Shown: positions 1 to 64,000 of the stretch, piece after piece
Position numbering within the stretch: the first letter of the stretch is position 1
Layout of the letters: every line of letters begins with the position of its first letter
Assembly: GCA_963718895.1 (NCBI GenBank)
Contig: CAVRAG010000007.1
Location: forward strand, 704,001 to 768,000
Direction of reading: 5' to 3'
Length of the DNA: 64,000 nt
Source of the DNA: an uncultured Nitrososphaerota archaeon
GTDB lineage: Archaea > Thermoproteota > Nitrososphaeria > Nitrososphaerales > Gagatemarchaeaceae
Notes under the pieces: generated by a model
Database searches by the model: none
What the model was told of the DNA's origin: nothing
What the model saw: the letters and a program-made list of their open reading frames with translations, nothing else
Position numbers and translations under genes: made by a program

Positions 1-781
1 ACCATCCCCAGGTGATGTCGGCCGCGTTGAGCAGGTCTCCGATGTTCTGGGGTGAGCTGGGTCCGCTCGTGGGGACCATTGCGAGGGTGGTGCTCGCCGA
101 GCAGTCGTCGTATGTCGGGTCTGCGTCTCCTATCACCTGGCCGTTGGCCAGAAGACCTGCGACGTTTGTGATGCCGCCGACGCCTGCGACAGTGGCGACC
201 ATCGGACCGCCGATGCCTGAGATCAGGTTGAGAGCTCCGGGCGTGGATGGGCCGAAGGTCGTCCCGAAGGAGTTGTCATTTAGGGCGAAGTTCTGGGCGT
301 AGTTCCAGAGGGCGGTCACGGTGTTCCCGTCGTAGTAGTTCATGACGAGGCCGTCGCTGCAGCTCGTCTGCTCCGGGAACATGTTCATCAGCCCTCCGTT
401 GAACGCGGCCTGCTCGGCGGTGTAGTCGTGGTCGTTGTCGCAGGTCACCGGCTGGGTGCGGTCGAGCCTCGAGGGGTTGTCTAACGGGTTGCCCGTCACG
501 AGCTCGTTGGGGTTGCTCGTCAGCAGAGAACCCGTGAGGCCAACGACCGTGGGTGTCCCCGGAGCCGCCGTGAACTGGGGCTCGTTGGGGAGGTTGGCCG
601 CGACCGGATACGTCCCGAAGTAGTGATCGAACGAGACGTTCTCGTTGAAGATGACGACCACGTGCTGGATAGGGGTTGCCGTGCTCGAGTTGTCGCGCGG
701 GATTGCGGCCACGTTGGCCGTCAGCATGATTGCGAACAGTACTACCGGAATTGCGAGAGTAGACTTTGCGTAGGTTTTCAT
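1..781 (-). CDS. Secreted phosphoesterase (phospholipase C / acid phosphatase AcpA family), runs off window edge
   Basis: Not in ORF track. Manual translation from ATG at 781 gives a signal peptide, then TPIQHVVVIFNENVSFDHYFGTYP, the phosphoesterase-family N-terminal motif. Confidence 0.85.
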   Translation of the reverse strand, partial: MKTYAKSTLAIPVVLFAIMLTANVAAIPRDNSSTATPIQHVVVIFNENVSFDHYFGTYPVAANLPNEPQFTAAPGTPTVVGLTGSLLTSNPNELVTGNPLDNPSRLDRTQPVTCDNDHDYTAEQAAFNGGLMNMFPEQTSCSDGLVMNYYDGNTVTALWNYAQNFALNDNSFGTTFGPSTPGALNLISGIGGPMVATVAGVGGITNVAGLLANGQVIGDADPTYDDCSASTTLAMVPTSGPSSPQNIGDLLNAADITWGW

Positions 782-1059
782 CGGCTCAGAATGTCTGCCG
801 GAACGATTTCTGCATTACATATGTAATCTAGTTATTTTCCGATAAAACATATATCAGCAATATTGAATATGGTGTAATGACTAACCATAACAAACTTGAC
901 GAGGCTTCTACGAGGGCCGAGCATCGGCAGGACGGACAATTGGGGGCGAGGGCTTCGTCGCGCCCGACGAATCTCGCGGTACAGGTCAATCTCGTTGACG
1001 ATGGCGTGGACGGAGGACCGGCCAAGGCATAAATATCATTCGAGGTCCGAACCGGACGA

Positions 1060-1728
1060 ATGCGGGAGAATCCATCGGAAAAGGTCATGTTTGACCGAAT
1101 GGAGAGAAAGCTCTACTCCGCCGTGGTCTCGGACATCCTCGACGACCTGGGAATCCGAGACCACACCCTGAACAATCTGATTCGCCCGATACGCGGTGAC
1201 ATGGTCCTAGCGGGACGGTCGAAGCCAATGCTCGCCTCCAGGGTCTTCGAGGTCCCGGACGAGCCCTACAAGGTCACGATCGAGGCGCTGGACAGCCTGA
1301 AGCCGGACGAGGTCCCCGTCATAGTCACCAACAACGACTCGACCTCTGCGACGTGGGGGGAACTGCTCTCGACGGCCAGCAAGGCCAGGGGCGCGCGAGG
1401 GACGATAATCGAGGGGCTCGCCAGGGACACCCGCCAGATCATGGCGATGGGCTATCCGCTCTTCTGCACGGGAACCACGCCGACCGATTCGAAGGGCAGA
1501 TCCGAGGTCACCGAGTACGGCCGCCAGGTGAGGTGCGGGGACGCCACCGTCAGGCCCGGAGACATCGTCTTCGCCGACCTGGACGGGATAGTTGCGATCC
1601 CGAGGGAGGTCGAGGCCGAGGTTCTCGACCGAGCCTACAAGAAGGCGGGCAGAGAGAATGTGGTACGCAGAGACCTCCTCAGGGGCGAACTCCTTGGCGA
1701 CACGTGGCGGAAACACGGAGTGCTCTAG
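1060..1728 (+). CDS. RraA family protein / HMG-CHA aldolase-like
   Basis: SAVVSDILD, WGELLS..ARGARG..IEG..RD, PGDIVFADLDG motifs. Confidence 0.85.
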   Translation: MRENPSEKVMFDRMERKLYSAVVSDILDDLGIRDHTLNNLIRPIRGDMVLAGRSKPMLASRVFEVPDEPYKVTIEALDSLKPDEVPVIVTNNDSTSATWGELLSTASKARGARGTIIEGLARDTRQIMAMGYPLFCTGTTPTDSKGRSEVTEYGRQVRCGDATVRPGDIVFADLDGIVAIPREVEAEVLDRAYKKAGRENVVRRDLLRGELLGDTWRKHGVL

Positions 1729-1764
1729 CGACAGGTGAGGGCCAGGACGTGCCGGCTCGCTGTG

Positions 1765-2037
1765 CTACAGGACGGCGAAGATCGTCAGGAGAGCGAATGC
1801 CACACCACTCACGAGCAGCGCCGCGATGACCAGCCAGAAGACCGACCTCACGCATGCGCGCACGGATTCGTCAGAGGTCACGTCGAGGCCGAGCACCCGG
1901 AACCCCTCAGACTCTGCGGTCTCCGGCTTTCGGGACGTGCCGAAGACCCGGAACCCGTTCTTTGATAACAGGGAGGCGATGGCTCTCCCGAAACCAGAGG
2001 ATGCGCCGGTGACCAGGGCGACGCGTGACGATTCCAT
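1765..2037 (-). pseudogene. SDR oxidoreductase N-terminal fragment fused to an unrelated hydrophobic tail
   Basis: VALVTGASSGFG..LDVT Rossmann start; similarity stops after about 65 aa. Confidence 0.7.
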
Positions 2038-2145
2038 GCGCGCTTCCTTGCGGAGGGACTGATATCTCTTCCCGGGCACCGGTCAGGGAGGAGGAGGTCT
2101 CACGTGGTCAACGTCTAGCTCAAATCGAACCCCTGACCCGGCAGT

Positions 2146-3003
2146 GTGTTGGCCCGCTTTTTGCCGCAGGATAGAGGAGGACAGAGTCCGGGAGTGCACA
2201 AGGTGAACCTTACCGGTGAGAAGGAGACGCTCCTCATCACCCTCTACGCCAAGGCGCTGGACAGCCGCTCGAAGCACCCCATACTCGGCGACAAGAAGGC
2301 GGACGAGATGGTGAGCATGATCGACTACGACTTCCAGAGGCTCACGGGCTTTGGAAACGGGAACGTCATGGTCGTCAGGGCAAAGCAGTTGGATGAATGG
2401 GTCAGGGAGTTCCTCCGGTCGAACCCCGACGCGGTGGTGCTGAACCTCGGCTGTGGCCTGGACACGAGGATCTCTAGGATAGACCCATCTTCCCGCGTGA
2501 GCTGGTTTGACGTCGACTACCCCGAGGTCATCGAGGAGCGCCGCAAGTTCTACTCGGACCGGGAGGGATACCAGATGCTGGAGTCGTCCGTTACGGGGGA
2601 GGGATGGCTCGAGAGTGTGCCGGGTGGCCGGCCGGCGATGGCGATCGCAGAAGGACTAGTGGAGTACCTCACGGAAGAAGAGGTGAAGACGCTTCTCAAG
2701 AGGGTGGCGGACCACTTCCCTCGTGGCCAGGTCGTCTTCGACGTGATGAACTCGTTCGCCATCCAGTCAGGAAGGTCGAGGCTCAAGGAGAGGACCGGAG
2801 CCGAGCACAAGTGGGCGGTCGACGACGTCAGCGAAGTCGACAGACTTGATCCAAGGCTGAGGAGGATCTCCAACACGTCGCTCTTCGGGTCCAAGTATCT
2901 CCCGTCGGTGTATCGCGTCGCCTTCGGGACGGCGTCCATCGCCCCGCGTTTCAGGAACATGATACGCCTGCTCCGCTACGAGTTCGGATCAACACGGCGC
3001 TAG
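2146..3003 (+). CDS. Class I SAM-dependent methyltransferase (LCM/TcmP-like); true start probably near 2191
   Basis: ETLLITLYAKALDS, VLNLGCGLDTR, WFDVDYPEVI, IAEGL motifs. Confidence 0.85.
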   Translation: MLARFLPQDRGGQSPGVHKVNLTGEKETLLITLYAKALDSRSKHPILGDKKADEMVSMIDYDFQRLTGFGNGNVMVVRAKQLDEWVREFLRSNPDAVVLNLGCGLDTRISRIDPSSRVSWFDVDYPEVIEERRKFYSDREGYQMLESSVTGEGWLESVPGGRPAMAIAEGLVEYLTEEEVKTLLKRVADHFPRGQVVFDVMNSFAIQSGRSRLKERTGAEHKWAVDDVSEVDRLDPRLRRISNTSLFGSKYLPSVYRVAFGTASIAPRFRNMIRLLRYEFGSTRR

Positions 3004-3009
3004 TCCGAG

Positions 3010-4210
3010 CTACCTCGTCATCTGTCGCCTGAACACCGGGACGGCTATCGCCGTCAGCACGGCCCCGAAGACTATCAGGATGGCCAAGTCGGTTGTGATG
3101 TCGGGTATCCCCGCGCCGAGGACCATGACCTTCCTCAGAGCGTCCGACGCGTAGGTGAGCGGGAGCACCTTCGAGATGTCCTGCATAAACCATGGCATCT
3201 GCTGTATCGGGAAGAAGACACCGCTCAGGAACATCATGGGGAACATCAGAGTGGTCATCAGCATCGTTGCCGTTTGCTGGTCCTTGGCGAACGAGGTCAA
3301 CACTATGCCGAGGCCGACGAAGCTGAACACCCCGAGCAGCAGCAGGCCGAAGACGAGCAGGATGCTCCCATGTATGGTCACGCCGAACAGCAGGACGGCC
3401 AGGACCAGGATTATTGACCCCCTGGAGGATGCCTCTGACAGTTTGGCTCAGGGTCTTGCCGAGGATGACCGAGAGCCTGTTGATGGGAGCCACCATCATC
3501 CCGTCCATCGTGCCGATTTCTTTCTCCTGTGAGATCGCGCCGGGGAGGCCGGTCATGACGCTCATCATGACGACCATGGCCATTATTCCCGGGGCGAGGA
3601 AGTCGAAGTAGTTGGAGGTGCCGGCGACCACGCCCTGCATCTGGACCCTGTATGGCTGCACTATCGCAAGGGAATCGGACGCGTTGACCGCCGGACTGAG
3701 ATCCTGGACGTTCTGCTGGGCCAGCGAGGTGCCCATCTTGCTGAAGACGCCGGAGAGGAGAGTCTGAATTGTGGCCGAGACCTGAGGGTTAGACTGGTCG
3801 GTCATGATCATGAGCATCCCCTGCTTCCCGCTGAGGAGGCTTGCCGAGAAGTTGCTCGGGATGATTATCGCGCCCTCGAGGTTGCCGCCCTGAATCGAGC
3901 TCCTGACAGCGGAGACGCTCGGCTCCGCAGAGAGCTTCATCATGCTCGTCTTGCTGTTGATCTGGTCCAGGACGGAGATGAACGTCTGGCTCCCGATGGT
4001 CGAGTTGTTGTATCCCGAGTCCATGTTGACTATCGCGACGGGCAGCGTTGCTGACCGAGTTGCCGCTCGTTGGGTAGATGAAGCCAACCATTCCCAGCAT
4101 GAAGAGGGGCATCACGATGAGCAGGACCAGGCCGAACTTGTTCCTTTCGAGCTCAAGCAGGTCCTTCCAGGCGATTCTGAAGCTGTGCGAAAGCAGAGTC
4201 TTGGCTCCCA
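3010..4210 (-). CDS. ABC-2 type exporter permease (frameshifted)
   Basis: Pieces in three frames: AWKDLLEL..VMPLFM; FLAPGIMAM..EKEIGT..APINR; FPMMFLSGVFFPI..LPLTY. Confidence 0.85.
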
Positions 4211-4216
4211 TCAGCT

Positions 4217-5273
4217 TCACCTTATCCTCCCGGGCCCGCCACCAAATCCGTGCCGCGACTCGAGCGGGATCTTCCGGTCCGCGCTGTCTCTTACCTCGTG
4301 GCCCGTCAGGTGCAGGAAGACGTCCTCGAGCGTCGGCTGGACGCTCTCTATCGATGTTATCTTCCCGCCCTTCCGCCTCACCGCGTCGATCACACCGTCG
4401 AAGGCGTCGTCTGCCGCGCGCAATCAGGCGGATCTGCGTGGGGCCCTCCTGGGAGGCGGACTTCACGCAGTCGAGGGTCCGGAGAGACTCGAGGAGATCG
4501 GTCGTGAGATTCGCTATGCCCAGCTTCAGGACCGTGGAGTCTTCACCGGAGATCAGCTTCTTGAGGCCGCTCGAGGTGTCCAGGGCGACCACCTTCCCGT
4601 GATCGATGATCGCGATGCGGTTGCAGAGCATGTCGGCGTCGACCATCGTGTGGGTCGTCACGATTATCGTCGTCCCGTTCTCCCTGTTGAGCTTCTTGAC
4701 GAACTCCCGGATCTCGACCGAGGACTGGGGGTCTAGCCCCAGTGTGGGCTCGTCCAAGAACAGCACGCGGGGCATGTTTAGCAGTGACCGCACCACGTTC
4801 ATCCTCTGGCGCATCCCAGTCGAGAACGTGCCCACCTGGGCGTCCTTCCACTTGGTCAGCTGGACCAGGTCCAGCAGCTCGTCGATCCTCTTCGTAAGCA
4901 CATCCCTTGGAATGTCGAAGAGGCTGCCGAAGAACCAGAGGTTTTCCCTCGCCGTCAGGCGGTCGTACATAATCATCTTCTCAGAGACGATGCCGATCAG
5001 CTTGCGGACCTCTGTGTCATCGTTCACGATGTCGTAGCCCCCGATCGTCGCTGTCCCCTTGGTCGGCCTCGCAAGTGTGGAGAGTATCCTCAGGGTCGTG
5101 CTCTTCCCAGCCCCGTTGGGGCCGAGAAGGCCGAATATCTCGCCCTTCTTGACGTCGAACGAGACGTCATCGACGGCCACGAAGTCTCCGAACTTCTTGG
5201 TCAGTCCTTCGACCCTGATCATCGAGTCGCCCTCGGCGACGCGGCCCTCTGAGACCAGCGCGGTCGTACTCAA
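4217..5273 (-). CDS. ABC exporter ATP-binding protein, DrrA-like (frameshift near 4420)
   Basis: GPNGAGKS, FSTGMRQR, LDEPT, TTH; C-terminal PTLEDVFLHLTG lies in ORF 4217..4423. Confidence 0.9.
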
Positions 5274-5914
5274 GCCTCTTTCCCCTCCGATGCCGATCCC
5301 TCGGGGACGGAGCTCCCGGAGCGGGAGCGGCCGTCCAGCTTCTTGATCATGGAGTTGGTTCGGGTCAGCTCCCTCTCCAGATTGAGCCTGTGCTGGCGGA
5401 GGATGAACAGTCTGTCCTGGTCGCCCAGGCCGCTTCTGTCCGATTCGACGATCATGTGGACGAGCTCGATCTGCAGTTCAGAGGAGTTGAGGGCGAACCT
5501 CACCAAGTCATCGGGTTCCATCAGCTCGATGAAGAGCCGGCCCATGAGGTTAAGGCGTTCCGTGGACGACTTCATCATCTTCTTGGCGTTGGCGATGTTC
5601 TCCAGTCCTGCGGGAGTTATCTGGTAGAGGACCTGGGCGGACCCACCGCGCTCCTTCTTCTGGGCCTTGATGTAGCCCTGTTTCGCGAGCTTCTGGAGCA
5701 CCGGATAGACAGCTCCGGGTCCGGGCCGCCAGGCGCCCTCGGTCCTGGCCTCAATCTCCTTCATGATGTCGTAGCCTCTCATCGGCCTGCGGCCTATGCT
5801 CAGAATAGAGTAGAAGTGAAGGAGACCCCTCGGGGCGCCCTGCGGATGCGGACTCCCGTCCTCAAAGAGCCCCGGGCCCTCCCGGTGAGGTGGGGACCTT
5901 CTCGCCTTTTCCAT
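5270..5914 (-). CDS. PadR family transcriptional regulator
   Basis: GYDIMKEIE...WRPGPGAVYPVLQKL..GYI...YQITPAG; first gene of the ABC exporter operon. Confidence 0.9.
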   Translation of the reverse strand: MEKARRSPPHREGPGLFEDGSPHPQGAPRGLLHFYSILSIGRRPMRGYDIMKEIEARTEGAWRPGPGAVYPVLQKLAKQGYIKAQKKERGGSAQVLYQITPAGLENIANAKKMMKSSTERLNLMGRLFIELMEPDDLVRFALNSSELQIELVHMIVESDRSGLGDQDRLFILRQHRLNLERELTRTNSMIKKLDGRSRSGSSVPEGSASEGKEA

Positions 5915-5931
5915 GAGCAGCCGCCCTGAGA

Positions 5932-5973
5932 ATAGATTATATAACTATATCTTAAAGAGTATCGATTTCGATA
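5932..5973. promoter_or_regulatory. AT-rich promoter with inverted repeats, candidate PadR operator
   Basis: ATAG-A-TTATATAA-CTAT and TATCGA-TT-TCGATA palindromes directly upstream of padR. Confidence 0.45.
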
Positions 5974-6027
5974 GTGACGCGACCACTGGCGTTATCTAGG
6001 CGTCGAACTGCGATTACTGACCGAGCG

Positions 6028-6378
6028 CTATTTGGCGAGTTCGAGAAGCCTCTGCCTGAGCTTCGCTGCCTCAAGGACATCGACGGTATCGCCGCCAAGC
6101 TTGTAGCTCTCCAGCGCCTTCTCGCTCAACGGCAGGGCCTGTCTCGCCTTCAGCTTCACGTCAATCTGCTGCGAGAAGACCCTCTTGATGGCGTCGAGGT
6201 AGGAATCGCCGCAGGACTTGTAGTCTTCGAGCTTGCGGTGGCACTCGGCCAGCCATTCATAGAGCTCTGCCCTTTCTGACGGGGACTTGCTCTCGCTGGA
6301 TGCTTCATCCTCAAGGATGGATATGGCTCTCCCGTACTCGCGACCGTTCATCAGGACCACGACTTCCTTTAGGCTCAT
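6028..6378 (-). CDS. Small helical TPR-like hypothetical protein
   Basis: MSLKEVVVLMNGREYGRAISILE...LAECHRKLEDY helical-repeat pattern. Confidence 0.6.
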   Translation of the reverse strand: MSLKEVVVLMNGREYGRAISILEDEASSESKSPSERAELYEWLAECHRKLEDYKSCGDSYLDAIKRVFSQQIDVKLKARQALPLSEKALESYKLGGDTVDVLEAAKLRQRLLELAK

Positions 6379-6449
6379 TTCGTTGACCAGAGCACTGTGG
6401 GACTCCTTTTTGATAAATGGCGTAGTGTGAGAATTCCTCCACCCCGGAC

Positions 6450-6700
6450 TCAAAACCCACCGGATCGCCACGGGCGAGAGTGGAACCTGTTCCACCTTGC
6501 TGCTCTCTCGTAGGCCAGGGCGGCAGAGAGTACTTCCCCCCTCGAGATGGTTGGCGACGAGCTGGAGCCCCACGGGGAGGCCGTTCGAGAGACCGCAGTT
6601 GACCGAGAGAGCTGTGTGCCGGGTGAAGTTGAATGGGATGAGGAACCCCTTATCGAGGAGGGCTTTCGCGTCGGGCTGATAGTCCCCAGCCCTCGTGCGG
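6450..6700 (-). pseudogene. Amidase (GatA-like) C-terminal fragment
   Basis: Manual translation FLIPFNFTRHTALSVNCGLSNGLPVGLQLVA(fs)EVLSAALAYERA matches the amidase C-terminus. Confidence 0.65.
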
Positions 6701-6730
6701 AACGCCTCTTCATGGTAGGCCGACGACTGG

Positions 6731-7372
6731 TCATCCGGGCTGGCTCATAGACCGGAGGAAGAAGGCGATGAAAGCGGCGCCCGGGTCCGCGCGCCCTCTG
6801 CTCCTCTCTCCCAGATAGCTGCCCCTCCCCACCCGGGCCACCATGTCGACGGTCGAGTCGGAACCGGCCTCTGCTGCCGACGCCGCCCTGGCCAGCGCAG
6901 GCCCGAGACCTGCACCCTCACTGGTCGCTGCCTCCGCCGCGAGCGCCGCAGGCTCGAGGGCGTCCAGGAGCGTCTTGTCGCCCGGCGCCGCGCCGCCCGT
7001 GGCCATGACAGCGACGAACATCGCCCTGAGGATCGTCGAGAGCCCCGCCGTGTCCAGGGTCTTCCTGCCTTCCATCGCCTTCCCGGCCTCGGTCAGCGCG
7101 CAGCCGAACAAGACGCCGATGGTGGAGCCTACTTCCATCGAGAAGGTGTCTCCGGCGACGGTAAGAATCCTGCAGACGTCGGGGTCGTCTTCCTGGGACA
7201 GCCTCGTGAGAATCAATCCGAAGCCCTTCGAGACGCTGACTCCGAAATCGGCGTCTCCGAGCATGTCGAGCTCCGAGAAGTAGCTCGCCTGCTGGATCAC
7301 GGCCTCGGCCGCCCGGGCGAACATCCTTCGGAAATCGGCCGAGGAGACCGTGGGCTCGTCCTGGATGGACAT
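6731..7372 (-). CDS. dhaL: Dihydroxyacetone kinase subunit L (DAK2)
   Basis: LD.LGDADFG, GDKTLLDAL, GRGSYLGERSRG..DPGA. Confidence 0.9.
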   Translation of the reverse strand: MSIQDEPTVSSADFRRMFARAAEAVIQQASYFSELDMLGDADFGVSVSKGFGLILTRLSQEDDPDVCRILTVAGDTFSMEVGSTIGVLFGCALTEAGKAMEGRKTLDTAGLSTILRAMFVAVMATGGAAPGDKTLLDALEPAALAAEAATSEGAGLGPALARAASAAEAGSDSTVDMVARVGRGSYLGERSRGRADPGAAFIAFFLRSMSQPG

Positions 7373-8377
7373 TCAGCTCCACGTGTGCCACGCGGGCGCC
7401 TCCGTCGGCTCTTCTAGGAGGCTCTTCAGCTCGTCGCTCAGCCTGAGCAGGGTGAGGTGGACGCCGGCCATCTCCATGGATGCCGTGTACTCACCCACGA
7501 ACGAGGCGGCTGGGGCGATCCCTCTGGACGCGAGGTGCCTGCAGACATCCCTGTAGAAGATGAACTTCTCCATGTTCGAGGTACCGCCCATGCCCTGGGC
7601 CATGACGGCCACCCTGTCCCCGCTCGAGAGGTGCAGGTCCTCGGCGATGTGGCTCACGAGGTACTCTGAGATCGCGTCTGCGGTCATCATCCTCACTCGC
7701 TCGACGCCGGGCTCGCCGTGGATGCCTATGCCCAGCTCGAGCTCGTCGTCTGCTATCGTGAAGGTGGGCCGCCCGACCGCAGGTATGGTGCAGGGAGCGA
7801 GGGCGACCCCCATCGACCCGGAGTTCGAGACGACCGTCTCCGCCGCCCTCTTGACATCGGCGAGCGTTGTCGCGCCTCCCCGTCCTCCCTCGGCCATGGC
7901 TCCGGCGATCTTCTCGACGAAGATGGCGGCCCCGACTCCTCGCCGCTTGTTCTTGTCCTTGATGGCGACGTCGTCGTTAACCAGGACGTGCTCCGTGGGG
8001 ATCCCGGCTTCCCTCGCCTTCCGCTCGGCAAGGCCGAAGTTCAGGACGTCTCCCCCGTAATTCGGGAGGACGATGAGCACTCCGAGGCCTCCGTTGGCGC
8101 CCTGGATCGCGGTCAGGATGTCCCCGGTCCCGGGGGCCGAGAAGACGTCACCCATGGCGACCGCGTCGAGCATCCCCCGACCCACATAGCCCACGTGGCC
8201 AGGCTCGTGCCCAGATCCGGCTCCGGAGACCAGGGCCACCTTGCCCTTGACGGGAGCGTCCTTTCTGAAGACGATCCTCTTGCCGGGTATCCTGCGCAGC
8301 ACGTCAGGCATGGAGAGGACCATCCCCTCCAGGGCATCGTCAGCGACCGATGTAGGATCGTCCAGGATCTTCTTCAA
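7373..8377 (-). CDS. dhaK: Dihydroxyacetone kinase subunit K (DAK1)
   Basis: SGAGSGHEPGH.GYVG.GMLD, NYGGDVLNF, RRGV, GIHGEPG. Confidence 0.92.
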   Translation of the reverse strand: MKKILDDPTSVADDALEGMVLSMPDVLRRIPGKRIVFRKDAPVKGKVALVSGAGSGHEPGHVGYVGRGMLDAVAMGDVFSAPGTGDILTAIQGANGGLGVLIVLPNYGGDVLNFGLAERKAREAGIPTEHVLVNDDVAIKDKNKRRGVGAAIFVEKIAGAMAEGGRGGATTLADVKRAAETVVSNSGSMGVALAPCTIPAVGRPTFTIADDELELGIGIHGEPGVERVRMMTADAISEYLVSHIAEDLHLSSGDRVAVMAQGMGGTSNMEKFIFYRDVCRHLASRGIAPAASFVGEYTASMEMAGVHLTLLRLSDELKSLLEEPTEAPAWHTWS

Positions 8378-8463
8378 TGTGGCCGGGTCGTGCTAAGCTG
8401 CTCGGCTGATATATACGCGACGACTGATCCCTGCCGGAGAATAGGAGCCAGCCGAGATCAACC

Positions 8464-9867
8464 TTGAGATCCGTCTTCGTCCCGTGGGGAGTTGCACTCG
8501 GCGAGTCCGAGAGGCTGTTAGGCGACCTGTCTCGCTACACCAGGGTCGACGGCATAGAGCTGCTCGATTTCCAATCGCAGATCGAGAAGGCGAATTATGG
8601 GGCTGGGATTAGCCCAGCCCTGCGGGTCCTTTCCTCGAGCCAAGGACTGGGTCTAGAGCTTCCCGTGGTGGGGAGAGAGGAGTTCAAGTCGGCGCAGAGG
8701 TTCATGGGCGAAGCAAGGTCGAGGGGATTCAGGGTAACTTGCAACTTTGTGCCGATGTGGTCCGCTTCCGACAGCTTCGCGGGCGCTGCCCTGCTGGACG
8801 TCGCGGACAGGCGCCTGACCGGACCGGGCGACTTCCCCGTACACGGGTGTCCGAACAACCCGCACATACAAAGGTTCGGCGAGCATATGATGCGAGAGTT
8901 CGTTCGCGCGTGGCCCGACATGGAGATAATGGCCCTCAATCACCTCGAATATCCCTGGAGAATCAGGTGGACCAACCCGAAGATCGACGTTGGGAGCCTC
9001 TTCTCCTGCTTCTGCGAGGCGTGCGAACGGTCCGCCGAGGAGCAGGGCCTCGACTTCTCTCGGATGAAAGGCGAAGCGAAGTCTCTTCTCGCTACCCTGA
9101 CGAGGCGGTGGTCAGGGGGTGGAGGGGGCGCGCCGCTCACGGCAAACGCTGACGACGTTACCCACTTCTTCCTCGGGAGGCCTTACCTGGCCGAATGGCT
9201 GCGTTTCAGGATGGATTCCATGACCAGGTACAGCCGCGCGCTGATAGCGGCGGGCCGGGAGGCTGCCGGCGAGCACAATCCGAAGTTGAGGTTCGGGATG
9301 GAGTTCCAGCTCCCGTCACTCAGCCCCATCCTGGGGACAGATTACCTCGCCCTCTCCTCCGACCTGGACCTGATAATCCCGAAGTTCCCCGATTACCTTC
9401 CCGGATCCGTCATCCCTTTGTTTGCGAAGGAGGTCGCCGCCCGGGTCGGTCTTGATGAGGGCGCGCTTCTCAGGTTCATCAGAGAAGCGTTCGACCTCGG
9501 GCCGGGCCCCAGAAGATACACGGCCTACGGCGAGCCGAAGCACATCCTTCTCTACTCGAACGCCTACGACTACTCGATATTCGCCCGCCAGATGAAGTAC
9601 CTGCAGCCCCTAATCGGCAAAGTACCGATCCAGCCCTACATCTGGGAGAACAACAACGACTCGAAGGGCCTCAGGAGGAAGATAGAGGCACTCGCTAGCT
9701 CGGGCTTCGACGACTTCTTCCTCTGGAGCTGGGGGACGGCATCTCCAGCGAACACCTCAGGGCGCTGCAAGGCATACTTTGACCGCCCAGAGAGCCCCCT
9801 TCCTCCACGAGCCGAAATTCCCTGCCCCGCCGTCAAAACTTCCATGGACGAGGGCCAAGACCTTTAA
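8464..9867 (+). CDS. Hypothetical TIM-barrel/glycoside-hydrolase-like protein
   Basis: Long ORF with CPNNP, CFCEAC and EWLRFR pattern seen in GH42/GHL-like proteins; the C-terminus may be frameshifted. Confidence 0.55.
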   Translation: MRSVFVPWGVALGESERLLGDLSRYTRVDGIELLDFQSQIEKANYGAGISPALRVLSSSQGLGLELPVVGREEFKSAQRFMGEARSRGFRVTCNFVPMWSASDSFAGAALLDVADRRLTGPGDFPVHGCPNNPHIQRFGEHMMREFVRAWPDMEIMALNHLEYPWRIRWTNPKIDVGSLFSCFCEACERSAEEQGLDFSRMKGEAKSLLATLTRRWSGGGGGAPLTANADDVTHFFLGRPYLAEWLRFRMDSMTRYSRALIAAGREAAGEHNPKLRFGMEFQLPSLSPILGTDYLALSSDLDLIIPKFPDYLPGSVIPLFAKEVAARVGLDEGALLRFIREAFDLGPGPRRYTAYGEPKHILLYSNAYDYSIFARQMKYLQPLIGKVPIQPYIWENNNDSKGLRRKIEALASSGFDDFFLWSWGTASPANTSGRCKAYFDRPESPLPPRAEIPCPAVKTSMDEGQDL

Positions 9868-9910
9868 GCCGAATAGGCCCTCGGTGAGATCGAATATCGG
9901 GGAAGGTGAC

Positions 9911-10354
9911 TTGGCAGGAGACAGTGAGAGCAAGGGTGGCAGGGAGCTCAAGGGGAACACTCTGCGAGTCTACCTACACCTGCTCAGGCATGGGCCGTCC
10001 GAGCTCCGCGACGTCCAGAGGACCTTGGGCTTCTCGACTCCGTCCCTCGCCTCGTACCACCTAAACAGGCTCATTGAAGCCGGCTACGCGGCCCAGAACC
10101 CGGCAGGGCAGTACTACTCGGTCAAGGACCTTTCTGGACAGATCCTTGAGGGATACACGAAGATAGGTCCAACCCTCGTGCCCCAGCTTACCTTCTTCGC
10201 GGTCCTCTTCACCGTGTTGATCTCGTACTTCGGCTTCAAATCCCTCGGCGATTCCAGATATGTCGCACCCCTGGTCCTGACATCACTTGGCCTCGTGGCG
10301 GTGGTCTGGTACGAGACTGCGAGAGTGTGGCGAAGGCTGACCGCTTGGAGGTAG
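9911..10354 (+). CDS. Membrane-anchored winged-helix transcriptional regulator
   Basis: LKGNTLRVYLHLL..RDVQRTLGFSTPSLASYHLNRL wHTH followed by two TM helices. Confidence 0.8.
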   Translation: MAGDSESKGGRELKGNTLRVYLHLLRHGPSELRDVQRTLGFSTPSLASYHLNRLIEAGYAAQNPAGQYYSVKDLSGQILEGYTKIGPTLVPQLTFFAVLFTVLISYFGFKSLGDSRYVAPLVLTSLGLVAVVWYETARVWRRLTAWR

Positions 10355-10478
10355 AGGACGGGTCCGCACAACTTCCACTGGGCTAAGGTCAGAGGCGTCC
10401 TGCTTTCAAGACTCTTGAAAGGATCTTCAAGAATGAAGGATTATCTCCCCTGCCTCCCGAATGGGAAACCGAGGAACA

Positions 10479-11788
10479 ATGTCCGCAGGAAGAAAGACCC
10501 TAGGCTACTCGGTCCTGGCCGTCGTAGTAGCAGCGGTCATCATCGTCGGAACGATGACGTACTTTACAAGCCCCCACACCAACAGCTCTTCCCAGAACGC
10601 GGGCCAGTCGGTCCTAGCGATCCAGCTGACCGACCCTCCTCAGTTCCCCCAGGCACGAGTTCGCTCAACCTGACGTACACGTCGGTGAACGTCCTCGTCG
10701 GTGAACCGGCCTCGGGCGGCCAGCTGACGACCACCTCGGTATCCTTGAGCCCCTCCGGAGGCTCCGCCACGGTCGACCTGCTGAAGCTCCAGAATGTGTC
10801 ACAGACCATTGCGTCGACGAGCGTGCCGACCGGCTCGACCGTCTACTCGGTCGGTTTCACGGTCCAGAGCGTCTCCATCAGTATCAACGGCACGGTCTAT
10901 CCCGTGACGCTCGCCGTTGGCGGAGCCGACCTGGGCGTGACCCTGGCGAACCCGACGGCGCTGGTCGCAAACAGCTCAGTCCTCCTGGAGCTCAACCCCG
11001 TGGTCGCAGATACTCCGACCGGCTATCAGATGATACCCTCGATGGTCGGGATCCTCAGGCTGCCCTCAGAATACCAGCAGGGGGACAATGGCGTGGGCAC
11101 ACAACAGCAGGTGGGCCAGGGTGACAACCAGGAGCTTGACCTCGCAGCGGCCCAGATATCCGCGCGACTCGTATCGCTATCCGTCTCCGGAAACACGACG
11201 AACTTGATGGTCCAAGTCAACAACACCGGAGACCTTCCGGTCACCCTGGTCGCGATAGGGGTTCACGGCAATTTCACGTCTCAGGGTGGGTGTCCCGGCA
11301 AGATGGGGCAGGACGGGAATGGCAACGGCAACGGTAATGATAACGGCAAAGGGAGCCGGGGCAAAGGCAATGGCGACTCGGCGCACTCGTGCGGCGCCAG
11401 CCATAACGAGGTTGTGTTTAGCCCGATAGTTCCTGCGGCAGCGAAGTCAAGCACGTCGTCGACCACGACCGCCGCCGGATCGGCCGTGTCCAGCAGCTCC
11501 GGAGCAACGACCTGCTCCTCCGGGAACCTGGCGCTCGCGAGCGGCAACGGAGACGATGAGGAAAGTCAGGGTAGCCTCGTCCTTTCTCCTGGGAAGTGCA
11601 TCGACCTGACCTTCTCAGGTCAGATAACGTTCGGGCAGTCGGCCCCAATCGTCCCCTCAACGCAGGCAGGACAGAGCTACACGGTCCACGTCATCGCCTC
11701 CAATGACGGCGAGATCATGCTGGGCTGCACCCTTCCACTCACGGCGGCCGCGTGTACGGTCGTAACGGGGCAAGGTCACTCCAAGTAG
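10479..11788 (+). CDS. DUF4382-domain secreted/anchored protein (frameshift near 10645)
   Basis: N-terminal TM, then VLAIQLTDPP and TVDLLKL; G/N-rich and S/T-rich segments. Confidence 0.7.
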
Positions 11789-11958
11789 ACTTTCTAGCGC
11801 AGCCCTGTGATGCACGGTTGATGGAAGCATCCTCTGTCTTCCGTCGGTAGGCCGACCCTGTCAACCATGCTCCTTGATCGAGGACGATCTGCTCGGCTGC
11901 CCCATTGGAGCGCCGCGGTTGCCTGAGCGCGCTATCTCTTCAAGGTGTGGGAGACAGT

Positions 11959-12870
11959 CTAGCTGTACTTGTTCTGCCGGAGCCAAGAGTGTATTGCGAG
12001 AGATGCTATCGCTTCCATCGTCGTGCTCCTCTCCTCTGCCGCCCTCTTCAGGCCATCGGCGACGCGGGGATCCAGCACAAGCTCGAGCTTGGTCGCGCGA
12101 AGCGTCTCGGCCTCTTTCTTGATCTCCTCCATCGGCTTCTGCGGGGCCGTGACGAAGCGTTCAACGACCCTCTGGGCCTCGGGCCGAGGGAGCTCTGCGA
12201 TCGCATCAGCCAGGGCTGAAAGCCTCTTTGCGCGCTTCTCTTCAGGGAGCCGCTGGACCATGGGCGCCTCCTCGGCTTTGTGCAGGAACGCGGCATGCTT
12301 GATCGGCAGGACGCCTTCCTTCCTCTCCTCCTTTGTGGGCGATTGCTTGACGGCGATGGACGACCCCTTCGTCGCCCTCCGAATCATCTTGACCGTCTGA
12401 ACCCCGGCGATCCGGTCCTCGACGTACTGCCGCGACTTGCCGAGCACTCTGGCGAGCTGGTCGGTCGTGGAATAGAGGGCGGGATTGAGCCTCTTGAGCT
12501 TCATCAGGGCTTCGTACTCCTCCTCGGGCTCCACATCCCTGCGCTGGATGTTCTCCACCAGCGAGATGATCAGGGCGTCCTCGTCCGCCAACGGCTTCAC
12601 GACTGCGGGGACCTTGTCCATGCCCAGCCGCTTGGCCGCCTCGAACCTCCTGGACCCCACGATCAGCTCGTAGCGACCGTCGACGGGCCTGACCAACAGG
12701 GGCTCGAGTATGCCCTGCTCACCGATCGACTGCATGAGCTCTCCCACCTCACCGGGGCTCCTTCTCACGTTCACCCCGCTGACGAACACCTTCGACGTCT
12801 GTATCTGCAGGAGGACCGGCACCCGCCCCGGGTCCCTGTTCCCGCCGCCTGGAAGGGGCTTTTCGCTCAA
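11959..12870 (-). CDS. ParB/RepB/Spo0J family protein with C-terminal ribbon-helix-helix-like domain
   Basis: SIGEQGILEPLLVR..YELIVGSRRFEAAK, ENIQRRD, HTH (LARVLGKSRQYV), C-terminal LDPRVADGLKRAAEER. Confidence 0.88.
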   Translation of the reverse strand: MSEKPLPGGGNRDPGRVPVLLQIQTSKVFVSGVNVRRSPGEVGELMQSIGEQGILEPLLVRPVDGRYELIVGSRRFEAAKRLGMDKVPAVVKPLADEDALIISLVENIQRRDVEPEEEYEALMKLKRLNPALYSTTDQLARVLGKSRQYVEDRIAGVQTVKMIRRATKGSSIAVKQSPTKEERKEGVLPIKHAAFLHKAEEAPMVQRLPEEKRAKRLSALADAIAELPRPEAQRVVERFVTAPQKPMEEIKKEAETLRATKLELVLDPRVADGLKRAAEERSTTMEAIASLAIHSWLRQNKYS

Positions 12871-12961
12871 GGTTTCATCGACCGTTCGATTCTCGGGGGG
12901 TTAAAAATCATCCTCAGGAGCGAGAGCGGCGTTCAAACAGGGTATCATCGGTGTTACCCAC

Positions 12962-13221
12962 ATGGCGAAGGGGAAGGGCAGGATGGTGAGGACAACGATA
13001 ACCCTCCCCTCTCACTGAAGCAGAGGATGTCAAGCGTCGACGCCAACTGGAGCGAGGCGCTCAGGGAGATGATCACTCAGAGGCTCGAGGAGCAGGAGGG
13101 GCGCCAGCCTGACATGGCGGAGGCGGTGATACTCAACGAGAAGGTCGAGCGCCAGGGTCCGAAGGGATGGAACAGTATCGAGGAGATCAAACTGTGGAGA
13201 GGACAGAGGAAGGGCTTGTAG
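12962..13221 (+). CDS. VapB/CopG-like antitoxin (frameshift near 13010)
   Basis: RTTITLP(fs)SLKQRM...NWSEALREMI...NSIEEIKLWR, typical of archaeal antitoxins; overlaps the PIN remnant. Confidence 0.7.
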
Positions 13222-13400
13222 TCGACTCCTCGGTCGTCACGAAGTGGGTCATGACCGAGGACGGCTCGAAAGAGCGGTCGACGCGAGGAATGGCTTCACA
13301 ACACGGCTGATAGAACTGGCTGTCCGATGCTGCTCTCCTACGAAGTGCTTGACGGATTCGAGAGGCGACCGCATGATTCAATTGATGCGATTCTCGCCCA
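13194..13400 (+). pseudogene. VapC PIN-domain toxin remnant
   Basis: LVVDSSVVTKWV, then CPMLLSYEVL in another frame; interrupted by stops. Confidence 0.65.
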
Positions 13401-13498
13401 ATCAAACATGTGGGGGACGCGTCCACGGTCAACGAATCATGAGAACAGGGCCGGGGCCTAGGTGCTCCTAGAGGATTATATTCCCGAGACGAGGTGAC

Positions 13499-14197
13499 GT
13501 GGGTATGCCGAAGAAGAAGACCTTCGTCCTAGTGCCGGGCGCCTGGCTAGGGTCGTGGGCTTGGCGGCGGGTCGCTCCGCTGCTCGAGCGCGGCGGGAGC
13601 GCGGTCTATCCCCTGACGCTCACTGGGATGGGTGACAGGGTCCATCTAGCGACGCCCCAGGTCGGGCTCGAGACGGCGGTACAGGACGTCATCAACGCCA
13701 TCGTCTACGAGGATCTCGAGGATGTGGTGCTGGCCGGACACAGCTTCGCGGGTAAGGTCGTCGCCGCCGTGGCGGACAGGATGCCGGAGCGCATAGGAAC
13801 CCTGCTCTTCGTGGACGCCTACAGGCCTGCCAACGTGCGGACGCCACAGGGAGACTTCAGCGCAGAGGGTTGGCCGACGCTCGGGGAGCCCTGGAGAATC
13901 CCGCTCACCGAGGAAATCCTTGGAAGCATCGGAAAGGATCTTCAGGGCGCAGACCGGGAATGGATGATGTCCAAGGTCACCCCCTGGCTCATGCGATACG
14001 CGGCCGACCCGGTTACGTTGTCGGGGAAATGTGATTCGGTGAAGAAGGCGTACATCCTTTGCACAGGCGGCGGTGACAACGTGGAGGCAATCCTGAAGGA
14101 GGGGCTGGATGGAGAGCACCGGGTCCTCGAGTCGGGCCACTGGCCGATGATCACGAAGCCAGCTGAGCTGGCGCGGGCGATGCTGGAGCTAGTCTGA
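13499..14197 (+). CDS. Alpha/beta hydrolase (methylesterase-like)
   Basis: VLVPGAWLGSWAW, GHSFAG nucleophile elbow, SGHWPM. Confidence 0.9.
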   Translation: MGMPKKKTFVLVPGAWLGSWAWRRVAPLLERGGSAVYPLTLTGMGDRVHLATPQVGLETAVQDVINAIVYEDLEDVVLAGHSFAGKVVAAVADRMPERIGTLLFVDAYRPANVRTPQGDFSAEGWPTLGEPWRIPLTEEILGSIGKDLQGADREWMMSKVTPWLMRYAADPVTLSGKCDSVKKAYILCTGGGDNVEAILKEGLDGEHRVLESGHWPMITKPAELARAMLELV

Positions 14198-14295
14198 GCT
14201 GGGGCGCGGATCGTCGGCACCTCGCTGGCGTCGCAAGGAAATCCTGCCCGAGTAGCATCGATCCATTCCTGAATACTGGAGACTCCGGAGCATCG

Positions 14296-15216
14296 ATGAC
14301 GACCAAGACCGCAAAGGACGCCACCGCCACACGCTCGAGGCTAGTGGCGTACGGCCTGCTCGTTTCACTGAGTCTCATCTGGGGGTTTGGATTCGTCGCA
14401 ATCCGGGTGGCGGACTTCGGACTCTCGCCCATTTCCCTCGCCCTGCTCAGGTGGCTCATCGCGAGCGCCGGGTTCCTAGTGGTGCTACCATTCACAAAGC
14501 CCAAGGCAAGGTTCGAGAAGCGGGACCTGCCGAGTTTGCTTGTGGTAGCCCTCGCAAACATCGCGGGCTACAACATCTCCCTGAACTACGCCGAGAAATC
14601 TATCTCGTCCGGGCTCGCCGGGATCCTCGTCTCACTTGGTCCGGTGTTCATGGTCCTGCTGTCATCGTTCACGCTGAGGGAGAAGATAGGAAAGAGGCTC
14701 ATCCTAGCTTTGGTCCTGGCGCTGGTCGGCTCCGTCCTTCTTTCCCTGAGCGACATCGGCGTGAACGGCTCGGTAATCTCTGGTTCGGCTGAAGCCGTTC
14801 TCGCCGCGCTCTTCTACGCCGTGTTCACGGTCGCCTCCAAACCGCTCGTGGAAAAATACGGGGCGCTTCGGGTGGTCATCTGGGGGTCGGTTCTCGGGAC
14901 GGCGTTCCTCGTTCCATTCGCGTCGGGCGACTTCGTCGGCCAAGTCTCCAGGCTCTCCTCCGAAGGTTGGTTCGCGCTCCTGTACCTCTCGATCATGAGC
15001 TCCGTCGTCGGGTACTCGGTGTACTACACGATGGTGGGCAGGGGCACCGTCTCATCGCTCTCTGTGCAGCTCTACCTGATTCCAGTAGTCAGCGTAGTCG
15101 GCGGCGTTCTCATACTTCAGGAGCAAGTGACAGCCCTCATCGTGCTGGGCGCCGCCGTGACCCTCCTCGCCATCGCCCTCTCCAGGAAGAATGACCGCGA
15201 CATGCGGAGGTACTGA
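14296..15216 (+). CDS. EamA/DMT family transporter
   Basis: IWGFGF, two EamA repeats, 10 TM, LREK motif. Confidence 0.9.
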   Translation: MTTKTAKDATATRSRLVAYGLLVSLSLIWGFGFVAIRVADFGLSPISLALLRWLIASAGFLVVLPFTKPKARFEKRDLPSLLVVALANIAGYNISLNYAEKSISSGLAGILVSLGPVFMVLLSSFTLREKIGKRLILALVLALVGSVLLSLSDIGVNGSVISGSAEAVLAALFYAVFTVASKPLVEKYGALRVVIWGSVLGTAFLVPFASGDFVGQVSRLSSEGWFALLYLSIMSSVVGYSVYYTMVGRGTVSSLSVQLYLIPVVSVVGGVLILQEQVTALIVLGAAVTLLAIALSRKNDRDMRRY

Positions 15217-15462
15217 AGCTTCCGCTCGACCAGAACTGATCATTTTGGCCGGCTCATCGATTGCAGAAGGAAGGCGATGAAGGCGGCATCGGCTCTCCGC
15301 GCCCCCCTGCTCCTCCCAGGGAAGCCAGGAGCTATTATGACCACGTGCCGGTTGGTGAATACATGGCTGAAATTCTGGAATTGCCGAGACCTTCTGGTCG
15401 AGGGTGACGATTCGCGTCGAATGCCGGATTGGCGTCACCGGCTAGCACGGTCCAAGGAAGGT

Positions 15463-16020
15463 TCAGTAGATCATGAGCTTCTTTTCCTCGAGCATCACGT
15501 GTAGGTTGTTGACGGCCCTGTAGACCTCGCTCTCCCTCTTTGCACCGGTGCAGACTAGCTTCCCGGATGCGAAGAGGAGTATCACGGTCTTTGGGTCAGG
15601 CATCCTGTGGATCAGCCCGGGGAACTGCTCAGGCTCGTACATCGATTTTGGCAGCTGCCTTGCCGCTTCTTCAAGGTGAATCTTCCCTCCGAGGTTTGCC
15701 GATGCCACGATGTTCTGTATCACTATCTCCGCCTCATTCTTGATGGGGATGCCGCCCTTCTTCAACCTCCTGACGACCTCCTGCACGGCCTTTCTCGACT
15801 GTTCCTCCGATTTTGCACCCGTACAGACCATCTTCCCTGAACTGAAGATCAGCGTTGCCGTTTTTGGAGTCTTCAGCCTGAAGACGAGTCCAGGGAACTG
15901 GTCGGGATGGTACTCTACATCGACAAAGTTCTTGGTTATCAGGTTCAAATCCACCCTCTGGTTTATCGAGGCCGAAGCTACGACATTTTCGATGCTTACA
16001 ATCGCTTTTGTTTGGGGCAT
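15463..16020 (-). CDS. tbp: TATA-box-binding protein
   Basis: Two TBP repeats: IENVVAS..Y.P.QFPGL..LIFSSGKMVCTGAK / IQNIVAS..YEPEQFPGL..LLFASGKLVCTGAK. Confidence 0.98.
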   Translation of the reverse strand: MPQTKAIVSIENVVASASINQRVDLNLITKNFVDVEYHPDQFPGLVFRLKTPKTATLIFSSGKMVCTGAKSEEQSRKAVQEVVRRLKKGGIPIKNEAEIVIQNIVASANLGGKIHLEEAARQLPKSMYEPEQFPGLIHRMPDPKTVILLFASGKLVCTGAKRESEVYRAVNNLHVMLEEKKLMIY

Positions 16021-16089
16021 TGAGAAGGATGAAGGTTCCGCTTTATATAGTATATAAAGGAACCCGGCAAGCGCCAGGCCTGCGGCAAA

Positions 16090-16380
16090 TCACCGAATCT
16101 GGCTCTTCTGTGATCCGGAGAGTCTGCTTGGCCTGCCTTCCTGTCTCAGTAGAGCCTCATGCTTCTCACACGGTGAAACACTCTCTGAGGCTGTGAGCCC
16201 GACGCTGAGAGCATAAGACCTGATACAGCCACAGTCGAAATGGTACAGGTGTGACCTTCCCCTGATCTCATCACTGAGTACGCTCTGACCAGCGAGAAGA
16301 AGCTGGGCGTGGATGTAATTGGTGTCTCCTTTCCTGGCTCTCCTCGCCAGCGATAGCTTCCTATCCTGTTGCCATGTCAT
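16090..16380 (-). CDS. Hypothetical protein
   Basis: ORF overlapping the next small ORF; HFDCGC motif. Confidence 0.35.
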   Translation of the reverse strand: MTWQQDRKLSLARRARKGDTNYIHAQLLLAGQSVLSDEIRGRSHLYHFDCGCIRSYALSVGLTASESVSPCEKHEALLRQEGRPSRLSGSQKSQIR

Positions 16381-16558
16381 CTTTCGTCTCCCTCCCCAAC
16401 CAGCCTAATTCCTCGTGAGCTCCACAACGTTCGCATGCTTTGTGCGTCGCGTCTCGCTCTCTTAAATAGGAGGGGGTCCGTGGAACAGCAAGAGTTCCGG
16501 GTCTTGTCATCTTCATCGCCAGAGCCATAACGGGAAGACACTTGAAAATCAACTTCAC
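16361..16558 (-). CDS. Small hypothetical protein with CxxC
   Basis: KACERCG motif; coupled to 16090..16380. Confidence 0.35.
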   Translation of the reverse strand: MKLIFKCLPVMALAMKMTRPGTLAVPRTPSYLRERDATHKACERCGAHEELGWLGRETKDDMATG

Positions 16559-16623
16559 CGAGGATGGAGACAGAACCCTAAACGACGAGTTGGTCTCAAC
16601 CCGAGAAGGGAGCCCGAATTAGC

Positions 16624-16953
16624 TTGCGGGATCCTGAGGCTGTTAGGATTCATCGCACAGGCGCGATAAGGCAACATCTTGGTTCAAGAGGGTACCTGGA
16701 ATTTCTCGATGAAAGATTGGGATTCTCGAATGGAACCCTCTTCAATCTCTGTCTGGCGGCGGCAAAGTCGAAGGGGAGGACCGGGACCAAGAACGGGGTC
16801 AAGGTGACATACCGGGGAGAGAGCGAACGTGAGATGCGAACGACTTCTCATCACACCGCTCCGGTGCACAAGACGATATTCCTGATCGAGTACAGGATCA
16901 TGAAGTCAGGGGAGCCGATGGACCGCGTGATTCAGGTCCATCTGGAAAAGTAG
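16624..16953 (+). CDS. Hypothetical protein
   Basis: 109-aa ORF, no recognised motif. Confidence 0.35.
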   Translation: MRDPEAVRIHRTGAIRQHLGSRGYLEFLDERLGFSNGTLFNLCLAAAKSKGRTGTKNGVKVTYRGESEREMRTTSHHTAPVHKTIFLIEYRIMKSGEPMDRVIQVHLEK

Positions 16954-17000
16954 CGGACTCCGCTGACTCTGACCGTGCCCTGTCCTCCTCTTCGGCCGCA

Positions 17001-17026
17001 CTAGGGAGTAAGCCCCGGGAGCCCTA
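17001..17026. terminator. Hairpin between convergent genes
   Basis: CTAGGG...CCCTAG inverted repeat. Confidence 0.3.
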
Positions 17027-17185
17027 GCTCTTCGATCTGTTGTTCTCTCGCTGTTCGGACTTGTGAAGCCGGTTCAGCTCGGCAATCTTCTCTTTGTACT
17101 CTTTTTTCTTCTTCTTATTTCCCTGCGCTCGCGCTTGGTCGTAGAGCTTCCTCAGGCGCTCTTCTTCTGACGCATGATCGGACAA
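17024..17185 (-). CDS. 53-aa basic/charged small protein (below ORF-track cutoff)
   Basis: TTG start, MSDHASEEERLRKLYDQARAQGNKKKKKEYKEKIAELNRLHK...; AT-rich box about 26 nt upstream. Confidence 0.55.
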   Translation of the reverse strand: MSDHASEEERLRKLYDQARAQGNKKKKKEYKEKIAELNRLHKSEQRENNRSKS

Positions 17186-17450
17186 CTACGCCTGCGAGGG
17201 CATAGCGCCCTAATTATTGCTTTCAACAACGGTTCGCGAGGCCACCCTCTTCCGGAAGTCGACCCCGCCTGTCGCCTTGCATCGTCGTCCTCACATTCCT
17301 CGACGGGTGGGGGACAGACAGGCATCCTAAGCTTGGCCGCGACCTCCTCCGTCTGGTGCTCGTCCCAAGTATGGTCCTCTTGCGATGCGCCCAAGGTTCC
17401 CGATACGCAGTTCGGGGGCCAAACCGCAGCCGGAATGACGCCTCGAAAGG

Positions 17451-18752
17451 CTATCTTCGCGAACGCGAACCTTTCTCTTTCAGTCTGTTGTATGCCTGGT
17501 TGACACGGCGAAGCGTTGAGGCGTCTGTCGTCCCGTTCGCGACTTCCACATAGACCTTCGCGACCTTGTCAGGATTCTGAGGGTCTCTCCGGAGGACCCT
17601 GCCGAGGCGCTGTTCCGTCCTCGTCAGGCTTCCCGTGTTCGCCATGATGATCTCCCTGCTCGCGTTGGGGACGTTGAACCCGACCTCGAGAGTCCCGACC
17701 GACAGGAGGACGTTGTAGTCCCTGCCAAACCCGTCGACGATCTTCTGCCTCTTCGCCCTGTCGTTTAGCTCGTGGGTGATCATCCTGGCGTGTATCCCCT
17801 TCTCCTCCAGCCTGGCCCTGAGAGTCTCGATGCTCTGGATGGAGAGCGAGAAGACGAGGGTCGGGGCGGAGGGGTCGTTCTCGATTATCTCCAGGGTCCT
17901 CTCCAACTTGGGCGCGGTGTTCGACAGCAGCTGGTTGATCTTCTGCTTCACTATGTGCGCGGCGGTCTGGCCGTAGCGGCCCCTCGCCCTGAACGCCATC
18001 CTGCGGGCGTTGTTGTAGGCCGCCATCATCCTGAGATACTCGAGCATCTCGTCCCGGGGCAGGTCGACGTAGACGGGGATTATCTCCGCCTGAGCCAGCA
18101 TGTGTTTGTCCCTCGCCTGGGCTATGGTCGATTCGAAGACCACGGGGAGTGCCTGCGCCAGCTCGGGGTTCTTCCTCGCCGCCTCGGCGAGCGTCCCGGT
18201 CATCCCGAGCACGTAGCGCGTGGCCGCAGTCTTGCCGAGCAGGTCCGCATACCCCTGCACCAGGAATTGCTCTTCGTCGAACACGACCAGGTCGAAGTCC
18301 CTGATGAGCTGCGGATTGGCGCCGAGCGACTGGTACAAGGTGAGGGTTATCGGGTGCTTGGGTGTCTTCAGCTCCGAGTAGTACTGCCCGACGGTCTCAG
18401 AGGGGATTCCTATCTTCTCCATCTCCTTGAGCCAGGGGTTCTGTATCAGGACTATGCGCGGGACCACGATGAGGGTGTTCGGTCTTCCGAGGCGTTCCCA
18501 GATGGCAAGGGCCAGCAGGGTCTTGCCGATGCCCACGGGTGCCACGATGCTCGCGTGCCGGGTCGGAGAAGCGAGAAAATTCTCGATGGCCGTGTTCTGG
18601 ATCTCGTTCATGACCGGGAAGTTCAAGACGCGCTCGGAAGGAGAGGTCAATTCGCCCGACACTTCCCAGCCCAGGAACTCGTTCCCTTTAACTCGTCGAA
18701 CCGGCTCACGCCGGCCCTCTTCATTGGTTACCGTGGTCAGGGAGGGGGGCAA
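17451..18752 (-). CDS. SF2 DEAD/DEAH-box helicase (XPB/ResIII-like)
   Basis: APVGIGKT, FDEEQ, GMTGT, GFNVPNA, QRLGRVLR; start moved to TTG 18752 to avoid overlap with the divergent gene. Confidence 0.88.
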   Translation of the reverse strand: MPPSLTTVTNEEGRREPVRRVKGNEFLGWEVSGELTSPSERVLNFPVMNEIQNTAIENFLASPTRHASIVAPVGIGKTLLALAIWERLGRPNTLIVVPRIVLIQNPWLKEMEKIGIPSETVGQYYSELKTPKHPITLTLYQSLGANPQLIRDFDLVVFDEEQFLVQGYADLLGKTAATRYVLGMTGTLAEAARKNPELAQALPVVFESTIAQARDKHMLAQAEIIPVYVDLPRDEMLEYLRMMAAYNNARRMAFRARGRYGQTAAHIVKQKINQLLSNTAPKLERTLEIIENDPSAPTLVFSLSIQSIETLRARLEEKGIHARMITHELNDRAKRQKIVDGFGRDYNVLLSVGTLEVGFNVPNASREIIMANTGSLTRTEQRLGRVLRRDPQNPDKVAKVYVEVANGTTDASTLRRVNQAYNRLKEKGSRSRR

Positions 18753-18801
18753 GCAAGGAGCTGCAGCACTCGTTAAATAGACATGACGCAACTTCAATCC
18801 C

Positions 18802-19098
18802 ATGAGCACGGCGGACAAGGTAAACAAGAGCGTGAGAGACACGATCAAGAGCGCGGAGGAGTTCATCGAAAGCACTAAGAAGTCTTTGCAGGTGGAACTC
18901 TCCAAGACGACGCCCAAGATAGAGCATTCGTTGGATCAATCGCTGGACCAAGCAGGGCAGGCGCTTACGAAGGCTCTAAAGTCCGTCGAGAAGAAGACGA
19001 GTCGCGAGCAGCTTCAGGTGCTGAACGGATACAGAACATTCCTGCAGGGACAGATCGCGTTCGTCGACGACAGAATCAAGGCGATAAAGAAGAGCTGA
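18802..19098 (+). CDS. Small coiled-coil hypothetical protein
   Basis: Amphipathic 98-aa ORF with TTAAATA upstream. Confidence 0.7.
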   Translation: MSTADKVNKSVRDTIKSAEEFIESTKKSLQVELSKTTPKIEHSLDQSLDQAGQALTKALKSVEKKTSREQLQVLNGYRTFLQGQIAFVDDRIKAIKKS

Positions 19099-19527
19099 CG
19101 CGGTCCGAGCTCTCGCCCACATCCCGGCACTCTAGGCTGCATAGCCTCGATGAGGCCGGTCGGGAGGACCTGGACGAGTTGAAAGCTGCTCCCGCCAGCA
19201 AGTTCCTCCATTCGCCCTCGGTTAGCTCCCGGCCACCTAGTACGACCAAACATGTGAAGGTCGAGGAGCTTCAGCGGGCTAGCCTCTTGGCTCTCGGCGA
19301 CGACGCCTTCGACTGGGAGCGGCAGTTCGATTTCAACCACGGATGCGCTGTTGGCCCTATTGCTGTCGCGCGGGTCATTCTAGTGGCAGATGCCTCGTCC
19401 GGGTGGTTCCGATATCGCTCTGCCAGATGCCGGAGAGGTCCTTCGCGTCCACCGCGCGCAGGCCGGGTCTGACCAATCAGCTCGATGCGACCGAGATGAT
19501 GCACACTGGCACCCCACTGTATTCGAC

Positions 19528-19812
19528 CTAGTCCTCTGAAATAGCAACCAGCCAAACTACGGCAACTGCAAGAAACGCGATTCCCGCGAAGAAAAAACTT
19601 CCCGTGAGGAACCAGACGAGAGCCGCGACAACAATCGCAGGTAACAGAACGACCGCAGCGGCGATGAGTACCGCGATGACCAGGATACCTATCACTAGAA
19701 ATACTATGCCGCCAAAGATGTCGGGCAGACCGCTCAGGATTCCCAAAGAGAGGGATGCATTTGAAAACGAATGAGCCAAACTGAGCGGCAAGACATCCAA
19801 AGGGATCAGCAT
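19528..19812 (-). CDS. Small membrane protein
   Basis: Very hydrophobic ORF. Confidence 0.6.
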   Translation of the reverse strand: MLIPLDVLPLSLAHSFSNASLSLGILSGLPDIFGGIVFLVIGILVIAVLIAAAVVLLPAIVVAALVWFLTGSFFFAGIAFLAVAVVWLVAISED

Positions 19813-20061
19813 GGAACGTCGACCTCGTGACGAGCCCCGATTAAAGAGCGAGACTCTCAACTGTTACCTAGAATTGCAATAGGACATTTCCATCAGATCG
19901 GCGGACCCACTCCCAAATGTCGCCGGGCGGCTTTGGATAACTTCTGCCTCTTCTGTCTCGACATCGAGAAATTCCTTCTCGAACCCTTCTGATATGTTAA
20001 CAGCTCGAGGAGCCCCGAATGCGTTGGCTCATGCGTCTTAGTTGCAGTTTCCTCTTTCGCA

Positions 20062-20220
20062 TCAGTTGCCCTTTTTCTTCTTATGGACAGCGCCAGCGAC
20101 GGTCCTGCCACCCCACGGTCCCTCCTTTCTTGTCACGGCAATATGGATGTATTTTCCACCAGGCATTTTCTTCGTTCTGTAACGAATCACGCCCCTCGCC
20201 TTCTCTTTGCTTGTAGGCAT
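20062..20220 (-). CDS. 52-aa highly basic small protein (below ORF-track cutoff)
   Basis: ATG, GGAGG SD, TTAAG box about 27 nt upstream; MPTSKEKARGVIRYRTKKMPGGKYIHIAVTRKEGPWGGRTVAGAVHKKKKGN. Confidence 0.7.
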   Translation of the reverse strand: MPTSKEKARGVIRYRTKKMPGGKYIHIAVTRKEGPWGGRTVAGAVHKKKKGN

Positions 20221-20307
20221 ACCCCCTCCGAAGCCCGCTACGCTTCTTAAGGACGATAGAACTTTCTTACGAATGATGGGAAGAGCTTGAGGCTTGTTGG
20301 AGATTCG

Positions 20308-21049
20308 CTACTTGGCCTGAGCAGGTTCGGGCACGGGACTCGTATAGAGGAAGATCTTCCCCACCACGCTCTCTCCTTCCCTGGCGGCGAGCCTGGACGA
20401 GGCCACGTTGGATTCGGCTATCTCGTTGATCAGGGTGTGGACCTTCCTCGACTTGAGGTAGATGAGCCGGGCCTGGAAGTTGTCCCTCATTATCCCCATT
20501 CTCCTGAACCTACGGCTCGACGTAGAGGCCGTGCGACCTCGCCACTCCGCCGACGATGCTCATCCAAGCGATGGCTACGATCCTGTTCTCTAGCTTGACG
20601 ACGAAGCACTTGTCGCCGTTCCTGAGGGCGACCCCGACCCACCCCAGGTTGGTCTCGGGCTGCGTGGCGGCCATGAAGTGCTCTATCTCCCCGGCGTTGT
20701 CGTCTATGCTCACCTGATACCTGAACCTGTGCTCCACCTTGGCCTTGTCGACGTCGAGCTTCCAGATGTTCCAGACTTCTTTGGGGAGCTCTGGCATCTC
20801 GAGCTCTGAGAAGATGTAGCTGGAGGGCTTGAGCCGGTAGAAGTGGTCGAAGACCTCCCTCGATTTCGTGAAGATTGTTCCGGTGGCCTCGTACTCGTCG
20901 TAGATGAATAGGCCGTTCACACCTCCAGTGGCGTCTCTGGAGACGAAGACCTCCCCGCCCACTTCCAGCTCCTCCTTGGCCTCATGATGGAGGATCGGGT
21001 CGAAGAAGGAGAGGCCCTTTGGCAGGTCCAGCTCGCCGACCGTTTTCAC
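20308..21049 (-). CDS. GNAT family N-acetyltransferase (frameshift near 20510)
   Basis: HGLYVEP(fs)R.MGI...EIAESNVASSRLA, GNAT motif A/B pattern. Confidence 0.7.
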
Positions 21050-21126
21050 GCTGGATGCGTCGGGCGTTGTCGCTCATCGGCCCCGGTACCTCTCTATCTG
21101 TTCGCTTGCGCACGACATTCCCATGG

Positions 21127-22359
21127 TCACCAATCGAGAATCGTGAACTCCTTGGTCAGTCTCTCCTCTCCGAGTATGTTGCCTATGACCAGCTCGAGGC
21201 TCTCGGGCCGACGCCGGAGACCGACGACCTGGTCGTCCCTGAGGGCGTCCCTCAGGAGGTACTCGAACTGCGTCTTGCGGTCGGTCGGACGTCCGAACCT
21301 CTTGACCCGCTCCCTCTCTATCTGTTCGTAGGCGTACATGAACTCGTAGAGCGACCGGTAGATCTGGTGCTCCATGTTCTCCTCGAGGTTGAACTCCAGC
21401 TCCGAGCGGTCCCTCCCGCCGATGGTTATCTCCTGGAGCCCCTCCAAGTCAGCCCAGAATATGGTGCCGTCCGGGGCGAGACACTGCGTCCTTGTCGAGC
21501 CAGACGTCGTAAAAGTCGAGCCCGCTGTAGGTGCCGTTGCCGTTGTCTCTCATCGACCTGACGAAGAGAGTGAGGATGGCGATTCCGCTCTTGACGAAGT
21601 TCCGAAGGAAGGACATCGCCTTCTCGTCGCTGTCCAGGCGGAAGAAGTCGAAGAGCTCCCCGGTGTCGTCCCCGATGGTCCAGTCCGAGTGGAAGTATAT
21701 CCTGACGTTGGACGGGATCAGCCTCGCCTCCTGGACCATCTCCTGCTTGAACTTCCTGTACCAGTAGACCTGGACCACCTCGTCCTGTAGCGTCTTGGGC
21801 AGCTTGACTATCTTCACCAGGGGAGCGATCCTGAAGCCGTGGATGGAGGTGGTGCTCGCGTCAGACATCTCGGCCGCCTTCATTGCGATGGTCGCGAACT
21901 CGAGCCCCTGGGATCCGTAGGGGCAGCCCCTCGACCACAGCTCGCCGGTGAGGTACCGTGGGAACCTGCATCTCCTTCTCCCTAGAGTTGAGTATCCTGT
22001 CCCTGACTTCGCCGTTCTTGAGGAGGCCGCAGACCTCCTCCCTCTTGAAGAGCTGGCGGCTGAACGGGCTGGTAGTCGAGCCTATCCCCTTCACAGAGAA
22101 GTAGAAGTCGGTCCCGTCTATGGTCACGCTACGGACGCCTGTCGACCGCGCTCCTGTTGTCGTCGATGAGGAGCTCCCTGCTGCCCACCGGGCCTGCATT
22201 TGGTGAAGGGCTTGACACTCTCGGGGAGGTAGACCTTGTCGAACCCAGGCATCTCGAGAGATCGAAGTGTCTGTTCGTGATCGTGCCGGCGCCTTCGTAT
22301 ACATCGAGAGTGATGGGCACCCCCCTCAGCTCGATGTCTGCGGCCTTGGTCATTCGCAC
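21127..22359 (-). CDS. Hypothetical protein with kinase-like/SelO-like motifs (several frameshifts)
   Basis: Stitched from ORFs 22129-22359, 22124-22375, 21861-22304, 21449-21883, 21127-21447; FSVKGIGSTTSPFSR and DVWLDKDAV.APDGTIFWADLE. Confidence 0.55.
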
Positions 22360-22387
22360 TGTCAGGTCTTTCCACTCTACCCAGCTG

Positions 22388-23470
22388 CTACTGCCTCGGA
22401 GCCCCGCAGTAGGGGCATCTGTCTGCGGTCGTTGGAATCAGGGTGCCGCAGTACCTGCAATTCGTCTTCGCGACTTCCCTTATCACGACCTGCTCAGGTG
22501 GGTTCGAGCCGAGGTTTACTCCCGATTGCCATGATTGTGGTGGGGGGACCGAGGGAGGCGGAACGGATGGAGGGGCTGGAGGGATCGAGGATGGAGTGGG
22601 GGAGTGCTCTGGAAGCCTCTCCTTCCTGCGCCTGGACCGTGCACCCGCGTAGGCCAGCGCGAGGACCACCACGACCGCAGCCAGCGCGATATACCCAAGG
22701 TCGGTGTAAGAGAGGCCGAGCGGCAGGCCAGTGCCCGAGGTCGTGGGTGGCGGCGTGCTGGCGGTCGCCAGCGGGTAGCTCGCGGTGGTCACGTAGAGGT
22801 CGTCGGTGTAGGTGAAGCTCCCCGACCTGACCCTGGTACTGCCCGTTGTCCTGCTCCACGTAGTTGTAGCCTACGATGAACCCGGTCGCCGGGTCGAAGT
22901 ATTCGTCCCAGGTGTAGGACGCAGAGAAGACACCATAGGAGTCGTTCCGCTGGTACAGGCCCGTGCCCCTCACGTGGATGGTCTGGACGTACTGGTTCTC
23001 CGTAGGGAGCTGGAAGCTGTAGTTCTTCGAGAGCACGGTCATCTGCGTGTTCAGGGAGAAGAAGGGATTCCCGGCGGGAACGGCGGGGTCCATCGCGAAC
23101 CAGACGAAGATAGGTGCAGAGTACCCGACCTGGTTGTCGGTCCCGTTGACGTAGGTGAAGTTCTCGGACGACCACGTGAACGGGCCGGAGTACGAGTTTG
23201 ACGAGGACGCCCCCTGGTTGCTGCTGTAGGTGAAGGAGAGGCCGTACTGGGCGGAGACTACCCCGCCGCTCGCCCCGGTCTCCTGCTCGTTCCCGCTCAC
23301 CTGGGTCTCGTCGGTGTACCCTGAGTACGAGCCCTTGCCGTTGTTGACGGTGATGGTCTCTGAATAGCTGAAGGAGTAGCCGTTCTGCGGAACCAGCGTG
23401 AGCGCTCATGGCCATCGTGCCAAGCAGCAGGATCGCGAGCAGCGGCAGCGACCGCCGCCCTTTTGTTCAA
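22388..23470 (-). CDS. Membrane-anchored surface protein with C-terminal zinc ribbon (frameshifted)
   Basis: Signal peptide, Tyr/Ser-rich beta domain, TM, Pro-rich linker, CRYC...CPYC. Confidence 0.7.
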
Positions 23471-25038
23471 CCGGCGAACCCTCCGATTCCGTGGCTGTGA
23501 GCCGGATGGAAGCCGCCCATCCCGCTGAAGGTCGCGTTGTAGGACGAGTGAGCCACTATCACAGGGAAGTTCCACCAGAAGAAGCCAGGATAGGGGCCGT
23601 ATGTGAACTGTACGGGGGTGTCCGTCAGGCTCGCCGTCGAGTCTAACTCCTTCACGATCTCGTTTCTCACTCCGTGGATCATCCTGACCGCGAGGGCGAC
23701 GACCTGTGAACGTTCCAGCCCTCCCACGTAACTCGAGAGCAGCGTGACCGCCTTCTCCATCAGGTCGAGGACCTCGTGGGACTCGAAGACGGGTATCGAC
23801 GACAGCACGGCCGCAGCCACAAGAGGATACTCCAGGTATGTCCTCAGCTGTTCCAGCACGCTCTTCAGCTTCTCCTGGACCTCGTCGGCATCGAGCTCGC
23901 CTATAGCCAGGAAGGCCGACGATATCTCGGTGTCCTCGGACTTCATGAACCCCCAGGAGCTGAAGAGGGCCCTGAACGACTCGAACTTGATGACGAGGTC
24001 GTCGTAGGGGAGGTTCATCACGCCGAGTATCGCCGCCGCGTCGTACGACGAAGTGATCTGGGTGAACTTGATGAGGTTGTCCACCGGATAGGTCCCATCG
24101 TACCTCCTGCCCGCCATCACCGTCGCTGCGACGCCGGCTGACAGCTCCTTTGGGACCCCGTGCTTCCTTATCTCCTCGTCGAGGCTCTTCAGGACCTTCT
24201 CGAGGCTCGCGACCTCCGGGCTGGCGAGCGCCGTGAGTATCTCGGCAGCCATCAGGCTGTTCGTAGTCGTGGAGTGGAGGCCGTGGATGAGGTCGATCGC
24301 CTGGACGACCCTCTGTCCGATCTGCTGGGGGTCTCCCTGGAGCTTGCCCAGGCCCAGCGCCGTTCCCCAGAGCAACGGAGTGCCCCACTCCGGTTCGAGC
24401 TCCAGTGGGTGCTCCTTGTCCGCAATCTCCGGGAGCTTGGCCCTGATGAGGGGCACGTAGAAGCTGGCCCGGTTCGCTATCGAACGGAGCTCGGCGTACA
24501 TCGCCTTGTTCTCGTTCACAAAGTCCGGGAACTCTTCGTCGGCGACCCGGTAGTTCCTCACGTCGAGGTCGTTCAGAATCACGGTCCCGAGCGTCGTGAG
24601 CGAGATGTATCCGCCGCCGTACGCCGCCATGCGGTCGATCAGAGACTTCTCCTGGAGTAGCGCGTTCAGGTTGCCCTCCATCTGCGTCAGCTTGGCGCTC
24701 TCCTCGGCTGCGGTTGCGGTCTCTGCCTGGATCTTCTCCTGCATTGCCTCCTTCTCGTCCTTCGGCGCAAAGTGGAACTTGAACGAGTGCTGCCTGTCCT
24801 GGTCCTGGCCGACGGCACTCTCCGCAATCTCCGCCTGCGGCTTCTCGGCGGCGACATCCATGGCGAGTTGCGAGAGTCTCGATACCTCGGCGACCCCCTT
24901 GTCGTAGTCCTCCTTGCTCGTGCTCATGACATAGCCGTTGGCCGAGAGATACCCTAGGTCGGCGGGAGGGATTGGCGAGATTGGCTGCTTGAGGTAGTTG
25001 ACCTCGGAAAGGAACTCCCTGACTTCGCTACACTTCAA
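23467..25038 (-). CDS. Hypothetical helical-repeat protein (DUF4003-like C-terminal half)
   Basis: 523-aa intact ORF; coiled coil, repeated AAxL helices, His/Gly-rich tail. Confidence 0.7.
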   Translation of the reverse strand: MKCSEVREFLSEVNYLKQPISPIPPADLGYLSANGYVMSTSKEDYDKGVAEVSRLSQLAMDVAAEKPQAEIAESAVGQDQDRQHSFKFHFAPKDEKEAMQEKIQAETATAAEESAKLTQMEGNLNALLQEKSLIDRMAAYGGGYISLTTLGTVILNDLDVRNYRVADEEFPDFVNENKAMYAELRSIANRASFYVPLIRAKLPEIADKEHPLELEPEWGTPLLWGTALGLGKLQGDPQQIGQRVVQAIDLIHGLHSTTTNSLMAAEILTALASPEVASLEKVLKSLDEEIRKHGVPKELSAGVAATVMAGRRYDGTYPVDNLIKFTQITSSYDAAAILGVMNLPYDDLVIKFESFRALFSSWGFMKSEDTEISSAFLAIGELDADEVQEKLKSVLEQLRTYLEYPLVAAAVLSSIPVFESHEVLDLMEKAVTLLSSYVGGLERSQVVALAVRMIHGVRNEIVKELDSTASLTDTPVQFTYGPYPGFFWWNFPVIVAHSSYNATFSGMGGFHPAHSHGIGGFAG

Positions 25039-25512
25039 TTCCTGACGTCGGTCGCGGGGTCGTTGCTCTTAAGGCGATAGCCGTACCAGTAGGGGGTGCC
25101 CTCGCTAGAGACCAGAAACCCTCGTTCCCCGAGGAGGGAGTCAGAGCCCAATACGAGAGGGTCGAATTTGTCATCTGAAGTGAGGGCTCGACACGTCATC
25201 CGCTGAGGGACCCTGAACCGAGGCGTTCAGTCCTCTTGTGGCTGGTTTCAGTCTGCATGATCCTGTCGGAAGCGCAAACCGAGTCCCGCATAGATAATGG
25301 TTACCTTCAGTCCAAGTTTGGTAAGAGTGAGGGCGTTCCCTGATTGCTCGGCGAGAGCGAACTTTCCATGGACCATTTGTCTCAGTTACTTGTTCGAGTA
25401 GCCATTCTGGGAGAATCGTCTCTTTGCCGCCTTCCCCTCCGGAATCACGACTTGTCGGAGCGAAGATGTTTCCTGAAACCTTTAAATAAAGAATATGGGT
25501 CAATAATCATCG

Positions 25513-27072
25513 TTGGCAACTGCTCGGAAGCCGAAGCAGAAACCTAAGGTCAAGAGCAAAATCTCAAGGTCCGACGTCCTTGCACCTGTTCCCACGAAGA
25601 TCAATAGGAGACAGGCCATTAGCACGGTTGGAAAGGTCGCCATAGCCGCCGGCGCGGTCATAGTGATTGGCGGAGTTGCGTATTATGTGAGCAGTAGCTC
25701 GAACAACACACCAACTTCCACCTCGACTCCTATGACCTCGAGCACAACGTCCGTTGCTTCTTCAACAAGCACTACATCCCAAGTCGCTTCAACAAGCGCT
25801 GCTTCTAGCTTTCCGTCGGTGATAACCATTGGTGCCCCATTTCCACTCTCTGGCGCCGAGGCAAGCATAGGAAATGACAGCAAGACCATGGTGAACCTGT
25901 ACGTTAACTACATCAACAACAATGGTGGGATAAAATCCATGAATGGCGCAAAGTTAAACGTCGTCTTTGTGGACAATCAAGGGGACCCCAACGTGGGGGT
26001 CACGGAAACGGAGGTCCTGATCAACCAGAACAAGGTTTCGGCGCTTCAGAACGGCTTCCTGAGCGGGGTTGTCCTCACCGAGAGCCAAGTGTCAGAGAAC
26101 GCCGGCGTGCCTATGGTCACTGGATCCTCATCGAATCCCTCGTTGACGCAGAGAGGCTACTCGCACTTCTTCAGGTGCTGGATGGCGGACAACGTACTCG
26201 CGGCGCAGCAGGTTGCCTTCTTGCAGACGATGATGGCTGCGAATCCGTCCGTAACGGTAAAGAACGTCGCCATCCTGAATGACAATACCCTGTTCGGAAC
26301 CGGAGTCGGGTCATATGTCGAGCAGGCCATTGGGGCGCTCGCGGGAAGCCCGTTCAACATCGTAGCTAACATCACTTATCCTGCTAATCCGGCCGATATG
26401 ACGAGCGAAGTAGAGCAACTTGCGAGCGCTAACGCCGACGTGCTCTTCACAGGCATAAGCTCAACAGGAGATGCCATCTTGTCCCAGGAGACCTTTAAGA
26501 AGTATAACGTGGACTTCAAGGCCACGTTCAGCGCTTCTGGGCACATCAACCCTCCCTATCTGGCGATAGGGACCGACGCATACTACCCCATCTGCAGAGT
26601 GCCGTGGTCGACCGACCTGCTCGTAACGAAGCCGTGGGAACAGCAGTGGGCTACCATGTTCCAGCAAGCTTCAGGCGGGACCCAATTCTACACCTATCCC
26701 GCCGACAGCTGGACCTGCCTCAACGTCATCCGAAACGCCCTGGAGACCGCAGCCAGTGCCGATCCCGAAAAGATAACGGCCGCGCTCAAAGCGACAAACC
26801 TCGGACCAGACGACTGCATGGAGGGTTACTCCGGCGTAAAGTTTGACGCCACCGGGCAGAACACTCTCGCCGTCCCGCTTCACGTGCAGCTAATGCCCGA
26901 CCAACTCTGGCACGTGGTGTCTCCGGCCAATATCGCAAGCTATCAGTACGTCTTCCCACAGCCGACTTGGAAACAGCGGGCAGCAGGACAATGGCCGCCG
27001 ATGGTCACCGTCAACGGGTACACCGAGACCAACACCGAAGTCCTCACAACCACGTCGAGTTCCCACTCCTAG
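25513..27072 (+). CDS. livK: Branched-chain amino acid-type ABC substrate-binding protein (Tat-like signal)
   Basis: NRRQAI twin-Arg, S/T linker, IGAPFPLSG, INNNGGI, LTQRGY.HFFR. Confidence 0.85.
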   Translation: MATARKPKQKPKVKSKISRSDVLAPVPTKINRRQAISTVGKVAIAAGAVIVIGGVAYYVSSSSNNTPTSTSTPMTSSTTSVASSTSTTSQVASTSAASSFPSVITIGAPFPLSGAEASIGNDSKTMVNLYVNYINNNGGIKSMNGAKLNVVFVDNQGDPNVGVTETEVLINQNKVSALQNGFLSGVVLTESQVSENAGVPMVTGSSSNPSLTQRGYSHFFRCWMADNVLAAQQVAFLQTMMAANPSVTVKNVAILNDNTLFGTGVGSYVEQAIGALAGSPFNIVANITYPANPADMTSEVEQLASANADVLFTGISSTGDAILSQETFKKYNVDFKATFSASGHINPPYLAIGTDAYYPICRVPWSTDLLVTKPWEQQWATMFQQASGGTQFYTYPADSWTCLNVIRNALETAASADPEKITAALKATNLGPDDCMEGYSGVKFDATGQNTLAVPLHVQLMPDQLWHVVSPANIASYQYVFPQPTWKQRAAGQWPPMVTVNGYTETNTEVLTTTSSSHS

Positions 27073-27099
27073 TCCCCGGCAAGGCAGGGCCTGGAGCAA

Positions 27100-27978
27100 A
27101 TGGTCGAACTAGTCGCTCTGCTGAACGTAACCCTGAGCGGCTTGTTCGTAGGTTCGGTTTATTCTCTGATCAGCATGGGCCTCACCCTCATCTGGGGGAC
27201 TTTGCGTGTTGTCAACTTCGCCCACGGCGCTCTGATGGCGTTCGCCATGTACGCGGCCTTTTGGTGTTGGTCGATTCTCGGTCTTGACCCCCTCGTGTCC
27301 ATCTTTCTCATCTTCCCTCTCATGTTCGCGATAGGCGTGGCAATAGAAGGGTCGTTGATCGCTCCAATCCTCAAAGCGGACGTAATGGCACAGCTCTTAC
27401 TCACCTTCGGTCTCATGCTGGTGATAACGAACGCCATGGCCTACTTCTGGTCCACGAACGAACGACTGATCATTCCCTGGTATGCATACAGGCTGTTCGA
27501 GTATTCAGGAGTCCTAATCGACGCACCCAGGGCGATAACGTTCGTCGCATCGGTCTCCTTCGCTGCCGGGCTCTACGTGTTCATGACGCGCACATCATGG
27601 GGATGGGCGATCAGGGCGACCGCGTTGGATAGGGAGGCGGCCGAGGCCTCCGGCATAAACGTCGCGACCATGTTCGCGATCGTCTTCGGACTCGGCACAG
27701 CGATGGCGGGTCTTGCGGGAGTCCTGGTCTCTACCTACTACCCTGTCACCCCGGACGCCGGGTCCAGCTTCCTGTACCTGGCCTTCGTTGCCGTCATCCT
27801 CGGCAGCCTCGGGAATTACATTGGAGCTTTGGTCGGCGGTTTGCTGTTGGGCGTTGTGGAAGCCCTGACCGCGTTTCTTTGGCTGGCCCAGCTCAGCCAA
27901 GCGGTGGCGTTTGCTCTGTTCATCATTATCCTGGTGTTCAGGCCTCAAGGACTCTTCGCAAAATCGCTGAGGTCCTAG
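27100..27978 (+). CDS. livH: BCAA ABC permease
   Basis: GLTLIWG...VNFAHG, GWAIRA..D.EAA..SGIN, RPQGLF. Confidence 0.9.
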   Translation: MVELVALLNVTLSGLFVGSVYSLISMGLTLIWGTLRVVNFAHGALMAFAMYAAFWCWSILGLDPLVSIFLIFPLMFAIGVAIEGSLIAPILKADVMAQLLLTFGLMLVITNAMAYFWSTNERLIIPWYAYRLFEYSGVLIDAPRAITFVASVSFAAGLYVFMTRTSWGWAIRATALDREAAEASGINVATMFAIVFGLGTAMAGLAGVLVSTYYPVTPDAGSSFLYLAFVAVILGSLGNYIGALVGGLLLGVVEALTAFLWLAQLSQAVAFALFIIILVFRPQGLFAKSLRS

Positions 27979-27982
27979 ATTC

Positions 27983-28963
27983 GTGTACTCCGAGCGGACA
28001 CCCAGAAACCTGCTGAGATTGGTGGTGGCATTCGTGGTCGCAGCCGCCGTGCTGCCTGTGATCAACCCGCCTCTAGTCGTGATTGAGGTCCTCTTCGATG
28101 TCTTCCTTATAGCGATTCTGGCGACGTCTTGGAATCTGCTCGCAGGTTTTGCCGGACAGTTCAACTTTGGTCAGGCGGCGTACTTTGGAATCGGAGCGTA
28201 CTCGGCCGGTATTCTCTTCGAGTACTACGGGATTTCGCCGTGGGCCGCGATGGTAGTAGGGCCACTGCTGGCGGCGGGTCTATCCTGGGGAATTGGCTAT
28301 CCCCTGTTCAGGATGCGCGCGGACTACTACGCCCTGGCGACGCTCGCCCTCGCGGAGGTCCTCATGATAACCTTCTCCTCATGGAACTATGTGGGCGCGG
28401 CCTTCGGGCTCCAGTACCGGCCGGTACACTATTCGTGGATCTACTTCCAGTTCGACACGACCGTGATCCCCTACTACTACATCGGGCTCGCCCTTCTGGT
28501 AGGTGCACTCTTCCTCGCGAGAGCGGTCAGGACGTCCCATTTCGGGTTGAGACTCCTGGCTATACGAGACGACGAGGAGGCGGCCAAGTCTCTCGGAATA
28601 AACACTCTGCTGGAGAAGCAGAAGATTGCTGCGCTGAGCGCCGGTCTGGCCGCGGTTGGAGGCGTGCTGTACGCACAGTACACGCTCTATCTTAGTCCCA
28701 CCGCGACCATGTCCATAACTCAGACGGCCCAGATGATACTCCCGGCGGTGCTAGGTGGCATGGGGAGCATCTACGGCCCTCTCATCGGCGCGGCCGTCAC
28801 CGGGCCGATCTTCTGGTACTTCACGTTCTCCATAGGCAGCACCGTAGAGCTGTTGGCGAGGGGCGCGGCCCTCGTCGTAATCGTGCTGTTCATTCCGCGC
28901 GGGATTGTCCAAACGCTCATCGACAAGTTCGCTCGAGGGCCAAGGAAGGACGCGCGGAAATGA
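27983..28963 (+). CDS. livM: BCAA ABC permease
   Basis: WNLLAGFAGQFNFGQAAYFGIGAY, AIRDDEEAA.SLGIN, GGMGS..GP. Confidence 0.9.
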   Translation: MYSERTPRNLLRLVVAFVVAAAVLPVINPPLVVIEVLFDVFLIAILATSWNLLAGFAGQFNFGQAAYFGIGAYSAGILFEYYGISPWAAMVVGPLLAAGLSWGIGYPLFRMRADYYALATLALAEVLMITFSSWNYVGAAFGLQYRPVHYSWIYFQFDTTVIPYYYIGLALLVGALFLARAVRTSHFGLRLLAIRDDEEAAKSLGINTLLEKQKIAALSAGLAAVGGVLYAQYTLYLSPTATMSITQTAQMILPAVLGGMGSIYGPLIGAAVTGPIFWYFTFSIGSTVELLARGAALVVIVLFIPRGIVQTLIDKFARGPRKDARK

Positions 28964-29676
28964 CACTCCTTCTCGTCAAGGGAATCTCGAAAGCATATGG
29001 GGGAGTCGTAGCCGTGGACGACGTGTCACTCCAGGTAGAGGAGGGGGAGATAGTTGCGTTGATTGGACCTAACGGATCAGGCAAGACCACCCTGGTCGAC
29101 ATGATTACGGGGTTCCTTTCAACGGACCGGGGGAGCGTGGTCTTCGACGGCAGGGAGATCGCAAAAATGCCGCCCGATAGGATTGCGAGGATTGGGCTCG
29201 TGAGAACCTTTCAGGTCTGCAGGCTTTTCGGTAGGATGACTGTCATCGAGAACCTGCAATCTGTGCCAGTGACGAAGGAGAGGTCGCCTGAGAGAGTGGA
29301 CCGCATCGAGGAGACGCTCGAGACGGTGCGCCTGAACCACCTTCGTGACGAGTACGCCGCCAACCTGTCAGGAGGACAGAAGAAGCTGCTCGAATTCGCC
29401 CGAATCCTCCAGCTCAATCCGAAACTGATTGTGATGGACGAGCCTTTCGCCGGGATGGACCCGTCCGTGATCGAAGACCTAGTGAAGCTCATCCAAGAGT
29501 TGCGAAACACGGGGATGTCCTTTCTCATAGTCGAGCACAACCTGGCAATAATCTCCAGACTCTGCAGACGAGCCATAGTGCTCGACGAAGGCGAGAAGAT
29601 CGCAGACGCGGACTACTCGACCGTGGTGAACGACCCACGAGTTGTGCAAGCCTACTTGGGAGCAAAGCGGAAATGA
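28960..29676 (+). CDS. livG: BCAA ABC ATP-binding protein
   Basis: GPNGSGKT, RTFQ, LSGGQKK, DEP, VVQAYLG. Confidence 0.9.
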   Translation: MTLLLVKGISKAYGGVVAVDDVSLQVEEGEIVALIGPNGSGKTTLVDMITGFLSTDRGSVVFDGREIAKMPPDRIARIGLVRTFQVCRLFGRMTVIENLQSVPVTKERSPERVDRIEETLETVRLNHLRDEYAANLSGGQKKLLEFARILQLNPKLIVMDEPFAGMDPSVIEDLVKLIQELRNTGMSFLIVEHNLAIISRLCRRAIVLDEGEKIADADYSTVVNDPRVVQAYLGAKRK

Positions 29677-30389
29677 GCCTGCAGGTCACCGACCTGGTGG
29701 CGGGATACGGCAAAGTCGAGATCGTCCACGGTGTGAATCTGACGGCGAAGGCCTCGAGCGTCACTGGAATAATAGGTCCCAATGGGTCGGGCAAATCGAC
29801 CATCTTGAAGACAATCGCCGGATACATCAAGCCCTGGAGAGGAGAAGTGCTATACGAGGGGCAGGACATCGGCGGCAGGAAGCCCCACACTCTGCTCAAG
29901 AGCGGTCTGGCGTACCTGATGCAACGAAGGAGCGCCTTTGCGGACCTGACGGTAGAACAGAACCTGAAGCTGGGAGAATGGATAATGCCACGGGAGAGGA
30001 CGAAGCTGAAATCAGCAATAGAGGACATGTACAACCTCTTCCCGAAGCTGCGGGAGCGCAGGAACACCCGTGCGGGCTCCCTGAGCGGAGGGGAGCAACG
30101 AATGGTCGAGCTCGCAAGGGCTCTCATCACCAGACCCAAGGTCCTTCTGATTGACGAGTTCTCGACCGGGCTGTCGCCGAAGGTCTACACAGAGCTCTAC
30201 GACAAGCTCCAAACCATCAGCAAAGATGAGCACATTACGATACTCGCCGTGGACCAGAACGTGGTGGAGATCGCGGAGGTGGCAGATTACATTTACGTCA
30301 TCAAGCTCGGCAACGTCGATACCGAGGGGCCTATTGACGACTTTCGGAGCAGGCTCGACGCCGTGGTGCAGAGCTGGCTCAAGGCCTAG
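29673..30389 (+). CDS. livF: BCAA ABC ATP-binding protein
   Basis: GPNGSGKS, LFPKLRER..AGSLSGGEQRM. Confidence 0.9.
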   Translation: MSLQVTDLVAGYGKVEIVHGVNLTAKASSVTGIIGPNGSGKSTILKTIAGYIKPWRGEVLYEGQDIGGRKPHTLLKSGLAYLMQRRSAFADLTVEQNLKLGEWIMPRERTKLKSAIEDMYNLFPKLRERRNTRAGSLSGGEQRMVELARALITRPKVLLIDEFSTGLSPKVYTELYDKLQTISKDEHITILAVDQNVVEIAEVADYIYVIKLGNVDTEGPIDDFRSRLDAVVQSWLKA

Positions 30390-30563
30390 GTCGGATGCAT
30401 GCGAGCCTGGCTCCGGCTGCGAGGCGCCCTTCAGATTGCTCTCGGGCTTCAGTCCCATCGTTCGAGCGTCATCGGCGTTGGGATAGCCGCTTGGTCGGAA
30501 TTGGTGCGATAGGTTAGGAGTAGGAAGGCACTTTTTTAAACCGCCCCGCACACTCGCCACTTC

Positions 30564-31577
30564 ATGTCTCTCAAGTTCGGACTCGCGACTCCAAACGCCG
30601 CCGAAGGCATCATATTTGACGTGGGGTTCGTGGACCACAGGACCACGGTCGGCCTCTCGGTGGAGGCGGAGGCTCTCGGCTTCGATTCGGTGTGGACCAA
30701 CGACCACATCACGACGCAGAAGTACTTGAGGGAGTTCGTTAAGAGTCCGCCCAACCACTTCGACCCGCTTGTCACTCAGGCGTTCATCGCAGAGGCGACC
30801 AAGAAGATCAGGCTAGGCACAGCTGTGGTGGTGCTCCCCTATAGGAATCCGGTGATACTCGCGAAGCAGGTGGCCACTCTGGACAGGCTGTCCCGAGGGC
30901 GGCTGATTCTCGGGCTAGGCACCGGCGCATACAGGGAGGAGTTCGAGGCGATAAATCCGACGCTCAGGTACGAGGAGAGAGGGGATCTCATGGACGAGAG
31001 CGTCAGGGCCCTGAGGCTCCTTCTAACGAAAGCGAAGGCCAGTTTCAATGGGAAGTACGTCAAGTTTTCAGACGTGGAGATGTTCCCCAAGCCGAAGCAA
31101 CAGATCCTCCCGCTATGGATGGGAGGAAACTCCCCCCGCGTCATGAGGAGGGCCGGAGAGATGGGTGATGGCTGGCTGCCCGCCTGTCTGACGCCTAATG
31201 CGGTTCGGGAGGGTGCCTCCAAGATAAGAGGATACGCCCGGAAAGCGGGGAGGCTAGCCTCGCGCGTCGAGATCGCACCACAGTATCTCGTGCTTCTTGG
31301 CAAGACCCGAGAAGATGCTTCGAGGAAGTTCAGGAGAAGTCTTTCGTACAAGCACCTGGTCTCGCTTCAGAAGACCACCATGAAGGGGCAGTTGGCAGAA
31401 TCCTATGAAGCATCGAACCTCATCGGCACCCCCACCCAGGTCATCGAGCAAATAGATGCGCTGCAGAAGGCGGGTGTTTCCTACTTCTCGGCACTAGTCT
31501 TCATGTGCGAAGGCTACGGGGACTTCCTCCGACAGGCCAAGGTCTTCGCGAAAGAAGTCATACCGTCCTTCAGGTGA
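30564..31577 (+). CDS. LLM-class (possibly F420-dependent) oxidoreductase
   Basis: GFDSVW..DH, RLGTAV..LPYRNPV.LAKQ.ATLD.LS.GR. Confidence 0.9.
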   Translation: MSLKFGLATPNAAEGIIFDVGFVDHRTTVGLSVEAEALGFDSVWTNDHITTQKYLREFVKSPPNHFDPLVTQAFIAEATKKIRLGTAVVVLPYRNPVILAKQVATLDRLSRGRLILGLGTGAYREEFEAINPTLRYEERGDLMDESVRALRLLLTKAKASFNGKYVKFSDVEMFPKPKQQILPLWMGGNSPRVMRRAGEMGDGWLPACLTPNAVREGASKIRGYARKAGRLASRVEIAPQYLVLLGKTREDASRKFRRSLSYKHLVSLQKTTMKGQLAESYEASNLIGTPTQVIEQIDALQKAGVSYFSALVFMCEGYGDFLRQAKVFAKEVIPSFR

Positions 31578-31594
31578 AGAGAACGGAGAGCCGT

Positions 31595-32770
31595 CTATCT
31601 CCGTCGAGGTAGGCTCCGCACGAGCAAATCGACCTCTGCGTCCGTGTTGTAGAAGTCTGGCGATGCCCTGATCCCTCTTCCTCCCGTTTGAAGCGCACCG
31701 GAGACGATTATCTTCTTGCTCTTCAGCGAAGCGATTGCTTCGACCGGATCTTGTATGGCGAAGGACACTATCGCGGCATGCTTGCTCTTTTCACGAGGCG
31801 TCAACAGCTTGAAGCCAACCTCCGTTAGTCTTCTCTGGAGGCGTTCGGAAAGCTCCATGTTTCGCTCCTCGATCTTCGAGAGGCCAACGTCGAGGAGGTA
31901 CTGGGTCGATGCGGCTAGGCCTATGATTCCCGGGAAATTGAGATGGCCCGTCGCGAACCGCCGGCCGTCCGTTGTGATCTCGTACTTCTCGGTGTAGGGT
32001 CCGACTATCTGGTTCATCGGATCCGCCACGCTGAACCATCCGACGAACGGAGGCGTGAACTGTGGAAAGAGCTTCGGATTCATGTAGAAGATGCCTCCGG
32101 CCGAAGGTGCGAACGTCCACTTCTGTCCCCCGAGGGTTACCACATCTGCTCCGTCAGCGTCGGCGTGCATCTGAACCGCGCCGACACACTGGCTCCCGTC
32201 CACCACGACCAAGGCCCCGTGTCGATGGGCGATCTCTGATATCTTCCGCAGGTCATATCGTATGCCGAAACGGTAGTCGACTGCGCTGACGCAGACCACC
32301 CTCGTTCTGTCGTCTATCAGCCGTTCAAACTCTGAGAGGGGAACATCGACGCCTTCGTCCGAGAACTTGGCCTGTGCGTACTTCACCTCGATCAATCCGC
32401 GTCTCTTCAGGAACGGATACACCACGGAAGGGAATTCGATGTTCGACATGACGACGCTGTCTCCCTTCTTCCATTCGATTCCGCTCGCGACGATGTTGAT
32501 CCCATCGGATGTGTTGTTGACGAACCAGACGCCCTCCTTCTTCCCCCCGAGGATAGTCCCGACATTCTTTCTTGCGTCCTCTACCTTCGAGAGCCACCCT
32601 TCGAATTTGAGGTGAGAATATAGCACCTTCTCCCGCATTACCTGACTCACGGCTCTTGCGACCTGGACCGGCGACGGTGACATGTTCGCGTGGTCCAAGA
32701 AGACAAAAGATTTCGTGATGGGAAAGTCCTTCCGGTACCTAGAAAGATTCAACAGCGTGAATAAGGTCAA
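31595..32770 (-). CDS. Class V PLP-dependent aminotransferase (kynureninase/isopenicillin epimerase-like)
   Basis: FLDHA, NTSDG, EFPS, VDGSQ..G, QKW (PLP lysine). Confidence 0.88.
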   Translation of the reverse strand: MTLFTLLNLSRYRKDFPITKSFVFLDHANMSPSPVQVARAVSQVMREKVLYSHLKFEGWLSKVEDARKNVGTILGGKKEGVWFVNNTSDGINIVASGIEWKKGDSVVMSNIEFPSVVYPFLKRRGLIEVKYAQAKFSDEGVDVPLSEFERLIDDRTRVVCVSAVDYRFGIRYDLRKISEIAHRHGALVVVDGSQCVGAVQMHADADGADVVTLGGQKWTFAPSAGGIFYMNPKLFPQFTPPFVGWFSVADPMNQIVGPYTEKYEITTDGRRFATGHLNFPGIIGLAASTQYLLDVGLSKIEERNMELSERLQRRLTEVGFKLLTPREKSKHAAIVSFAIQDPVEAIASLKSKKIIVSGALQTGGRGIRASPDFYNTDAEVDLLVRSLPRRR

Positions 32771-32952
32771 AGTGAATTTAAATGTTTGAACCTTTGACTG
32801 AACATCTCCCCAGCTGTCCTCCTCGCTTCATCACGGTCCGCCAGGCACCTGGTTGTCGCGCCCATCGGAGGAGATTAGCCAAGGGCGCCCGCGGTGAGGC
32901 CGCGTCCTGAATCGCGCAAATTTTTTATATCTTCAGCAGGCATTTCCCTCCG

Positions 32953-34143
32953 ATGTTTCTTAGCAGAGACCGCGGATACGCAGTCATGGACAAGTATGGC
33001 CTGGATGTACTCGTGGCAACGACGCCGGCCAACGTAACCTACATGAGCGACTTCCGGGCCCTGGGCCACGACCTCCTCGGTTCCTTCATCTTTGTCGTCT
33101 TTCCTCGCGAGGGCGACGCCTCGATAATCCTCACCAGAGGCGAGAGCGCCGACCTGATCTCGCTCAAGATGACCTGGATAAAGGACGTGAGGACCTACGG
33201 GACCTTCTATCTCACGATACCAGACAAGCCGCTCTCCGGGGCGTCCGCCCTGCTTGCGGAGGCCCTGCGGGGAGAGGTGATCACCGACTCGTTCAAGCTG
33301 TTGCGTGACGTCCTTGACGAAAAGGGGTTGGGCGGTGGCAAGAAGATAGGGCTGGACGAGAAGTATTTCGGTGCGGCCGACTACGCACGTCTGCTGAAGA
33401 GCCTGGAGGGTCTGGACGTCGTCCCGGCGTTTGACGTCTTCAGAGAGATAAGGATGGTAAAGACTCCGGATCAGATCGCCGCCCTGGCCGAAGCGAATCG
33501 TATCACCGAGGAGGGCATCAGGGCGGTGCTCGAGAGCGTCAGAGTCGGGACGACGGGGCGGGAAATCTGGAAGACCTACATCGACACGATCACTGGGCTG
33601 GGAGCCACGTGCGTATCACCGAGCATTGCTCTAGGGGTGGACAGCTACCTCCAGAACATGTTCGTTCCCTCGCCGAGGAGGCTGGAGAGAGGCGACCTGA
33701 TCAGGTTCGATGTGGGAGTCCTTTACAGGTTCCATTTCACCGACCTTGGGAGGAACGCGGTCGTTGGCGAGCCATCATCCCTCCAGAAGAAGTACTACAA
33801 CGTGGTCTACTCCGGGGAAGAGGCAGCCCTTCAATCCCTCAGACCAGGCATCAAGGCTTCCGAGGTCTTCAGACAGGGCGTCGAGGGAGCAAGGAACGCC
33901 GGCATGCCGTCCTTCAAGCGACATCACTGCGGCCACGGAATAGGATTGGAGCTGTACGAATCACCTCTGATCGCCCCCAGCAACGAAACACCCCTGGAGG
34001 AGGGTGCGGTGATCAACATCGAGACTCCCTATTACGAGATTGACGCTGGGGGGTTCATGGTCGAAGATACGGTTGTGGTCCGCAGGTCCGGGCCAGAGTT
34101 CCTGTCGAAGTCTGACAGGGGTCTCTACGTGATCCCTGCCTGA
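32953..34143 (+). CDS. M24 family metallopeptidase (Xaa-Pro-like)
   Basis: RMVKT, DVG..Y..D..R, HH.GHGIGL..E.P, VED. Confidence 0.9.
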   Translation: MFLSRDRGYAVMDKYGLDVLVATTPANVTYMSDFRALGHDLLGSFIFVVFPREGDASIILTRGESADLISLKMTWIKDVRTYGTFYLTIPDKPLSGASALLAEALRGEVITDSFKLLRDVLDEKGLGGGKKIGLDEKYFGAADYARLLKSLEGLDVVPAFDVFREIRMVKTPDQIAALAEANRITEEGIRAVLESVRVGTTGREIWKTYIDTITGLGATCVSPSIALGVDSYLQNMFVPSPRRLERGDLIRFDVGVLYRFHFTDLGRNAVVGEPSSLQKKYYNVVYSGEEAALQSLRPGIKASEVFRQGVEGARNAGMPSFKRHHCGHGIGLELYESPLIAPSNETPLEEGAVINIETPYYEIDAGGFMVEDTVVVRRSGPEFLSKSDRGLYVIPA

Positions 34144-35111
34144 CCCATCTTGCGCAGGAGGTCTACGAGCAGGTCCTTCTCGAACGAGATAGGAACCAGC
34201 ACCAGGTTCGTGAGACCGAGTCTGCGGTATCGCTGGATTCCTGCTATGCATTCATCGGCGTCACCGGAGACTGACAGGGCATCTACGACATCGTCCGAAC
34301 AAGCCGCAAGCGACCTCTTCCTGTCTCCTGACGCGATGGCGTCCTCGAGCTCGCGGACCACCGACTCCTCTGAGAACACTTTCCTTGGCCGTCCCGGTCT
34401 CCGGAGCGTGAGGAGCAGCCAGGGTCGCAGATCGTCCCTGGCCTTCTTCTTGTCCTTGGTAAGAGAGCACAGGAGAAGGCACGTCGTGCTGAACTGCTTC
34501 TTCCCGACCTCGCTCAGCCCAACCCTCACGCGTTGCATTGCCCGCTTGACGTAGAAGGGGGAGCTCCCGGACGAGAGGATGACGCCGTCAGCAACCTTCG
34601 CCGAAGTCTTCATCATGAGTTCCCCGACGGCAGCAAGATGAATCTGGACTCGCCCACTCGCGGGGTCGAAGCCGAGATTCACGTTGTTTATGGAGAACCG
34701 TTTCCCCTCATAAGTCGTCGACGTCCTGTCCAAAAGACCTCTTATGATCCGATGGGCTTCGAGCAGCGACGTCTTCGGATCGCCGAATGGGATTCGCATC
34801 TGTTCCTCGACCCACAGTGGAATCGCGCTTCCCAGACCAAGGATGAAGCGGCCCCCGGACATCTCGTCGAGGGTCGCGCAGGTCATAGCGAGAAGGGCCG
34901 GGTGGCGCGTGTACGGGTTGATTATCGAGGTGCCAACCGTGATCCTCTTCGTGTTCGCGAGAATTGCAGAGCACGTCACTATCGCGTCTCTCGAGTAGTA
35001 ATGCTCGGCTACCCAAATGGAGTTGACTCCAAACTTGTCGGCGAGCACGGCATAATCCACTTTCTCCTTGACCGAGAGATTCTCAGAGAGATACCCGAGC
35101 CCTAGTTGCAT
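34125..35111 (-). CDS. LLM-class oxidoreductase (Mer-like)
   Basis: WVAEH, NPYTRHPALLAM..ATLDEMSGGRFILGLG. Confidence 0.88.
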   Translation of the reverse strand: MQLGLGYLSENLSVKEKVDYAVLADKFGVNSIWVAEHYYSRDAIVTCSAILANTKRITVGTSIINPYTRHPALLAMTCATLDEMSGGRFILGLGSAIPLWVEEQMRIPFGDPKTSLLEAHRIIRGLLDRTSTTYEGKRFSINNVNLGFDPASGRVQIHLAAVGELMMKTSAKVADGVILSSGSSPFYVKRAMQRVRVGLSEVGKKQFSTTCLLLCSLTKDKKKARDDLRPWLLLTLRRPGRPRKVFSEESVVRELEDAIASGDRKRSLAACSDDVVDALSVSGDADECIAGIQRYRRLGLTNLVLVPISFEKDLLVDLLRKMGQAGIT

Positions 35112-35163
35112 GCCCTTCTACCCGGGTAGCTACGTGGATTGATATAAGCAGAGCCGGAGCCTC

Positions 35164-35446
35164 CTAGTTGCCCCCGTCCGGTCGAGGACGAGGACCGAGA
35201 TGCCCCCGATCGCGGTGAGCTCCTTGGCGATGACCATGCCCGTCACGGTCTTCCCGCTGCCGGTCCTCCCGAAGATGCACATGTGGTGGTTCAGGCTGTC
35301 CGCGGGATGGTGACGAGCCGGTCTTCTCGATGGTCGCGCTGGAGCTTGTAGACGGATGCGTCTCCCAGCGCGTCAACCCTGCGACCGAGGCGGATCTCTC
35401 TTCGCGGGGTTTGAGCGTCCCTCGATGGCTGGTCCGCGGTGGTCAT
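35164..35446 (-). pseudogene. Truncated HerA/DUF87 ATPase (cassette copy 1)
   Basis: RREIRLG..., HMCIFGRTGSGKT..., VLVLDRTG then stop; close match to 55997-56269. Confidence 0.8.
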
Positions 35447-35458
35447 AGCTGGCTCGGC

Positions 35459-35762
35459 TCACAGAAGCGCCGGGAAGAAGCAGAAGACCAGCACCATGAC
35501 CCAGATGAACGCCGCGAACCCCACGTTCGGCCAGAACTCGGGCTTTGAGACCTTGTGGTCGAACATCGCCCCTCCCGCGATTATCCCCGTGAAGCCCCCT
35601 GCGTAGGAGATGCCGAAGAGGGCGCGCTCGCTGATCCTGTTCAGGCCCACCTCGGCAGATGCCTTGTCGACCCCCATCGCCCCCAGCCCGAGGGCGGACA
35701 GCGCCCCGAGGTAGCCGAATAGAGCGTGCGGCGGGAAGATCGCGGCAGGCTATCGCGGCCAT
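35459..35762 (-). CDS. DUF1294 (YsdA-like) membrane protein, copy 1 (frameshifted)
   Basis: DKASA..RISE..LF...GG..G...FDHKVSK..F. Confidence 0.8.
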
Positions 35763-35771
35763 ACGGTTCCC

Positions 35772-35972
35772 CTACTCGACCCTGCAGACCGGGATGTCTC
35801 CCTCGTGAATCTCCGCCTTGCACTCGGGACAGACGAGCTCCTTGAAGAAGCGGCCCACCCTCTTGGGGCAGCTGTCGCAGTACGGCTTGCGGCAGCCTGG
35901 GCACTGCCACGCGATCCTGCCGCTGAACCCGCCGACCTCCTTGTTGCAGCAGAAGCAGAACCCTCGCACCAA
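35772..35972 (-). CDS. Small multi-CxxC zinc-finger protein, copy 1
   Basis: CFCC, CPGC, CDSC, CPEC; paralogue of 39723 and 56608. Confidence 0.85.
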   Translation of the reverse strand: MVRGFCFCCNKEVGGFSGRIAWQCPGCRKPYCDSCPKRVGRFFKELVCPECKAEIHEGDIPVCRVE

Positions 35973-36013
35973 TTCAGTATCTCACCATCGCACCCGACAA
36001 AAGCGCCCAAGTG

Positions 36014-36352
36014 TCAAGGTGGCGAGATGGTAGGAAGGTAAGGGAACAAGGTATAGGACAGGATCATCAGGATGATGCCCCCAATGAGCATCCCCTCCCC
36101 CGTCCGCCTCCACACGTGCCCCCAGTACAGGATGGCCCCTAGGGGGATCAGCAGGATGCCTGCGTAGAAGGCGACCAGGGTCGCGGCCGCGTCGATGCCC
36201 GTCACCGCGACGTGGAACTCTGCGGCGAACTGTTGCGCAAAATTCCCGACGGTCGGGCCGATGTTGGGGAGCGACTGTAGGCTCGAAGCCGAAGAGGTGG
36301 TTGCCGATGAAACTATCGATGAGGTAGCCGACGCGGTATCGTTGAGGCTCAT
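36014..36352 (-). CDS. Small two-TM membrane protein, VirB2/CedA1 pilin-like pattern
   Basis: S/T-rich N-terminus, TM, basic loop WRRTG, second TM with GGIIL. Confidence 0.6.
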   Translation of the reverse strand: MSLNDTASATSSIVSSATTSSASSLQSLPNIGPTVGNFAQQFAAEFHVAVTGIDAAATLVAFYAGILLIPLGAILYWGHVWRRTGEGMLIGGIILMILSYTLFPYLPTISPP

Positions 36353-36519
36353 CGACCTAGGAGGTTGGCGGGATTAATAAGCGGCAACCACACCGATCTT
36401 GCTTCTCAGCCATAGGTCCGCTCGGACGAGCCGCAAGCGGTCCACGGCCAAGTCCCTGTCGTTAACTTTACACGCTTGACCCATTGACAATTTTCCACCC
36501 ATCAAGAAGGACATGGTGG

Positions 36520-37392
36520 CTATCGACGGAAGTCATCAAGGGAGCTGCCGGCACCCGGAACAACCTTCTGGCGGACCTCGGCGCGTGGCTCCATCCCGTA
36601 CCTTCGGATTAGGCTCGAGAGCCTCTCCTGAAGCTCCTCCCAGCCGGCGATGGCCGCCGCGAACTTGATCCCCGCCGAGTCTTCGAACATCTTCTTCGAC
36701 TCCTCGTAGCCGGCGAACCTCAGGAGACCGAACCGGACCGTGGAGACTCCTGCGCTCTTCAGATCCTCGAAGAGCCTCTCGAGGTCGACCATCACGATTC
36801 CAGGGATGACAGGCGCCAGGGAGACCCAGGTCGGTATCCCGGCTCCGGCGAGCCTCCTCAGGGTCTCTATCCTCCTCCGGAGAGGGGGGACGCCCGGCTC
36901 GAACTGCCTGACCGGAACGGTAGTTATGGACATCCCCACCTCGACGTCCTCGAACCTCTTGAGCAGCTCAAGGTCCCTGAGGACGAGCGGCGACCGGGTC
37001 AGAATGGAGATAGGGAAACGGTGCCTGAGGAGCGAACGGATGCACTGCTTGGTCAGACCGTACTTCGCCTCGACCGGCTGGTAAGGGTCCGACGCGCTCG
37101 AGAGGAAGACGGTCTCCCGCCTCAGTCCCCTGAGCTCCCTCTCAAGGACCTGCGGCGCGTTCACCTTCACGTCGACGTAGCTCCCCCACCCCCTCTCATC
37201 GTGGATGAGCGACGGGGCGTAGCAGTAGGTGCATCCGTGCGTGCACCCCCTGTAGAGGTTGGCGGTGTATTCAGTCGCCGACCCGTAGTTCATCTTGTGC
37301 AGCAGAGTACTGCACCTGACCTCCCTGACCGTGACCCTGGCCTTCGACCGGGTTGGAGGCGGCGTGGGCGTCTGGAGCGAGGTCGCGAGCAA
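36520..37392 (-). CDS. Radical SAM protein, spore-photoproduct-lyase-like
   Basis: YRGCTHGCTYCYA, SDPYQPVE, LTRSPLVLRD, APVIPG. Confidence 0.9.
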   Translation of the reverse strand: MLATSLQTPTPPPTRSKARVTVREVRCSTLLHKMNYGSATEYTANLYRGCTHGCTYCYAPSLIHDERGWGSYVDVKVNAPQVLERELRGLRRETVFLSSASDPYQPVEAKYGLTKQCIRSLLRHRFPISILTRSPLVLRDLELLKRFEDVEVGMSITTVPVRQFEPGVPPLRRRIETLRRLAGAGIPTWVSLAPVIPGIVMVDLERLFEDLKSAGVSTVRFGLLRFAGYEESKKMFEDSAGIKFAAAIAGWEELQERLSSLIRRYGMEPRAEVRQKVVPGAGSSLDDFRR

Positions 37393-37513
37393 AGGGAGAC
37401 CGCGGGAGCGTTCCGAGAATAAAAGGGGTCGAGTCGCCGAGGCTTGAACCGGGAGCAGGGGAGACTGAAAGTGTCATCCGAGGAGCGTGCCCTGACGGTG
37501 ATGTTAGTTAGGA

Positions 37514-39049
37514 TCACACGGCAGCCGAAGCGAGCAGGGCGCGGAAACTAGCTGGTCTAGACAGACCGGCGGGGAGCGGGTTTCCGGACTCGTCGCGCGG
37601 CCGGTCGGCCGTCGAATACGCAGGGCCGGCCCACGTGCCCTTCCCTATGTTATCGAGGGACTGGACCAAAAGGAACAGGGAGAGCCCCTTGCCAGTGGTG
37701 TCCGTGAAGGAAGGAGTCGGGCCCAGGATGCCTCCCCCAATCTGACCCAGAACCCTGCACAGTTCCCGCGCAGACCAATCCCCGGTCGCGGCGGTCCCAT
37801 CCCCAAGCCGCACCTCCGGGTATGAGGGCGCGTTCTTGGCTCCCTGGGGCACGCTCGTGATTATCTTGCGCAGGTTTTGCAGGGACGACCACACCTTGTC
37901 GTAGCCGTTGAAGATGTAGAGCGCCTTCCATCGCGCCATACGCCCCAGCGTCAACCTGGCCCGAAGCCACGGGTTCACCCAGTTGCCGAAGGTGAACTCC
38001 CTCAGGTACGGATATGGGTCGGAGGTCAGGACCAGGTCTATGCCCTCCGTGTCTATCATGTCGATCAGGTACGAGGGCGCGGCCATCCAGGAGAGCGAAA
38101 GGTCGGTCCACTCCGAGGGTTGAGGGCGATAGGCGCCGTACGGCGGGTATTCGTCGACGACGCCGTAGACGCCGTTCCACTGGGTCCCTGCCGTCGGCAG
38201 GGCGGGGCCGTCGGGGCTCACGGTGGCAAACTGCGGCATCGACGCCGGGCCGATCTGCGGGTCGTTGATGATGGGCTGCACCGCATCGCTGGCCGCGCCG
38301 AGTTTCCCTGCGTTCAGCCCGCGCTGGAAGATGTAGAACGTCAGGTACCCCAGGGAGTCGGCGGCGCTCGGCAGGTCGCTCTTCACGATTCCGTGGACGC
38401 TCTGGGTGTAGAGCGAATAGAGGAAGTTCGCATGCCCTATGAAGTCGTCGTTGTACTGCGACAGGAAGGTGCTGAACGTGGGCTGCTTGGGGTCGATGAA
38501 GTTGACCAGGCTCTGAAGCGTCAGGTACGATTGAATCGCGAGCGACAGGTATGGACGGAAGGTGCGCGGGTCCGCGACCGTGGGGATACCTGTGGGGGCT
38601 GCAATGCTTTGAGCCTGCGGAAGCTTCCCATACCACAACTGCGTGTATGGCGGGGCGGTCTGGGGGGCATTCGGAGGGATGTTCGTGAGGCCCTCGTCCC
38701 CGTATGGATAGAGGGTGGCATACCATATCTTGCTGTAGGGTGAGAATCTCAGCTCTTGGAGGTCCGGCCGCTGCCAGAAGGCGCCCCAACTATCGGGAGG
38801 GATGAGGTTGTCCGGTCCCGCGGCCGCCGAAGGGACCAGGTTGCCCACGAATCCATTCGCATTGTCGTGATACTTCGCCGCGTCCCTCGTGACGTAGTTT
38901 CCCCTGGTCCCCTGGGCGCCCAGGTCGTCGAAATCGGTTTGCAGGCCTCTCCGCCGCCCGGCTAAAGCGTCCTCCCGTCGCTCTGTACCGGCTCCACCAG
39001 GAAGCGCGGACAGAACGAGAGCGACTGGCCTCTGATGCGGCCCTGACAC
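37514..39049 (-). CDS. Hypothetical protein (possibly N-terminally truncated)
   Basis: 511-aa ORF rich in Trp/Pro/Tyr, no recognised family. Confidence 0.6.
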   Translation of the reverse strand: MSGPHQRPVALVLSALPGGAGTERREDALAGRRRGLQTDFDDLGAQGTRGNYVTRDAAKYHDNANGFVGNLVPSAAAGPDNLIPPDSWGAFWQRPDLQELRFSPYSKIWYATLYPYGDEGLTNIPPNAPQTAPPYTQLWYGKLPQAQSIAAPTGIPTVADPRTFRPYLSLAIQSYLTLQSLVNFIDPKQPTFSTFLSQYNDDFIGHANFLYSLYTQSVHGIVKSDLPSAADSLGYLTFYIFQRGLNAGKLGAASDAVQPIINDPQIGPASMPQFATVSPDGPALPTAGTQWNGVYGVVDEYPPYGAYRPQPSEWTDLSLSWMAAPSYLIDMIDTEGIDLVLTSDPYPYLREFTFGNWVNPWLRARLTLGRMARWKALYIFNGYDKVWSSLQNLRKIITSVPQGAKNAPSYPEVRLGDGTAATGDWSARELCRVLGQIGGGILGPTPSFTDTTGKGLSLFLLVQSLDNIGKGTWAGPAYSTADRPRDESGNPLPAGLSRPASFRALLASAAV

Positions 39050-39050
39050 C

Positions 39051-39227
39051 CTAACTTATCAGGACAATGTGCTTCCCGCGCTCGAGTCCCTCTGCTTTTT
39101 GCATGCACTCCTCCTCGGTGAAGCAGACCTCGATGTGTGGGGCGTGAATCTTCGCTATCTCTCGAATCTCTGCCTGTTCCAGCCCGCTGGTCACCAGGAA
39201 TCGGAGGTACGCCACGTCGTGCTTCAT
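39051..39227 (-). CDS. Small hypothetical protein or remnant
   Basis: MKHDVAYLRFL... after a purine-rich upstream sequence. Confidence 0.35.
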   Translation of the reverse strand: MKHDVAYLRFLVTSGLEQAEIREIAKIHAPHIEVCFTEEECMQKAEGLERGKHIVLIS

Positions 39228-39289
39228 GGCGTCCTCTTCGTTGCTCAAGAACTCAAAAATGGGGGCTCCTGAGGTAAAAAGCCTTCCTC

Positions 39290-39395
39290 GGCCTAACGTA
39301 TGCCATCGACAGTTGTCGAACCAGCGGCCCGCGCGTATCTCCCTCCGGACGGGGTTCTTCGGCGGCTCTTCGAATCGGTTGTCCAAGCGCGCCAC
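39290..39395 (-). pseudogene. HerA N-terminal stub (cassette copy 2)
   Basis: PVRREIRAGRWFD matches RREIRLG of the other HerA copies, at the same position after DUF1294. Confidence 0.55.
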
Positions 39396-39398
39396 TGC

Positions 39399-39709
39399 TC
39401 AGAACGAGACGACCCACGGGAAGAAGTAGAAGGCGAGGAACGCGCCCAGAGCGCCCAGGCTACCCCTACCGGGAACCAGAAGCCGGGCTTCGAGGTCTTG
39501 TGATTGAAGAAGAGCCCCCCGAGCGTTATGCCCGCGAACCCTCCGAGAAGGGCGATGAAGGCGAGGCTCTGTTCGCTCATCCTGTCCAACCCGATCTTGG
39601 CCGCAACCTTGTCGGCGAGCATGGCGCCACCACCGACAAAGGTCATGACGAGGAGCACGTCCTCGAGGACCTGCGGGGAGATCACGGAAGCCAGGTTGGC
39701 GGCAGGCAT
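39399..39709 (-). CDS. DUF1294 membrane protein, copy 2 (late frameshift)
   Basis: ADKVAA..DRMSE..LA.IAL.GG..G...FNHKTSK..FW. Confidence 0.85.
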
Positions 39710-39722
39710 AGGTGTTGACCCC

Positions 39723-39926
39723 CTAGGTGATCTTTGGCACCGGGATGCCGCCCTCGTGCATCTCTATCCGGCACTCGGGGCAGACGAGCTTCTTGAAGAA
39801 CCGGCCCACCTTCTTCTTGGGACAGGTGTCGCAGTAGAGCTTGCGGCAGGACGGGCACTGCCATGCGATCCTCCCGCGGAACCCGCCGACCGCCCTGTTG
39901 CACTGGATACAGTAGCCTCGGACCAA
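39723..39926 (-). CDS. Small multi-CxxC zinc-finger protein, copy 2
   Basis: CIQC, CPSC, CDTC, CPEC; GTTAAAT box about 25 nt upstream. Confidence 0.88.
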   Translation of the reverse strand: MVRGYCIQCNRAVGGFRGRIAWQCPSCRKLYCDTCPKKKVGRFFKKLVCPECRIEMHEGGIPVPKIT

Positions 39927-39978
39927 AGCACCATAGAATTCTGAAGGATGATTTAACCCCCAAGCAACCAGGCGATTG

Positions 39979-40194
39979 TCAGACAGCTTTCAGAAGCTTA
40001 GCCTTCACGTCCGGTTTTGTTTCCCTTGGAAGCAAGAGTTCCAGGTCCAGCAGTTCTCCCTTCGCGTCCTCGTCCAGGATCACGTTCTCCGCGAGCGGCT
40101 CGCTGGAGGACACCTTCCCTCTTCTCAGCCGCAGGTAGAGGGCACCCGCCTCTTCATCAAATTCCAGTGGAGCCATACCTTTTTGCGCCCTCAT
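39979..40194 (-). CDS. DUF2283 family antitoxin
   Basis: FDEEAGALYLRL...ILDED..G.L..LELL. Confidence 0.85.
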   Translation of the reverse strand: MRAQKGMAPLEFDEEAGALYLRLRRGKVSSSEPLAENVILDEDAKGELLDLELLLPRETKPDVKAKLLKAV

Positions 40195-40408
40195 TGTCAG
40201 CTTTCAGAGCCGTTATCACTATTAAGCCTTCATCACTCTCCTCGATGATCACGATGGTGAAGCTGCCATCCAAACGAGACGCGCACGAGGCCTTCCTTCC
40301 CTGCTTTGTGTATCTCGCTTCGAGAGGACGCACGATTGCTTCCCCGACTTCCATCTTGGTTACTCCGCGCTCCAACATCCTCTTCTCGGCGTGAGGGGTG
40401 TACCTCAT
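40157..40408 (-). CDS. DUF4258 family toxin (RelE-like)
   Basis: YTPHAEKRMLERGV...VITA; paired with DUF2283. Confidence 0.85.
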   Translation of the reverse strand: MRYTPHAEKRMLERGVTKMEVGEAIVRPLEARYTKQGRKASCASRLDGSFTIVIIEESDEGLIVITALKADNEGAKRYGSTGI

Positions 40409-40430
40409 CGGTCACAGCTCGAAACCTCAT

Positions 40431-40563
40431 TGGCCCCTAAAACCGTCATTGCAATGAGGAGACGCCCAAAGACGCGCAAATGACTCTCCCGCCCTAAACG
40501 AGAGACGATACACAGGAATTACCTGCGCCGCAAGACATGACCACGAGCGCAGGGGTCCTTCAC
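40431..40563 (+). ncRNA. Dispersed non-coding element, copy A (3' truncated)
   Basis: 39/41 nt match to copy D (40471-40511 vs 59077-59117), then CACAGGAATTACCTG...ACGAGCGCA shared with B/C; TGGCCCCTAAAA box. Confidence 0.55.
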
Positions 40564-40813
40564 TGAACCCACCCCGACACGCCTGTTGCGCTGGGAGCAA
40601 GCCTCTGACCAAACCAAGATGGAATCTTGAGGCGCAATTCAACCGCAAACCGGCGGAGCATCGTGGGACGATCTCTCCACCCTGGTTTGTCAGCGATGAC
40701 GAGAGGTCCCTTGAGCCGGGATACCCACTATCTTCTCTCCGAGTTTGGTCAGGACGAGCACGCCTAGCTCATCATTCGGCTCAGCGCGGTCCTCCGCCGA
40801 ATCGCGCTTTGGC

Positions 40814-41671
40814 TCAGGTCCTCTGCCCGGAAGGAGGCCGCCAGTCGCTGCATCTGGGGCATATCAGGAAGAACTTCGATCCGCTGACGATCTTGAACGA
40901 TGGAGCGCTGCATGTCGGGCATTGGGCCTCTTCCTCCTTCCAGTGCACCTCGAGGCCACGTTCCTTGAGCCAGTCAACGACCGAGAGCACCGTTGGGTCG
41001 GTCAGCATCTCGACGGGTAAGTCTTCGTAGTACTCGACCGCCAGCTTCAGCCTCTCGAACTGGCTCGGAGAGATTTGCCCGTTGAGCGAGTGCCTTGCGA
41101 AGACCGCCGTAAGGCGCTTCCGCTCATCCCCGTCCGCGAGCTTCGTGTCGACGCCGGAGAGCAGGACAATGCACACGAGCGAAACAGCGGCGATGAGCCC
41201 GTAAGGGCTCTGGAGAAACAGTATTGGCAGTCCGACGTAAGGGATGGTGACGGCCGGCACGCCCAGGACGCTGGTCGAGTCTGTGACGAACGGGTCCGGG
41301 GACAGGTTGTTGTCTCCCTTCGTATCGTAGTACGTCACCCCGTTGGCCTCCTGACCGACCCCCACGACCCTGTGGATCACGACAGGCTTCAGGAACGAGT
41401 CGAGGGCCGGAATCCCAGATGAACCCTGAACGAAGACGATGATGCTGCCGTTCGCGATCTGTCCCCGCGGGGCGGTGAAGAAGATGAGCTCACCGTTCTG
41501 GAGCTTGGGGTACATGCTGTTCCCCTGTACGATAGCGACCGGATAGGTGGTCGTCCCGGCGATGAACGGAAGTGCGGCGAGAGTGACAAGTAGGCCGAGA
41601 CTGAGCATGAACAGCAAGCGCCGTTTGTCGAATTTCATTTCCAAAGTCTCCGTTGTGACCATTCTTCTCAT
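40814..41671 (-). CDS. Signal peptidase I (S26, SipW/Sec11-type) with C-terminal zinc-ribbon domain
   Basis: GNSMYP, IHRVV, TKGDNN..PD; C-terminal CPTC/CPRC. Confidence 0.9.
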   Translation of the reverse strand: MRRMVTTETLEMKFDKRRLLFMLSLGLLVTLAALPFIAGTTTYPVAIVQGNSMYPKLQNGELIFFTAPRGQIANGSIIVFVQGSSGIPALDSFLKPVVIHRVVGVGQEANGVTYYDTKGDNNLSPDPFVTDSTSVLGVPAVTIPYVGLPILFLQSPYGLIAAVSLVCIVLLSGVDTKLADGDERKRLTAVFARHSLNGQISPSQFERLKLAVEYYEDLPVEMLTDPTVLSVVDWLKERGLEVHWKEEEAQCPTCSAPSFKIVSGSKFFLICPRCSDWRPPSGQRT

Positions 41672-43617
41672 GCCCTGTATGTATAAGCCACCTCGAACAG
41701 CGTGGGTTTCGGTGAGCCCCAGAAGATTGTTAGAGCTGCCGACGCTGGCCCGGTTATCACGACCTCGATGTAGCCCGAGGCCGGTACTGTCCCAGCAGAA
41801 GAGGACACAGAGAGAGGCTGGTAGAGCGCGGTCGTCGCCGCGGGCGAATTACTGGCCATCGTGGACTGGACTGTGCCGGCCGAGTCCGTCGTGTAGTACG
41901 AGACTGTGACCGTCTGGGGTGCTGGCATTATCGCGTCGCACAGGGCGCCCCAGTACGTCGTAGACTTCCCGAATGCGCACGATGAAGAGGACAAAGAGGA
42001 GGTCGTTGCAACGTACTCTACAGCGTTCGAATAGCCTACTCCCGCCTCGGTGGCGACGAGAGTGGCCTTTGTTACTCCGATGGTTCCAGCCGTCTCCGTG
42101 ACCGATGTATGGGTGCCAAAGAGCGAGAAGACGAAGTCCGTCTCCGAGACCGTCGAGACGCTAGAGACCGTCGGCGCGGCTGAGGTGGAACTGCAGGAGG
42201 AGACTGCGGCGTCCGGCAGACCCGAGGCGGGGTCGAAGGGAGTGATAGTGTCCGCGCCGGAGACCGCGATGGCGATTCCCGAAGCAGCGGTCGTGGTCGG
42301 AGTCGACGCGAGTTGGACCGTTATCGTGTCCGACGAGAGGGCGGAGGACGCTATCCCGTACCACTCGACCTCCGTGCTCTCCTGCGCGCCGGTGCACACC
42401 GTGTAGGAGTGCCGAGCAGACGACTGCCACGTTATCGCGCTGGCAGAGTCTGATATCGAGGAGACCGCGACGGAGGAACCAGAGTGGTAGGTGACTATCG
42501 AGAGCACGACCACATCGTTGGCATCAGTCGTCGTTAACGACGAAAGGGCGAACGAGGTCCCAGAGGACCAAGTCCCTTCTGCGCTTCCATCCACCGCTGG
42601 CGCGGGCATGTCTGCGAAGAGCTGCAACGACAGTGAGGATGCGGGAATAGACTTTGCTGAAGCGAATTGAGGCGACCAGAGATACATGCTCTCCCCCGCG
42701 GGGAGGGTGAAGCTGGCACTTGAGACGACCGCGTCGCAGATGTCGGCCCAATAGGTCGTTGTCTTCCCGAAGGTGCACGTGATGCCGGACTCGACCGTTG
42801 AGACGACGCTGTACTCCACGGCGAGGGAGTATCCCCTTCCCGCTACGGTACTCAGAAGCGTCGCGGCCGTGGCGCCGATGTTCCCGGCGCTCTCCGTCTT
42901 CGACGTGTAACCGCCGAAGAACGCGATTACGAAGTCGTTGGCGTTCGCGGTCGAGATGGTGTCGCTCGGGTCCGCTGCGGTGGACGAGCAGTCGTTCCCT
43001 ATTGTGCCCCCGTTGGCGGAGGTGTCGATCGGGCTGGATGTGGCTGCGCCGGAGATTGCGACGGCCTCGGCCGAGGCAGCGGTGGGAGTCGCGCTGAGTG
43101 TGATGGTTATCGTATCCGAGGAGAGGACGCCGGAGGCTACACCGTACCACTGAATGTCAGTGGTCTCTTGTGTAGAACTGCAGTCAGTGTACTCGGTCAG
43201 GAAACTGGTCCGCCAGCTTACCGCACCGGCGGTGTCTGTGACGGAGGAGACCGTTATCTCGCTGGCCGACTTGTATGTTACCACGTTGAGGAGAATCACG
43301 TCCGACGTATGGGCCGTGGTCACCGACGTTATGGTAAACGAGGTAGCCGAGGACCACGTACCCGTCCAGTTACCGTCCGAGGAGAGCACTGAGGTCCTGG
43401 TGGGCTCGGTGGTCTGAGTGTCGACGGTGAGGCAGGGCAAGGTGCACCCGGCCACAGGTGCGTTGACGTTCTCGTAGTAAGGGTTCAGAAAGGTGCCTGC
43501 GAAGTCGGCGCCGGTGCTCTTCAGAATCGTCACGTTGGCCGCGGCAGCGACAATGAGCATCGTTGTGGCTGCGCCAGACAGAAGGAGCAGCCGCCACTTC
43601 AGGTTCTGCGAACCCAA
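41668..43617 (-). CDS. Secreted S/T-rich protein with two internal Cys-containing repeats (candidate fibre adhesin/minor subunit)
   Basis: Signal peptide; two repeats, each starting GTWSS.TSF and ending CxFGKxTTYW..xCDA. Confidence 0.8.
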   Translation of the reverse strand: MGSQNLKWRLLLLSGAATTMLIVAAAANVTILKSTGADFAGTFLNPYYENVNAPVAGCTLPCLTVDTQTTEPTRTSVLSSDGNWTGTWSSATSFTITSVTTAHTSDVILLNVVTYKSASEITVSSVTDTAGAVSWRTSFLTEYTDCSSTQETTDIQWYGVASGVLSSDTITITLSATPTAASAEAVAISGAATSSPIDTSANGGTIGNDCSSTAADPSDTISTANANDFVIAFFGGYTSKTESAGNIGATAATLLSTVAGRGYSLAVEYSVVSTVESGITCTFGKTTTYWADICDAVVSSASFTLPAGESMYLWSPQFASAKSIPASSLSLQLFADMPAPAVDGSAEGTWSSGTSFALSSLTTTDANDVVVLSIVTYHSGSSVAVSSISDSASAITWQSSARHSYTVCTGAQESTEVEWYGIASSALSSDTITVQLASTPTTTAASGIAIAVSGADTITPFDPASGLPDAAVSSCSSTSAAPTVSSVSTVSETDFVFSLFGTHTSVTETAGTIGVTKATLVATEAGVGYSNAVEYVATTSSLSSSSCAFGKSTTYWGALCDAIMPAPQTVTVSYYTTDSAGTVQSTMASNSPAATTALYQPLSVSSSAGTVPASGYIEVVITGPASAALTIFWGSPKPTLFEVAYTYRA

Positions 43618-43651
43618 CCGATCACCCCTGGGCTCACTTCCCGGCCCGCTC

Positions 43652-44164
43652 CTAGGCGACCGTTATCTGGACCGCCGCGGGGGCCGTCCACGTCACTGCG
43701 CCCGTGTCCCAGAGGACGGTCATCGTCTGTCCGTTCACGATTGAAGCCGGGCTCGTGAACTGGAAGGTGTAGAGGGTGCTCGTGACGCCGCTGACGGCGG
43801 TGCTCGTGACTGTGATTGTGTAGAGGTAGCTCGTCGCCGCGCCCGTCTGGATCGTTATCGTCCAGGCCACTTCCCAGTCGCCCGCCACGAGAGCGTTCAC
43901 GTACGTCGGGGCCAGGTTAGCCCACGCAAGCCCGCTGACCGATGCAGATTGGGGGGCCTCGACGACGTTGTAGCTGATCGCGGAGGCGAGGAAGTAGCCG
44001 TTGTCGACGACGTACTCTCCTTGGTATCCCACGTTGTTGCTGGTGTTGATGGTCACCGATGCCGCGTAAGCGCCTATGGAGCCGACCATGATGAGTGAGA
44101 GAACGAAGAGGTAGACCAGCCTGACGCTCCTGTGCATGAAAGGTACCTTGATGAATCTCGTCAT
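43652..44164 (-). CDS. Secreted 170-aa protein, candidate fibre subunit (paralogue 2)
   Basis: Signal peptide ending GSIGAYA; shares long identical blocks with 44189..44701. Confidence 0.85.
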   Translation of the reverse strand: MTRFIKVPFMHRSVRLVYLFVLSLIMVGSIGAYAASVTINTSNNVGYQGEYVVDNGYFLASAISYNVVEAPQSASVSGLAWANLAPTYVNALVAGDWEVAWTITIQTGAATSYLYTITVTSTAVSGVTSTLYTFQFTSPASIVNGQTMTVLWDTGAVTWTAPAAVQITVA

Positions 44165-44188
44165 CTCCCCAAGACCTCCTCCAAGCTC

Positions 44189-44701
44189 CTAGGCAACCGC
44201 CACTTGAACCGCGGCCGGGGCCGTCCATGTCACAGCTCCCGTGTCCCAGAGAATCGTCATCGTCTGCGTGGGGGTTATCGTCGCGAGGGTCGTGAACTGG
44301 AACTGGTACAACTGAGTGGTCGTTCCAGTGGCTGAAGTGCTGGTCACGGTGATAATGTACGTGTGGCTGGGTGTCGCTCCCGCGTTGAGCGTGATGGTCC
44401 AGAGGACCTCCCAGTCGCCTGGTACAAGGGCGTTCACGTAGGCCGTGCCACTGGGCGCCCATGTCATTGGCTGGGTCGTCAGCGCCTGCGCGCCCTCGAC
44501 GACGTTGTAGGTAATGGCAGAGGCGGTGAAGTAGCCGTTGTCGACGACGTACTCTCCTTGGTATCCCGCGTTGTTGCTAGTGTTGATGGTCACCGATGCC
44601 GCGTAAGCGCCAATCGATCCGATGAGTATGAGCGAAAAGACAGCCACATAGAGCAGCCTTATGCTCCTTCTGACGAAAGGAATCCTTATCATCTTTGCCA
44701 T
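44189..44701 (-). CDS. Secreted 170-aa protein, candidate fibre subunit (paralogue 1)
   Basis: ASVTINTSNNxGYQGEYVVDNGYF...WDTGAVTWTAPAAVQxxVA shared with its neighbour. Confidence 0.85.
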   Translation of the reverse strand: MAKMIRIPFVRRSIRLLYVAVFSLILIGSIGAYAASVTINTSNNAGYQGEYVVDNGYFTASAITYNVVEGAQALTTQPMTWAPSGTAYVNALVPGDWEVLWTITLNAGATPSHTYIITVTSTSATGTTTQLYQFQFTTLATITPTQTMTILWDTGAVTWTAPAAVQVAVA

Positions 44702-44889
44702 GATTCTCTCACTTTCTCCTGATGTTTTTTCTTGTGTTATGAGCAGGGGTTACGATTCCCGTCTGATAACCAGAACAGTTTGGCGGGTGAACCCGATATA
44801 AAGTCGTCTAAAAATATCCCAAAAGTCCACCATGTTATCAATTTCTCTTAACATTTCGTCGTTTGAGCCCGTTCGGTTCGTTAGTCCGC

Positions 44890-45135
44890 ATGGCGTTCAC
44901 TGACCTAACGGACGAGGAGTGGGAGGACGTCAGGGGCCTCATCCGGCCACGAGCCAAGAAAGGCAGACCGAGAGGAGACGAAAGACGAACCCTGAACGCA
45001 ATCCTGTTCGTCCTGCAGGAGAAGATACCCTGGAACTACCTCCCGAGCGAGTACGGCAACGACTCGACCCCCAACAGGAGGTTGAAAGAGTGGGAGGAGG
45101 ACGGGACGTGGGACCGAATAGCGGACGCCCTGGGG
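44890..45135 (+). mobile_element. IS5-family transposase N-terminal (DUF4096) fragment
   Basis: DLTDEEWE..GRPR..R..LNAILFVL...W..LP.EYG..ST...RL.EW...GTW; no DDE domain follows. Confidence 0.8.
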
Positions 45136-45459
45136 CTCGTCGAGGACTCCGACCTCATCGGGGAACCCGGCAGCGGAGACTCGGGTCTCGATTCTGGACT
45201 GTGGGACGTCTCGCAGGACTACCCTGCATCGGGTCGAGGGGAACTCCTCTGTCCGGCTCGACCAAGGATCACCATAGCCCGTGGAGATGCACCCGGAGAG
45301 GCTATCGGCGGCATGACAATCATCAGCTGCACGGAGGCAGACACCTGTCTTCCCATGTTTCACGGACCCGTGGGGGGAACGCGTCAGGAATGCATCCCGG
45401 CGACCTGCTTCTTGTTCGTTGAGGGAGAAGATGGGTTCCCGGGGTGCGCACTCGAAGTT

Positions 45460-45734
45460 CAGCTGGTGAGTTCGACACGCCGCAGGGCTGGACGACCTTC
45501 CCGGCCCTGAACTGGGGTACCGAGGTTCAGGCCCACGGGCCCTCGAATTCGATGAGACCTCAGCTGACAAGCCGGGCCGAGTCCTGGCGCAGCTGGAGAC
45601 AAAGGGGCTTGCGACGGACCCGAGGCATCTTCACAGGATGCACGCACCTGTCCGATGGCTATCCCCTCCTGACCAAGGACCGGAGGCATCTGGACCGGAT
45701 ACCGGACCTCCTCGTCCTCACTCGGCGGACCTAG
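45460..45734 (+). pseudogene. VapC PIN toxin C-terminal remnant
   Basis: GRVLAQLETKG..(fs)IFTGC...GYPLLTKDRRHLDRIPDL matches the PIN C-terminus. Confidence 0.6.
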
Positions 45735-45863
45735 ACTCCGGATGGGGCCTGGCTCGGGGTCTCCCTGTCGACCGTGCCTTCTTTGGGCTCGCCACGCCCC
45801 TTGTTGAGGGCGGCTGACCTAGCAAAGACCGGTCCTCGAGTCTGGACCGAGAGAAGGAAAGGT

Positions 45864-46120
45864 TGGCGGTTAAATTGACTGTCAGCGTGCTTCTACACCC
45901 GATTGCGCGGACATGAGTCTCCTCCTCGAACTGGAGATGAGCACAGGAATTACCTGAGCCGCAAAAACGTGATCGCGAGCGCAAGGGTCTTCCACGGCGA
46001 GGCGGCCAACGGGTCGAAGAGGAAGACATCACGTCCTCTGACTTTCAAGCGAATGCCGTCCCCGTGTATCGGGAGGGCCAACGAGCGAATGTCTCTTGAG
46101 CAGGCGGACGAACAACGAAT
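45864..46120 (+). ncRNA. Dispersed non-coding element, copy B (candidate structured RNA with own promoter)
   Basis: TGGCGGTTAAAT box; stem ACCC-TTGCGC/GCGCAA-GGGT; 103/105 nt identical to copy C. Confidence 0.65.
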
Positions 46121-46369
46121 GGACAGGACCAAGCCTTGTGATTTCGGGGGGCTGAGCGTTTCCAGAAATTCCTGCAAGACTTGCATAGAATAGGACGCTT
46201 ATCCAAGATATGTAACCCAGCGTCCAAGTCCTCTTAGACGGAAATACGGAGCTTTGCAGAGGAGGTTGTGTACTATGTATCACTAACTGGGCGAATATCG
46301 ACCTTGTCGCCCCTATGTGAACGTCCTCGTTATCTACTCTCTTGCGCCGTTGAGGACCGTGGATTGAGG

Positions 46370-46702
46370 ATGACAACGGAAGAAAACCTCCGTGAAGCAA
46401 CGGGACAATCTCCAGAGACCATCATCTGCGCGGGATGCGACGAACCTGTTCAGGAGCTCCTGCAAGAGGATTCCCTGCGTCTGAGGAGGACGAACATGGA
46501 GGAAGTCCTCCCTCCGGTGAGGGCTTTCGAATGCCCCCGATGTGAAGCCATAATCTATTCAGACGAATTCACGTCCGGCAGATTTGTGCCTCCCCAGTTC
46601 AGGCGTCTGATAGTGCCGGTTGCTCGGCCCATGAGCGGGAGCCACTTCTCGCCGCAGACCGAGGTAGCCGTTCTGGGTGCGTCGGAGCCGTCTAGGAGTT
46701 GA
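46370..46702 (+). CDS. Small zinc-ribbon hypothetical protein
   Basis: CAGC...CPRC. Confidence 0.55.
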   Translation: MTTEENLREATGQSPETIICAGCDEPVQELLQEDSLRLRRTNMEEVLPPVRAFECPRCEAIIYSDEFTSGRFVPPQFRRLIVPVARPMSGSHFSPQTEVAVLGASEPSRS

Positions 46703-46742
46703 TGGGAACGAAGAGAATCGGTGCGGTCCGGAAGGACGCCTC

Positions 46743-47390
46743 TTACAGCGTCATTTTGACCATCACCGATGATTCGGTGGCATCGATGGTCGGGATAATC
46801 TTGAAGAGCGTGCGGAAGTCCGTGTCCAGGGCGGTTTTCAGGTAGGCTGTGTAGTGTTGACCAAAATCATGGGTCACAATAAGCGTGACATTGGATCCTT
46901 CCCGCTTGAGCTCTACCTTGATGTCGAGCCCGTACCGGCTCCTCATCTTGAGATATTCGAGGAAGTCGTCCACCCTGACATCCTGGAACCAGAACATCAT
47001 CATGTCCTTCATCAACTGATGCGAGTGCACCCCGGCGAGCTCCTGGAGCCTCTCGGCGTCAACGGCGTTGACCATGTCCTGAAATTGCGCCTTGGGGATC
47101 GTCACGAAGCCAAACCGCTCGGTGACGCTGTCCCAGAGGACGTACTTGTTCAGGACCGATGAGACCAGGGCATTCAGCGCTATACCCTTGTTCGCTGCCA
47201 AGCCCTCGAGCTTCGCCTCCAGCTCTTCCGGGAGCCTGATGGTCCTAAGGACGGTCCTGCTTTTCTTCTGCTCCCGCTTGGCGTCCGGAGAAGAGGTTTC
47301 CAAGTCCTTTAGTTTTTGCACGGGAATCTGTGCCGTATATGTTCCTTTTGACGAAGCTCCCGATTCGACGGTCAGTGAATCCACATTCAT
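46743..47390 (-). CDS. RHH-domain protein with C-terminal V4R-like region
   Basis: RTIRLPEELEAKL..LA..KGI..NALV..VL..Y..W pattern. Confidence 0.7.
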   Translation of the reverse strand: MNVDSLTVESGASSKGTYTAQIPVQKLKDLETSSPDAKREQKKSRTVLRTIRLPEELEAKLEGLAANKGIALNALVSSVLNKYVLWDSVTERFGFVTIPKAQFQDMVNAVDAERLQELAGVHSHQLMKDMMMFWFQDVRVDDFLEYLKMRSRYGLDIKVELKREGSNVTLIVTHDFGQHYTAYLKTALDTDFRTLFKIIPTIDATESSVMVKMTL

Positions 47391-47701
47391 GCGGCGATGG
47401 TCGAGACCTTCGACCTCTCGTTCCATTGAATGAGTCGGACGAGTCCGATTAGGAGGAGGGCGAAGGAGACCATGAGCGCCGCACTGAGGATACCGGATGG
47501 GACCTCCTGACCGACGGTGAGAAGGAGGGCGTCTCCGAAGCCGACCAAGGCGATCAGGGCGAACCCCACGACCATGAACTTGAAGAGTTGCTCCATGACA
47601 TCGCCCTTGAACATCTTGATGACGCTGTCAACGCACACGATTCCCACGACGCCAAGGATTCCGAACCCATAGGCGATGGCGACCTGGGTCGTGTCGAGCA
47701 T
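47387..47701 (-). CDS. Small three-TM membrane protein
   Basis: Hydrophobic ORF, ATGA-coupled to the downstream gene. Confidence 0.7.
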   Translation of the reverse strand: MLDTTQVAIAYGFGILGVVGIVCVDSVIKMFKGDVMEQLFKFMVVGFALIALVGFGDALLLTVGQEVPSGILSAALMVSFALLLIGLVRLIQWNERSKVSTIAA

Positions 47702-47991
47702 GGACCGTGGGAACGAAAGTATCGGGATTTAGGAAGGAGGTACACTAAGTAGTACCTAGGCGACGAAGATGAGTGTTTTGTCCACCTAGGCAACGGGAGC
47801 GACAGCCTCGTGCATGATTAACAGGGCCGTTAGCAGCTTGCCAGGGCTGTTGTTTCATCAACCAGAGGCCTCGGTGGATGGGACTTCGGGGAGGGGACAC
47901 AGAATCTCGCCCGTGTGGCTGGCTCACCAAGAGAAACCTCCAGGAGGTTCACGTCGCTCATGGTCGTGTCTGTGAATCCTGCGGTATCGAG

Positions 47992-48256
47992 TGGCGCTTA
48001 AAAATCGCCTTACAGGCTTCGAGGACACCTGATTGCGCGAAGATGAGTCTCCGGCCTTGAACTGGAGATGAGCACAGGAATTACCTGAGCCGCAAAAACG
48101 TGGTCACGAGCGCAAGGGTCTTCCACGGCGAGGCGGCCAACGGGTCGAAGAGGAAGACATCACGTTCTTTGACATTCCAGCGAACGCCGTCGTGGTGAAA
48201 TCCCGGGAGGACGAACAAGCGCATGTCTGCCTAGACATGCAGACAAACTAGCGAAG
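47992..48256 (+). ncRNA. Dispersed non-coding element, copy C
   Basis: TGGCGCTTAAAA box; TTGCGC/GCGCAA, TCTCCGG/CTGGAGA, CAGG/CCTG and GTCTTCC/GGAAGAC stems. Confidence 0.65.
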
Positions 48257-48654
48257 AAGATCAGTCACAGCACACCGAAATCAGGAACCGCTCGGCAGGG
48301 CATCCTATCTTCTGGTAGGGCGCCTCATGATATCCACCGGCCATCCGATTCGGGAAGTGCCAGCCGACGCCTGAGGCGGATCTTGAGCTGAAGCTTCGCT
48401 TCCAGGCTGTCACGATTCAGCTGGTAGAGGAGCCCCCGGACGACCTGTGGCTATCGCGATGCCAGATTCTCCAGCCTTTGAAGGACAGGGTGCAGCCTTC
48501 CCTTGAGCTTGATCGAGCTCGCTTTCTCCGCACTTTGCTGTCACCTATCGCGGCAAAGACTTGTCAGACTTGAGGAGGACCCGGGTTGCCGACAATCTCC
48601 AAACTGCGCTGGGAGGCAATGTTAAAGACACCAGTTTCTCCACACCCAATCAGA

Positions 48655-49443
48655 ATGATTGTCCCGAACAGGTTCAAGGACACCGTGGTGCTGATTACGG
48701 GTGCGGGGTCAGGGATAGGTCGCGGAATAGCCTCCAGGTTCGCTGCGGAGGGAGCAAGCGTTGTACTCGTGGATATCCGGGAAGAGGCCGCAAACGCCGT
48801 CTTGAGTGAGATACAGTCGCGAGGCGGCATCGGCATGGTCATCAAAGCGAACGCCACGTTGCCGAGCGACGTTAACCGCGCGGTGGAGGCAGTGATTGAA
48901 AGGTTCGGAAGGATAGACGTACTCGTGAACAACGTGGGTCTGTTCGTACTGAAACCAATCATGGAGATGTCAGACGCAGACTGGGAGCCGATGATGGACA
49001 TCAATGCAAAATCCACCTTCCTGTGGTCCAAGACCGCGGCCAAATCGATGAAAGAGGCCAAGCATGGCTGCATTGTCAACATCGCCTCAGGGTCCGGCAA
49101 AGTTGGGGACCCATATTCTGGCGTCTACGTGGCGGCGAAGCACGCCGTCATCGGGCTCACGAAGAACCTTGCGCTGGAGCTGGCACCATTTGGCGTACGG
49201 GTCAACGCTGTATGCCCGGTCGACACAGACACGCCAATGCAGAAGAAGTTCTTGGAACAGCTCGGCGCGAGGGTCGGCAAGTCGCCGGACGAGCTGAGAC
49301 AAGAGACGATGCACAACATACCACTGGGCAGGCTGGCGACCCCAGAAGACATCGCGGGAACGGTTACATTTCTTGCGTCTGACGACGCGAACTACATAAC
49401 GGGACAGTCGATCAACGTCAACGGCGGATGGCTGATGCTCTAG
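48655..49443 (+). CDS. SDR family oxidoreductase
   Basis: TGAGSGIG, LVNNVG, YVAAK, NAVCP. Confidence 0.92.
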   Translation: MIVPNRFKDTVVLITGAGSGIGRGIASRFAAEGASVVLVDIREEAANAVLSEIQSRGGIGMVIKANATLPSDVNRAVEAVIERFGRIDVLVNNVGLFVLKPIMEMSDADWEPMMDINAKSTFLWSKTAAKSMKEAKHGCIVNIASGSGKVGDPYSGVYVAAKHAVIGLTKNLALELAPFGVRVNAVCPVDTDTPMQKKFLEQLGARVGKSPDELRQETMHNIPLGRLATPEDIAGTVTFLASDDANYITGQSINVNGGWLML

Positions 49444-50583
49444 CAGCGGCGCCGGCCAGCGCCGAGGTCAGCCGCTCGATGATGACTGAGACGTCCACCT
49501 CACTGAGACACTGCGGGTTGATGAAGATCGCTCTTCCGATAGAGTAGAGTTTGATGGGCGGGTCGCCGCTCTCGAGTACTCGAACTAGCTCCTCGACGGG
49601 GACGGAATACGGATCCTGTTCGACCTTGATTCGGGGGATGGTCAGCGGTCTTATCGTGTCTTCCGGGCCCGGCATTACCCTCTTCACGTTCAGGTGCGGC
49701 AGCTTTGACAGGCCGTCCACGAGAGAGTCGATGATCCTCTCGCATCTCTCCAGCCTCTCCTTGCTTCTCGCAGGATAGGTTCTCAGGGCGACGATCAGGG
49801 CCGCGATGTCCTCCTTGCTCGTCTTCATCGGCCGCCCAAGGAAATACGTGCGTTGCCCGTTGACGGTCGCGGAGTAGTACGGTCCAAGAGAGAAGCACGC
49901 GTCCACCAGGCTCTTCCTGCCGCAGACGAACCCCGTGTCACTCGGACCTCCAATGTCCTTCCCCCCGCTGAATACCACCAGGTCTGAACCCAGCGAGATG
50001 TACCGCCGGAGGTTCTCCGCCGGAGGGAGCTCGGCGGCCGCATCTACTATGACCGGTACGCCGCGAGAGTGCGCAAGTTCGATGACCCGGTTCAGCGGCA
50101 CCACGGATTGTTGAGGGCCGAAGTCGATGTACAGGATTGCCGCCGTATCAGTCCCTATCGCCGCTTGCAGCTCTTCCTCGGTCGTTCCTTGGGGACTTCC
50201 CACATAGACTGTCCGGCCTCCCGCAATCTTGACGAGCGTGGTGTAGACGCTCCTGTGCGGCGCCTGGACCAAGACTCGCAACGTAGGCCTTCGTTTTCCG
50301 GCAGCATGCTGGCAACCTCGAGGTCCCCCCTGGAGATACAGGCGACGACCGACATCATCAGGCCGGCGGCCGCGCCCGAGACGACGTATGCGGATTCCGC
50401 GCCTGTGATCCCGGCTATGACTTCACCTGCCTTCCTCTGGAGCTCATCCATGAATACGAATGACAGGGCGGCTTCCCTCATCGCCTGCGTCACTTCTGGG
50501 TCGAGCGTGTTGCCACCCAACGACGTCAGAGTTCCGGAGCCGTTGATGACCTTCCTCACTCCCAGCTTCTCGTAGACGTCCAT
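49418..50583 (-). CDS. SelA-like PLP enzyme (DgaE/UPF0425-like), frameshift near 50280
   Basis: VINGSGTLTSLGG, VSGAAAG, VDAAAE, FSGGKDIGGP, GRPMK. Confidence 0.85.
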
Positions 50584-50672
50584 TGTCCTGTCCCGCCGGT
50601 CAACATCGATACTTATGCCTGTTTCGACGGGCGGGCTCCTGCACTTATAATGAGAGCTGTGCGCTCCTCCGC

Positions 50673-51480
50673 ATGGGAATCTCGAAGAAGGTAGCCCTCG
50701 TCACGGGGGCGGCGTCCGGGATTGGTGAAGGAATAGCTCTCCATCTCGCAAGAGAGGGCGCCTCGGTCATAGTGGCAGACGTGGACGAGGTCAAGGGCGA
50801 GAGAGTCGCCGCACGAATCTCGAAGGGGAAGGGCGATGCCGTCTTCATCAGAGTGGATGTCTCCAATCAGGGTGAGGTCAAGGCGGCGCTTGCGAAGTGC
50901 AGGAAGAAGTTCGGCGGCCTCGACATCCTCGTAAACAACGCCGGCATCAACGTGGGCTTGAGCAGCGGTCCGAATCCTACAGGGTGCCCGAAGAGATATG
51001 GATCGTACCATCGATACCAACCTGAAGGGAACGTTCCTCTGCACAAAGTATTCTGTGCCGCTCATGAGGAAGAGGCAAGGCGGGTCGATAATCAACATAT
51101 CTTCGATGCTGGGGCTCTACGCCATCCCAGGGGCGTCCTCTACTGCGCCTCCAAGGGAGGATCATATCGCTCACGCGGGCGACAGCCATGGACTCCGCGA
51201 GGTTCAAGATAAGGGCAAACTGCATCTGCCCTGGTGCGATCAAGACGCCGGCCTTCGGAAGGGCGTTCACCGACCCCACCGAGCTGCGCCGTCTCTTTGC
51301 GATCTATGAGAAAGGGTATCCGGCCAAGCGCATAGGGGAACCAAAGGACATCGCGTCTTTGGTGGCCTATCTGGCGGATGAGGCCTCCTCGTTCATCACT
51401 GGGTCCGTCATAACAATCGACGGCGGCATGCACGCCCAGTACGGCGAAGCGCTGCTGAAGATGAGGATTGACGGGATAAT
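50673..51480 (+). CDS. SDR family oxidoreductase (frameshifted, end approximate)
   Basis: TGAASGIG, NNAG, YCASKG, NCICPG, ITGSVITIDGG across three frames. Confidence 0.85.
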
Positions 51481-52553
51481 CTATCGCTCTCGCTGCCCGG
51501 ATGGAGCCACTTGTACTTGTACTCCTGACCGCTCATCGAGGATTTCTGCACTAGGAGGCCGAGGAGCTCAACGAGGTTGGCGTGCTGCGTCATGGGCACG
51601 TCGTCCGCTCCCGGGTCGAGCAGGCCGGGACCGCCGTTTATGGCACCCGCCGCGGCGCAGTAGGCCTGCGTCTGCAACTCAATCTGTCTGTCGTGCAAGA
51701 CCGCGGGTTTCTGCAGCAGCGCCGAAAGGCAGGCCTCTATGCCGTAGGCGCCCCAGTTCGAGATCGTCGCGGTGACCAGCACCTCCGTCGCGATGTTGGA
51801 GGCCGAGCCTCCCTGGCAAGGGCACTTGCACTCCCCCGAGAACGGGACGTACTTCAGGACCGAGTCTCTTATGAGACCACAACCTAGCTCGTTCCCCCCA
51901 TCCCCTATCCCGATAGTCAGCGTGCCCTGAGCCGTAGCCGAGAGAAACATGCTGTCGGGTTTGGCGAGGTACTTTGAGATGTTTATCCCAGTCAGCCCGT
52001 GATATTCGCCCTTGACGTTCTGCGACGGTCTCTCAATCGCAATGAGCGCGGAGGGGTTGAGTTCCTTAAGCATTCGTTCCCCGGCGGCGGCCGCCTGGTT
52101 GGATTCCGTAGTGAATTCGACGATAGATGCGAGTCTCGGAAGCCTCAGCACCTCGTCTATAGAGCCCACGTTCAGACCCGAGCCAGCGAGTGCGGCCTTG
52201 GTTATCCCCACGTTGAAAGAATCCGTCACAAGCACCACCTTGGCGTCCAGCCCGAGTACCAGGGCGCGCGCAAGGGTCGCTGCGCCGACGGGGCCATCCT
52301 GCTCTCCGACGGTGAACCACGGCGGACAGGCGAACCCAGTCGTGATTATCACCACATCATTCGCCTTGACACATTGCGCCAGCCGTTGGGCCGCGAGCAT
52401 CGTAATCGGAAAGTTACCCTGCTTCTCCCTCGCCGCACCATAGAGTTTGTCGATAACGCCGCGGCACGAGATGTCCGCTGTGATCAGTCGATCGACGGTA
52501 TTGCCCAGCACCTGGTGGTGTTGCGACACGGAGTGGGAATCGCTTTGGTCCAT
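51408..52553 (-). CDS. D-glutamate cyclase family protein (DUF4392)
   Basis: TTGF, EQDGPVGA, IERP, IGDGGNELGCG, SNWGAY. Confidence 0.88.
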   Translation of the reverse strand: MDQSDSHSVSQHHQVLGNTVDRLITADISCRGVIDKLYGAAREKQGNFPITMLAAQRLAQCVKANDVVIITTGFACPPWFTVGEQDGPVGAATLARALVLGLDAKVVLVTDSFNVGITKAALAGSGLNVGSIDEVLRLPRLASIVEFTTESNQAAAAGERMLKELNPSALIAIERPSQNVKGEYHGLTGINISKYLAKPDSMFLSATAQGTLTIGIGDGGNELGCGLIRDSVLKYVPFSGECKCPCQGGSASNIATEVLVTATISNWGAYGIEACLSALLQKPAVLHDRQIELQTQAYCAAAGAINGGPGLLDPGADDVPMTQHANLVELLGLLVQKSSMSGQEYKYKWLHPGSESDRLSRQSSSSAALRRTGRACRRRLL

Positions 52554-52621
52554 CTTGATCTCCACCTCACGGCCTCTTCCATCTCGCAACATCAACCTTT
52601 GGTCCGAGGTCGAGTGCCCTT

Positions 52622-54530
52622 CTATCCGAATGTGACGGTATTGAAGAGCGGGGAGGTGTCCGCGCCCTGGAGCATCGGGTCTAGGTAGAAGTTCTTGACT
52701 ACGCCTGTCTTCCAGACGAGTGAACCGCTTCCCTGCCAGAGTTTCACGACGGCCACCCACGCGTATGGGGCATCTGCGTTGATCTGCTCTTGCGCCTTGG
52801 TGCAGAGCGCGGCTATCTGGGTCTGGTTCGCGTCCGTGGTGAAGGCGTTCACGCAGGCCTGGACGGTTGGAGTGGAGTAGGCCGCAAAATCTCCATAGAG
52901 TGAGCTGTTGCTGACAAAGGATATCCAGTCATCCGCCGGGGTCAGCGCGTTCAGCGTCCACGTGGGAGCCCCGTTCAAGATGTTAATCTGCCCAATCTCC
53001 TGGGCGTTCTGAACGTTTGTGGTGTAGCTGCCGAAGAGCGAGGTGTACTCGCCGAAGGTCTCAGTGACGATGTTGGTTTGTATCCCTATGTTGGAAAGGT
53101 CCCCCTGGGATCAGCTGCGCCTCATCGGTGCACGAACCGCAGTTCGCAAGTATCCTGATGGCGAGCGTGGGCATTGTCTTTACGTCAGCGGCCGCAAGGT
53201 AGTGCTGCGCCAGCGTCACGTTGTAGGAGTATGGTTGCGCACCACCCAGGTCGTAGAAACTCCCGAAGAGCGGAGCCTCCGGACCGACGAATTGCGACCC
53301 TTGTCCGAGCCAGACCTTCTGGATTATCTGGCTGTAGTTGATCGTGCTGGACTATTGCGAGTCTCACATCTGTGATATTGGTAGGATAGCTCTGCGTATT
53401 CAGGTCGACGAAGTTGACCTGGGCTCCGAGCCCGCTCGTCGCGACGTAGGAGTACTCGTTAGGGTTCGCGTCACAAGGTTCCAGTCCTGCGCCATTATCA
53501 TAGCAACCTGCGCCGTCCCTGTGCTGAGGTCTGTGTATCGTGTGACATCATCGGGCTTGTAGTTTATGACGACGTTCTTGACGTGGCCCGGATCGAACAT
53601 GGGCTGCGCTGCTATCTGCGCTGGTGTGAGGCTGTCCCCCCAGTATGTCGGATTCTGCGCGAAGGTCACGAAATTATTCTCAGACACCTGTGTGACGACG
53701 TACGGGCCTGTACCGGGGATTGGATGCTGGTTGAAAGCCGTGTTGTAGTTTCCTGGTGTACCGAAGCCACCATTGTTGAGTACGTACTGCGCGTCAAAGA
53801 CCTGACTCATCCAGGGCACCAGCAGTCCGAGGAACCACTGGAAGGGTGCTTGCAGGTGGAAGACTATCTGGTTGGGACCGGTAACATAAATCGGCCAATG
53901 GTTGTTCTCCATCACGCTCAGGGCCGCCGACGAGGGCGAGGAGAGTCCTGACTTCGTCAGAGTTGAGAGCGTCGACGAACCGAAGTTCACGCTACTCATG
54001 TTGAAGACATCGTAGGAGTTGAACCAGGAGGAGGCATTCCCGGATACGTAGTAGAGCCCGTAGAGTTCAGCCCATACCTGATATGCGTTGAAGGGGTCAC
54101 CATTGGAGAAGGTCACTCCTTGCCTCAGATTGAGGGTGTAGGTCTGTCCGCCGTCCGAGACGGTCCAGTTGTCGGCCAGGCCAGGCATGTATTGGATACT
54201 ACCAGTCTGGTACTCGGCCGTGAGGTTGACAGCGACTAGCGGCTGGTACACAGTGATTTCCTGCCAGTCAGGATAAGGCGCCAAGTTGACTGTGTCAAGC
54301 GCGTTCAGGTCGCCAGTCGGCCAAATCCAGTCGTCAATGGTGAGCGTCTGTGGCGCAGACGCGCTAGAGCTGCTCGAGGCTCCCTGGGAAGATGAGGAAG
54401 GGGACGAAGATGGACTCGACAGCGAGGCAGCGTAATAGATACCGACCGCGGCTACTACAATTATGACAATGAGGGCCAGTGCAATCATCGCTCGGCCCAC
54501 GGCGATTCGACTTTCGGACCCAGCAATCAA
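52622..54530 (-). CDS. Peptide/nickel ABC substrate-binding protein, family 5 (frameshifted)
   Basis: PGLADNW, LRQGVTFSNGDPFNAY, IPGTGPY, NPTYWG; C-terminus in ORF 52622..52978. Confidence 0.82.
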
Positions 54531-54759
54531 ACGGCCTGGACTTTGGCCATTGTGTCTTAAGTCTTTCGAGAAAGCAGTCTGCGAAGCACTTTCGACAGGG
54601 TCATAATCACGAAATCGGCAGCCAAGAAACCTTGGATGCTCACTTAGTCTAGGCTTGCGGGGACCCAGAGGACCTCAACTTCAGGGTCGTTCCGTTTGGA
54701 GCGGAGACCGGTTCGGGACATCAAATGATGACGCATTGAGGCTCCAGACTCCTCGACGG

Positions 54760-56269
54760 TCAATCACGGGCTGCGGATACGACGGCGATCTTCTCTCCGA
54801 GCTTCGTGAGAACGAGAAGGCTCCCCGACATCTCAGCTATTGCAAAGCTACCATGTACCATCTGCTTCAACCGTTTGTTGGAGTAACCCTGCTGGGAGAG
54901 CCTCTTCCTCGGGACCTTGCCTCCTGAATTGTGGATGAGCTTGGCCGTGTCCCTAGCCCAGGCCGGCAATTTGTCGTAGACCTTCCAGGCCGAATCACCG
55001 TCAGGAACCCCTTCCAGTGAGATTGGAGGTGTTTTCGGACTCCCTACTATTGGGTGATTCTGATTTGGCAGATTTTGCGTCGGGGCGAATAGGAAACTGT
55101 GCTCCGGGAGGCCCACCATGCACCCCACCGGAATGTCAGTACTGGCGTCGTTGAGCTGGACCAGGCACTCTCCCACCTCCAGCTTGCGAAGGTCTGATGC
55201 GAACTTGTCCGCCTCCAACCTGCTCACCATGTAGTTCAGCGCGAGGTCGACGTCCTTGCCGCTGGTCATCGAGTGGCAGACTATGGTGTTCGAGTTGGAG
55301 ATGATGTCCTCGCTGACTTGTGTCGGCCGCGTTGCCATGACGACCAGCCCCATCCCGTACTTCCTCAGCTCGGTGGCGTACCTCTCGAGGATCCCCTCGT
55401 AGTCTCGCCTGGCGGGAGCAATGTGGTGCGCCTCGTCGACCATGAGCACGAACCTGAGCGCCTTGGTCCACCCGAGCCTCTTGCCGCGGGTGATGAGGAG
55501 CTTGCAGAGGACCTGGGAGACCATGTTCCTCGCCTCGTCGGACTCCAGCGGGCCGAGGTTGACGATGCGCAGGCCCGGCGCGAAGAGCTCGGACTCGTCC
55601 AGCGGTGGCGCGTCGGTGTCGAAGACCCGCGCCAGGGAGCCGCTCGCCAGCGGCCTGAGCCGGGAGACCACAGCCTCGTTCCCCTCGAGCCAGCCCTTGA
55701 CCTTGGTCCGGGACTCCTCGCCCTGCGCCCTGAGCTCCGAGAGGACATCGGAGAGCCGGGAGGTGTCGGCCCCGTAGCAAGACTTCAGGGCCTCGCCGAG
55801 GGCGCGCTCCTGGTACGGGGTGAAGGTGATGCCCCTGAAGGAGCTGCCGACGTAGTGGTGCATCAGGGATATGGCGCGCTCGACGTCGTCGTCGCTGTTG
55901 TCGGACCTGCGGGCGAACGGGGAGAGCGTGAGGTTGGTCCCGGGCGTGTAGACGGTCGCGCTCGGGAGAGAGGCTAGTGGTGAATGGGCGAACTCGCCGG
56001 TCCGGTCGAGGACGAGGACCGAGATGCCGTTCATCGCGGTCGAGCTCCCTGGCAATCACCATGCCCGTACCGCTCTTGCCGCTGCCGGTCCTGCCGAAGA
56101 TGCACATGTGGCGGGTGAGGCTGTCGACGGGGATGGTAACCGGGGGTCTCTCCGGCGATTGCCCGCGTTGAAGACCGTAGGTGGATGCGTCTCCTGGCGC
56201 GTCGACGCGACAACCGAGGCGGATCTCACGTCTCCCGGCGGGCGGCGATTGCTGATTCTGAAGGGGCAT
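54760..56269 (-). CDS. HerA/VirB4-like (DUF87) ATPase, cassette copy 3 (1-nt insertion near 56041)
   Basis: HMCIFGRTGSGKS, VLDRTGE, VDEAH, ELRKYG; C-terminal winged-helix-like tail. Confidence 0.88.
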
Positions 56270-56285
56270 GGAGACTGGCTCACTC

Positions 56286-56603
56286 TCAGAGGTTCACGAC
56301 ACCGGGGAAGAAGTAGAGCACGAGGAACGTGAGCCAGAGCAGGCCCGATGCGCATATCGTGACCCAGAAGTATGCCTTGGTGGTCTTGTGGTGGAAGAAG
56401 AGCCCGCCGAGTATCACGCCTGCGACCCCGCCGGCGAGGGCGATGTGCGCGAGGCTGCGCTCGCTTATCCTGTCGAACCCGATTCGGGCGGAAGTCTTGT
56501 CGGCGAGCATGGCGGCTCCGCCGAGTAGGCTCCAGACCAGGAACCACTCACCGAGAAGCCGCTCGGGGATCATGGAAGCGAGGTTGACGGGGAGCATTGC
56601 CAT
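56286..56603 (-). CDS. DUF1294 membrane protein, copy 3 (intact)
   Basis: ADKTSA..DRISE..LA.IAL.GG..G...FHHKTTK..FW. Confidence 0.88.
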   Translation of the reverse strand: MAMLPVNLASMIPERLLGEWFLVWSLLGGAAMLADKTSARIGFDRISERSLAHIALAGGVAGVILGGLFFHHKTTKAYFWVTICASGLLWLTFLVLYFFPGVVNL

Positions 56604-56607
56604 CGCC

Positions 56608-56811
56608 CTAGGCGGTCTTGGGGACCGGGATGCCGCCTTCGTGCATCTCTATCCGGCACTCGGGACAGACGAGCTTCTTGAATAAGCGCCCCACCTTCTT
56701 CTTAGGGCAGGTGTCGCAGTAGAGCTTCCGGCAGCTAGGACACTGCCAAGCGATCCTCCCGCGAAACCCGCCGACCTCCTTGTTGCACTGGATGCAGAAT
56801 CCTCGGACTAA
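56608..56811 (-). CDS. Small multi-CxxC zinc-finger protein, copy 3 (start codon reads TTA, so missing from the ORF track)
   Basis: VRGFCIQCNKEVGGFRGRIAWQCPSCRKLYCDTCPKKKVGRLFKKLVCPECRIEMHEGG; same length and promoter box as copy 2. Confidence 0.8.
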   Translation of the reverse strand, partial: LVRGFCIQCNKEVGGFRGRIAWQCPSCRKLYCDTCPKKKVGRLFKKLVCPECRIEMHEGGIPVPKTA

Positions 56812-56862
56812 AGTGCCCTATGATCAGGAACAAAGATTTAACGACCAAGGACACCTTCGAGA

Positions 56863-58921
56863 TTACGCTTGAGAAGAACTTGCAACTCCCTTTTCGACAA
56901 CACTCAGGGGAGGAAAGGCTCTACTCAAGAGGGGTCCTATTGACTTGTCCAAGGTTCGGGGGTTGGTTTCAAGGAATTTGGTGATGAATGCATGAGCAAT
57001 CAACGGCTTCTTTTCAACACCCTCCCTTCCCTTTATGTACTCGGAAACATCCTTGTATAGGGAACTGTCGAGTTTTTGGATAAAATCCTCCAAATTCTTG
57101 GAGAAGAAGAACACTTGATTGGTCAAATCGTCTATTCCATCATTTCTTACAATGGAGTAGGATTCGCCATCGTCAGAGTACTTGGCAGCGAGCTTTTCTT
57201 AGCGTGTTATCATCATGGTTGTCTCCATCGGCCAAAATCGTAAATGGAATGCCAATGTTGTTTAGAACCCGAGAGTACTTCCCGAAGTTGCCGTTGCTTC
57301 CTACATCTACTATGATGTTCTCTCTCTTGTCAATCTCCATGTCATAGTGCCTCGCCGCAATGTCCAGGAATTCCCGATCGGCCTCTCCCTCGCACATGAC
57401 TATCCTGTTCGCGAAGAATACTCTTGTGTCGATTTGGTATGATAGCTTGTACCGATCCTCGTCTTCAAAATGGAGAGCAGCATTCAGTTGGGTAGCGATA
57501 CTCTTCGCACCGGTTCTTCTAACGTAGAAGAGATTCGCGTTGAAGTCGAATATCAGATTGTGAACCAACTTGGGAGAGTGCGTTGCCACAATAATCTGGC
57601 TCTTCGTTGCAACTAACTTATCCATTAGAGCCTTCATCTGTGGAGGATGGAGATTGACAGCGGGCTCGTCCAGCAATATCACAGAATCTTCTACCCCGAT
57701 CGCCGCGGCCAAGAGAAAAAGCGATTCTGCCAAACCTGCTCCAACACGGTCCAGCTCGAATTGCTTCGAATTCGTTGAATCAGTTACAATGATGTATGTG
57801 TGGTGTGGAACCTGAGGTATGTTTCGTTGTTGAAAGTTTTCTTGACCGAGACTCACGTATCTGGGCAGTACATCGAAACTCAAGGAAGGGAATAGATCCT
57901 GGAAAGATTCCCTTATTGCGCGAAATCTCTTCCTCTGCTCAAGAATGTTGGACTCTTTCAGGCTAAACAGAAACTGGCCAAGATTCCACCCGTCAGCTTC
58001 GAGTCGATTTGTGTACTGTAGAGGTTCGTCTGCCGAGGCTGCCTGAGTGGCAACTGGTGTTTGGGCCACATGGTCAGCTTCGACTGTTGCCTTGCCGAAT
58101 ATCGTGCCTCCGCTTGTGAATATTATCTTGTTCCGCAGAATTGAACCGAGAATTGAAGAGAACGTAATCTGGGAGTTCTGACTTGGCGGAAATCCAGCTG
58201 AAATCAAGACTTGCTGGAACATCCTTCGATGATCCTCCGAGGCATTTGTCAAATATTGATCCTGAATGTCTTGGATTGTAAAGTAGGTCGAATCCTCGAC
58301 AAAGACTTTGTGTGAAGCGGCTTGGGGATCTGCGGACAGACTGATGCCATCCAGGAGACCTGCAAGATTGCTTTCGGGTTGCTTACCTTTGAACCCATTC
58401 TGCATCGAATCTCGAACATCATCCACCACATAGATCGTCCCCGTCCCATTGGGAGCGTGGAATCGTACGCCTAAGTCTATCAGTTCGAGTTCAAACACAT
58501 TATCCCGAGTAGTTGGAAAGTAGCCCAAGGGCCAACCCAGTGTGAGCCGAGCCCTTCTGCAAAGCTCGACGAGACGGTCGAAATTCTTGTAGTCGTAAAC
58601 ATAGGTCCTTTCCCCTGCGGCATCTCTTACTCGATAGACTCTGAGGAAGTCGAGCAGAGTCTTGGCCTCACTATTTGAGAACACCAACTCGGCTGAGAGC
58701 ACTGGAGGCTTGTTCGAGAATACTTCGTCCTCTGACGGCCTCTTGGAGGACGGAGGGAGGCTCTCCGCGAAGAGACGGACTATTCGGAGGAGATTTGACT
58801 TCCCGGAGTTGTTTGGTCCGACAATCACGTTTGACTTGCTAAGCGAGAGGCGTGTGGGCGGCTGCGAGTCGCCATCATACGAGTAAAGGCCTTGCACGGT
58901 CAATTCCTTGAGCTCCACCAT
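56863..58921 (-). CDS. OLD-family ATP-dependent endonuclease (ABC ATPase + TOPRIM), frameshift near 57180
   Basis: GPNNSGKS, LLDEPAVNLHP, ATHSP, CEGEAD, ADGD; visibly more AT-rich than flanks. Confidence 0.88.
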
Positions 58922-59036
58922 GGATTTTACCTCAATTGATTAGAGAATATCGCTTCTCTTAAGGTCTAGTCGATTAGTCTTGGAATGCATCAAGAAGACA
59001 ATCCCGAACAGGCCGGATGCTTCTAGCAAATGCCAT

Positions 59037-59260
59037 TGGTGCTTAAATGCGCTACCAAACTGAGTTTTCACCCTACGACACGCAAATGACTCTCCCGCCC
59101 TAAACCAGAGACGATACGTGGAGTTGCCTGCGCTGGAAGAACGCAGTCTGAGTGTCGAGGGTTGCTCCGCGGAAGGCGAGCCAACAGGTCCGAAGAGGAA
59201 GACTTCACCACGGATCTTTGACTTTCCAGCGAATGCCGTACCGTTAACCAGAGAGGGCTC
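59037..59260 (+). ncRNA. Dispersed non-coding element, copy D (divergent)
   Basis: TGGTGCTTAAAT box; stem ACCCT-CGACAC/GTGTCG-AGGGT at the same 76-nt spacing as TTGCGC/GCGCAA in B; shared GAAGAGGAAGAC and TGACTTTC.AGCGAATGCCGT. Confidence 0.6.
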
Positions 59261-59350
59261 GTTAACCGCGCCCAGTGAAACTTCGACTCAGGCAACACAA
59301 CTCCTATTAGTCAAAGACTAGATTTCTTCTGCGTTGAGAATCTCACAAAC

Positions 59351-61730
59351 GTGTCGTGCAGCTCTTGCCTTCTCGCCTCCTTTGTATTAGCGCTCTCGTT
59401 TACCCCTTTGAGTTCAGCCGCGGCCGGCACACTCGCTCTCCAAATGATAACCACGCCTGCCGGAGCTTCTGCCCGCAATGATTTGATGACGGTGGAAGTA
59501 ATAATATCTTCGGCTGGAGCACCTGTCTCAGGAGCTTCGGTCACACTAAAGTGAGATTCCTTTGGTTCCACCTTCTCACCTTCAACCACAGTAACTAGCT
59601 CTGATGACACAGCATTCGTTAGGCTATACTTCTCTGCAAGTACTTGCGGAGCTGATAAGATTACGGGTACCGTTATTGCCTCTGGGTACTCGGCAACTAC
59701 AAACTCCACTTCCGTGATCCTAAACTGTAGCAATACACAGCTGAGCGTCACCGCCTCGGTGCAGAACAGTCCGGTGGCAGGAGGGAGTTCAGACTTAATC
59801 AGCGGGCGCGTCTACGTTTATGGTGTGAACAATGGTGTATCTGGTGTGACCATGACATTCTCCGATACCATAGATTCACAATTCTTCTCGCAATCCGCCC
59901 AGACTGACAATAGTGGGAATGGAAATTACAACGTCAACTTCACTCTCGGGGTGGTTAGCAAGCCTACAATCGATTTCATAACAGTCACGGCGTCAGAGAG
60001 TGGGTACACCCGGAGCAGCTCGACGATATTCTCTTCCCCCTTTAACCCTTTTGACTCGAACGACCTCACAGTAACGCTAAACAAATTCCTCCCCTCAACA
60101 CTGACTACCATTCAGGAACCATCCAATAATTTGGTCTGCCGTCAACGACTACATGGTTGTCGAGGCTAAAGTGACCGCAGGAGGAACACCGATCGCGGCT
60201 GTTTCTGTCTCGTTCAGCGACTCATTCGGGTCAGGTTTCACGCCCTCGGTTGTAACAACAAACTCCTCTGGCGTAGCTGTTACACAGCTCTTTCTCTCTT
60301 CCGGGAATACCGGAGTCGATGTGATGAGTGCCTCAGCGTCTCAAGCGGGGCGCACCACCGGTATCGGGTCTAACATCTTTTACGTCGCCCCTCGAACCGG
60401 TACGCAGCTCACTGTAACCGCCGCTGTACAGAACAGACCAGCGACGGGAGGGAGCTCAGATCTCATCACCGGGCGTGTCCAAGTATACGGTGTGAACTTC
60501 ATACCGGGCGTAACCGTAACATTCACTGATACCATAGGCTCACGGTTCTTTGTGCAGTCTGCCCAGACTGACAGCGGTGGATTCTATACTGTCAACTTCA
60601 CTCTCGGATCTCCAAAGACGGTCTCGACCGATTTTATCACCATCGCTGCAGCGGCAGGTGGTTATACAGGTAGCAGCTCGACGATATTCATGACCGTGAA
60701 CCCGTATAACTCTAGCGTCTTGTCGGTGGCAGTCGATGGTTTCCTCCCATCTACGCTGAGCACATATCAGAATCATCCGTTTACGTCATCTGCCGTGAAT
60801 GACTACCTGATCGCAGAGGCTGAGATAACAGCCGGAGGAACACCCGTCCAGGGTGCTTATGTCACGTTCAGCGACTCGTTTGGTTCCACCTTCACGCCGA
60901 CAGTGGCCAGAACGGATGTATCAGGCGTGGCGATCACAGAACTTTTTCTCTCTTCTGGGAATACGGGAATCGATACGATAAGTGCTTCGGCATCACTGCC
61001 CAGCTATTCAGGTGGCATTGGCTCCAACGCAATTTACGTGCTTCCCAGGACGTCGACTCAGCTAAGTGTCAGCGCGAGTACTTCGATAGGGAGCCCGACC
61101 TCAGGGAGCTCAGATTTCCTCAATGGACGTGTCCAGGTATACGGTGTGGCCTACATCCCCGGTGTGACCCTGACCTTTTCTGACACAATAGGCTCCCAAT
61201 TCTTCCCGCAGTCCATTCAAAGCGACAAGACTGGCTCCTATTCTGTCACCTTTACTTTGGGGACCGTAAGCGGCCCAACATTCGACCTCATAACGGTGGC
61301 TGCATCAGGGAGCGGCTATACGGGGAGCAGTTCGGCGATACTTGTACTTGTGAACCCATCTGGCAGCATCTCTGTTTCGACGCAAGGAAGCCAGACCATT
61401 GTCGTGTCTACCACAACCGTCACGAATACAGAGACGGTCACCAGCGTATCAGTATTGACCATGCCTGGAGGCGCGACTGCGACAGTGACTTCAACGGCTG
61501 TCCAAGTCATCACAATCTCTGGAACAACAACGATCACTCGGCTGGTAAACTCGACAGCATCTCAATCGACCACGCCGCTCAACTCGTCCCAAGGTGGCAG
61601 CTCCTCGACGCCTAATTCAGATGAAGACTACCTTGCTGTTTTCCTCGTCATAATCGTGGCGTTATCCGCCACCGTTGCCGTACTGTTCAGGGGTCGTGGG
61701 TCGAGAATCACTCCCACGGAACCATGGTGA
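59351..61730 (+). CDS. Large surface protein with three tandem Ig-like repeat pairs, S/T stalk and C-terminal TM (in-frame stop at 59552, frameshift near 60150)
   Basis: Repeats of TQLSV..GSSDL..GRV.VYGV..TFSDTI.S.FF and DSFGS.F.P; C-terminal hydrophobic anchor. Confidence 0.75.
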
Positions 61731-61994
61731 TGTGGGGGGCTGGCAGAATAATCGCAAAGTCAAGAATTAGGCGCAATCCGGGTATGGAGATACGAATGAG
61801 TTTGGACCTGCGCTTACGTTTCACTTCGTGGTCAAGGCCATGTTGTTCGCTAGGTCTCCCACCATGATTCTGGTTCCGGGTGACGTGATCCAAGGCAAGA
61901 GCGAGTCGTATACCATACGCGTCCCACTTTCGAATAGGTCAGTTACATCGGACGTCTACAAAGCAACGACCGAAGATCGAAAGGCGCGTTCGCG

Positions 61995-63074
61995 GTGAAG
62001 ACCCCGAGGATTGAAAACGACCAAGACAACAACGACCTGTTAACCCAAAGGATGAGAAGGGAGGCATCCATACTGCAACGAATCAACCATCCCAACGTCG
62101 TGAAATATGTCGACCAGGCAGAGCGGGATGGAAGCTTCTTGCTCGTTGAACAGTTTGTATCCGGAGAGAATCTGAACGACCTTCGCGGCCATCCTCCTCA
62201 GCCGATGAAGGAACTCGACGCGACCGGTTACAGTCTCACTCTTCTCAAGGTCTTGGAGTACCTACACGGTCAGGCCGATCCCATCATCCATGGAGACATA
62301 AGACCAGAGAATGTCCTCATAGGCAATCGGACAGGACGTTTTGTGCTAATCAACTTCGCAACGCAGGACTTGGTTGAGACATCGAACCTGACGTTTCGCC
62401 CCGGTATCAAGGGGTACAGCGCCCCTGAGCAGTTAAGAGGTGAAGCGACAGCGCTCTCAGATATCTATTCGGCTGGCGCGTTCGTCTTCGCGTCAGTTAC
62501 AGGAAGGCAACCAAGTGACTATATCGACCTGGTCGATGGTCACCTGACCACCCTTCCCAGCGAAATCGTTCCATCGGTCAGCGAGAATCTTTCGAAGGTC
62601 ATAGCTCAGGCCATGAGCCCCCAACGCTTCGAATCAGCACGGTCGATGTATGCAGCGATTCGCAACGCGATGCCGAAGAATCCAGCGACCGTTATGCTAG
62701 AATCAAGATCGTATCAGGTGACCGATAGCATTGAAATCGGCCGTCGGCACGAGTGCAATCGCATCTGCGCACAGAGGGGAAGCCACTGTCTACCCGAGAT
62801 CCTCGTCTCTGAAGGCGCCCAGTACGTGTCGCCCCACCACGCCAAGATCTTTCGGAGTGAGCAAAATGTGTGGTATGTTAAGGACCTGATCACTCGGAAC
62901 CACACGGCCCTGTCGTCCGATGGAGGCAAAACTTTCCGGGTCATACCTCCCGGAGGCGTGGACATGATGCACTCTGACGACGTCATCGCGATCGTCTATT
63001 CCGGCAGCTCATGCTGTGAAATCGCTCATAAACACGAAGGAGCACTCAAGACGTTGTTATTCAAGGAGACATGA
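61995..63074 (+). CDS. Hanks-type Ser/Thr kinase-like protein with C-terminal FHA domain (N-lobe start probably frameshifted upstream)
   Basis: HPNVV, IIHGDIRPEN, YSAPEQ, SDIYSAG; FHA motifs IGR, VSPHHA. Confidence 0.85.
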   Translation: MKTPRIENDQDNNDLLTQRMRREASILQRINHPNVVKYVDQAERDGSFLLVEQFVSGENLNDLRGHPPQPMKELDATGYSLTLLKVLEYLHGQADPIIHGDIRPENVLIGNRTGRFVLINFATQDLVETSNLTFRPGIKGYSAPEQLRGEATALSDIYSAGAFVFASVTGRQPSDYIDLVDGHLTTLPSEIVPSVSENLSKVIAQAMSPQRFESARSMYAAIRNAMPKNPATVMLESRSYQVTDSIEIGRRHECNRICAQRGSHCLPEILVSEGAQYVSPHHAKIFRSEQNVWYVKDLITRNHTALSSDGGKTFRVIPPGGVDMMHSDDVIAIVYSGSSCCEIAHKHEGALKTLLFKET

Positions 63075-63087
63075 GGCGGGAATCTCG

Positions 63088-63951
63088 ATGAGCGATGGTA
63101 GAGAGCGATTTCAGGAGGGCCTCGACTCGGAGGCAGATTCGACTCAGACCAATGACCCGCAGGCTTCGGGTCCAGGCCCTCGATTTGGCTTCGCCTCTAA
63201 CGTGGGGTTGAAGAGGAAGGTCGACGAAGACAGCCTTCTTGTCCTTGAGGTTACGGTGGTATTCGACGCGAGGGTGAGGAGGAGGGTCTTGCTGGCCATC
63301 TCGGATGGCATGAGTGGACACCCCAGGGGTGAAATTGCGAGCAGAATAGTAATCAGAACCCTTGTTGGAGTTTTGTGCAACGTCATGGCCAGTAATACCG
63401 CAATCAGCGCCAAGATGGCGAGCGAGGAGATCGTTGGCGCAATCCAAGAAGCAGGCAAGAGAATGAACGTTTACTCGAGCCGCGTTCCGGGCAGCACTGG
63501 AATGGGCGCGACAGTGGTCCTCGCCATGATAGACGGAGACCAAATCTATTCCGCGAATCTGGGCGATTCCAGAGTCTACGTGATCAATCGAGAGGGGATA
63601 CGACGGGTCACGAAGGATCACTCGTACGTCCAAGAACTCGTAGATTCAGGTAAGATAGAGGCCGATGCAGCCAAGACCCATCCCAGAAGGAACTTGGTGA
63701 CCCGCGTTGTTGCCGCAGATTCCGATTCGACGCCACGCACCTTCGCAGATACTCTAGTCGAAGGCGACATTGTGCTCGTCTGCTCTGATGGTATCCACCT
63801 TTACATCGATGACGATGAGCTGAGAAAAATCATTCTTGAGGAATCAGATCCCCAGCGTGTCTGCGACAAACTCATCGCGATGGCGAACGGAAGAGGAGGC
63901 GCCGACAATGTATCCGTAATCATGTTTCCGTTCGGTTCCATGAAGGAGTGA
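63088..63951 (+). CDS. PP2C-family Ser/Thr phosphatase
   Basis: DEDS, SDGMSG, NLGDSRVY, TKDHS, CSDG, ADNVS. Confidence 0.93.
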   Translation: MSDGRERFQEGLDSEADSTQTNDPQASGPGPRFGFASNVGLKRKVDEDSLLVLEVTVVFDARVRRRVLLAISDGMSGHPRGEIASRIVIRTLVGVLCNVMASNTAISAKMASEEIVGAIQEAGKRMNVYSSRVPGSTGMGATVVLAMIDGDQIYSANLGDSRVYVINREGIRRVTKDHSYVQELVDSGKIEADAAKTHPRRNLVTRVVAADSDSTPRTFADTLVEGDIVLVCSDGIHLYIDDDELRKIILEESDPQRVCDKLIAMANGRGGADNVSVIMFPFGSMKE

Positions 63952-64000
63952 TAACGAAGGTGCAGGTAGCTGTAGCAGGAAGTAATCGGGCATCGGTTCC

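Follow-up and report, generated by a model that had tools for sequence, protein, structure and literature searches.

Three diverged, paralogous gene cassettes lie on the minus strand of the 64,000-nt window, by which we mean the whole stretch of DNA from a soil archaeon that was analysed here. Each cassette has the same gene order: a zinc-finger protein (ZnF) of 66-67 aa with four CxxC pairs, followed by a DUF1294 membrane protein and a HerA-like (DUF87) ATPase. In its full form the cassette comprises four genes, which encode an optional protein with two transmembrane segments (2-TM protein), the 66-67 aa ZnF with a double zinc ribbon, a DUF1294 protein with ~3 TM segments and a HerA-clade P-loop ATPase of ~500 aa. 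The initial annotation had reported the three-gene order in triplicate, and coordinates and domain scores confirm it. It had also regarded the copies as too diverged for an assembly duplication, and this explanation is indeed excluded by their DNA identity of 72-85%.

Copy 3 is the complete trio once an assembly indel is discounted. Its ZnF gene (56608..56811, frame intact) is followed by an intact DUF1294 gene of 105 aa (56286..56603; PF06961, 54.8 bits) and by an ATPase gene of about 502 codons (54760..56269; DUF87, 32.9 bits for the N-terminal part) that encodes Walker A, Walker B and a C-terminal winged helix and shares 83% identity with the intact 526-aa orthologue P0008. The cassette type of copy 1 begins with the 2-TM gene (36014..36352; 112 aa, Ser/Thr-rich N-terminus), which precedes a ZnF of 66 aa with four CxxC pairs and a TTG start (35772..35972), a DUF1294 frame of 96 open codons (35459..35749; PF06961, 46.5 bits) with an ATG-started ORF of 72 aa (35459-35677), and a HerA-like stub that retains the N-terminus and Walker A (35130..35446; DUF87, 30.2 bits). 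This stub matches residues 1-48 and 48-92 of P0008 in tblastn; homology stops with 'LDRTG' at about residue 92, beyond which 13 codons of unrelated sequence lead to the stop, and the ORF ends at 35130, directly ahead of a luciferase-like gene (34125-35111). Copy 2 consists of a 67-aa ZnF with a TTG start (39723..39926), a DUF1294 gene that forms a 138-aa ORF as assembled (39293..39709; PF06961, 48.8 bits) and a vestige of the HerA N-terminus of about 27 codons including 'REIRAGR' (39315..39395). The vestige was located by three-copy DNA alignment and is fused within the 114-aa ORF 39051-39395, for which no Pfam family was found. The staggered truncation of the ATPase described earlier is genuine for copies 1 and 2, the former lost beyond about residue 92 and the latter reduced to about 27 codons, against the ~35 claimed.

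In the assembly, the DUF1294 frame of copy 2 is broken at about 39444, and the ATPase of copy 3 is split over two frames with the junction near 56041. Five sequencing runs from two studies, all labelled DNA, contain part of the stretch, and four were compared as contigs. Short-read contigs of two soil runs have an extra C behind 39444, which restores the frame to an end at TGA 39399-39401, and those of two other soil runs have one base fewer at 56041, which restores the ATPase frame. Both frameshifts are probably errors of an indel-prone assembly, and for these two positions the short-read contigs led us to reject the view that all three copies are decaying pseudogenes. Seeming pseudogenes in a long-read-type assembly can be indel errors, which calls for caution. 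The assembly sequence of copy 1 contains two further frame breaks, one at the start of DUF1294, whose ancestral ATG (35762) does not match the reading frame, and one near 35303, around codon 48 of HerA. The start position of the copy 3 ZnF is TTA in the assembly and TTG in copies 1, 2 and relatives, with a TAG three codons upstream; the cover of the short-read contigs compared excludes the TTA at 56811. We counted this lack of a canonical start codon in the assembly against the preferred reading of the cassette as a conflict-type module.

The strong conservation ascribed to the ZnF was borne out, with eight Cys in every copy and a pairwise amino acid identity of 70-91% (copies 2 and 3, 91%). 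The dN/dS was 0.11 for copies 2 versus 3 (16.0 synonymous vs 8.0 non-synonymous differences) and 0.31-0.40 for copy 1 versus the others, and it was 0.44-0.68 among the DUF1294 copies, which indicates purifying selection on the small genes instead of neutral drift. This basic protein contains two zinc ribbons, and Lys/Arg/Glu-rich tails or a second zinc ribbon are seen in some relatives. The family is very narrow, with 44 matching cluster representatives among 1.84 billion proteins; 24 of 61 related genomes have a member, among them 19 of the 22 of the same genus. The best scores against known zinc-finger families (B-box, IBR, C1, FYVE, DUF4379) were 18-19.5 bits, below the cut-offs of 24-27. 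The fold model was of moderate confidence (pLDDT 69.5), and nothing in the PDB matched it at E ≤ 0.001 in a fold search, the top rows (E ≥ 0.2) being ribosomal zinc ribbons and RING/U-box domains. PADLOC returned no match for ZnF or DUF1294.

DUF1294 was likewise recovered in all three cassettes, as claimed, each copy scoring above the Pfam gathering cut-off of 25 bits for PF06961, and a whole-genome search with this model returned the same three places. The gap between ZnF and DUF1294 is 10-20 nt, or the genes overlap. DUF1294 is a lineage-specific and optional part of the cassette, and outside this genus it occurs without the ZnF. Five loci in three other genomes carry a ZnF-DUF1294 pair without an adjacent cassette-type ATPase, which fits the suggestion that the pair may work alone. 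A complex prediction for the copy 3 DUF1294 with its own ZnF scored 0.00 and gave no answer for or against such a complex. The 2-TM protein, with hydrophobic segments at residues 57-75 and 88-106, matched no Pfam or PHROG family. In the metagenome loci L076, L080 and L089, homologues with 87-90% identity immediately precede ZnF-DUF1294-HerA, and a core paralogue is present in a housekeeping context in 34 of 36 family genomes. In view of this core copy, a pilin-like reading of the 2-TM protein is unsupported, and its two segments make it at most a candidate for a VirB2/CedA1-like two-helix pilin. At locus L086, a different ORF with 4-5 TM segments takes the place of DUF1294 between ZnF and ATPase.

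Matches to PF01935 (DUF87) by P0008 (52.3 bits) and, with the lower scores given above, by copies 3 and 1 assign the ATPase to this superfamily. The P0008 model (pLDDT 88.5) shows a core at residues 1-395, a disordered linker and a helix-strand, winged-helix-like domain at 427-507. The HerA of S. solfataricus (PDB 4d2i) was the best sequence match (E 2.4e-12) and also the best fold match (E 1e-17). Its alignment begins at HerA residue 133 and query residue 45; Walker A lies at about residue 60, and the model has one short strand ahead of the core. Since 4d2i is aligned from residue 133 onward, the ATPase lacks the HAS barrel; it is a HerA-clade motor with a C-terminal winged helix. An alignment of 40 ATPase sequences showed no variation in Walker A, Walker B or the Arg residues, with G60, G63, G65, K66, S67, D279 and E280 invariant, and a hydropathy scan detected no hydrophobic segment in the protein. 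The initial annotation had called the protein HerA and had noted that HerA/VirB4 ATPases act in DNA transfer and antiphage systems; it falls below the cut-offs for HerA, CedB, CedD, VirB4 and antiphage HerA. For bona fide HerA the scores were 63.4 vs 800 bits (NF040937) and 46.2 vs 970 bits (NF040819), and for antiphage HerA 47.9 vs 800 bits (NF042943) and 37.8 vs 850 bits (NF042944); CedB, CedD and VirB4 are treated below. PADLOC yielded only generic HerA (up to 79 bits) and mad8 matches, while antiphage HerA complexes and the DndH C-domain were among the top fold matches. The genome also contains a separate housekeeping HerA.

The full trio recurs in the same-genus genome G011 and in four metagenome loci (L076, L079, L080 and L089), in agreement with the expectation that it is conserved outside this genome. 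The close ATPase subfamily was confined to 4 of the 97 family genomes (G000, G005, G011 and G025), and a scan of genome contigs with the G005 ATPase gave a match only on the query's own contig. Among metagenome loci with at least 400 nt upstream of the ATPase, 17 of the 18 with a subfamily-1 ATPase had a ZnF ahead of it, but none of the six with an ATPase of the second subfamily did. DUF1294 stood between ZnF and ATPase in only four of the 18, so that the closest link joins ZnF and ATPase instead of ZnF and DUF1294, the pair initially suggested to work alone. Across lineages the ZnF constantly heads the cassette, almost everywhere directly ahead of this ATPase subfamily, and the membrane gene is swappable or absent. 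As for the proposed association with the membrane, DUF1294 or the 2-TM protein is present in some loci, but in 12 of the 17 ZnF-bearing loci no such membrane gene separates the ZnF from the ATPase, which means that a membrane-coupled mechanism is not general. ATPase fragments flank ZnF genes in three genomes and three metagenome loci, which points to fast turnover. The cassette is a small accessory unit of a family of soil Nitrososphaerales ('Thaumarchaeota'), and it appears to be undescribed, as suspected, since no description of it was found in the literature searched.

The surroundings of the cassettes vary between loci and often include toxin-antitoxin, OLD-like, methylase and IS genes. 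DUF4258/DUF2283 genes lie beside copy 2 and an OLD/GajA-like nuclease gene beside copy 3; near the cassettes of relatives we found HicAB, PycTM, an N6/N4 methylase, an AAA_15 ATPase and a group II intron. By a raw count, however, no gene of recognised defence, toxin-antitoxin or mobile type was present within some 5.5 kb at about six of 14 accessory loci, so that the association with islands is suggestive but not established.

Several known systems share elements with the cassette. HerA-NurA is the archaeal DNA end-resection helicase. Archaeal HerA (PDB 4d2i) has the same DUF87/RecA-like core, Walker motifs and Arg residues, but the cassette ATPase lacks its N-terminal HAS barrel and has the extra winged helix, and no NurA, Mre11 or Rad50 was detected by Pfam scans among annotated neighbours in the window or at related loci. 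SIR2-HerA/Nezha, DUF4297-HerA, TdpAB and DndH likewise combine a HerA-type ring ATPase with a dedicated partner gene in variable regions; their HerAs, however, contain a HAS barrel, and in the cassette the place of a SIR2 or DUF4297 nuclease is taken by a 67-aa zinc ribbon, sometimes joined by a small membrane protein. Neither nuclease was found as a neighbour in the same Pfam scans. As for bacterial proteins that fuse a cold-shock domain (CSD) to DUF1294, we know of no function for them either. Such fusions, reported in the accessible text of PMC7404187, also join a small nucleic-acid-binding module to DUF1294, much as the basic ZnF gene stands directly ahead of DUF1294 here, and provide a precedent for a nucleic-acid-binding partner of this domain; they differ in being fused proteins rather than the products of two genes, and in carrying an OB-fold CSD where the cassette has a zinc ribbon.

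Taken together, we tentatively favour, at somewhat less than even confidence, the reading that the cassette is an accessory ZnF-plus-motor module of conflict or defence type with swappable small membrane partners. The ATPase would form a HerA-like ring whose RecA-like core and winged helix would bind and translocate DNA. As the dedicated small partner of the ATPase, the basic ZnF, which probably binds nucleic acid, may act as an adaptor, a sensor or a regulator. DUF1294 and the further small membrane proteins may be optional membrane anchors or effectors. Genetic conflict, through defence or the control of mobile DNA, seems the most likely role, rather than housekeeping repair or Ced/T4SS-type transfer. 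An ordinary cellular role would fit as well, since core paralogues of the ZnF and of the 2-TM protein exist in housekeeping contexts.

It is unlikely that the genes form no complex at all, with variable operons headed by the ZnF as a small DNA-binding transcription regulator and with DUF1294, the 2-TM protein and the ATPase following as independent cargo. Such a role would agree with the ZnF being the sole constant gene, basic and with two zinc ribbons, which persists under purifying selection while downstream genes decay. Its core chromosomal paralogue adjoins unrelated genes (order PAC2-ZnF-MFS), and the homology between copies 2 and 3 takes in about 40 nt upstream of the start. Yet the ZnF is tied to one ATPase subfamily and not to its sister, a linkage more specific than expected of a generic regulator, and the close spacing of ZnF and DUF1294 also argues against it, although such spacing is typical of operons generally.

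We consider it improbable that the cassette is a membrane DNA-translocation module akin in function to Ced/Ted/T4SS or FtsK-type pumps, in which DUF1294, with or without the 2-TM protein, would form the membrane part, the ZnF would tether DNA or motor and the HerA-like ring would pump DNA in or out. Like CedB/CedD of the crenarchaeal Ced DNA import system, the cassette ATPase is a HerA-clade protein of a TACK archaeon encoded next to small membrane proteins, and small membrane proteins do occur in the operon of one lineage, with a different one at L086. CedD (NF053655) was its top NCBIfam match at 98.6 bits, VirB4 was among the structural matches (target-normalised TM-score 0.71), and the CSD-DUF1294 fusions could be seen in the same light. 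CedD and CedB carry their own TM segment (PMC11868833), and the separate membrane gene of the cassette could stand in for it; the family features used in this comparison are those given in PMC11868833 and PMC9905601. The CedD similarity is generic, however, and was rejected as a sign of specific kinship: it lies far below the cut-off of 600 bits, the same model scores the housekeeping HerA of this genome higher (110 bits) and also matches in E. coli and other control genomes, and own-genome searches with the CedD and CedB models gave nothing above cut-off. CedB (NF041017; 18.8 vs 700 bits) and VirB4 (TIGR00929; 46.9 vs 643.1 bits) were matched still less well, and the ATPase has neither a TM segment nor a VirB4-like N-terminal domain. 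A hydropathy scan of ORFs revealed no 6-7-TM CedA/VirB6-like channel near the cassettes in the window, where polytopic proteins are of ABC/DMT type only and far from the cassettes. Almost all family genomes carry the core copy of the 2-TM family next to housekeeping genes, and most ZnF-ATPase loci lack an intervening membrane gene. A link to T4SS/Ced-type DNA transfer was accordingly not upheld, the ATPase being below these cut-offs and T4SS/Ced parts being absent nearby in the window.

Equally improbable is that the cassettes are what is left of a decaying integrated plasmid or virus, in which the ATPase would have been the motor for packaging, partition or transfer, and that they have no host function. 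Patchy distribution, many truncated copies, nearby IS and toxin-antitoxin genes and the abundance of HerA-like helicases in archaeal islands speak for it. Against it stand the lack of any integrase, capsid, replication gene or tRNA in the window, PHROG matches to generic ATPases only, neighbours that differ among loci, purifying selection on the ZnF and invariant catalytic residues in 40 ATPase sequences. The helicases in question, arCOG00280, rank among the commonest families in the 'dark matter islands' of archaea, and a role as viral DNA pumps was suggested for them; like the cassette ATPase they are HerA-like, and they are enriched in variable, fast-evolving islands, but the accessible text of that study mentions no zinc-finger or DUF1294 partner (PMC4158269). 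A provirus or other integrated element at the locus itself was rejected as a candidate, as no tRNA was found, an Rfam search of 34000-62000 gave no match and the PHROG matches were uninformative.

To our knowledge, HerA-family ring ATPases, which act in DNA repair, Ced DNA import and antiphage immunity, always come with a defining partner; for DUF1294, a widespread membrane domain, we know of no function, and we are aware of hardly any characterised accessory systems in soil Nitrososphaerales. The preferred reading in its strongest form, a new archaeal conflict or defence system that combines a 67-aa double zinc-ribbon protein and a HAS-less HerA-type motor with interchangeable small membrane proteins (DUF1294, the 2-TM protein and the one with 4-5 TM segments) as effectors or anchors, is unlikely. 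If true, it would give DUF1294 its first functional context and would add, in Nitrososphaeria, a third partner type after SIR2 and DUF4297 for HerA-based immune systems. The recurrent two-to-four-gene cassette is a concrete biochemical target, with the question whether the motor is loaded, gated or localised by the ZnF.

Three cassettes of identical gene order are located on the minus strand of the window, which belongs to a genome of 3.13 Mb in 11 contigs. Each begins with a gene for a small zinc-finger protein (ZnF; copy 1, 35772-35972, 66 aa; copy 2, 39723-39926, 67 aa; copy 3, 56608-56811) with eight cysteines in the pattern C-x2-C-x14-C-x2-C-x4-C-x2-C-x13-C-x2-C, followed by genes for a DUF1294 membrane protein and a HerA-like ATPase. 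The ZnF proteins are pairwise 70-91% identical, the DUF1294 proteins of the three copies score 46.5, 48.8 and 54.8 bits against a Pfam cut-off of 25, and DUF87/HerA was recognised by Pfam in copy 3 and, as a stub, in copy 1. The DNA identity between the copies is only 72-85% (ZnF, 82-83% across the three copies and 85% between copies 2 and 3; DUF1294, 72% between copies 2 and 3), which makes them old paralogues rather than a duplication introduced by the assembly; the triplicated order of diverged copies reported in the initial annotation is confirmed. The staggered truncation of HerA described there was likewise recovered. A complete ATPase is encoded only in copy 3 (54760-56269, minus strand). 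In copy 1, homology to P0008, the intact 526-aa orthologue of this ATPase, stops at about residue 92, after 'LDRTG', and 13 unrelated codons lead to a stop at 35130, adjoining a luciferase-like gene (34125-35111), while in copy 2 about 27 HerA-derived codons are left within an ORF at 39051-39395. Both truncations are structural and real. Elsewhere in the window, a 110-aa ORF with low GC3 (0.43; 25171-25503, minus strand) shares a 50-aa segment, at 60% identity, with the winged-helix part at the C-terminus of the ATPase of copy 3, and this ORF is either a stand-alone winged-helix-domain paralogue or a fourth remnant.

The assembly also contains frame breaks in the HerA gene of copy 3 (near 56041), in the DUF1294 gene of copy 2 (near 39444) and at two places in copy 1. 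We compared the region 37000-56900 with contigs from four short-read soil-metagenome runs of one study. Contigs from two runs carried an extra C behind 39444, which restores the DUF1294 frame of copy 2, and those from two other runs had one base fewer at 56041, together with G>C at 56039, which restores the HerA frame of copy 3; the 'pseudogenes' at these two breaks are probably intact. With five more single-base indels in the region, the affected places are 39444, 48230, 51487, 52562, 53347, 53472 and 56041. Hence, either the assembly is prone to indels or the population is polymorphic, and several seemingly split genes may be assembly errors rather than pseudogenes; candidates are a gene for an SBP_bac_5 protein (53400-54530 with 52622-52978) and aminotransferase and adh_short fragments (49418-51212). 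The ZnF start codon of copy 3 reads TTA in the assembly, at a base without short-read contig cover, and TTG, GTG or ATG in the other copies and in relatives.

The small genes are under purifying selection. For ZnF, dN/dS was 0.11 between copies 2 and 3 (dS 0.50) and 0.31-0.40 against copy 1, and for DUF1294 it was 0.44-0.68 between copies; neutral evolution, which the initial annotation had named as speaking against its module, thus does not apply to the small genes.

ZnF was detected in 24 of 61 related genomes. The count includes 19 of 22 genomes of the same genus and 4 of 14 from the family's other genera, against 0 of 24 from other families of the order. Two types can be distinguished: an accessory type, found in the cassettes, and a core type, whose synteny (PAC2 chaperone, ZnF, MFS transporter) is kept in the source genome and in the relatives G004, G010 and G015. 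In the source genome (G000), this core gene is a fourth ZnF paralogue, located outside the window at C7:567259-567420 between the PAC2 proteasome-chaperone and MFS transporter genes and split by a frame break in the assembly. The close ATPase subfamily (subfamily 1, at least 51% identity) is rare within the family (4 of 97 genomes), and DUF1294 is rare within the class (6 of 301 sampled genomes), with no ZnF gene beside it at the six loci of the other five genomes. The cassette is conserved beyond its source, since the full trio is present in the related genome G011 and at the metagenome loci L076, L079, L080 and L089. ZnF-DUF1294 pairs without an adjacent ATPase occur in G021 and G003 (two loci each) and in G002, genomes that are 69-85% complete and in which only the second ATPase subfamily was detected. 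In the source genome, this second subfamily is encoded at C8:879198-880418 and 893387-894526 (35-38% identical, about 380-400 aa), without ZnF and among HicAB-like, PIN-like and retropepsin-like ORFs; its relatives adjoin a ~135-aa protein and a membrane protein of 280-346 aa.

A metagenome scan with the profile of the subfamily-1 ATPase yielded 39 loci, of which 26 belong to subfamily 1, 10 to the second subfamily (34-41% identity) and 3 are distant. Eight subfamily-1 loci cut at a contig end were left out, and among the remaining 18, which include the N-terminus of the ATPase and 400 nt or more in front of it, ZnF lies upstream of the ATPase in 17 (the exception is L109). It does so at none of six second-subfamily loci with the same minimum of upstream sequence; several loci are near-identical, and the counts therefore do not represent independent events. 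Between ZnF and ATPase, the four metagenome loci with the trio carry DUF1294, L086 carries another ORF, of 132 aa and with 4-5 hydrophobic segments, and the other 12 showed no membrane gene of such kind. The ZnF gene is thus the constant head of the cassette, its link to one HerA subfamily is specific, and the small membrane genes are exchangeable. The alternative that ZnF is a general-purpose regulator followed by cargo genes unrelated to it appears unlikely.

Besides local REARRANGEMENT, the comparison revealed a fourth gene, for a 112-aa protein with two transmembrane segments (2-TM), directly upstream of ZnF-DUF1294-ATPase at L076, L080 and L089. It is 87-90% identical to window positions 36014-36352, and copy 1 is therefore of the four-gene type. 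At L080, the order DUF4258-DUF2283-ZnF fragment-2TM-ZnF-DUF1294-ATPase equals that from copy 2 to copy 1 of the window minus ~3.5 kb, with an ATPase uninterrupted for 300 residues up to the contig end, which shows recombination among copies of the cassette. ATPase fragments adjoin ZnF genes in three further genomes (G025, G034, G007) and at three further metagenome loci (L090, L105, L111); gain, loss and truncation of cassettes are fast. The 2-TM protein had been considered as a VirB2/CedA1-like pilin, an assignment that we withdrew because members of this protein family were detected in 34 of 36 family genomes, with the core copy next to housekeeping genes.

Walker A, Walker B and Arg residues are invariant across 40 ATPase sequences. 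In the AlphaFold model of P0008 (pLDDT 88.5), residues 1-395 form a RecA-like core, which a disordered linker connects to a helix-strand domain (427-507) of winged-helix-like appearance. In sequence and fold, the top PDB match is HerA of S. solfataricus (4d2i); the alignment begins at 4d2i residue 133, which means that the HAS barrel is missing. Next come DndH-C, SIR2-HerA, HerA-NurA, TdpAB, DUF4297-HerA and VirB4. The ATPase stayed below all NCBIfam equivalog cut-offs compared (CedD 98.6 of 600 bits, HerA 63.4 of 800, antiphage HerA 47.9 of 800, VirB4 46.9 of 643, CedB 18.8 of 700). CedD was rejected as a specific relative, since its model scores the housekeeping HerA of the genome higher and also matches unrelated control genomes, making the match generic. 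An 874-aa ORF 1 kb past the window end (G000:C7:769043-771667) has a C-terminal HerA/DUF87-like ATPase part that scores 62 bits against the CedD model; it has a 281-aa ORF behind it and adjoins Ser/Thr kinase-FHA and PP2C genes (window 61995-63951).

ZnF matched no Pfam family over cut-off, and its model, predicted to form short beta hairpins (pLDDT 69.5), had no significant PDB match. The family is very narrow: across 1.84 billion proteins, 44 representatives matched at E <= 0.001. Its members include proteins with Lys/Arg/Glu-rich tails, with an additional zinc ribbon or with a fused methyltransferase. In one library representative (P0134, 455 aa), ~380 aa are inserted within the second CxxC knuckle; this insert, with Cys at its start, His-Asn at its end, a Cys behind it and a LAGLIDADG_3 domain (33 bits) inside, resembles an intein within a protein of ~70 aa.

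The neighbours of the cassettes vary by locus. In the window, copy 2 has a DUF4258/DUF2283 pair and copy 3 an OLD/GajA-like nuclease gene as neighbour, and positions 44863-45510 hold a fragment of an IS4/5 transposase; in relatives, nearby genes encode HicAB, a DUF2283 protein, eCIS-core proteins, a PycTM protein, an N6/N4 methylase, an AAA_15 ATPase and a group II intron reverse transcriptase, and at some other loci metabolic genes alone surround the cassette. No integrase, tRNA, virus hallmark or polytopic channel protein was found near the window cassettes. Set between this result and the missed cut-offs on one side and the small membrane genes and the VirB4 fold match on the other, a membrane DNA-translocation device is improbable. 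Equally improbable are selfish mobile-element remnants, for which the transposase fragment and fast turnover have to be weighed with the lack of an integrase and the purifying selection.

A conserved non-coding element at 40428-40511 and 59034-59117, upstream of the DUF4258 gene on the copy 2 side and of the OLD-like gene on the copy 3 side, shares a ~40-nt core, 97% identical between both, that contains an imperfect inverted repeat; a third copy lies 7.5 kb past the window (G000:C7:775506-775544). It had no Rfam match and a fold stability not above shuffled sequence, and may be an operator or insertion-site motif. In a cluster at 40814-44701 (minus strand), a signal-peptidase-like protein of the S24/S26 type (285 aa, zinc ribbon at the C-terminus) is encoded together with a secreted, Ser/Thr-rich protein of 649 aa and a tandem pair of 170-aa paralogues (80-83% DNA identity); only the peptidase has a Pfam family. 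Near the transposase fragment, a 137-nt direct repeat (45924-46060 and 48055-48191, 94% identical) bounds ~2 kb with a HicB-like/Arc-like ORF (46743-47426) and a 3-TM ORF (47387-47701). Three tandem repeats of ~654 nt (59838-61343, plus strand, 71-75% identical) lie within and just before a 525-aa ORF (60153-61730), for which Pfam gave no family and which has a hydrophobic segment at its C-terminus.

A full-text search on DUF1294 gave nothing on archaea or HerA, judged by title and abstract, and no description of the cassette was found in papers on CedD/Ced (PMC11868833, PMC9905601) and on thaumarchaeal integrated elements and HerA, zinc ribbons and defence islands (PMC6563490, PMC4158269). 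The earlier idea of a membrane-associated module whose ZnF-DUF1294 pair may work alone or share one ATPase was partly right: such pairs do stand without an adjacent ATPase. Tentatively, we favour a ring ATPase that would act on DNA, with ZnF as its adaptor or regulator and the membrane proteins as optional anchors or effectors, possibly in genetic conflict. In this cassette, the HerA-plus-partner theme takes a new form.

Follow-up and report, generated by a model that had tools for sequence, protein, structure and literature searches.

P2/P4 hotspots are defence-gene hotspots that lie between conserved genes of mobile elements, and the old gene of P2 is found in such a place. The lariat-capping (GIR1) ribozyme stands just upstream of the open reading frame (ORF) for the homing endonuclease I-DirI, a His-Cys box enzyme, and segB of T4 is a free-standing homing endonuclease gene within a tRNA gene cluster. 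ATPases of the HerA type pair with a nuclease or effector, as in HerA-NurA, Sir2-HerA and DUF4297-HerA. The locus described here resembles each of these in part. It lies in a stretch of 64,000 nucleotides from an uncultured Nitrososphaerota archaeon, hereafter the window, and its most probable reading, to which we assign a probability of roughly 0.55, is that soil Nitrososphaerota carry a compact accessory module with a structured-RNA gene in its middle and that the spacer adjoining this gene takes insertions.

The repeated non-coding element at the locus is, judging from its sequence, the gene for a structured RNA of soil archaea that was previously uncatalogued. Five copies of this gene, which is ~240 nt in length and has its own BRE/TATA box, occur on a single strand of the genome over a span of 31 kb, and the elements A and D are two of them. 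Copy A (40428..40720, + strand; R1 105.9 bits, E 7.7e-22; repeat D13; alignments) has a BRE/TATA-like box at ~40432-40445 and a covariance-model match at 40460-40609, and its 3' half departs from the family. Copy B (45853..46140, + strand; R1 156.4 bits; model match 45893-46041) is full length with the 3' domain present, and is 94% identical to copy C over 137 nt (repeat D8). A 144-aa Zn-ribbon ORF lies 3' of copy B on the same strand. Copy C (47983..48270, + strand; R1 166.5 bits, E 1.6e-35; model match 48023-48172) contains helices P1-P6 and is the closest to the family consensus. In copy D (59034..59300, + strand; R1 108.7 bits; model match 59066-59217; pair table) helices P2-P4 are preserved via compensatory changes. 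A TTAAAT box and a G-rich BRE are conserved ~25 nt 5' of the point where conservation starts. The original prediction, that A and D are alike at their 5' ends and occupy equivalent places pointing away from minus-strand cargo, holds: positions 40428-40511 and 59034-59117 are 75% alike over 84 nt (repeat family D13), and each copy, on the + strand, stands immediately upstream of minus-strand genes that point the other way. An exact 25-mer is common to A (40475) and D (59081), two matches being found in 0 of 100 shuffles.

Six helices are supported by covariation among 23 sequences, in a structure partly drawn from the same sequences used to test it. Across these helices 87.2% of cells are paired, compared with 41-49% when the partners are slid; the covariation score is 0.265 against at most 0.104 in the slid controls, and double-change cells number 84 against 8-32. 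The observed value of the helix test was reached in 0 of 500 shuffles. The helices contain many G-U pairs, which fixes the RNA strand. No Rfam 15 family matches anywhere in the window at its gathering score, and below threshold only chance-level matches appear, at copy C and at the locus of copy E and c5, a gene outside the window. The 5' part of the element is most improbably a C/D box guide sRNA. An archaeal C/D box model matches weakly at 48036-48091 (16.5 bits, E 0.71) and helix P1 is flanked by AUGA and UGA motifs; however, the gathering score is 45, the RNA is ~4 times the length of a C/D box sRNA, and both defining features fail, as the supposed D box is unconserved (CUGC in A, D and the genus-g4 type) and the supposed guide is base-paired with compensatory changes. 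A group I intron or GIR1-like ribozyme was likewise rejected, with no Intron_gpI match up to E 10 in the RNA, c5 or the small ORF c6, and with a TATA box belonging to the RNA itself.

The RNA has 59 identified copies. Of these, 27 come from 12 of the family's 97 genomes; the other 32 come from contigs of soil metagenomes, in which 64 stretches match a 21-nt pattern and 32 of the 64 score as the RNA. Many of these loci cannot be counted as independent: several RNA sequences recur unchanged (L098=L115; L099=L113=L144; L111=L148=L164; L131=L170), and A and D are paralogous. Neighbours were counted over 54 strong copies, some with short flanks (<400 nt upstream in 10, <700 nt downstream in 8). A Zn-ribbon gene is divergent upstream in 17 of the 54. 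Of these 17, 11 have only 128-139 nt between the two genes ('empty') and 5 have 534-2255 nt with cargo between; in the remaining one (L095_76, gap 2434 nt) the Zn-ribbon gene adjoins a weaker neighbouring RNA copy. Downstream, 13 of the 54 have c5 on the RNA strand, and in 4 of the 54 both genes flank the RNA. The predicted linkage of element and cassette is thus upheld in that it is far above chance, but it is not general: within the sequence in hand 37 of 54 copies lack the Zn-ribbon gene and 41 lack c5, and most Zn-ribbon homologues in the family occur without the RNA. The contexts in which RNA and Zn-ribbon gene pair number at least four (peptidase M20, PEP carboxylase, c5 and the present island).

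Where c5 is present, the RNA runs directly into it without an intervening TATA box (13 of 54 copies). At the loci read (8 of 8), no TATA-like box occurs in the 90 nt upstream of c5, and a GGAG-like (Shine-Dalgarno-like) site lies 5-8 nt before the start codon. This continuity gives the order of the full module: HerA, DUF1294 and Zn-ribbon genes, then the RNA, then the LAGLIDADG gene and a small ORF. The gene product of c5 carries the motifs GYxGD and WDAEGS, with D186 and E281 invariant in 32 sequences. Its AlphaFold2 model (mean pLDDT 88.7) matches PI-PfuI, I-Tsp061I and I-DmoI in Foldseek with a probability of 1.00 each. Motifs, acidic residues and the modelled alpha-beta-beta-alpha-beta-beta-alpha double-domain fold are all those of a LAGLIDADG homing endonuclease. 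In front of c5 the most likely role of the RNA would be that of a long, structured 5' leader that controls c5 expression or is processed out of a transcript shared with c5. Of the 22 copies in genomes, about half (A, D, L027, L030, L097, L098, L035 and L099) face a convergent gene, and for those copies a leader role cannot hold.

The adjacent c5 could alternatively use the RNA gene as its homing target, or landing pad, with cut-and-copy repair dragging flanking genes along and so producing mosaic surroundings and multiple RNA copies. The catalytic acidic residues and fold of c5 are consistent with this, as are its fixed place, always just 3' of the RNA, the alignment of c5-bearing and c5-less copies, which stops right after helix P6, and the mosaic contexts of the copies. 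In one relative a Schlafen-type helicase gene stands between a duplicated 5' piece of c5 and c5. However, c5 has no known cleavage site, homing would not account for the slot at the opposite flank of the RNA, and the genome has a single c5 for five RNA copies. Moreover, c5 occurs without this RNA at 7 loci (best E 0.11, filters off). We regard homing of this kind as unlikely.

The HerA cassette adjoins c5 even where the RNA model finds nothing: at loci without detectable RNA, HerA is divergent from c5 at 573 nt in three genomes, and the Zn-ribbon and DUF1294 genes are divergent from it at 2.3 kb in G003. This arrangement argues against a chance neighbourhood, in which the RNA would be a trans-acting small RNA untied to the cassette, and A and D would owe their resemblance only to segmental duplication within a decaying island that unrelated DNA entered later. 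The paralogy of A and D within one genome, the retention of promoter and structure in many solo copies, and an island rich in fragments and IS remnants would all suit such an account. But two genera and numerous metagenome contigs share the divergent 128-139 nt spacing, in varied chromosomal contexts, and chance seems a very unlikely explanation.

On the far side of the cargo, positions 39398-39964 match 56285-56849 at 72-85% (repeats D1, D2 and D19), and these stretches encode a 67-aa Zn-ribbon protein and a DUF1294 membrane protein. At A, the Zn-ribbon gene (39723..39926, - strand; four CxxC pairs, weak Pfam Zn-finger matches only) begins with a TTG start 26 nt past a TTAAAT box and is leaderless. 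The DUF1294 gene beside it (39398..39709, - strand; PF06961, 8.5e-13; repeats D1 and D19; tblastn) has one frameshift near 39445, so that its last ~15 codons are read in a different frame. At D, the Zn-ribbon frame (56611..56811, - strand) is open and 91% identical to copy A, with TTA at the place of the TTG start seen in copies A and 3, and the DUF1294 gene (56286..56603, - strand; 105 aa; 1.1e-14) is intact. A gene for an FtsK/HerA-superfamily ATPase follows (54760..56269, - strand; DUF87; PADLOC HerA 7.4e-14), with one frameshift near 56030-56040. It is 48% identical to its intact homologue in L035 (497 aa); DUF87 (2.7e-16) and HerA_C are found in the intact homologue. In NCBIfam the nearest named family is CedD (8.2e-29), and HerA also matches (2.9e-17); these profiles place the ATPase in the HerA/FtsK superfamily. 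In the place expected for HerA at A are ORFs of 114 and 511 aa (37514..39395, - strand), which are unrelated to HerA, have no Pfam, PADLOC or NCBIfam match, and have no homologue in related loci. The cassette common to A and D therefore consists of the Zn-ribbon and DUF1294 genes; the claim that HerA belongs to both applies to D only. A third, partial cassette (35130..35972, - strand; repeats D3, D6, D11, D15 and D18) contains a Zn-ribbon gene (35772-35972), a frameshifted DUF1294 gene (35471-35746) and an N-terminal HerA fragment (35130-35306) that stops against a luciferase-like gene. Frameshifts in this region may be assembly errors.

The cargo at A (39979..40408, - strand) comprises DUF4258 (40157-40408; 28.0 bits, cut-off 25) and DUF2283 (39979-40194; 36.2 bits, cut-off 23), both over the curated Pfam cut-offs, in ORFs that overlap by 38 nt. 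These small overlapping ORFs look like a toxin-antitoxin pair of the DUF4258/DUF2283 type. The cargo has no PADLOC or NCBIfam match, and none of the papers searched names DUF4258 together with DUF2283. The cargo at D (56863..58921, - strand) is an OLD-family nuclease with both defining domains, an ABC-type ATPase (AAA_21, 1.5e-19) and TOPRIM (OLD-like_TOPRIM, 2e-13), and is recognized by Pfam, NCBIfam and PADLOC (Old, 1.4e-26); no GajB-like partner was seen beside it. It is split into ORFs of 582 and 87 aa. A public contig lacks one base at 57194, and the 87-aa ORF (56863-57126) is probably the C-terminus of OLD, separated by a one-base assembly error at ~57194. The GC content of this cargo is 45-51%, against 59.7% for the genome, and the low GC extends beyond D, from 56.85 kb to ~70 kb.

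The cargo identities originally proposed are thus borne out, as is the variable slot, in which different loci carry unrelated genes. The fillings are the DUF4258/DUF2283 pair, the OLD nuclease, a 470-aa ORF and a 138-aa membrane ORF; this is a small and partly redundant sample of 5 filled copies (4 distinct fillings) and 11 empty ones among the 54. The 470-aa ORF has a weak HEPN_Apea lead only (score 0.90; 15% of cluster members), and the 138-aa membrane ORF has no match. By family match the cargo is only partly defence-related: OLD and the toxin-antitoxin-like pair have family matches to defence or addiction genes, but the other two of the four do not. A search for empty sites was successful. 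At the peptidase-M20 locus a 1092-bp insert is present in L110 and L155 and absent from L115 and L124, and the occurrence of filled and empty forms at one orthologous locus shows that the slot exists. Both flanks are conserved in A, D, G007 and L110 as well as in the empty loci; they consist of the RNA promoter and, opposite it, the Zn-ribbon gene with its promoter. The right-hand junction lies at most ~50 nt upstream of the BRE/TATA box of the RNA (A, D and L110). Foreign genes, including some for defence, have repeatedly entered the short gap between RNA and operon.

The original prediction took A and D for two related integrated mobile units, with a hypervariable defence slot bounded by the Zn-finger gene and by the RNA as a recombination site or boundary. 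Homology on either side of the cargo, four distinct fillings together with empty sites, cargo typical of islands (OLD and the toxin-antitoxin-like pair), and the several chromosomal contexts of the RNA/Zn pair are compatible with this view. However, the contig (C7) has no tyrosine integrase, all 4 Phage_integrase matches being on contigs C8 and C4, and no att-like or direct repeats or target-site duplication were seen at the cargo junctions. L110 does not share the Zn-side junction of A/D, and insertion is therefore not site-specific. As the RNA continues into c5, it sits inside the unit and not at its end. Public contigs gave one weak joint only, between A at 40510 and C at 48073; it rests on one low-depth contig and 15 shared letters, and may reflect collapse of the repeat during assembly. 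Mobile units with the RNA as boundary accordingly appear rather unlikely, and a role of the RNA as antitoxin found no support. An integron was also rejected, as the contig has no integrase and the repeat is a ~240-nt promoter-bearing RNA gene, not an attC site.

The accessory module we favour has on one side a divergent leaderless operon for the Zn-ribbon protein, the DUF1294 membrane protein and the FtsK/HerA-type ATPase, and on the other, in its complete form, the RNA leading straight into c5 and c6. The 130-nt spacer between the divergent promoters would tolerate insertion, and unrelated genes would have landed there repeatedly. The module appears to have been multiplied and broken up over a 50-kb variable island upstream of EF-2, leaving five RNA copies (four solo), three Zn/DUF1294 copies and several HerA pieces, with A and D as paralogous units of RNA, slot, Zn-ribbon and DUF1294 that differ in their fillings. 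A more speculative and distinctly unlikely extension is that three components constitute one previously unknown RNA-containing system of soil Nitrososphaerota: the RNA, the LAGLIDADG nuclease, and a CedD/HerA-like DNA pump tethered to the membrane and partnered by the Zn-ribbon and DUF1294 proteins. In it the RNA would be a subunit or sensor, not a passive leader, and the bidirectional promoter spacer would be a dedicated site for the capture and co-expression of defence genes. Such a system could serve either in defence against incoming DNA or in DNA exchange and homing.

With the Ced DNA import system the locus shares the best NCBIfam match of its ATPase, CedD, and a small membrane protein encoded next door; a passage in one report states that some CedD orthologues are without a transmembrane domain and may bind the membrane via partner proteins (PMC11823120). 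However, the match stays far below the equivalog cut-off for CedD (100.6 bits against 600), and no CedA, CedA1, CedA2 or CedB genes were seen near the ATPase. The pairing of a HerA-type ATPase (matched by PADLOC HerA models) with a neighbouring nuclease gene recalls the HerA-nuclease systems, but the partner here is a LAGLIDADG protein on a divergent transcript behind a structured RNA; the small cassette proteins and c5 have no PADLOC match. The arrangement resembles GIR1 in placing a structured RNA of ~200 nt directly 5' of a homing endonuclease ORF, presumably on the same transcript. It differs in enzyme family, in the absence of an intron context, in the promoter belonging to the RNA and in having no sequence or Rfam match. 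Like T4 segB, c5 is an endonuclease gene beside a conserved RNA gene in mosaic surroundings, but enzyme family and host are different and homing is only a candidate activity here. The locus also recalls genomic islands anchored at tRNA or tmRNA genes: a gene for a small RNA adjoins the variable island, and RNA copies separate the island segments. Those copies, however, retain the promoter and 5' part and not a 3' att fragment, are 73-94% alike and not identical, have covarying helices and are accompanied by no integrase. The P2/P4 hotspots differ in that here the host is an archaeon without phage, satellite or integrase, an RNA gene forms one flank, the insertions fall in a bidirectional promoter spacer and the cargo is only partly recognisable as defence; the two have in common a fixed intergenic site with conserved flanks, unrelated genes that include an OLD nuclease, and the occurrence of both empty and filled forms.

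The element consists of an RNA gene of ~240 nt, present in five copies on a single strand across 31 kb of the source genome; four of these (A–D) lie in the window and the fifth (E) lies 7.5 kb past its end. The conserved portion begins ~25 nt after a G-rich BRE and TTAAAT box, and upstream of these boxes the sequence is unrelated between copies. A covariance model built from 15 copies yields 27 matches in 12 of 97 family genomes. With the source genome left out, the RNA is found in genera g1 (6/22 genomes), g4 (2/3), g2 (1/6), g6 (1/3) and g8 (1/1), and no match is found in g9 (0/55), g3 (0/3) or g5, g7 and g10 (0/1 each). A 21-nt pattern recovers 64 metagenome stretches, 32 of which score as the RNA (E-value up to 0.001). 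The public runs sharing words with the window are soil and peat metagenomes, and no RNA run is listed for it. Relatives of the genes studied come from records of Thaumarchaeota, Nitrososphaerota, Nitrososphaerales and Candidatus Gagatemarchaeum.

The RNA is predicted to form six helices: a 5' hairpin (P1), a long arm in three parts (P2–P4) and two 3' hairpins (P5 and P6). In 23 full-length copies of two subtypes, the same sequences from which the structure was in part derived, 87.2% of cells are paired, compared to 41–49% when the partners are slid by 1–3 columns; the covariation score is 0.265 against at most 0.104, and 84 cells are changed on both sides against 8–32. None of 500 shuffles reaches the observed values. 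G-U pairs are abundant and are compatible with the given strand only. No Rfam family matches the RNA, E-value thresholds giving chance-level matches only. A weak likeness to C/D box sRNAs was ruled out by the D box and by the base-paired "guide" region. It was also considered whether the second copy in genome G007 had its 5' part from A and its 3' part from B, which would have implied recombination inside the RNA; this idea was dropped, as the alignment shows the copy to be without the TATA box and to group with another subtype. In this genome an RNA copy also lies 1.7 kb from a group II intron reverse transcriptase that includes maturase and HNH domains (L027 15250–17049), which adjoins a Fic-domain ORF and a HerA fragment. 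At a locus beside a peptidase M20 gene (L035, L098, L110, L115, L124 and L155) the RNA is truncated after ~110 nt, and what is left of a HerA 3' end, ~30 aa, follows the shortened RNA on the opposite strand (+95 to +229, counted from the start of the RNA).

Neighbouring genes were counted for 54 strong copies, 22 of them genomic and 32 metagenomic, excluding five weak matches of 30–37 bits (L036 2443, L103 4972, L095 2380, L103 8693 and L104 2565). A gene of 400–450 aa, c5, lies 3' of the RNA on the same strand in 13 of the 54 copies; a small ORF, c6, comes next in 8 of the 13. Downstream flanks are below 700 nt in 8 of the 54. GYxGD and WDAEGS motifs are present in the c5 protein, and D186 and E281 do not vary among 32 homologues. 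A PDB sequence search returned nothing useful, and the C-terminal 240 residues of an AlphaFold2 model (mean pLDDT 88.7) match PI-PfuI, I-Tsp061I and I-DmoI. Based on the motifs, the invariant residues and these fold matches, c5 is predicted to be a free-standing double-motif LAGLIDADG endonuclease whose N-terminus bears an additional helical domain. At all eight loci read there is no TATA-like box in the 90 nt before the c5 start, and a GGAG-like site lies 5–8 nt before the start codon; translation of c5 therefore probably uses a transcript that starts at the RNA promoter.

The zinc-ribbon gene of the divergent cassette (Zn-ribbon, DUF1294 and HerA-type ATPase genes) is present together with c5 at four metagenome copies, and DUF1294, RNA and c5 occur together in two genomes. 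A search for related loci gave only 2 with a DUF1294 query and 3 with c5. Seven further c5 loci show no match to the RNA model. In three of these, c5 has a divergent HerA gene at a distance of 573 nt, and in genome G003 the Zn-ribbon and DUF1294 genes lie 2.3 kb divergent from c5. This proximity irrespective of the RNA points to a functional tie between the ATPase cassette and c5, with the RNA as the leader in one lineage. A conserved non-coding stretch of ~350 nt, unmatched by the RNA model, precedes c5 in G003 and three g9 genomes (L172, G003:C55 ~4430–5050; L175–L177) and may be a different or highly diverged leader RNA. At L029 (G001:C28, 300–4267) the RNA is followed by a 64-aa N-terminal piece of c5, a Schlafen-group-3 helicase gene (894–2771), and then c5 from residue 30, which suggests that an insertion and a partial duplication have occurred between RNA and c5, at what would be a second variable site.

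The window is C7:704001–768000 of a source assembly (3.13 Mb, 11 contigs, 59.7% GC) that contains errors of single bases. One essential gene, EF-2, lies just past the window and is broken into several ORFs here and is intact in four relatives, and ordinary genes within the window (a short-chain dehydrogenase and an aminotransferase at 48586–51775) are likewise split into adjacent ORFs. Nine 1-base indels separate the window from public contigs in 20 kb (the positions listed are 48230, 51487, 52562, 53347, 53472, 57194, 58972 and 59119); these contigs are of low depth and cover the window in part, and uncovered stretches carry no meaning. The split genes and indels are probably assembly errors, and given the broken EF-2 and the nine indels, frameshifts in this region are not readable as pseudogenes.

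The recurring layout of element, cargo and cassette in the original prediction is genuine and is conserved beyond the source genome. Copies A and D share 84 nt at 75% identity and an identical 25-mer, and no shuffle yields two matches. Beyond the cargo, 39398–39964 and 56285–56849 are 72–85% identical and code for two proteins, one of 67 aa containing four CxxC pairs and the other a DUF1294 membrane protein. However, the full cassette proposed for both sites is found at D only, where HerA follows DUF1294; at A unrelated 114-aa and 511-aa ORFs take its place. The cargo annotations stand: at A (39979–40408) a DUF4258 and DUF2283 pair, both above Pfam cut-offs, and at D (56863–58921) an OLD nuclease combining ATPase and TOPRIM domains. 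An 87-aa ORF beside OLD is most likely its C-terminus, severed by the 1-base error at 57194. The low GC noted for the OLD cargo is real, but the block is not confined to D and extends to about 70 kb. A and D are paralogous RNA/slot/Zn-ribbon/DUF1294 units whose fillings differ. The best named match of the cassette ATPase is CedD (8.2e-29), far below the equivalog cut-off; CedD is described as a VirD4-like DNA-import ATPase (PMC11823120). Upstream of E is a gene for an 874-aa HerA-like protein (L037 1043–3667, window +65.0 to +67.7 kb; PADLOC mad8 2.7e-16), which has a 281-aa partner; between it and E are Hsp70 fragments and a grpE gene.

At 35130–35972 there is a third, truncated cassette. Between its Zn-ribbon gene and the DUF1294 gene of A, 36014–39395 holds the 511-aa and 114-aa ORFs, a 112-aa ORF that is also close to the RNA in genome G013, and a gene for a radical SAM protein to which PADLOC gives weak candidate matches (PDC-M41B, 1.9e-4). 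The stretch is possibly a third block of cargo, one with no adjoining RNA. Tandem paralogous 170-aa ORFs (43652–44164 and 44189–44701, 80–83% nucleotide identity) adjoin an ORF of 649 aa and one that resembles signal peptidase; no firm family match exists for any of these, and an IS4/5-type DUF4096 ORF lies at 44863–45510. A large ORF with three internal repeats of ~654 nt (repeat families D4, D7, D9 and D10) and no Pfam match occupies 60153–61730 (and 59714–60169), and is followed by a kinase/FHA gene and a PP2C gene.

The predicted linkage of RNA and cassette holds in part. A divergent Zn-ribbon gene lies upstream in 17 of the 54 copies and not in the other 37 (upstream flanks are below 400 nt in 10 of the 54); conversely, the RNA model run with filters off on 29 Zn-ribbon loci finds only the two known RNA copies. 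In 11 of the 17 the distance is 128–139 nt, a stretch that holds two back-to-back promoters, with the Zn-ribbon gene leaderless (TTAAAT box 26 nt before a TTG start). In five others it is 534–2255 nt with other genes between, and the last (L095_76, 2434 nt) goes with a weaker RNA copy next to it. The slot is swappable, as proposed, with four distinct fillings in the five copies: the toxin-antitoxin-like pair at A, OLD at D, a 470-aa ORF with a C-terminal Rx4H motif in G007, and a 1092-bp insert with a 138-aa membrane ORF in L110 and L155. The last two are filled forms of the peptidase M20 locus, which is empty in L115 and L124, with 86–95% identity flanking the insert; this is a direct empty/filled allele pair. 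The defence character of the slot is partly supported, by OLD and the toxin-antitoxin-like pair; however, PADLOC has no match for the other slot ORFs (nor for Zn-ribbon, DUF1294, c5, c6 or the 114-aa, 511-aa and 261-aa ORFs), and the 470-aa ORF has only a weak HEPN_Apea lead.

On the RNA side the cargo junction is at most ~50 nt before the BRE/TATA box; its place on the Zn-ribbon side varies. The proposal that a recombination element bounds the slot is not supported: no repeats are seen at the junctions, contig C7 has no tyrosine integrase (all 4 matches are on other contigs), and the RNA lies inside a larger module with c5. No tRNA or tmRNA is found in the 64-kb window. In a single public contig of low depth, A is joined to C and 7562 nt are missing; the joint either hints weakly that copies recombine or reflects an assembly that collapsed across the repeat. 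The preferred reading of the slot is a spacer that tolerates insertions, within a bidirectional promoter that is part of a larger module centred on the RNA.

This module lies in a variable island that runs from ~34 kb to the EF-2 gene at ~82 kb. In relatives, one RNA copy occurs 1.8–10 kb upstream of EF-2, and the intervening genes vary (a Schlafen-type helicase, a MazG-like protein, c5 and c6), an arrangement consistent with vertical inheritance of a site that has a variable stretch. In the source genome the five copies divide the island into segments unlike in content and GC, and c5 is kept only at E. Directly upstream of EF-2, C7:780000–786000 (window +76 to +82 kb; L037 12000–18000) is of very low GC (42–49%) and contains MmeI/Eco57I-like restriction-modification gene fragments and an ATPase_2 gene.

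To our knowledge, there are hardly any descriptions of structured RNAs or defence islands from soil Nitrososphaerota that do not oxidise ammonia. In the part of a survey of Thaumarchaeota integrated elements used here, HerA appears as a viral packaging ATPase only and casposons are placed at the ef-2 gene, and a term search of it finds no mention of LAGLIDADG or DUF1294 (PMC6563490). In the literature searched, none was found that pairs DUF1294 with HerA or DUF4258 with DUF2283. The most novel results are the RNA, a well-supported new family fit for submission to Rfam, and its conserved partnership with the LAGLIDADG nuclease and the FtsK/HerA-type ATPase, for which no counterpart was found described in that literature. 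Any role ascribed to the RNA is one that we infer; should it act jointly with the nuclease or with the ATPase, the result would be an RNA-protein system of a new kind. The slot is small and natural, occurs as empty and as filled alleles, and is usable for a position-based search for new archaeal defence genes. The island also differs in position from the casposons of the survey, which reportedly sit at the 3' end of ef-2, whereas here it lies on the 5' side of EF-2.

Follow-up and report, generated by a model that had tools for sequence, protein, structure and literature searches.

The window, the whole stretch of 64,000 nucleotides from an uncultured Nitrososphaerota archaeon analysed here, contains four same-strand copies (A to D) of one element in surroundings of defence and toxin-antitoxin genes (Table 1). 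Judged from their sequences, these copies are a new family of archaeal RNA genes, each with its own predicted promoter. All four lie where a sequence-only reading of the window had placed them, and the identities that it gave are reproduced: 103/105 nt for B and C (best ungapped window 45928, offset 2131) and 39/41 nt for A and D (40471, offset 18606). Its count of four is right for the window and one short for the genome, where a fifth copy, E, lies at contig positions 775495-775632 (window coordinates 71495-71632), 7.5 kb past the window end. A covariance model (CM), with position 1 at the start of the conserved body, scores the copies at 92-162 bits and finds the element nowhere else in the 3.1-Mb genome at E<=1. 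Pairwise identity among the copies is 73-88%, so that the array is not a recent amplification.

The RNA has a 5' domain of ~138 nt, in which a closing helix, P1, surrounds hairpins P2 and P3 and is followed by hairpin P4. Many copies continue into a 3' domain of ~120 nt, composed of a U-rich linker and two or three hairpins, each with an AGCSAAU-like motif before it. The helices already proposed are recovered (the closing stem as P1, TCTCC/GGAGA as P2, CAGG/CCTG as P3 and TCTTCC/GGAAGA as P4), and to them we add a 5-bp pseudoknot between the strand after P3 and the P4 loop. The proposal of a structured RNA is borne out by covariation, while its size of ~200 nt gives way to these two domains.

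Copies B and C differ at 7 core positions with no pair broken, the single-sequence MFE fold of B recovers P1-P4, and homology to E extends to 46114 in B and to 48255 in C. Copy D has kept 2/4 pairs of P3 and 4/6 of P4, with P1 preserved by compensatory changes (CGACAC/GTGTCG), and its homology to E stops at 59239. Copy A has the place and the box first ascribed to it but is just a 5' stump rather than a full copy: it keeps 18/29 pairs (pseudoknot 1/5, P4 3/6), has lost the pseudoknot 3' strand and P4, and its homology to the other copies stops near 40563-40568. The ends of homology differ from copy to copy.

Table 1. Features of the four RNA copies and the cassette between B and C, in window coordinates.
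Feature	Position	Strand	Remarks
Copy A, box	40431..40442	+	TGGCCCCTAAAA, weak variant of GCTTAAAT; no match to strict box pattern
Copy A, 5' stump of RNA	40462..40568	+	CM 92.4 bits; P1-P2-P3 present
Copy B, promoter-like box	45864..45875	+	TGGCGGTTAAAT; GGTTAAAT at -27
Copy B, intact 5' domain	45895..46030	+	CM 151.7 bits; pairs kept 29/29
Copy B, P1	45898-45908/45979-45987	+	
Copy B, P2	45918-22/45933-37	+	
Copy B, P3	45944-47/45953-56	+	
Copy B, pseudoknot	45958-62/46002-06	+	
Copy B, P4	45988-93/46021-26	+	
Copy B, 3' domain	46031..46122	+	U-rich linker CTCTGACTTTCAAGCGAAT; hairpins H5 46055-46078 and H6 46091-46109
Cassette between B and C	46148..47830	.	144-aa ORF (+), HicB-like ORF (-), 104-aa ORF (-)
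Copy C, promoter-like box	47992..48004	+	TGGCGCTTAAAAA; GCTTAAAA at -29
Copy C, intact 5' domain	48025..48161	+	CM 162.1 bits, top of all matches; pairs kept 29/29
Copy C, P1	48028-38/48110-18	+	
Copy C, P2	48048-52/48064-68	+	
Copy C, P3	48075-78/48084-87	+	
Copy C, pseudoknot	48089-93/48133-37	+	
Copy C, P4	48119-24/48152-57	+	
Copy C, 3' domain	48162..48259	+	linker; H5 48186-48212; H6 48225-48244
Copy D, promoter-like box	59037..59048	+	TGGTGCTTAAAT; GCTTAAAT at -27
Copy D, eroded 5' domain	59068..59206	+	CM 95 bits; pairs kept 23/29
Copy D, 3'-domain start	59207..59258	+	linker and degenerate H5, unrelated sequence beyond

Predicted promoter, fold and distribution of the RNA family

A BRE/TATA-like box (consensus GCTTAAAT) begins some 27-28 nt before the conserved body. 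The TGGYSSYTAAA boxes reported for copies A to D are present as quoted, with the body starting 31-33 nt past the TGG. Across the family, a GCTTAAAT-type box lies 26-31 nt upstream in 36 of the 47 distinct cores, and elsewhere in the 60-nt upstream stretches the pattern occurs once only; the predicted start comes after the variable spacer. Similar boxes, judged by eye, stand 30-36 nt ahead of the tRNA genes of this genome. Read on the opposite strand, the box of copy A precedes the ATG (40408) of a DUF4258 ORF (40157-40408) by ~30 nt.

The CM has 26 matches in 12 of the 97 genomes of the same archaeal family and none in the 55 genomes of its largest genus, a distribution too sparse for a housekeeping RNA. 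Metagenome contigs add 35 matches in 32 of 46 loci; these members were found via one exact 20-nt motif and are therefore a biased sample, some of them duplicating genome loci. The 47 distinct cores are the total, and five matches cut by contig ends were excluded from the alignments.

When 17 sequences are aligned with MAFFT, without fitting to any structure, 82.9% of cells pair, compared with 37-47% when the 3' partners are slid. Both sides change in 15/29 pairs of this alignment, and its covariation score is reached by 0/500 shuffles. Covariation in a larger alignment was the check proposed at the outset, and the signal grows in the 48-row CM alignment, where 82.5% of cells pair against 33.7-52.7% in slid controls, 138 cells are changed on both sides and again 0/500 shuffles reach the score. 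P2 alone has both-side changes in 4/5 pairs, and one pseudoknot pair by itself occurs as G-C 13 times, U-A 12 times and U-G 3 times. About 100 of the 1294 pair cells are G-U or U-G, and since these become A-C mismatches on the opposite strand, the fold belongs to the + strand. Folded singly, the sequences have ordinary energies (z -1.0 and -1.6).

Across the 47 cores just two columns, G21 and A46, are invariant; both border P2, within the AUGA and GA on either side of it. Positions A19, U20, A22 and G45 reach 90% conservation or more and lie symmetrically around P2; no canonical C-stem is evident. A k-turn has tandem sheared G-A pairs beside a helix and a 3-nt bulge on one strand, and these conserved bases make one a candidate at the three-way junction. 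The RNA shows the marks of a folded functional molecule in its covarying pseudoknot, putative k-turn, invariant unpaired bases and conserved promoter-like box. As first noted, no reading frame is conserved: core lengths fall into all three classes modulo 3 (26, 13 and 8 of 47), and column variability has neither a 3-nt period nor a codon-like pattern (range 0.03, reached by 1896/2000 shuffles).

To our knowledge, few structured RNAs are known from ammonia-oxidising archaea. Rfam 15 gives 0 matches at gathering score in the window and ARAGORN 0 tRNA or tmRNA genes, and at E<=10 copies E and C match Rfam at chance level only, with a best of 16.5-17.3 bits against cut-offs of 36.8-45.

The LAGLIDADG genes and the solo copies

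Copy E forms a complete unit, in which the RNA is followed by a gene for a ~417-aa double-LAGLIDADG endonuclease and then by a small partner gene; downstream, on the same strand, comes the aEF-2 gene. Equivalents of this unit are present in other genomes, and 7 genome loci and the L127 locus have aEF-2 downstream. The double-LAGLIDADG gene directly follows the RNA on the same strand in 14 of 62 matches (5 genome loci and 9 metagenome loci), with many other contigs ending too early, and in genome G006 an unrelated LAGLIDADG_3 ORF follows the copy instead. Wherever an array holds the endonuclease gene, it comes after the 3'-most copy (4/4). Eight loci have the partner protein next in order; in two of these its reading frame continues that of the endonuclease without an intervening stop codon. 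Neither Rfam nor searches of open-access papers yielded a description of a structured RNA arranged ahead of LAGLIDADG genes of two unrelated lineages.

The protein after copy E has, in its predicted model, the two helices, acidic ends and alpha-beta-beta-alpha-beta-beta-alpha saddle of LAGLIDADG homing endonucleases. The model has a pLDDT of 88.5, a Foldseek E of 4e-6 to intein endonucleases, and VIA Z of 14.0 and 13.8 with intein endonucleases, 11.4 with I-Tsp061I and 10.5 with I-DmoI. D186 and E281 close the two motifs, the second of which reads LRALWDAEGS, and are invariant in 26 sequences. With Pfam LAGLIDADG_3 the copy-E protein scores 19 bits, below the cut-off of 22.5, and its homologue in genome G025 scores 26.2 bits, above it. 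RNA-linked endonucleases that are as little as 25-26% identical share the same RNA upstream, and they fall on both sides of the deepest split in what is a quick protein tree only. Five more distant endonuclease loci (L018-L022, three distinct sequences) have no match to the RNA even with filters off, so the endonuclease does not need the RNA; two of these homologues branch within RNA-linked clades, and in L018 the endonuclease lies directly upstream of aEF-2.

On average, endonuclease-linked copies keep 25.8/29 pairs, solo copies with a 3' domain 25.4 and solo copies without it 20.0. Conservation breakpoints cluster directly after P4 in many solo copies. The perfect or near-perfect folds of copies B, C and G027a (28-29/29 pairs), which have no endonuclease remnant, fit an RNA that works on its own. 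The cassette between B and C is 84% identical to L056:848-2520 (genome G025) and 77.5% identical to L050:11790-13329 (genome G027), and the RNA lies on its right in G025, on its left in G027 and on both sides in this genome. An IS5-like ORF lies upstream of B.

Possible roles of the RNA

We favour, at about an even chance, the reading that a homing-endonuclease cassette has this RNA as its promoter-bearing module, and that the window copies stand at cassette borders without an endonuclease of their own. The U-rich tract after P4, the one sign of a terminator, would stop most transcripts and so yield a stable 5'-domain RNA, probably bound by L7Ae. Read-through, postulated from the same tract alone, would turn the 3' domain into the leader of the endonuclease mRNA and so keep the nuclease scarce. 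Copies without the endonuclease would stay behind, oriented like the master copy and upstream of it. Such solo copies would arise when recombination at the RNA sequence inserts or swaps cassettes of defence and toxin-antitoxin genes, perhaps following cuts by the endonuclease; in the window this would have left B and C intact, D decaying and A a stump. However, the presence of two unrelated LAGLIDADG lineages in the same position fits homing beside a conserved RNA gene at least as well.

That second possibility, which we hold to be appreciably less likely, is of an independent trans-acting RNA gene whose product, as a k-turn RNP, would serve a cellular or defence-related purpose, and beside which LAGLIDADG endonucleases merely home and borrow the promoter. 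The 3' domain would then be part of the invading cassette and not of the RNA, and the conservation breaks just after P4 are in keeping with this. Intact solo copies (B and C with 29/29 pairs, G027a with 28/29), the B/C core differences that leave all pairs intact, and the endonuclease upstream of aEF-2 in L018 without RNA also speak for such a gene. SegB belongs to a nuclease family other than that of the LAGLIDADG protein here. A published precedent is offered by free-standing SegB, tied to tRNA: its gene, like the endonuclease gene here, is lodged beside small structured RNA genes, in this case of a phage, and its activity brings about segmental repeats of the RNA gene next to it and of defence-related genes (PMC13096335). 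The repeats in the phage are recent and identical (PMC13096335), whereas the copies here are 73-88% identical with differing cargo between them. An independent gene sits less well with its restriction to 12/97 family genomes and 0/55 of the largest genus, with the decay of copies that lack both 3' domain and endonuclease (20.0/29 pairs on average), and with the 25-26%-identical endonucleases behind the same RNA, which look like long co-inheritance and not repeated invasion. Such an independent gene, if it draws in homing endonucleases, would mark a recombination hotspot, which would help to explain cassette gain and swap in the defence island upstream of aEF-2.

It is unlikely that the RNA, the LAGLIDADG protein and the small partner together form an RNP in which the RNA acts as inhibitor or specificity cofactor, with the solo copies as orphan immunity or decoys. 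Marginally less probable still is a complex of RNA and LAGLIDADG protein, in which the RNA would inhibit the nuclease like a type III antitoxin or direct it, the solo copies again providing orphan immunity or decoys. In ToxIN-type type III loci, a pseudoknotted RNA precedes a nuclease gene, the two are separated by a terminator-like tract, and the loci occur in defence islands. The order of RNA gene, U-rich tract and nuclease gene is kept here across the whole protein family, and it is in this gene order that the locus resembles a type III system. The RNA is also pseudoknotted with invariant unpaired bases, many nuclease-less copies lie amid toxin-antitoxin and defence genes, and LAGLIDADG proteins that bind RNA exist as intron maturases. 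However, the predicted transcript shows no variable guide-like segment, the variable spacer being upstream of its start, and homologous nucleases occur without the RNA. Type III antitoxin RNAs are short tandem repeats and their toxins are RNases; we know of none that is a DNA endonuclease. If the RNP reading is true, no earlier LAGLIDADG system would have been RNA-dependent, and archaea would gain a novel type of selfish or defence module. An RNA that regulates or partners the nuclease would also give a new direction to work on a family in wide use as meganucleases. Whether independent gene or partner, it is a defined RNA, about 140-270 nt long, whose starts are predicted, for copy B at 45895-45902.

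A catalytic 5' domain, be it a new self-cleaving ribozyme or a degenerate intron core that processes the transcript ahead of the endonuclease mRNA, is very improbable. In its favour are a compact, pseudoknotted fold in which some unpaired bases are invariant, and a LAGLIDADG ORF that follows immediately, an arrangement shared with group I introns. The helix order is nevertheless unlike the group I P3-P7 topology, and no Rfam ribozyme or intron, Intron_gpI included, matches copies E and C even at E<=10. Archaeal group I introns, those of Thaumarchaeota included, carry LAGLIDADG_3 genes, and the archaeal introns with LAGLIDADG genes in that study are all located in rRNA genes (PMC6125680). Here, in contrast, there is no host gene, no exon homology, no flanking exon and no homology past the RNA or after the ORF, and the promoter-like box stands directly upstream.

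Least probable of all is a DNA-level element, whether an attC-like recombination site folding as ssDNA or a miniature transposable element: the copies are directly oriented at cassette borders and B has the IS5-like ORF upstream, yet the copies end at differing points without terminal inverted repeats or target duplications, the promoter-like box holds a fixed position, and the multi-helix pseudoknotted fold has ~100 strand-specific G-U cells. The early suggestion of a non-autonomous element folding as ssDNA thus found no support, and the leads to TnpB, IS110, reverse transcriptase or integrase, like any transposase, came to nothing in Pfam scans of the longest non-overlapping ORFs beside the copies. 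An integron attC array, in which imperfect palindromic sites lie at cassette 3' ends beside an IntI integrase, was rejected on this multi-helix, strand-specific, promoter-bearing fold, and ORFs of window 34-64 kb and of 20 kb beyond the window have no integrase domain.

Resemblance to other small RNAs

HEARO RNA, the omega-RNA of IscB, is a structured RNA of a few hundred nt that is multicopy in some genomes, with an endonuclease ORF beside some copies and many others solo. The present family is likewise structured, multicopy, endonuclease-linked in some copies and solo in many. In contrast to HEARO, it has no Rfam match, its neighbour is LAGLIDADG and not the HNH/RuvC IscB, and it combines its own TATA-type box with no evident guide and no transposase in the scanned ORFs. 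An IscB/TnpB omega-RNA was rejected, as no such Pfam domain occurs in the longest non-overlapping ORFs beside the copies.

The AUGA and GA that flank a helix, together with a CUGA after P3, recall box C/D sRNAs and L7Ae k-turn RNAs, and the Pyrococcus C/D model snoPyro_CD gives a weak match (16.5 bits, E 0.44, against a gathering score of 45). Between the 'C' and 'C'' motifs, however, there is no unpaired guide of ~12 nt but the base-paired P2, with covariation, in an RNA that is pseudoknotted and three to five times longer than box C/D sRNAs.

A new pseudoknotted RNA family with a promoter-type box

All four same-strand RNA copies (A to D) that the sequence-only reading had placed in the window were recovered at their positions, with alignments among them spanning 100-260 nt, and its identity counts of 103/105 nt between B and C and 39/41 nt between A and D are exact. 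The total was short by one, as BLAST of the whole 3.1-Mb assembly added a fifth copy, E, and a covariance model run on the whole genome at E<=1 returned copies A-E and nothing further. The copies are homologous within the element only; with E as the reference, homology stops at ~100 nt in A, ~190 nt in D and ~255-260 nt in B and C. With an identity of 73-88%, the copies are, by their sequence divergence, old.

No known family accounts for the element. Rfam gave zero matches across the whole window at the gathering score, and under permissive settings copies E and C gave chance-level matches only, the best of them reaching 16.5 bits with archaeal box C/D models, whose cut-off is 45, a resemblance that arises from the AUGA and GA motifs on either side of one hairpin and the CUGA after the next. 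ARAGORN found no tRNA in the window, and full-text searches of the open-access literature, covering main texts only, returned no description of the family. A protein-coding reading was rejected, since the 47 distinct copies have core lengths in every class modulo 3 and column variability lacks a 3-nt period, which bears out the earlier view that no reading frame is conserved.

The RNA occurs sporadically in one archaeal family. BLASTN detected the element in 9/97 same-family genomes, its own included, and 17 BLASTN-derived sequences provided the MAFFT alignment A3 and the covariance model R1, which found 26 matches across the family in 12/97 genomes and 5/10 genera, with zero in the largest genus (55 genomes). 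Across the order, sampled evenly, 3/151 genomes had the element, and just one weak match fell outside the family. An exact-motif scan of metagenome contigs produced 46 loci, 32 of which contain 35 model matches, a set skewed to copies retaining the 20-nt motif and partly duplicating the genome loci; viral contigs gave 0 exact matches for this motif. Five matches truncated by contig ends were excluded from the alignments, and 47 distinct cores were left once identical ones had been removed.

Unaided, RNAalifold recovered P2 and part of another helix and missed the closing helix P1; as this was little beyond P2, the structure was written by hand, with P1, the enclosed hairpin P3 and the hairpin P4 drawn from the helices of the sequence-only reading and a pseudoknot newly added, and then counted. 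A3 was made without fitting to a structure and is free of the bias this brings; in it, 82.9% of cells are paired, compared with 37-47% when partners are slid, and double-sided changes occur in 15/29 pairs. In a 48-row alignment, biased to the structure by being fitted to the model, 82.5% of cells are paired (slid partners, 33.7-52.7%), double-sided changes occur in 138 cells and the covariation score was reached by 0/500 shuffles. The helices of the sequence-only reading are recovered, and covariation supports the fold. Several pairs in each of P1, P2 and P4 alternate among G-C, A-U and U-A, and the added 5-bp pseudoknot, joining GCCGC in the strand after P3 to GCGGC in the P4 loop, varies at its fourth pair (G-C, n=13; U-A, n=12; U-G, n=3). 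Because ~100 of 1294 cells are G-U or U-G, the fold can be assigned to the + strand. Single-sequence folding of B and C yields P1-P4, with folding energies that are ordinary and uninformative (z-scores of -1.0 and -1.6 for the + strand and of -0.5 and -0.3 for the - strand).

Only G21 and A46 (copy B numbering) are invariant in the 47 sequences, with A19, U20, A22 and G45 at least 90% conserved, and these A19-A22 and G45-A46 bases are placed symmetrically two positions outside P2. Their arrangement is probably that of the tandem sheared G-A pairs of a k-turn at the P1-P2-P3 junction, a pattern from which we infer that the RNA may bind L7Ae. Past P4, many copies continue into a 3' domain that opens with the U-rich linker CUUUGAYUUUCAGCSAAUG, followed by hairpin H5, where compensatory changes affect four pairs with 4-8 sequences changed on both sides, and then by one or two more hairpins with a GAACNAGCS-like motif ahead of each; these last, H6 and H7, come from sequence reading rather than counts.

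The upstream boxes stand as previously quoted, with the conserved body beginning 31-33 nt past their TGG. Across the 47 distinct copies, the pattern [GC][CGT]T[TC]A[AT]A[AT] starts 26-31 nt ahead of model position 1 in 36, at -27 or -28 in 32 of these, and the 60-nt upstream stretches contain it at just one other place, so that transcription is predicted to start in the opening bases of the conserved body. By eye, similar boxes (ACATTAAATACG, TGCTTATTAC and CGCTTATGTT) precede tRNA genes of the same genome, 30-36 nt ahead of the mature 5' end. A short inverted repeat, GGCGC..GCGCC, encloses the TTAAAT box of several copies (for example at window 47993-48009 and upstream of the copy at L031). 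Copy A has an 8-nt inverted repeat, CCTCATTG/CAATGAGG, running across box and spacer, and on the opposite strand a DUF4258 ORF begins ~30 nt from its box. Such repeats could be a regulator site or a bidirectional promoter.

Recurrent linkage to LAGLIDADG genes

The RNA resides in a variable island upstream of the elongation factor gene aEF-2 and is recurrently linked to LAGLIDADG genes. Directly after copy E lies a 417-aa ORF with 37 database relatives, none functionally named and with Thaumarchaeota as the sole organism label. Its confident structural model (pLDDT 88.5) has a double-LAGLIDADG fold, which Foldseek matched to intein endonucleases (E 4e-6) and also to I-DmoI and WhiA, while VIA gave Z scores of 14.0 and 13.8 for intein endonucleases, 11.4 for I-Tsp061I and 10.5 for I-DmoI. 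The two LAGLIDADG motifs are closed by D186 and E281, invariant in 26 sequences.

When linkage was counted by profile search with this endonuclease family, the gene was found immediately 3' of the RNA, in the same orientation, in 14/62 matches; many of the remaining matches lie on contigs that stop too early to judge. Nine of the 14 are metagenome loci and five genome loci, namely copy E and those of G025, G036, G028 and G037; the gene is split by a 2.6-kb insertion in G036, frameshifted in G028 and a mere fragment in G037. Within the G036 insertion lie a Schlafen/AbiO-like helicase gene and a duplicate of ~35 endonuclease codons. In 4/4 arrays holding the gene (this genome, G037, L109 and L111), it follows the 3'-most RNA copy. 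In G006 the ORF behind the RNA is a different one, with an HTH and a canonical LAGLIDADG motif, and profile comparison did not place it in the endonuclease family.

A quick protein tree puts RNA-linked endonucleases on either side of the deepest split, with two RNA-less endonucleases nested among them and two long branches. Five loci of more distant homologues (L018-L022) have no RNA by the model, even with filters off; a by-eye resemblance upstream of L019 was unsupported by it. No RNA segment or 3' exon was found after the endonuclease ORF. Eight loci have a small partner protein (cl52) downstream, built of one or two beta3-alpha repeats; in two of these loci it shares the frame of the endonuclease and no stop separates them. 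Its model is confident (pLDDT 87.5) and it has no match in Pfam or Atlas; among solved structures, Foldseek reached a TM of ~0.2 only and VIA a best Z of 4.2.

Cassette module or independent RNA gene

We give about an even chance to the reading in which the RNA is the promoter-bearing module of an endonuclease cassette. The U-rich tract would then serve as a leaky terminator, and solo copies, those lacking the endonuclease, would be left-overs at recombination borders. Of 29 pairs, the mean number kept is 25.8 in endonuclease-linked copies, 25.4 in solo copies that have the 3' domain and 20.0 in those that lack it. Between B and C there are seven differing core positions and zero broken pairs. 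The 1.7-kb block between these two recurs at 84% identity in G025, with the RNA on its right, and at 77.5% in G027, with the RNA on its left; here the RNA is on both sides. The DUF4258 block left of A adjoins an RNA copy in G027, which, relative to that genome, marks 5.4 kb here as extra sequence between two RNA copies.

The main rival, an independent RNA gene targeted by homing endonucleases, seems to us less likely; solo copies with a perfect fold, a second LAGLIDADG lineage behind the RNA and the RNA-less endonuclease homologues favour it. A free-standing endonuclease that amplifies an adjacent RNA gene along with defence-related genes is described in PMC13096335, which shows that a nuclease can drive such arrays; the copies here, at 73-88% identity, are however old. 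Archaeal group I introns carrying LAGLIDADG_3 genes all lie within rRNA genes (PMC6125680) and are no match for the element. Several copies adjoin a divergent operon encoding a small zinc-ribbon-like protein, DUF1294 and HerA, which was rejected as the partner of the RNA because it is far commoner and rarely adjacent: the small protein occurs in 34/97 family genomes, often in multiple copies, and has the RNA within 1.5 kb at 3/30 of its loci.

Gene content of the island

By Pfam scans, the flanking ORFs form a variable island with toxin-antitoxin genes (DUF4258, HicB-like, PIN, Fic), an OLD/GajA-like nuclease, HerA-like ATPases, GmrSD, MmeI-like fragments, a Schlafen/AbiO-like helicase with MazG, an IS5-like ORF and many truncated genes; PADLOC and PHROGs gave generic HerA and OLD/GajA matches only. 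The suggestion that the copies might adjoin a TnpB, IS110 recombinase, reverse transcriptase or integrase gene was not borne out among the Pfam-scanned longest non-overlapping ORFs. Downstream, aEF-2 lies 3-12 kb away on the same strand in seven genome loci and likewise downstream in metagenome locus L127, and the endonuclease gene is directly followed by aEF-2 in G036, L127 and L018.

Features of the island and associated loci (window positions unless a contig or locus is named)
Feature	Position	Strand	Remarks
RNA copy A	40462 (model position 1)	+	18 of 29 pairs kept
RNA copy B	45895 (model position 1)	+	29 of 29 pairs kept
RNA copy C	48025 (model position 1)	+	29 of 29 pairs kept
RNA copy D	59068 (model position 1)	+	23 of 29 pairs kept
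RNA copy E	contig 775498-775712	+	7.5 kb beyond window end
HerA-like ATPase/DUF1294/small zinc-ribbon-like cluster, three times	35164-36010, 39293-39963, 55136-56849	-	
Two tandem 170-aa paralogues	43648-44701	-	537-nt spacing, 80-83% identical; no Pfam match
IS5-family transposase remnant (DUF4096)	44863-45734	+	two overlapping ORFs; ends 130 nt before copy B box
PLP enzyme	49418-50281		truncated
SDR	50583-51212		truncated
OLD/GajA-like ATPase-TOPRIM nuclease	57173-58921	-	directly upstream of copy D, divergent
Three tandem 654-nt repeats	60116-61343		71-75% identical; in 525-aa ORF
525-aa ORF	60153-61730	+	repeat-domain protein without Pfam match
Ser/Thr kinase with FHA domain, then PP2C phosphatase	61995-63951	+	
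HSP70 fragments and GrpE ORF	L003:441-1387; L065:5804-6319		just upstream of copy E
aEF-2	L065:18338-19189, 19186-19998 (contig ~786338-788000)		two consecutive ORFs, beyond window
Partner protein (cl52), examples	L065:9143-9427; L055:6090-6704; L135:143-709		motifs YxVYAS, GRLV
Insertion in G036 endonuclease gene	L051:533-3092		

The split aEF-2, an essential gene, and the truncated genes, HSP70 pieces among them, suggest assembly frameshift errors, real decay, or both. Upstream of copy E there is also a GrpE ORF whose N-terminus resembles the C-terminal part of HSP70, and together with the HSP70 pieces it is a scrambled dnaK-grpE remnant.
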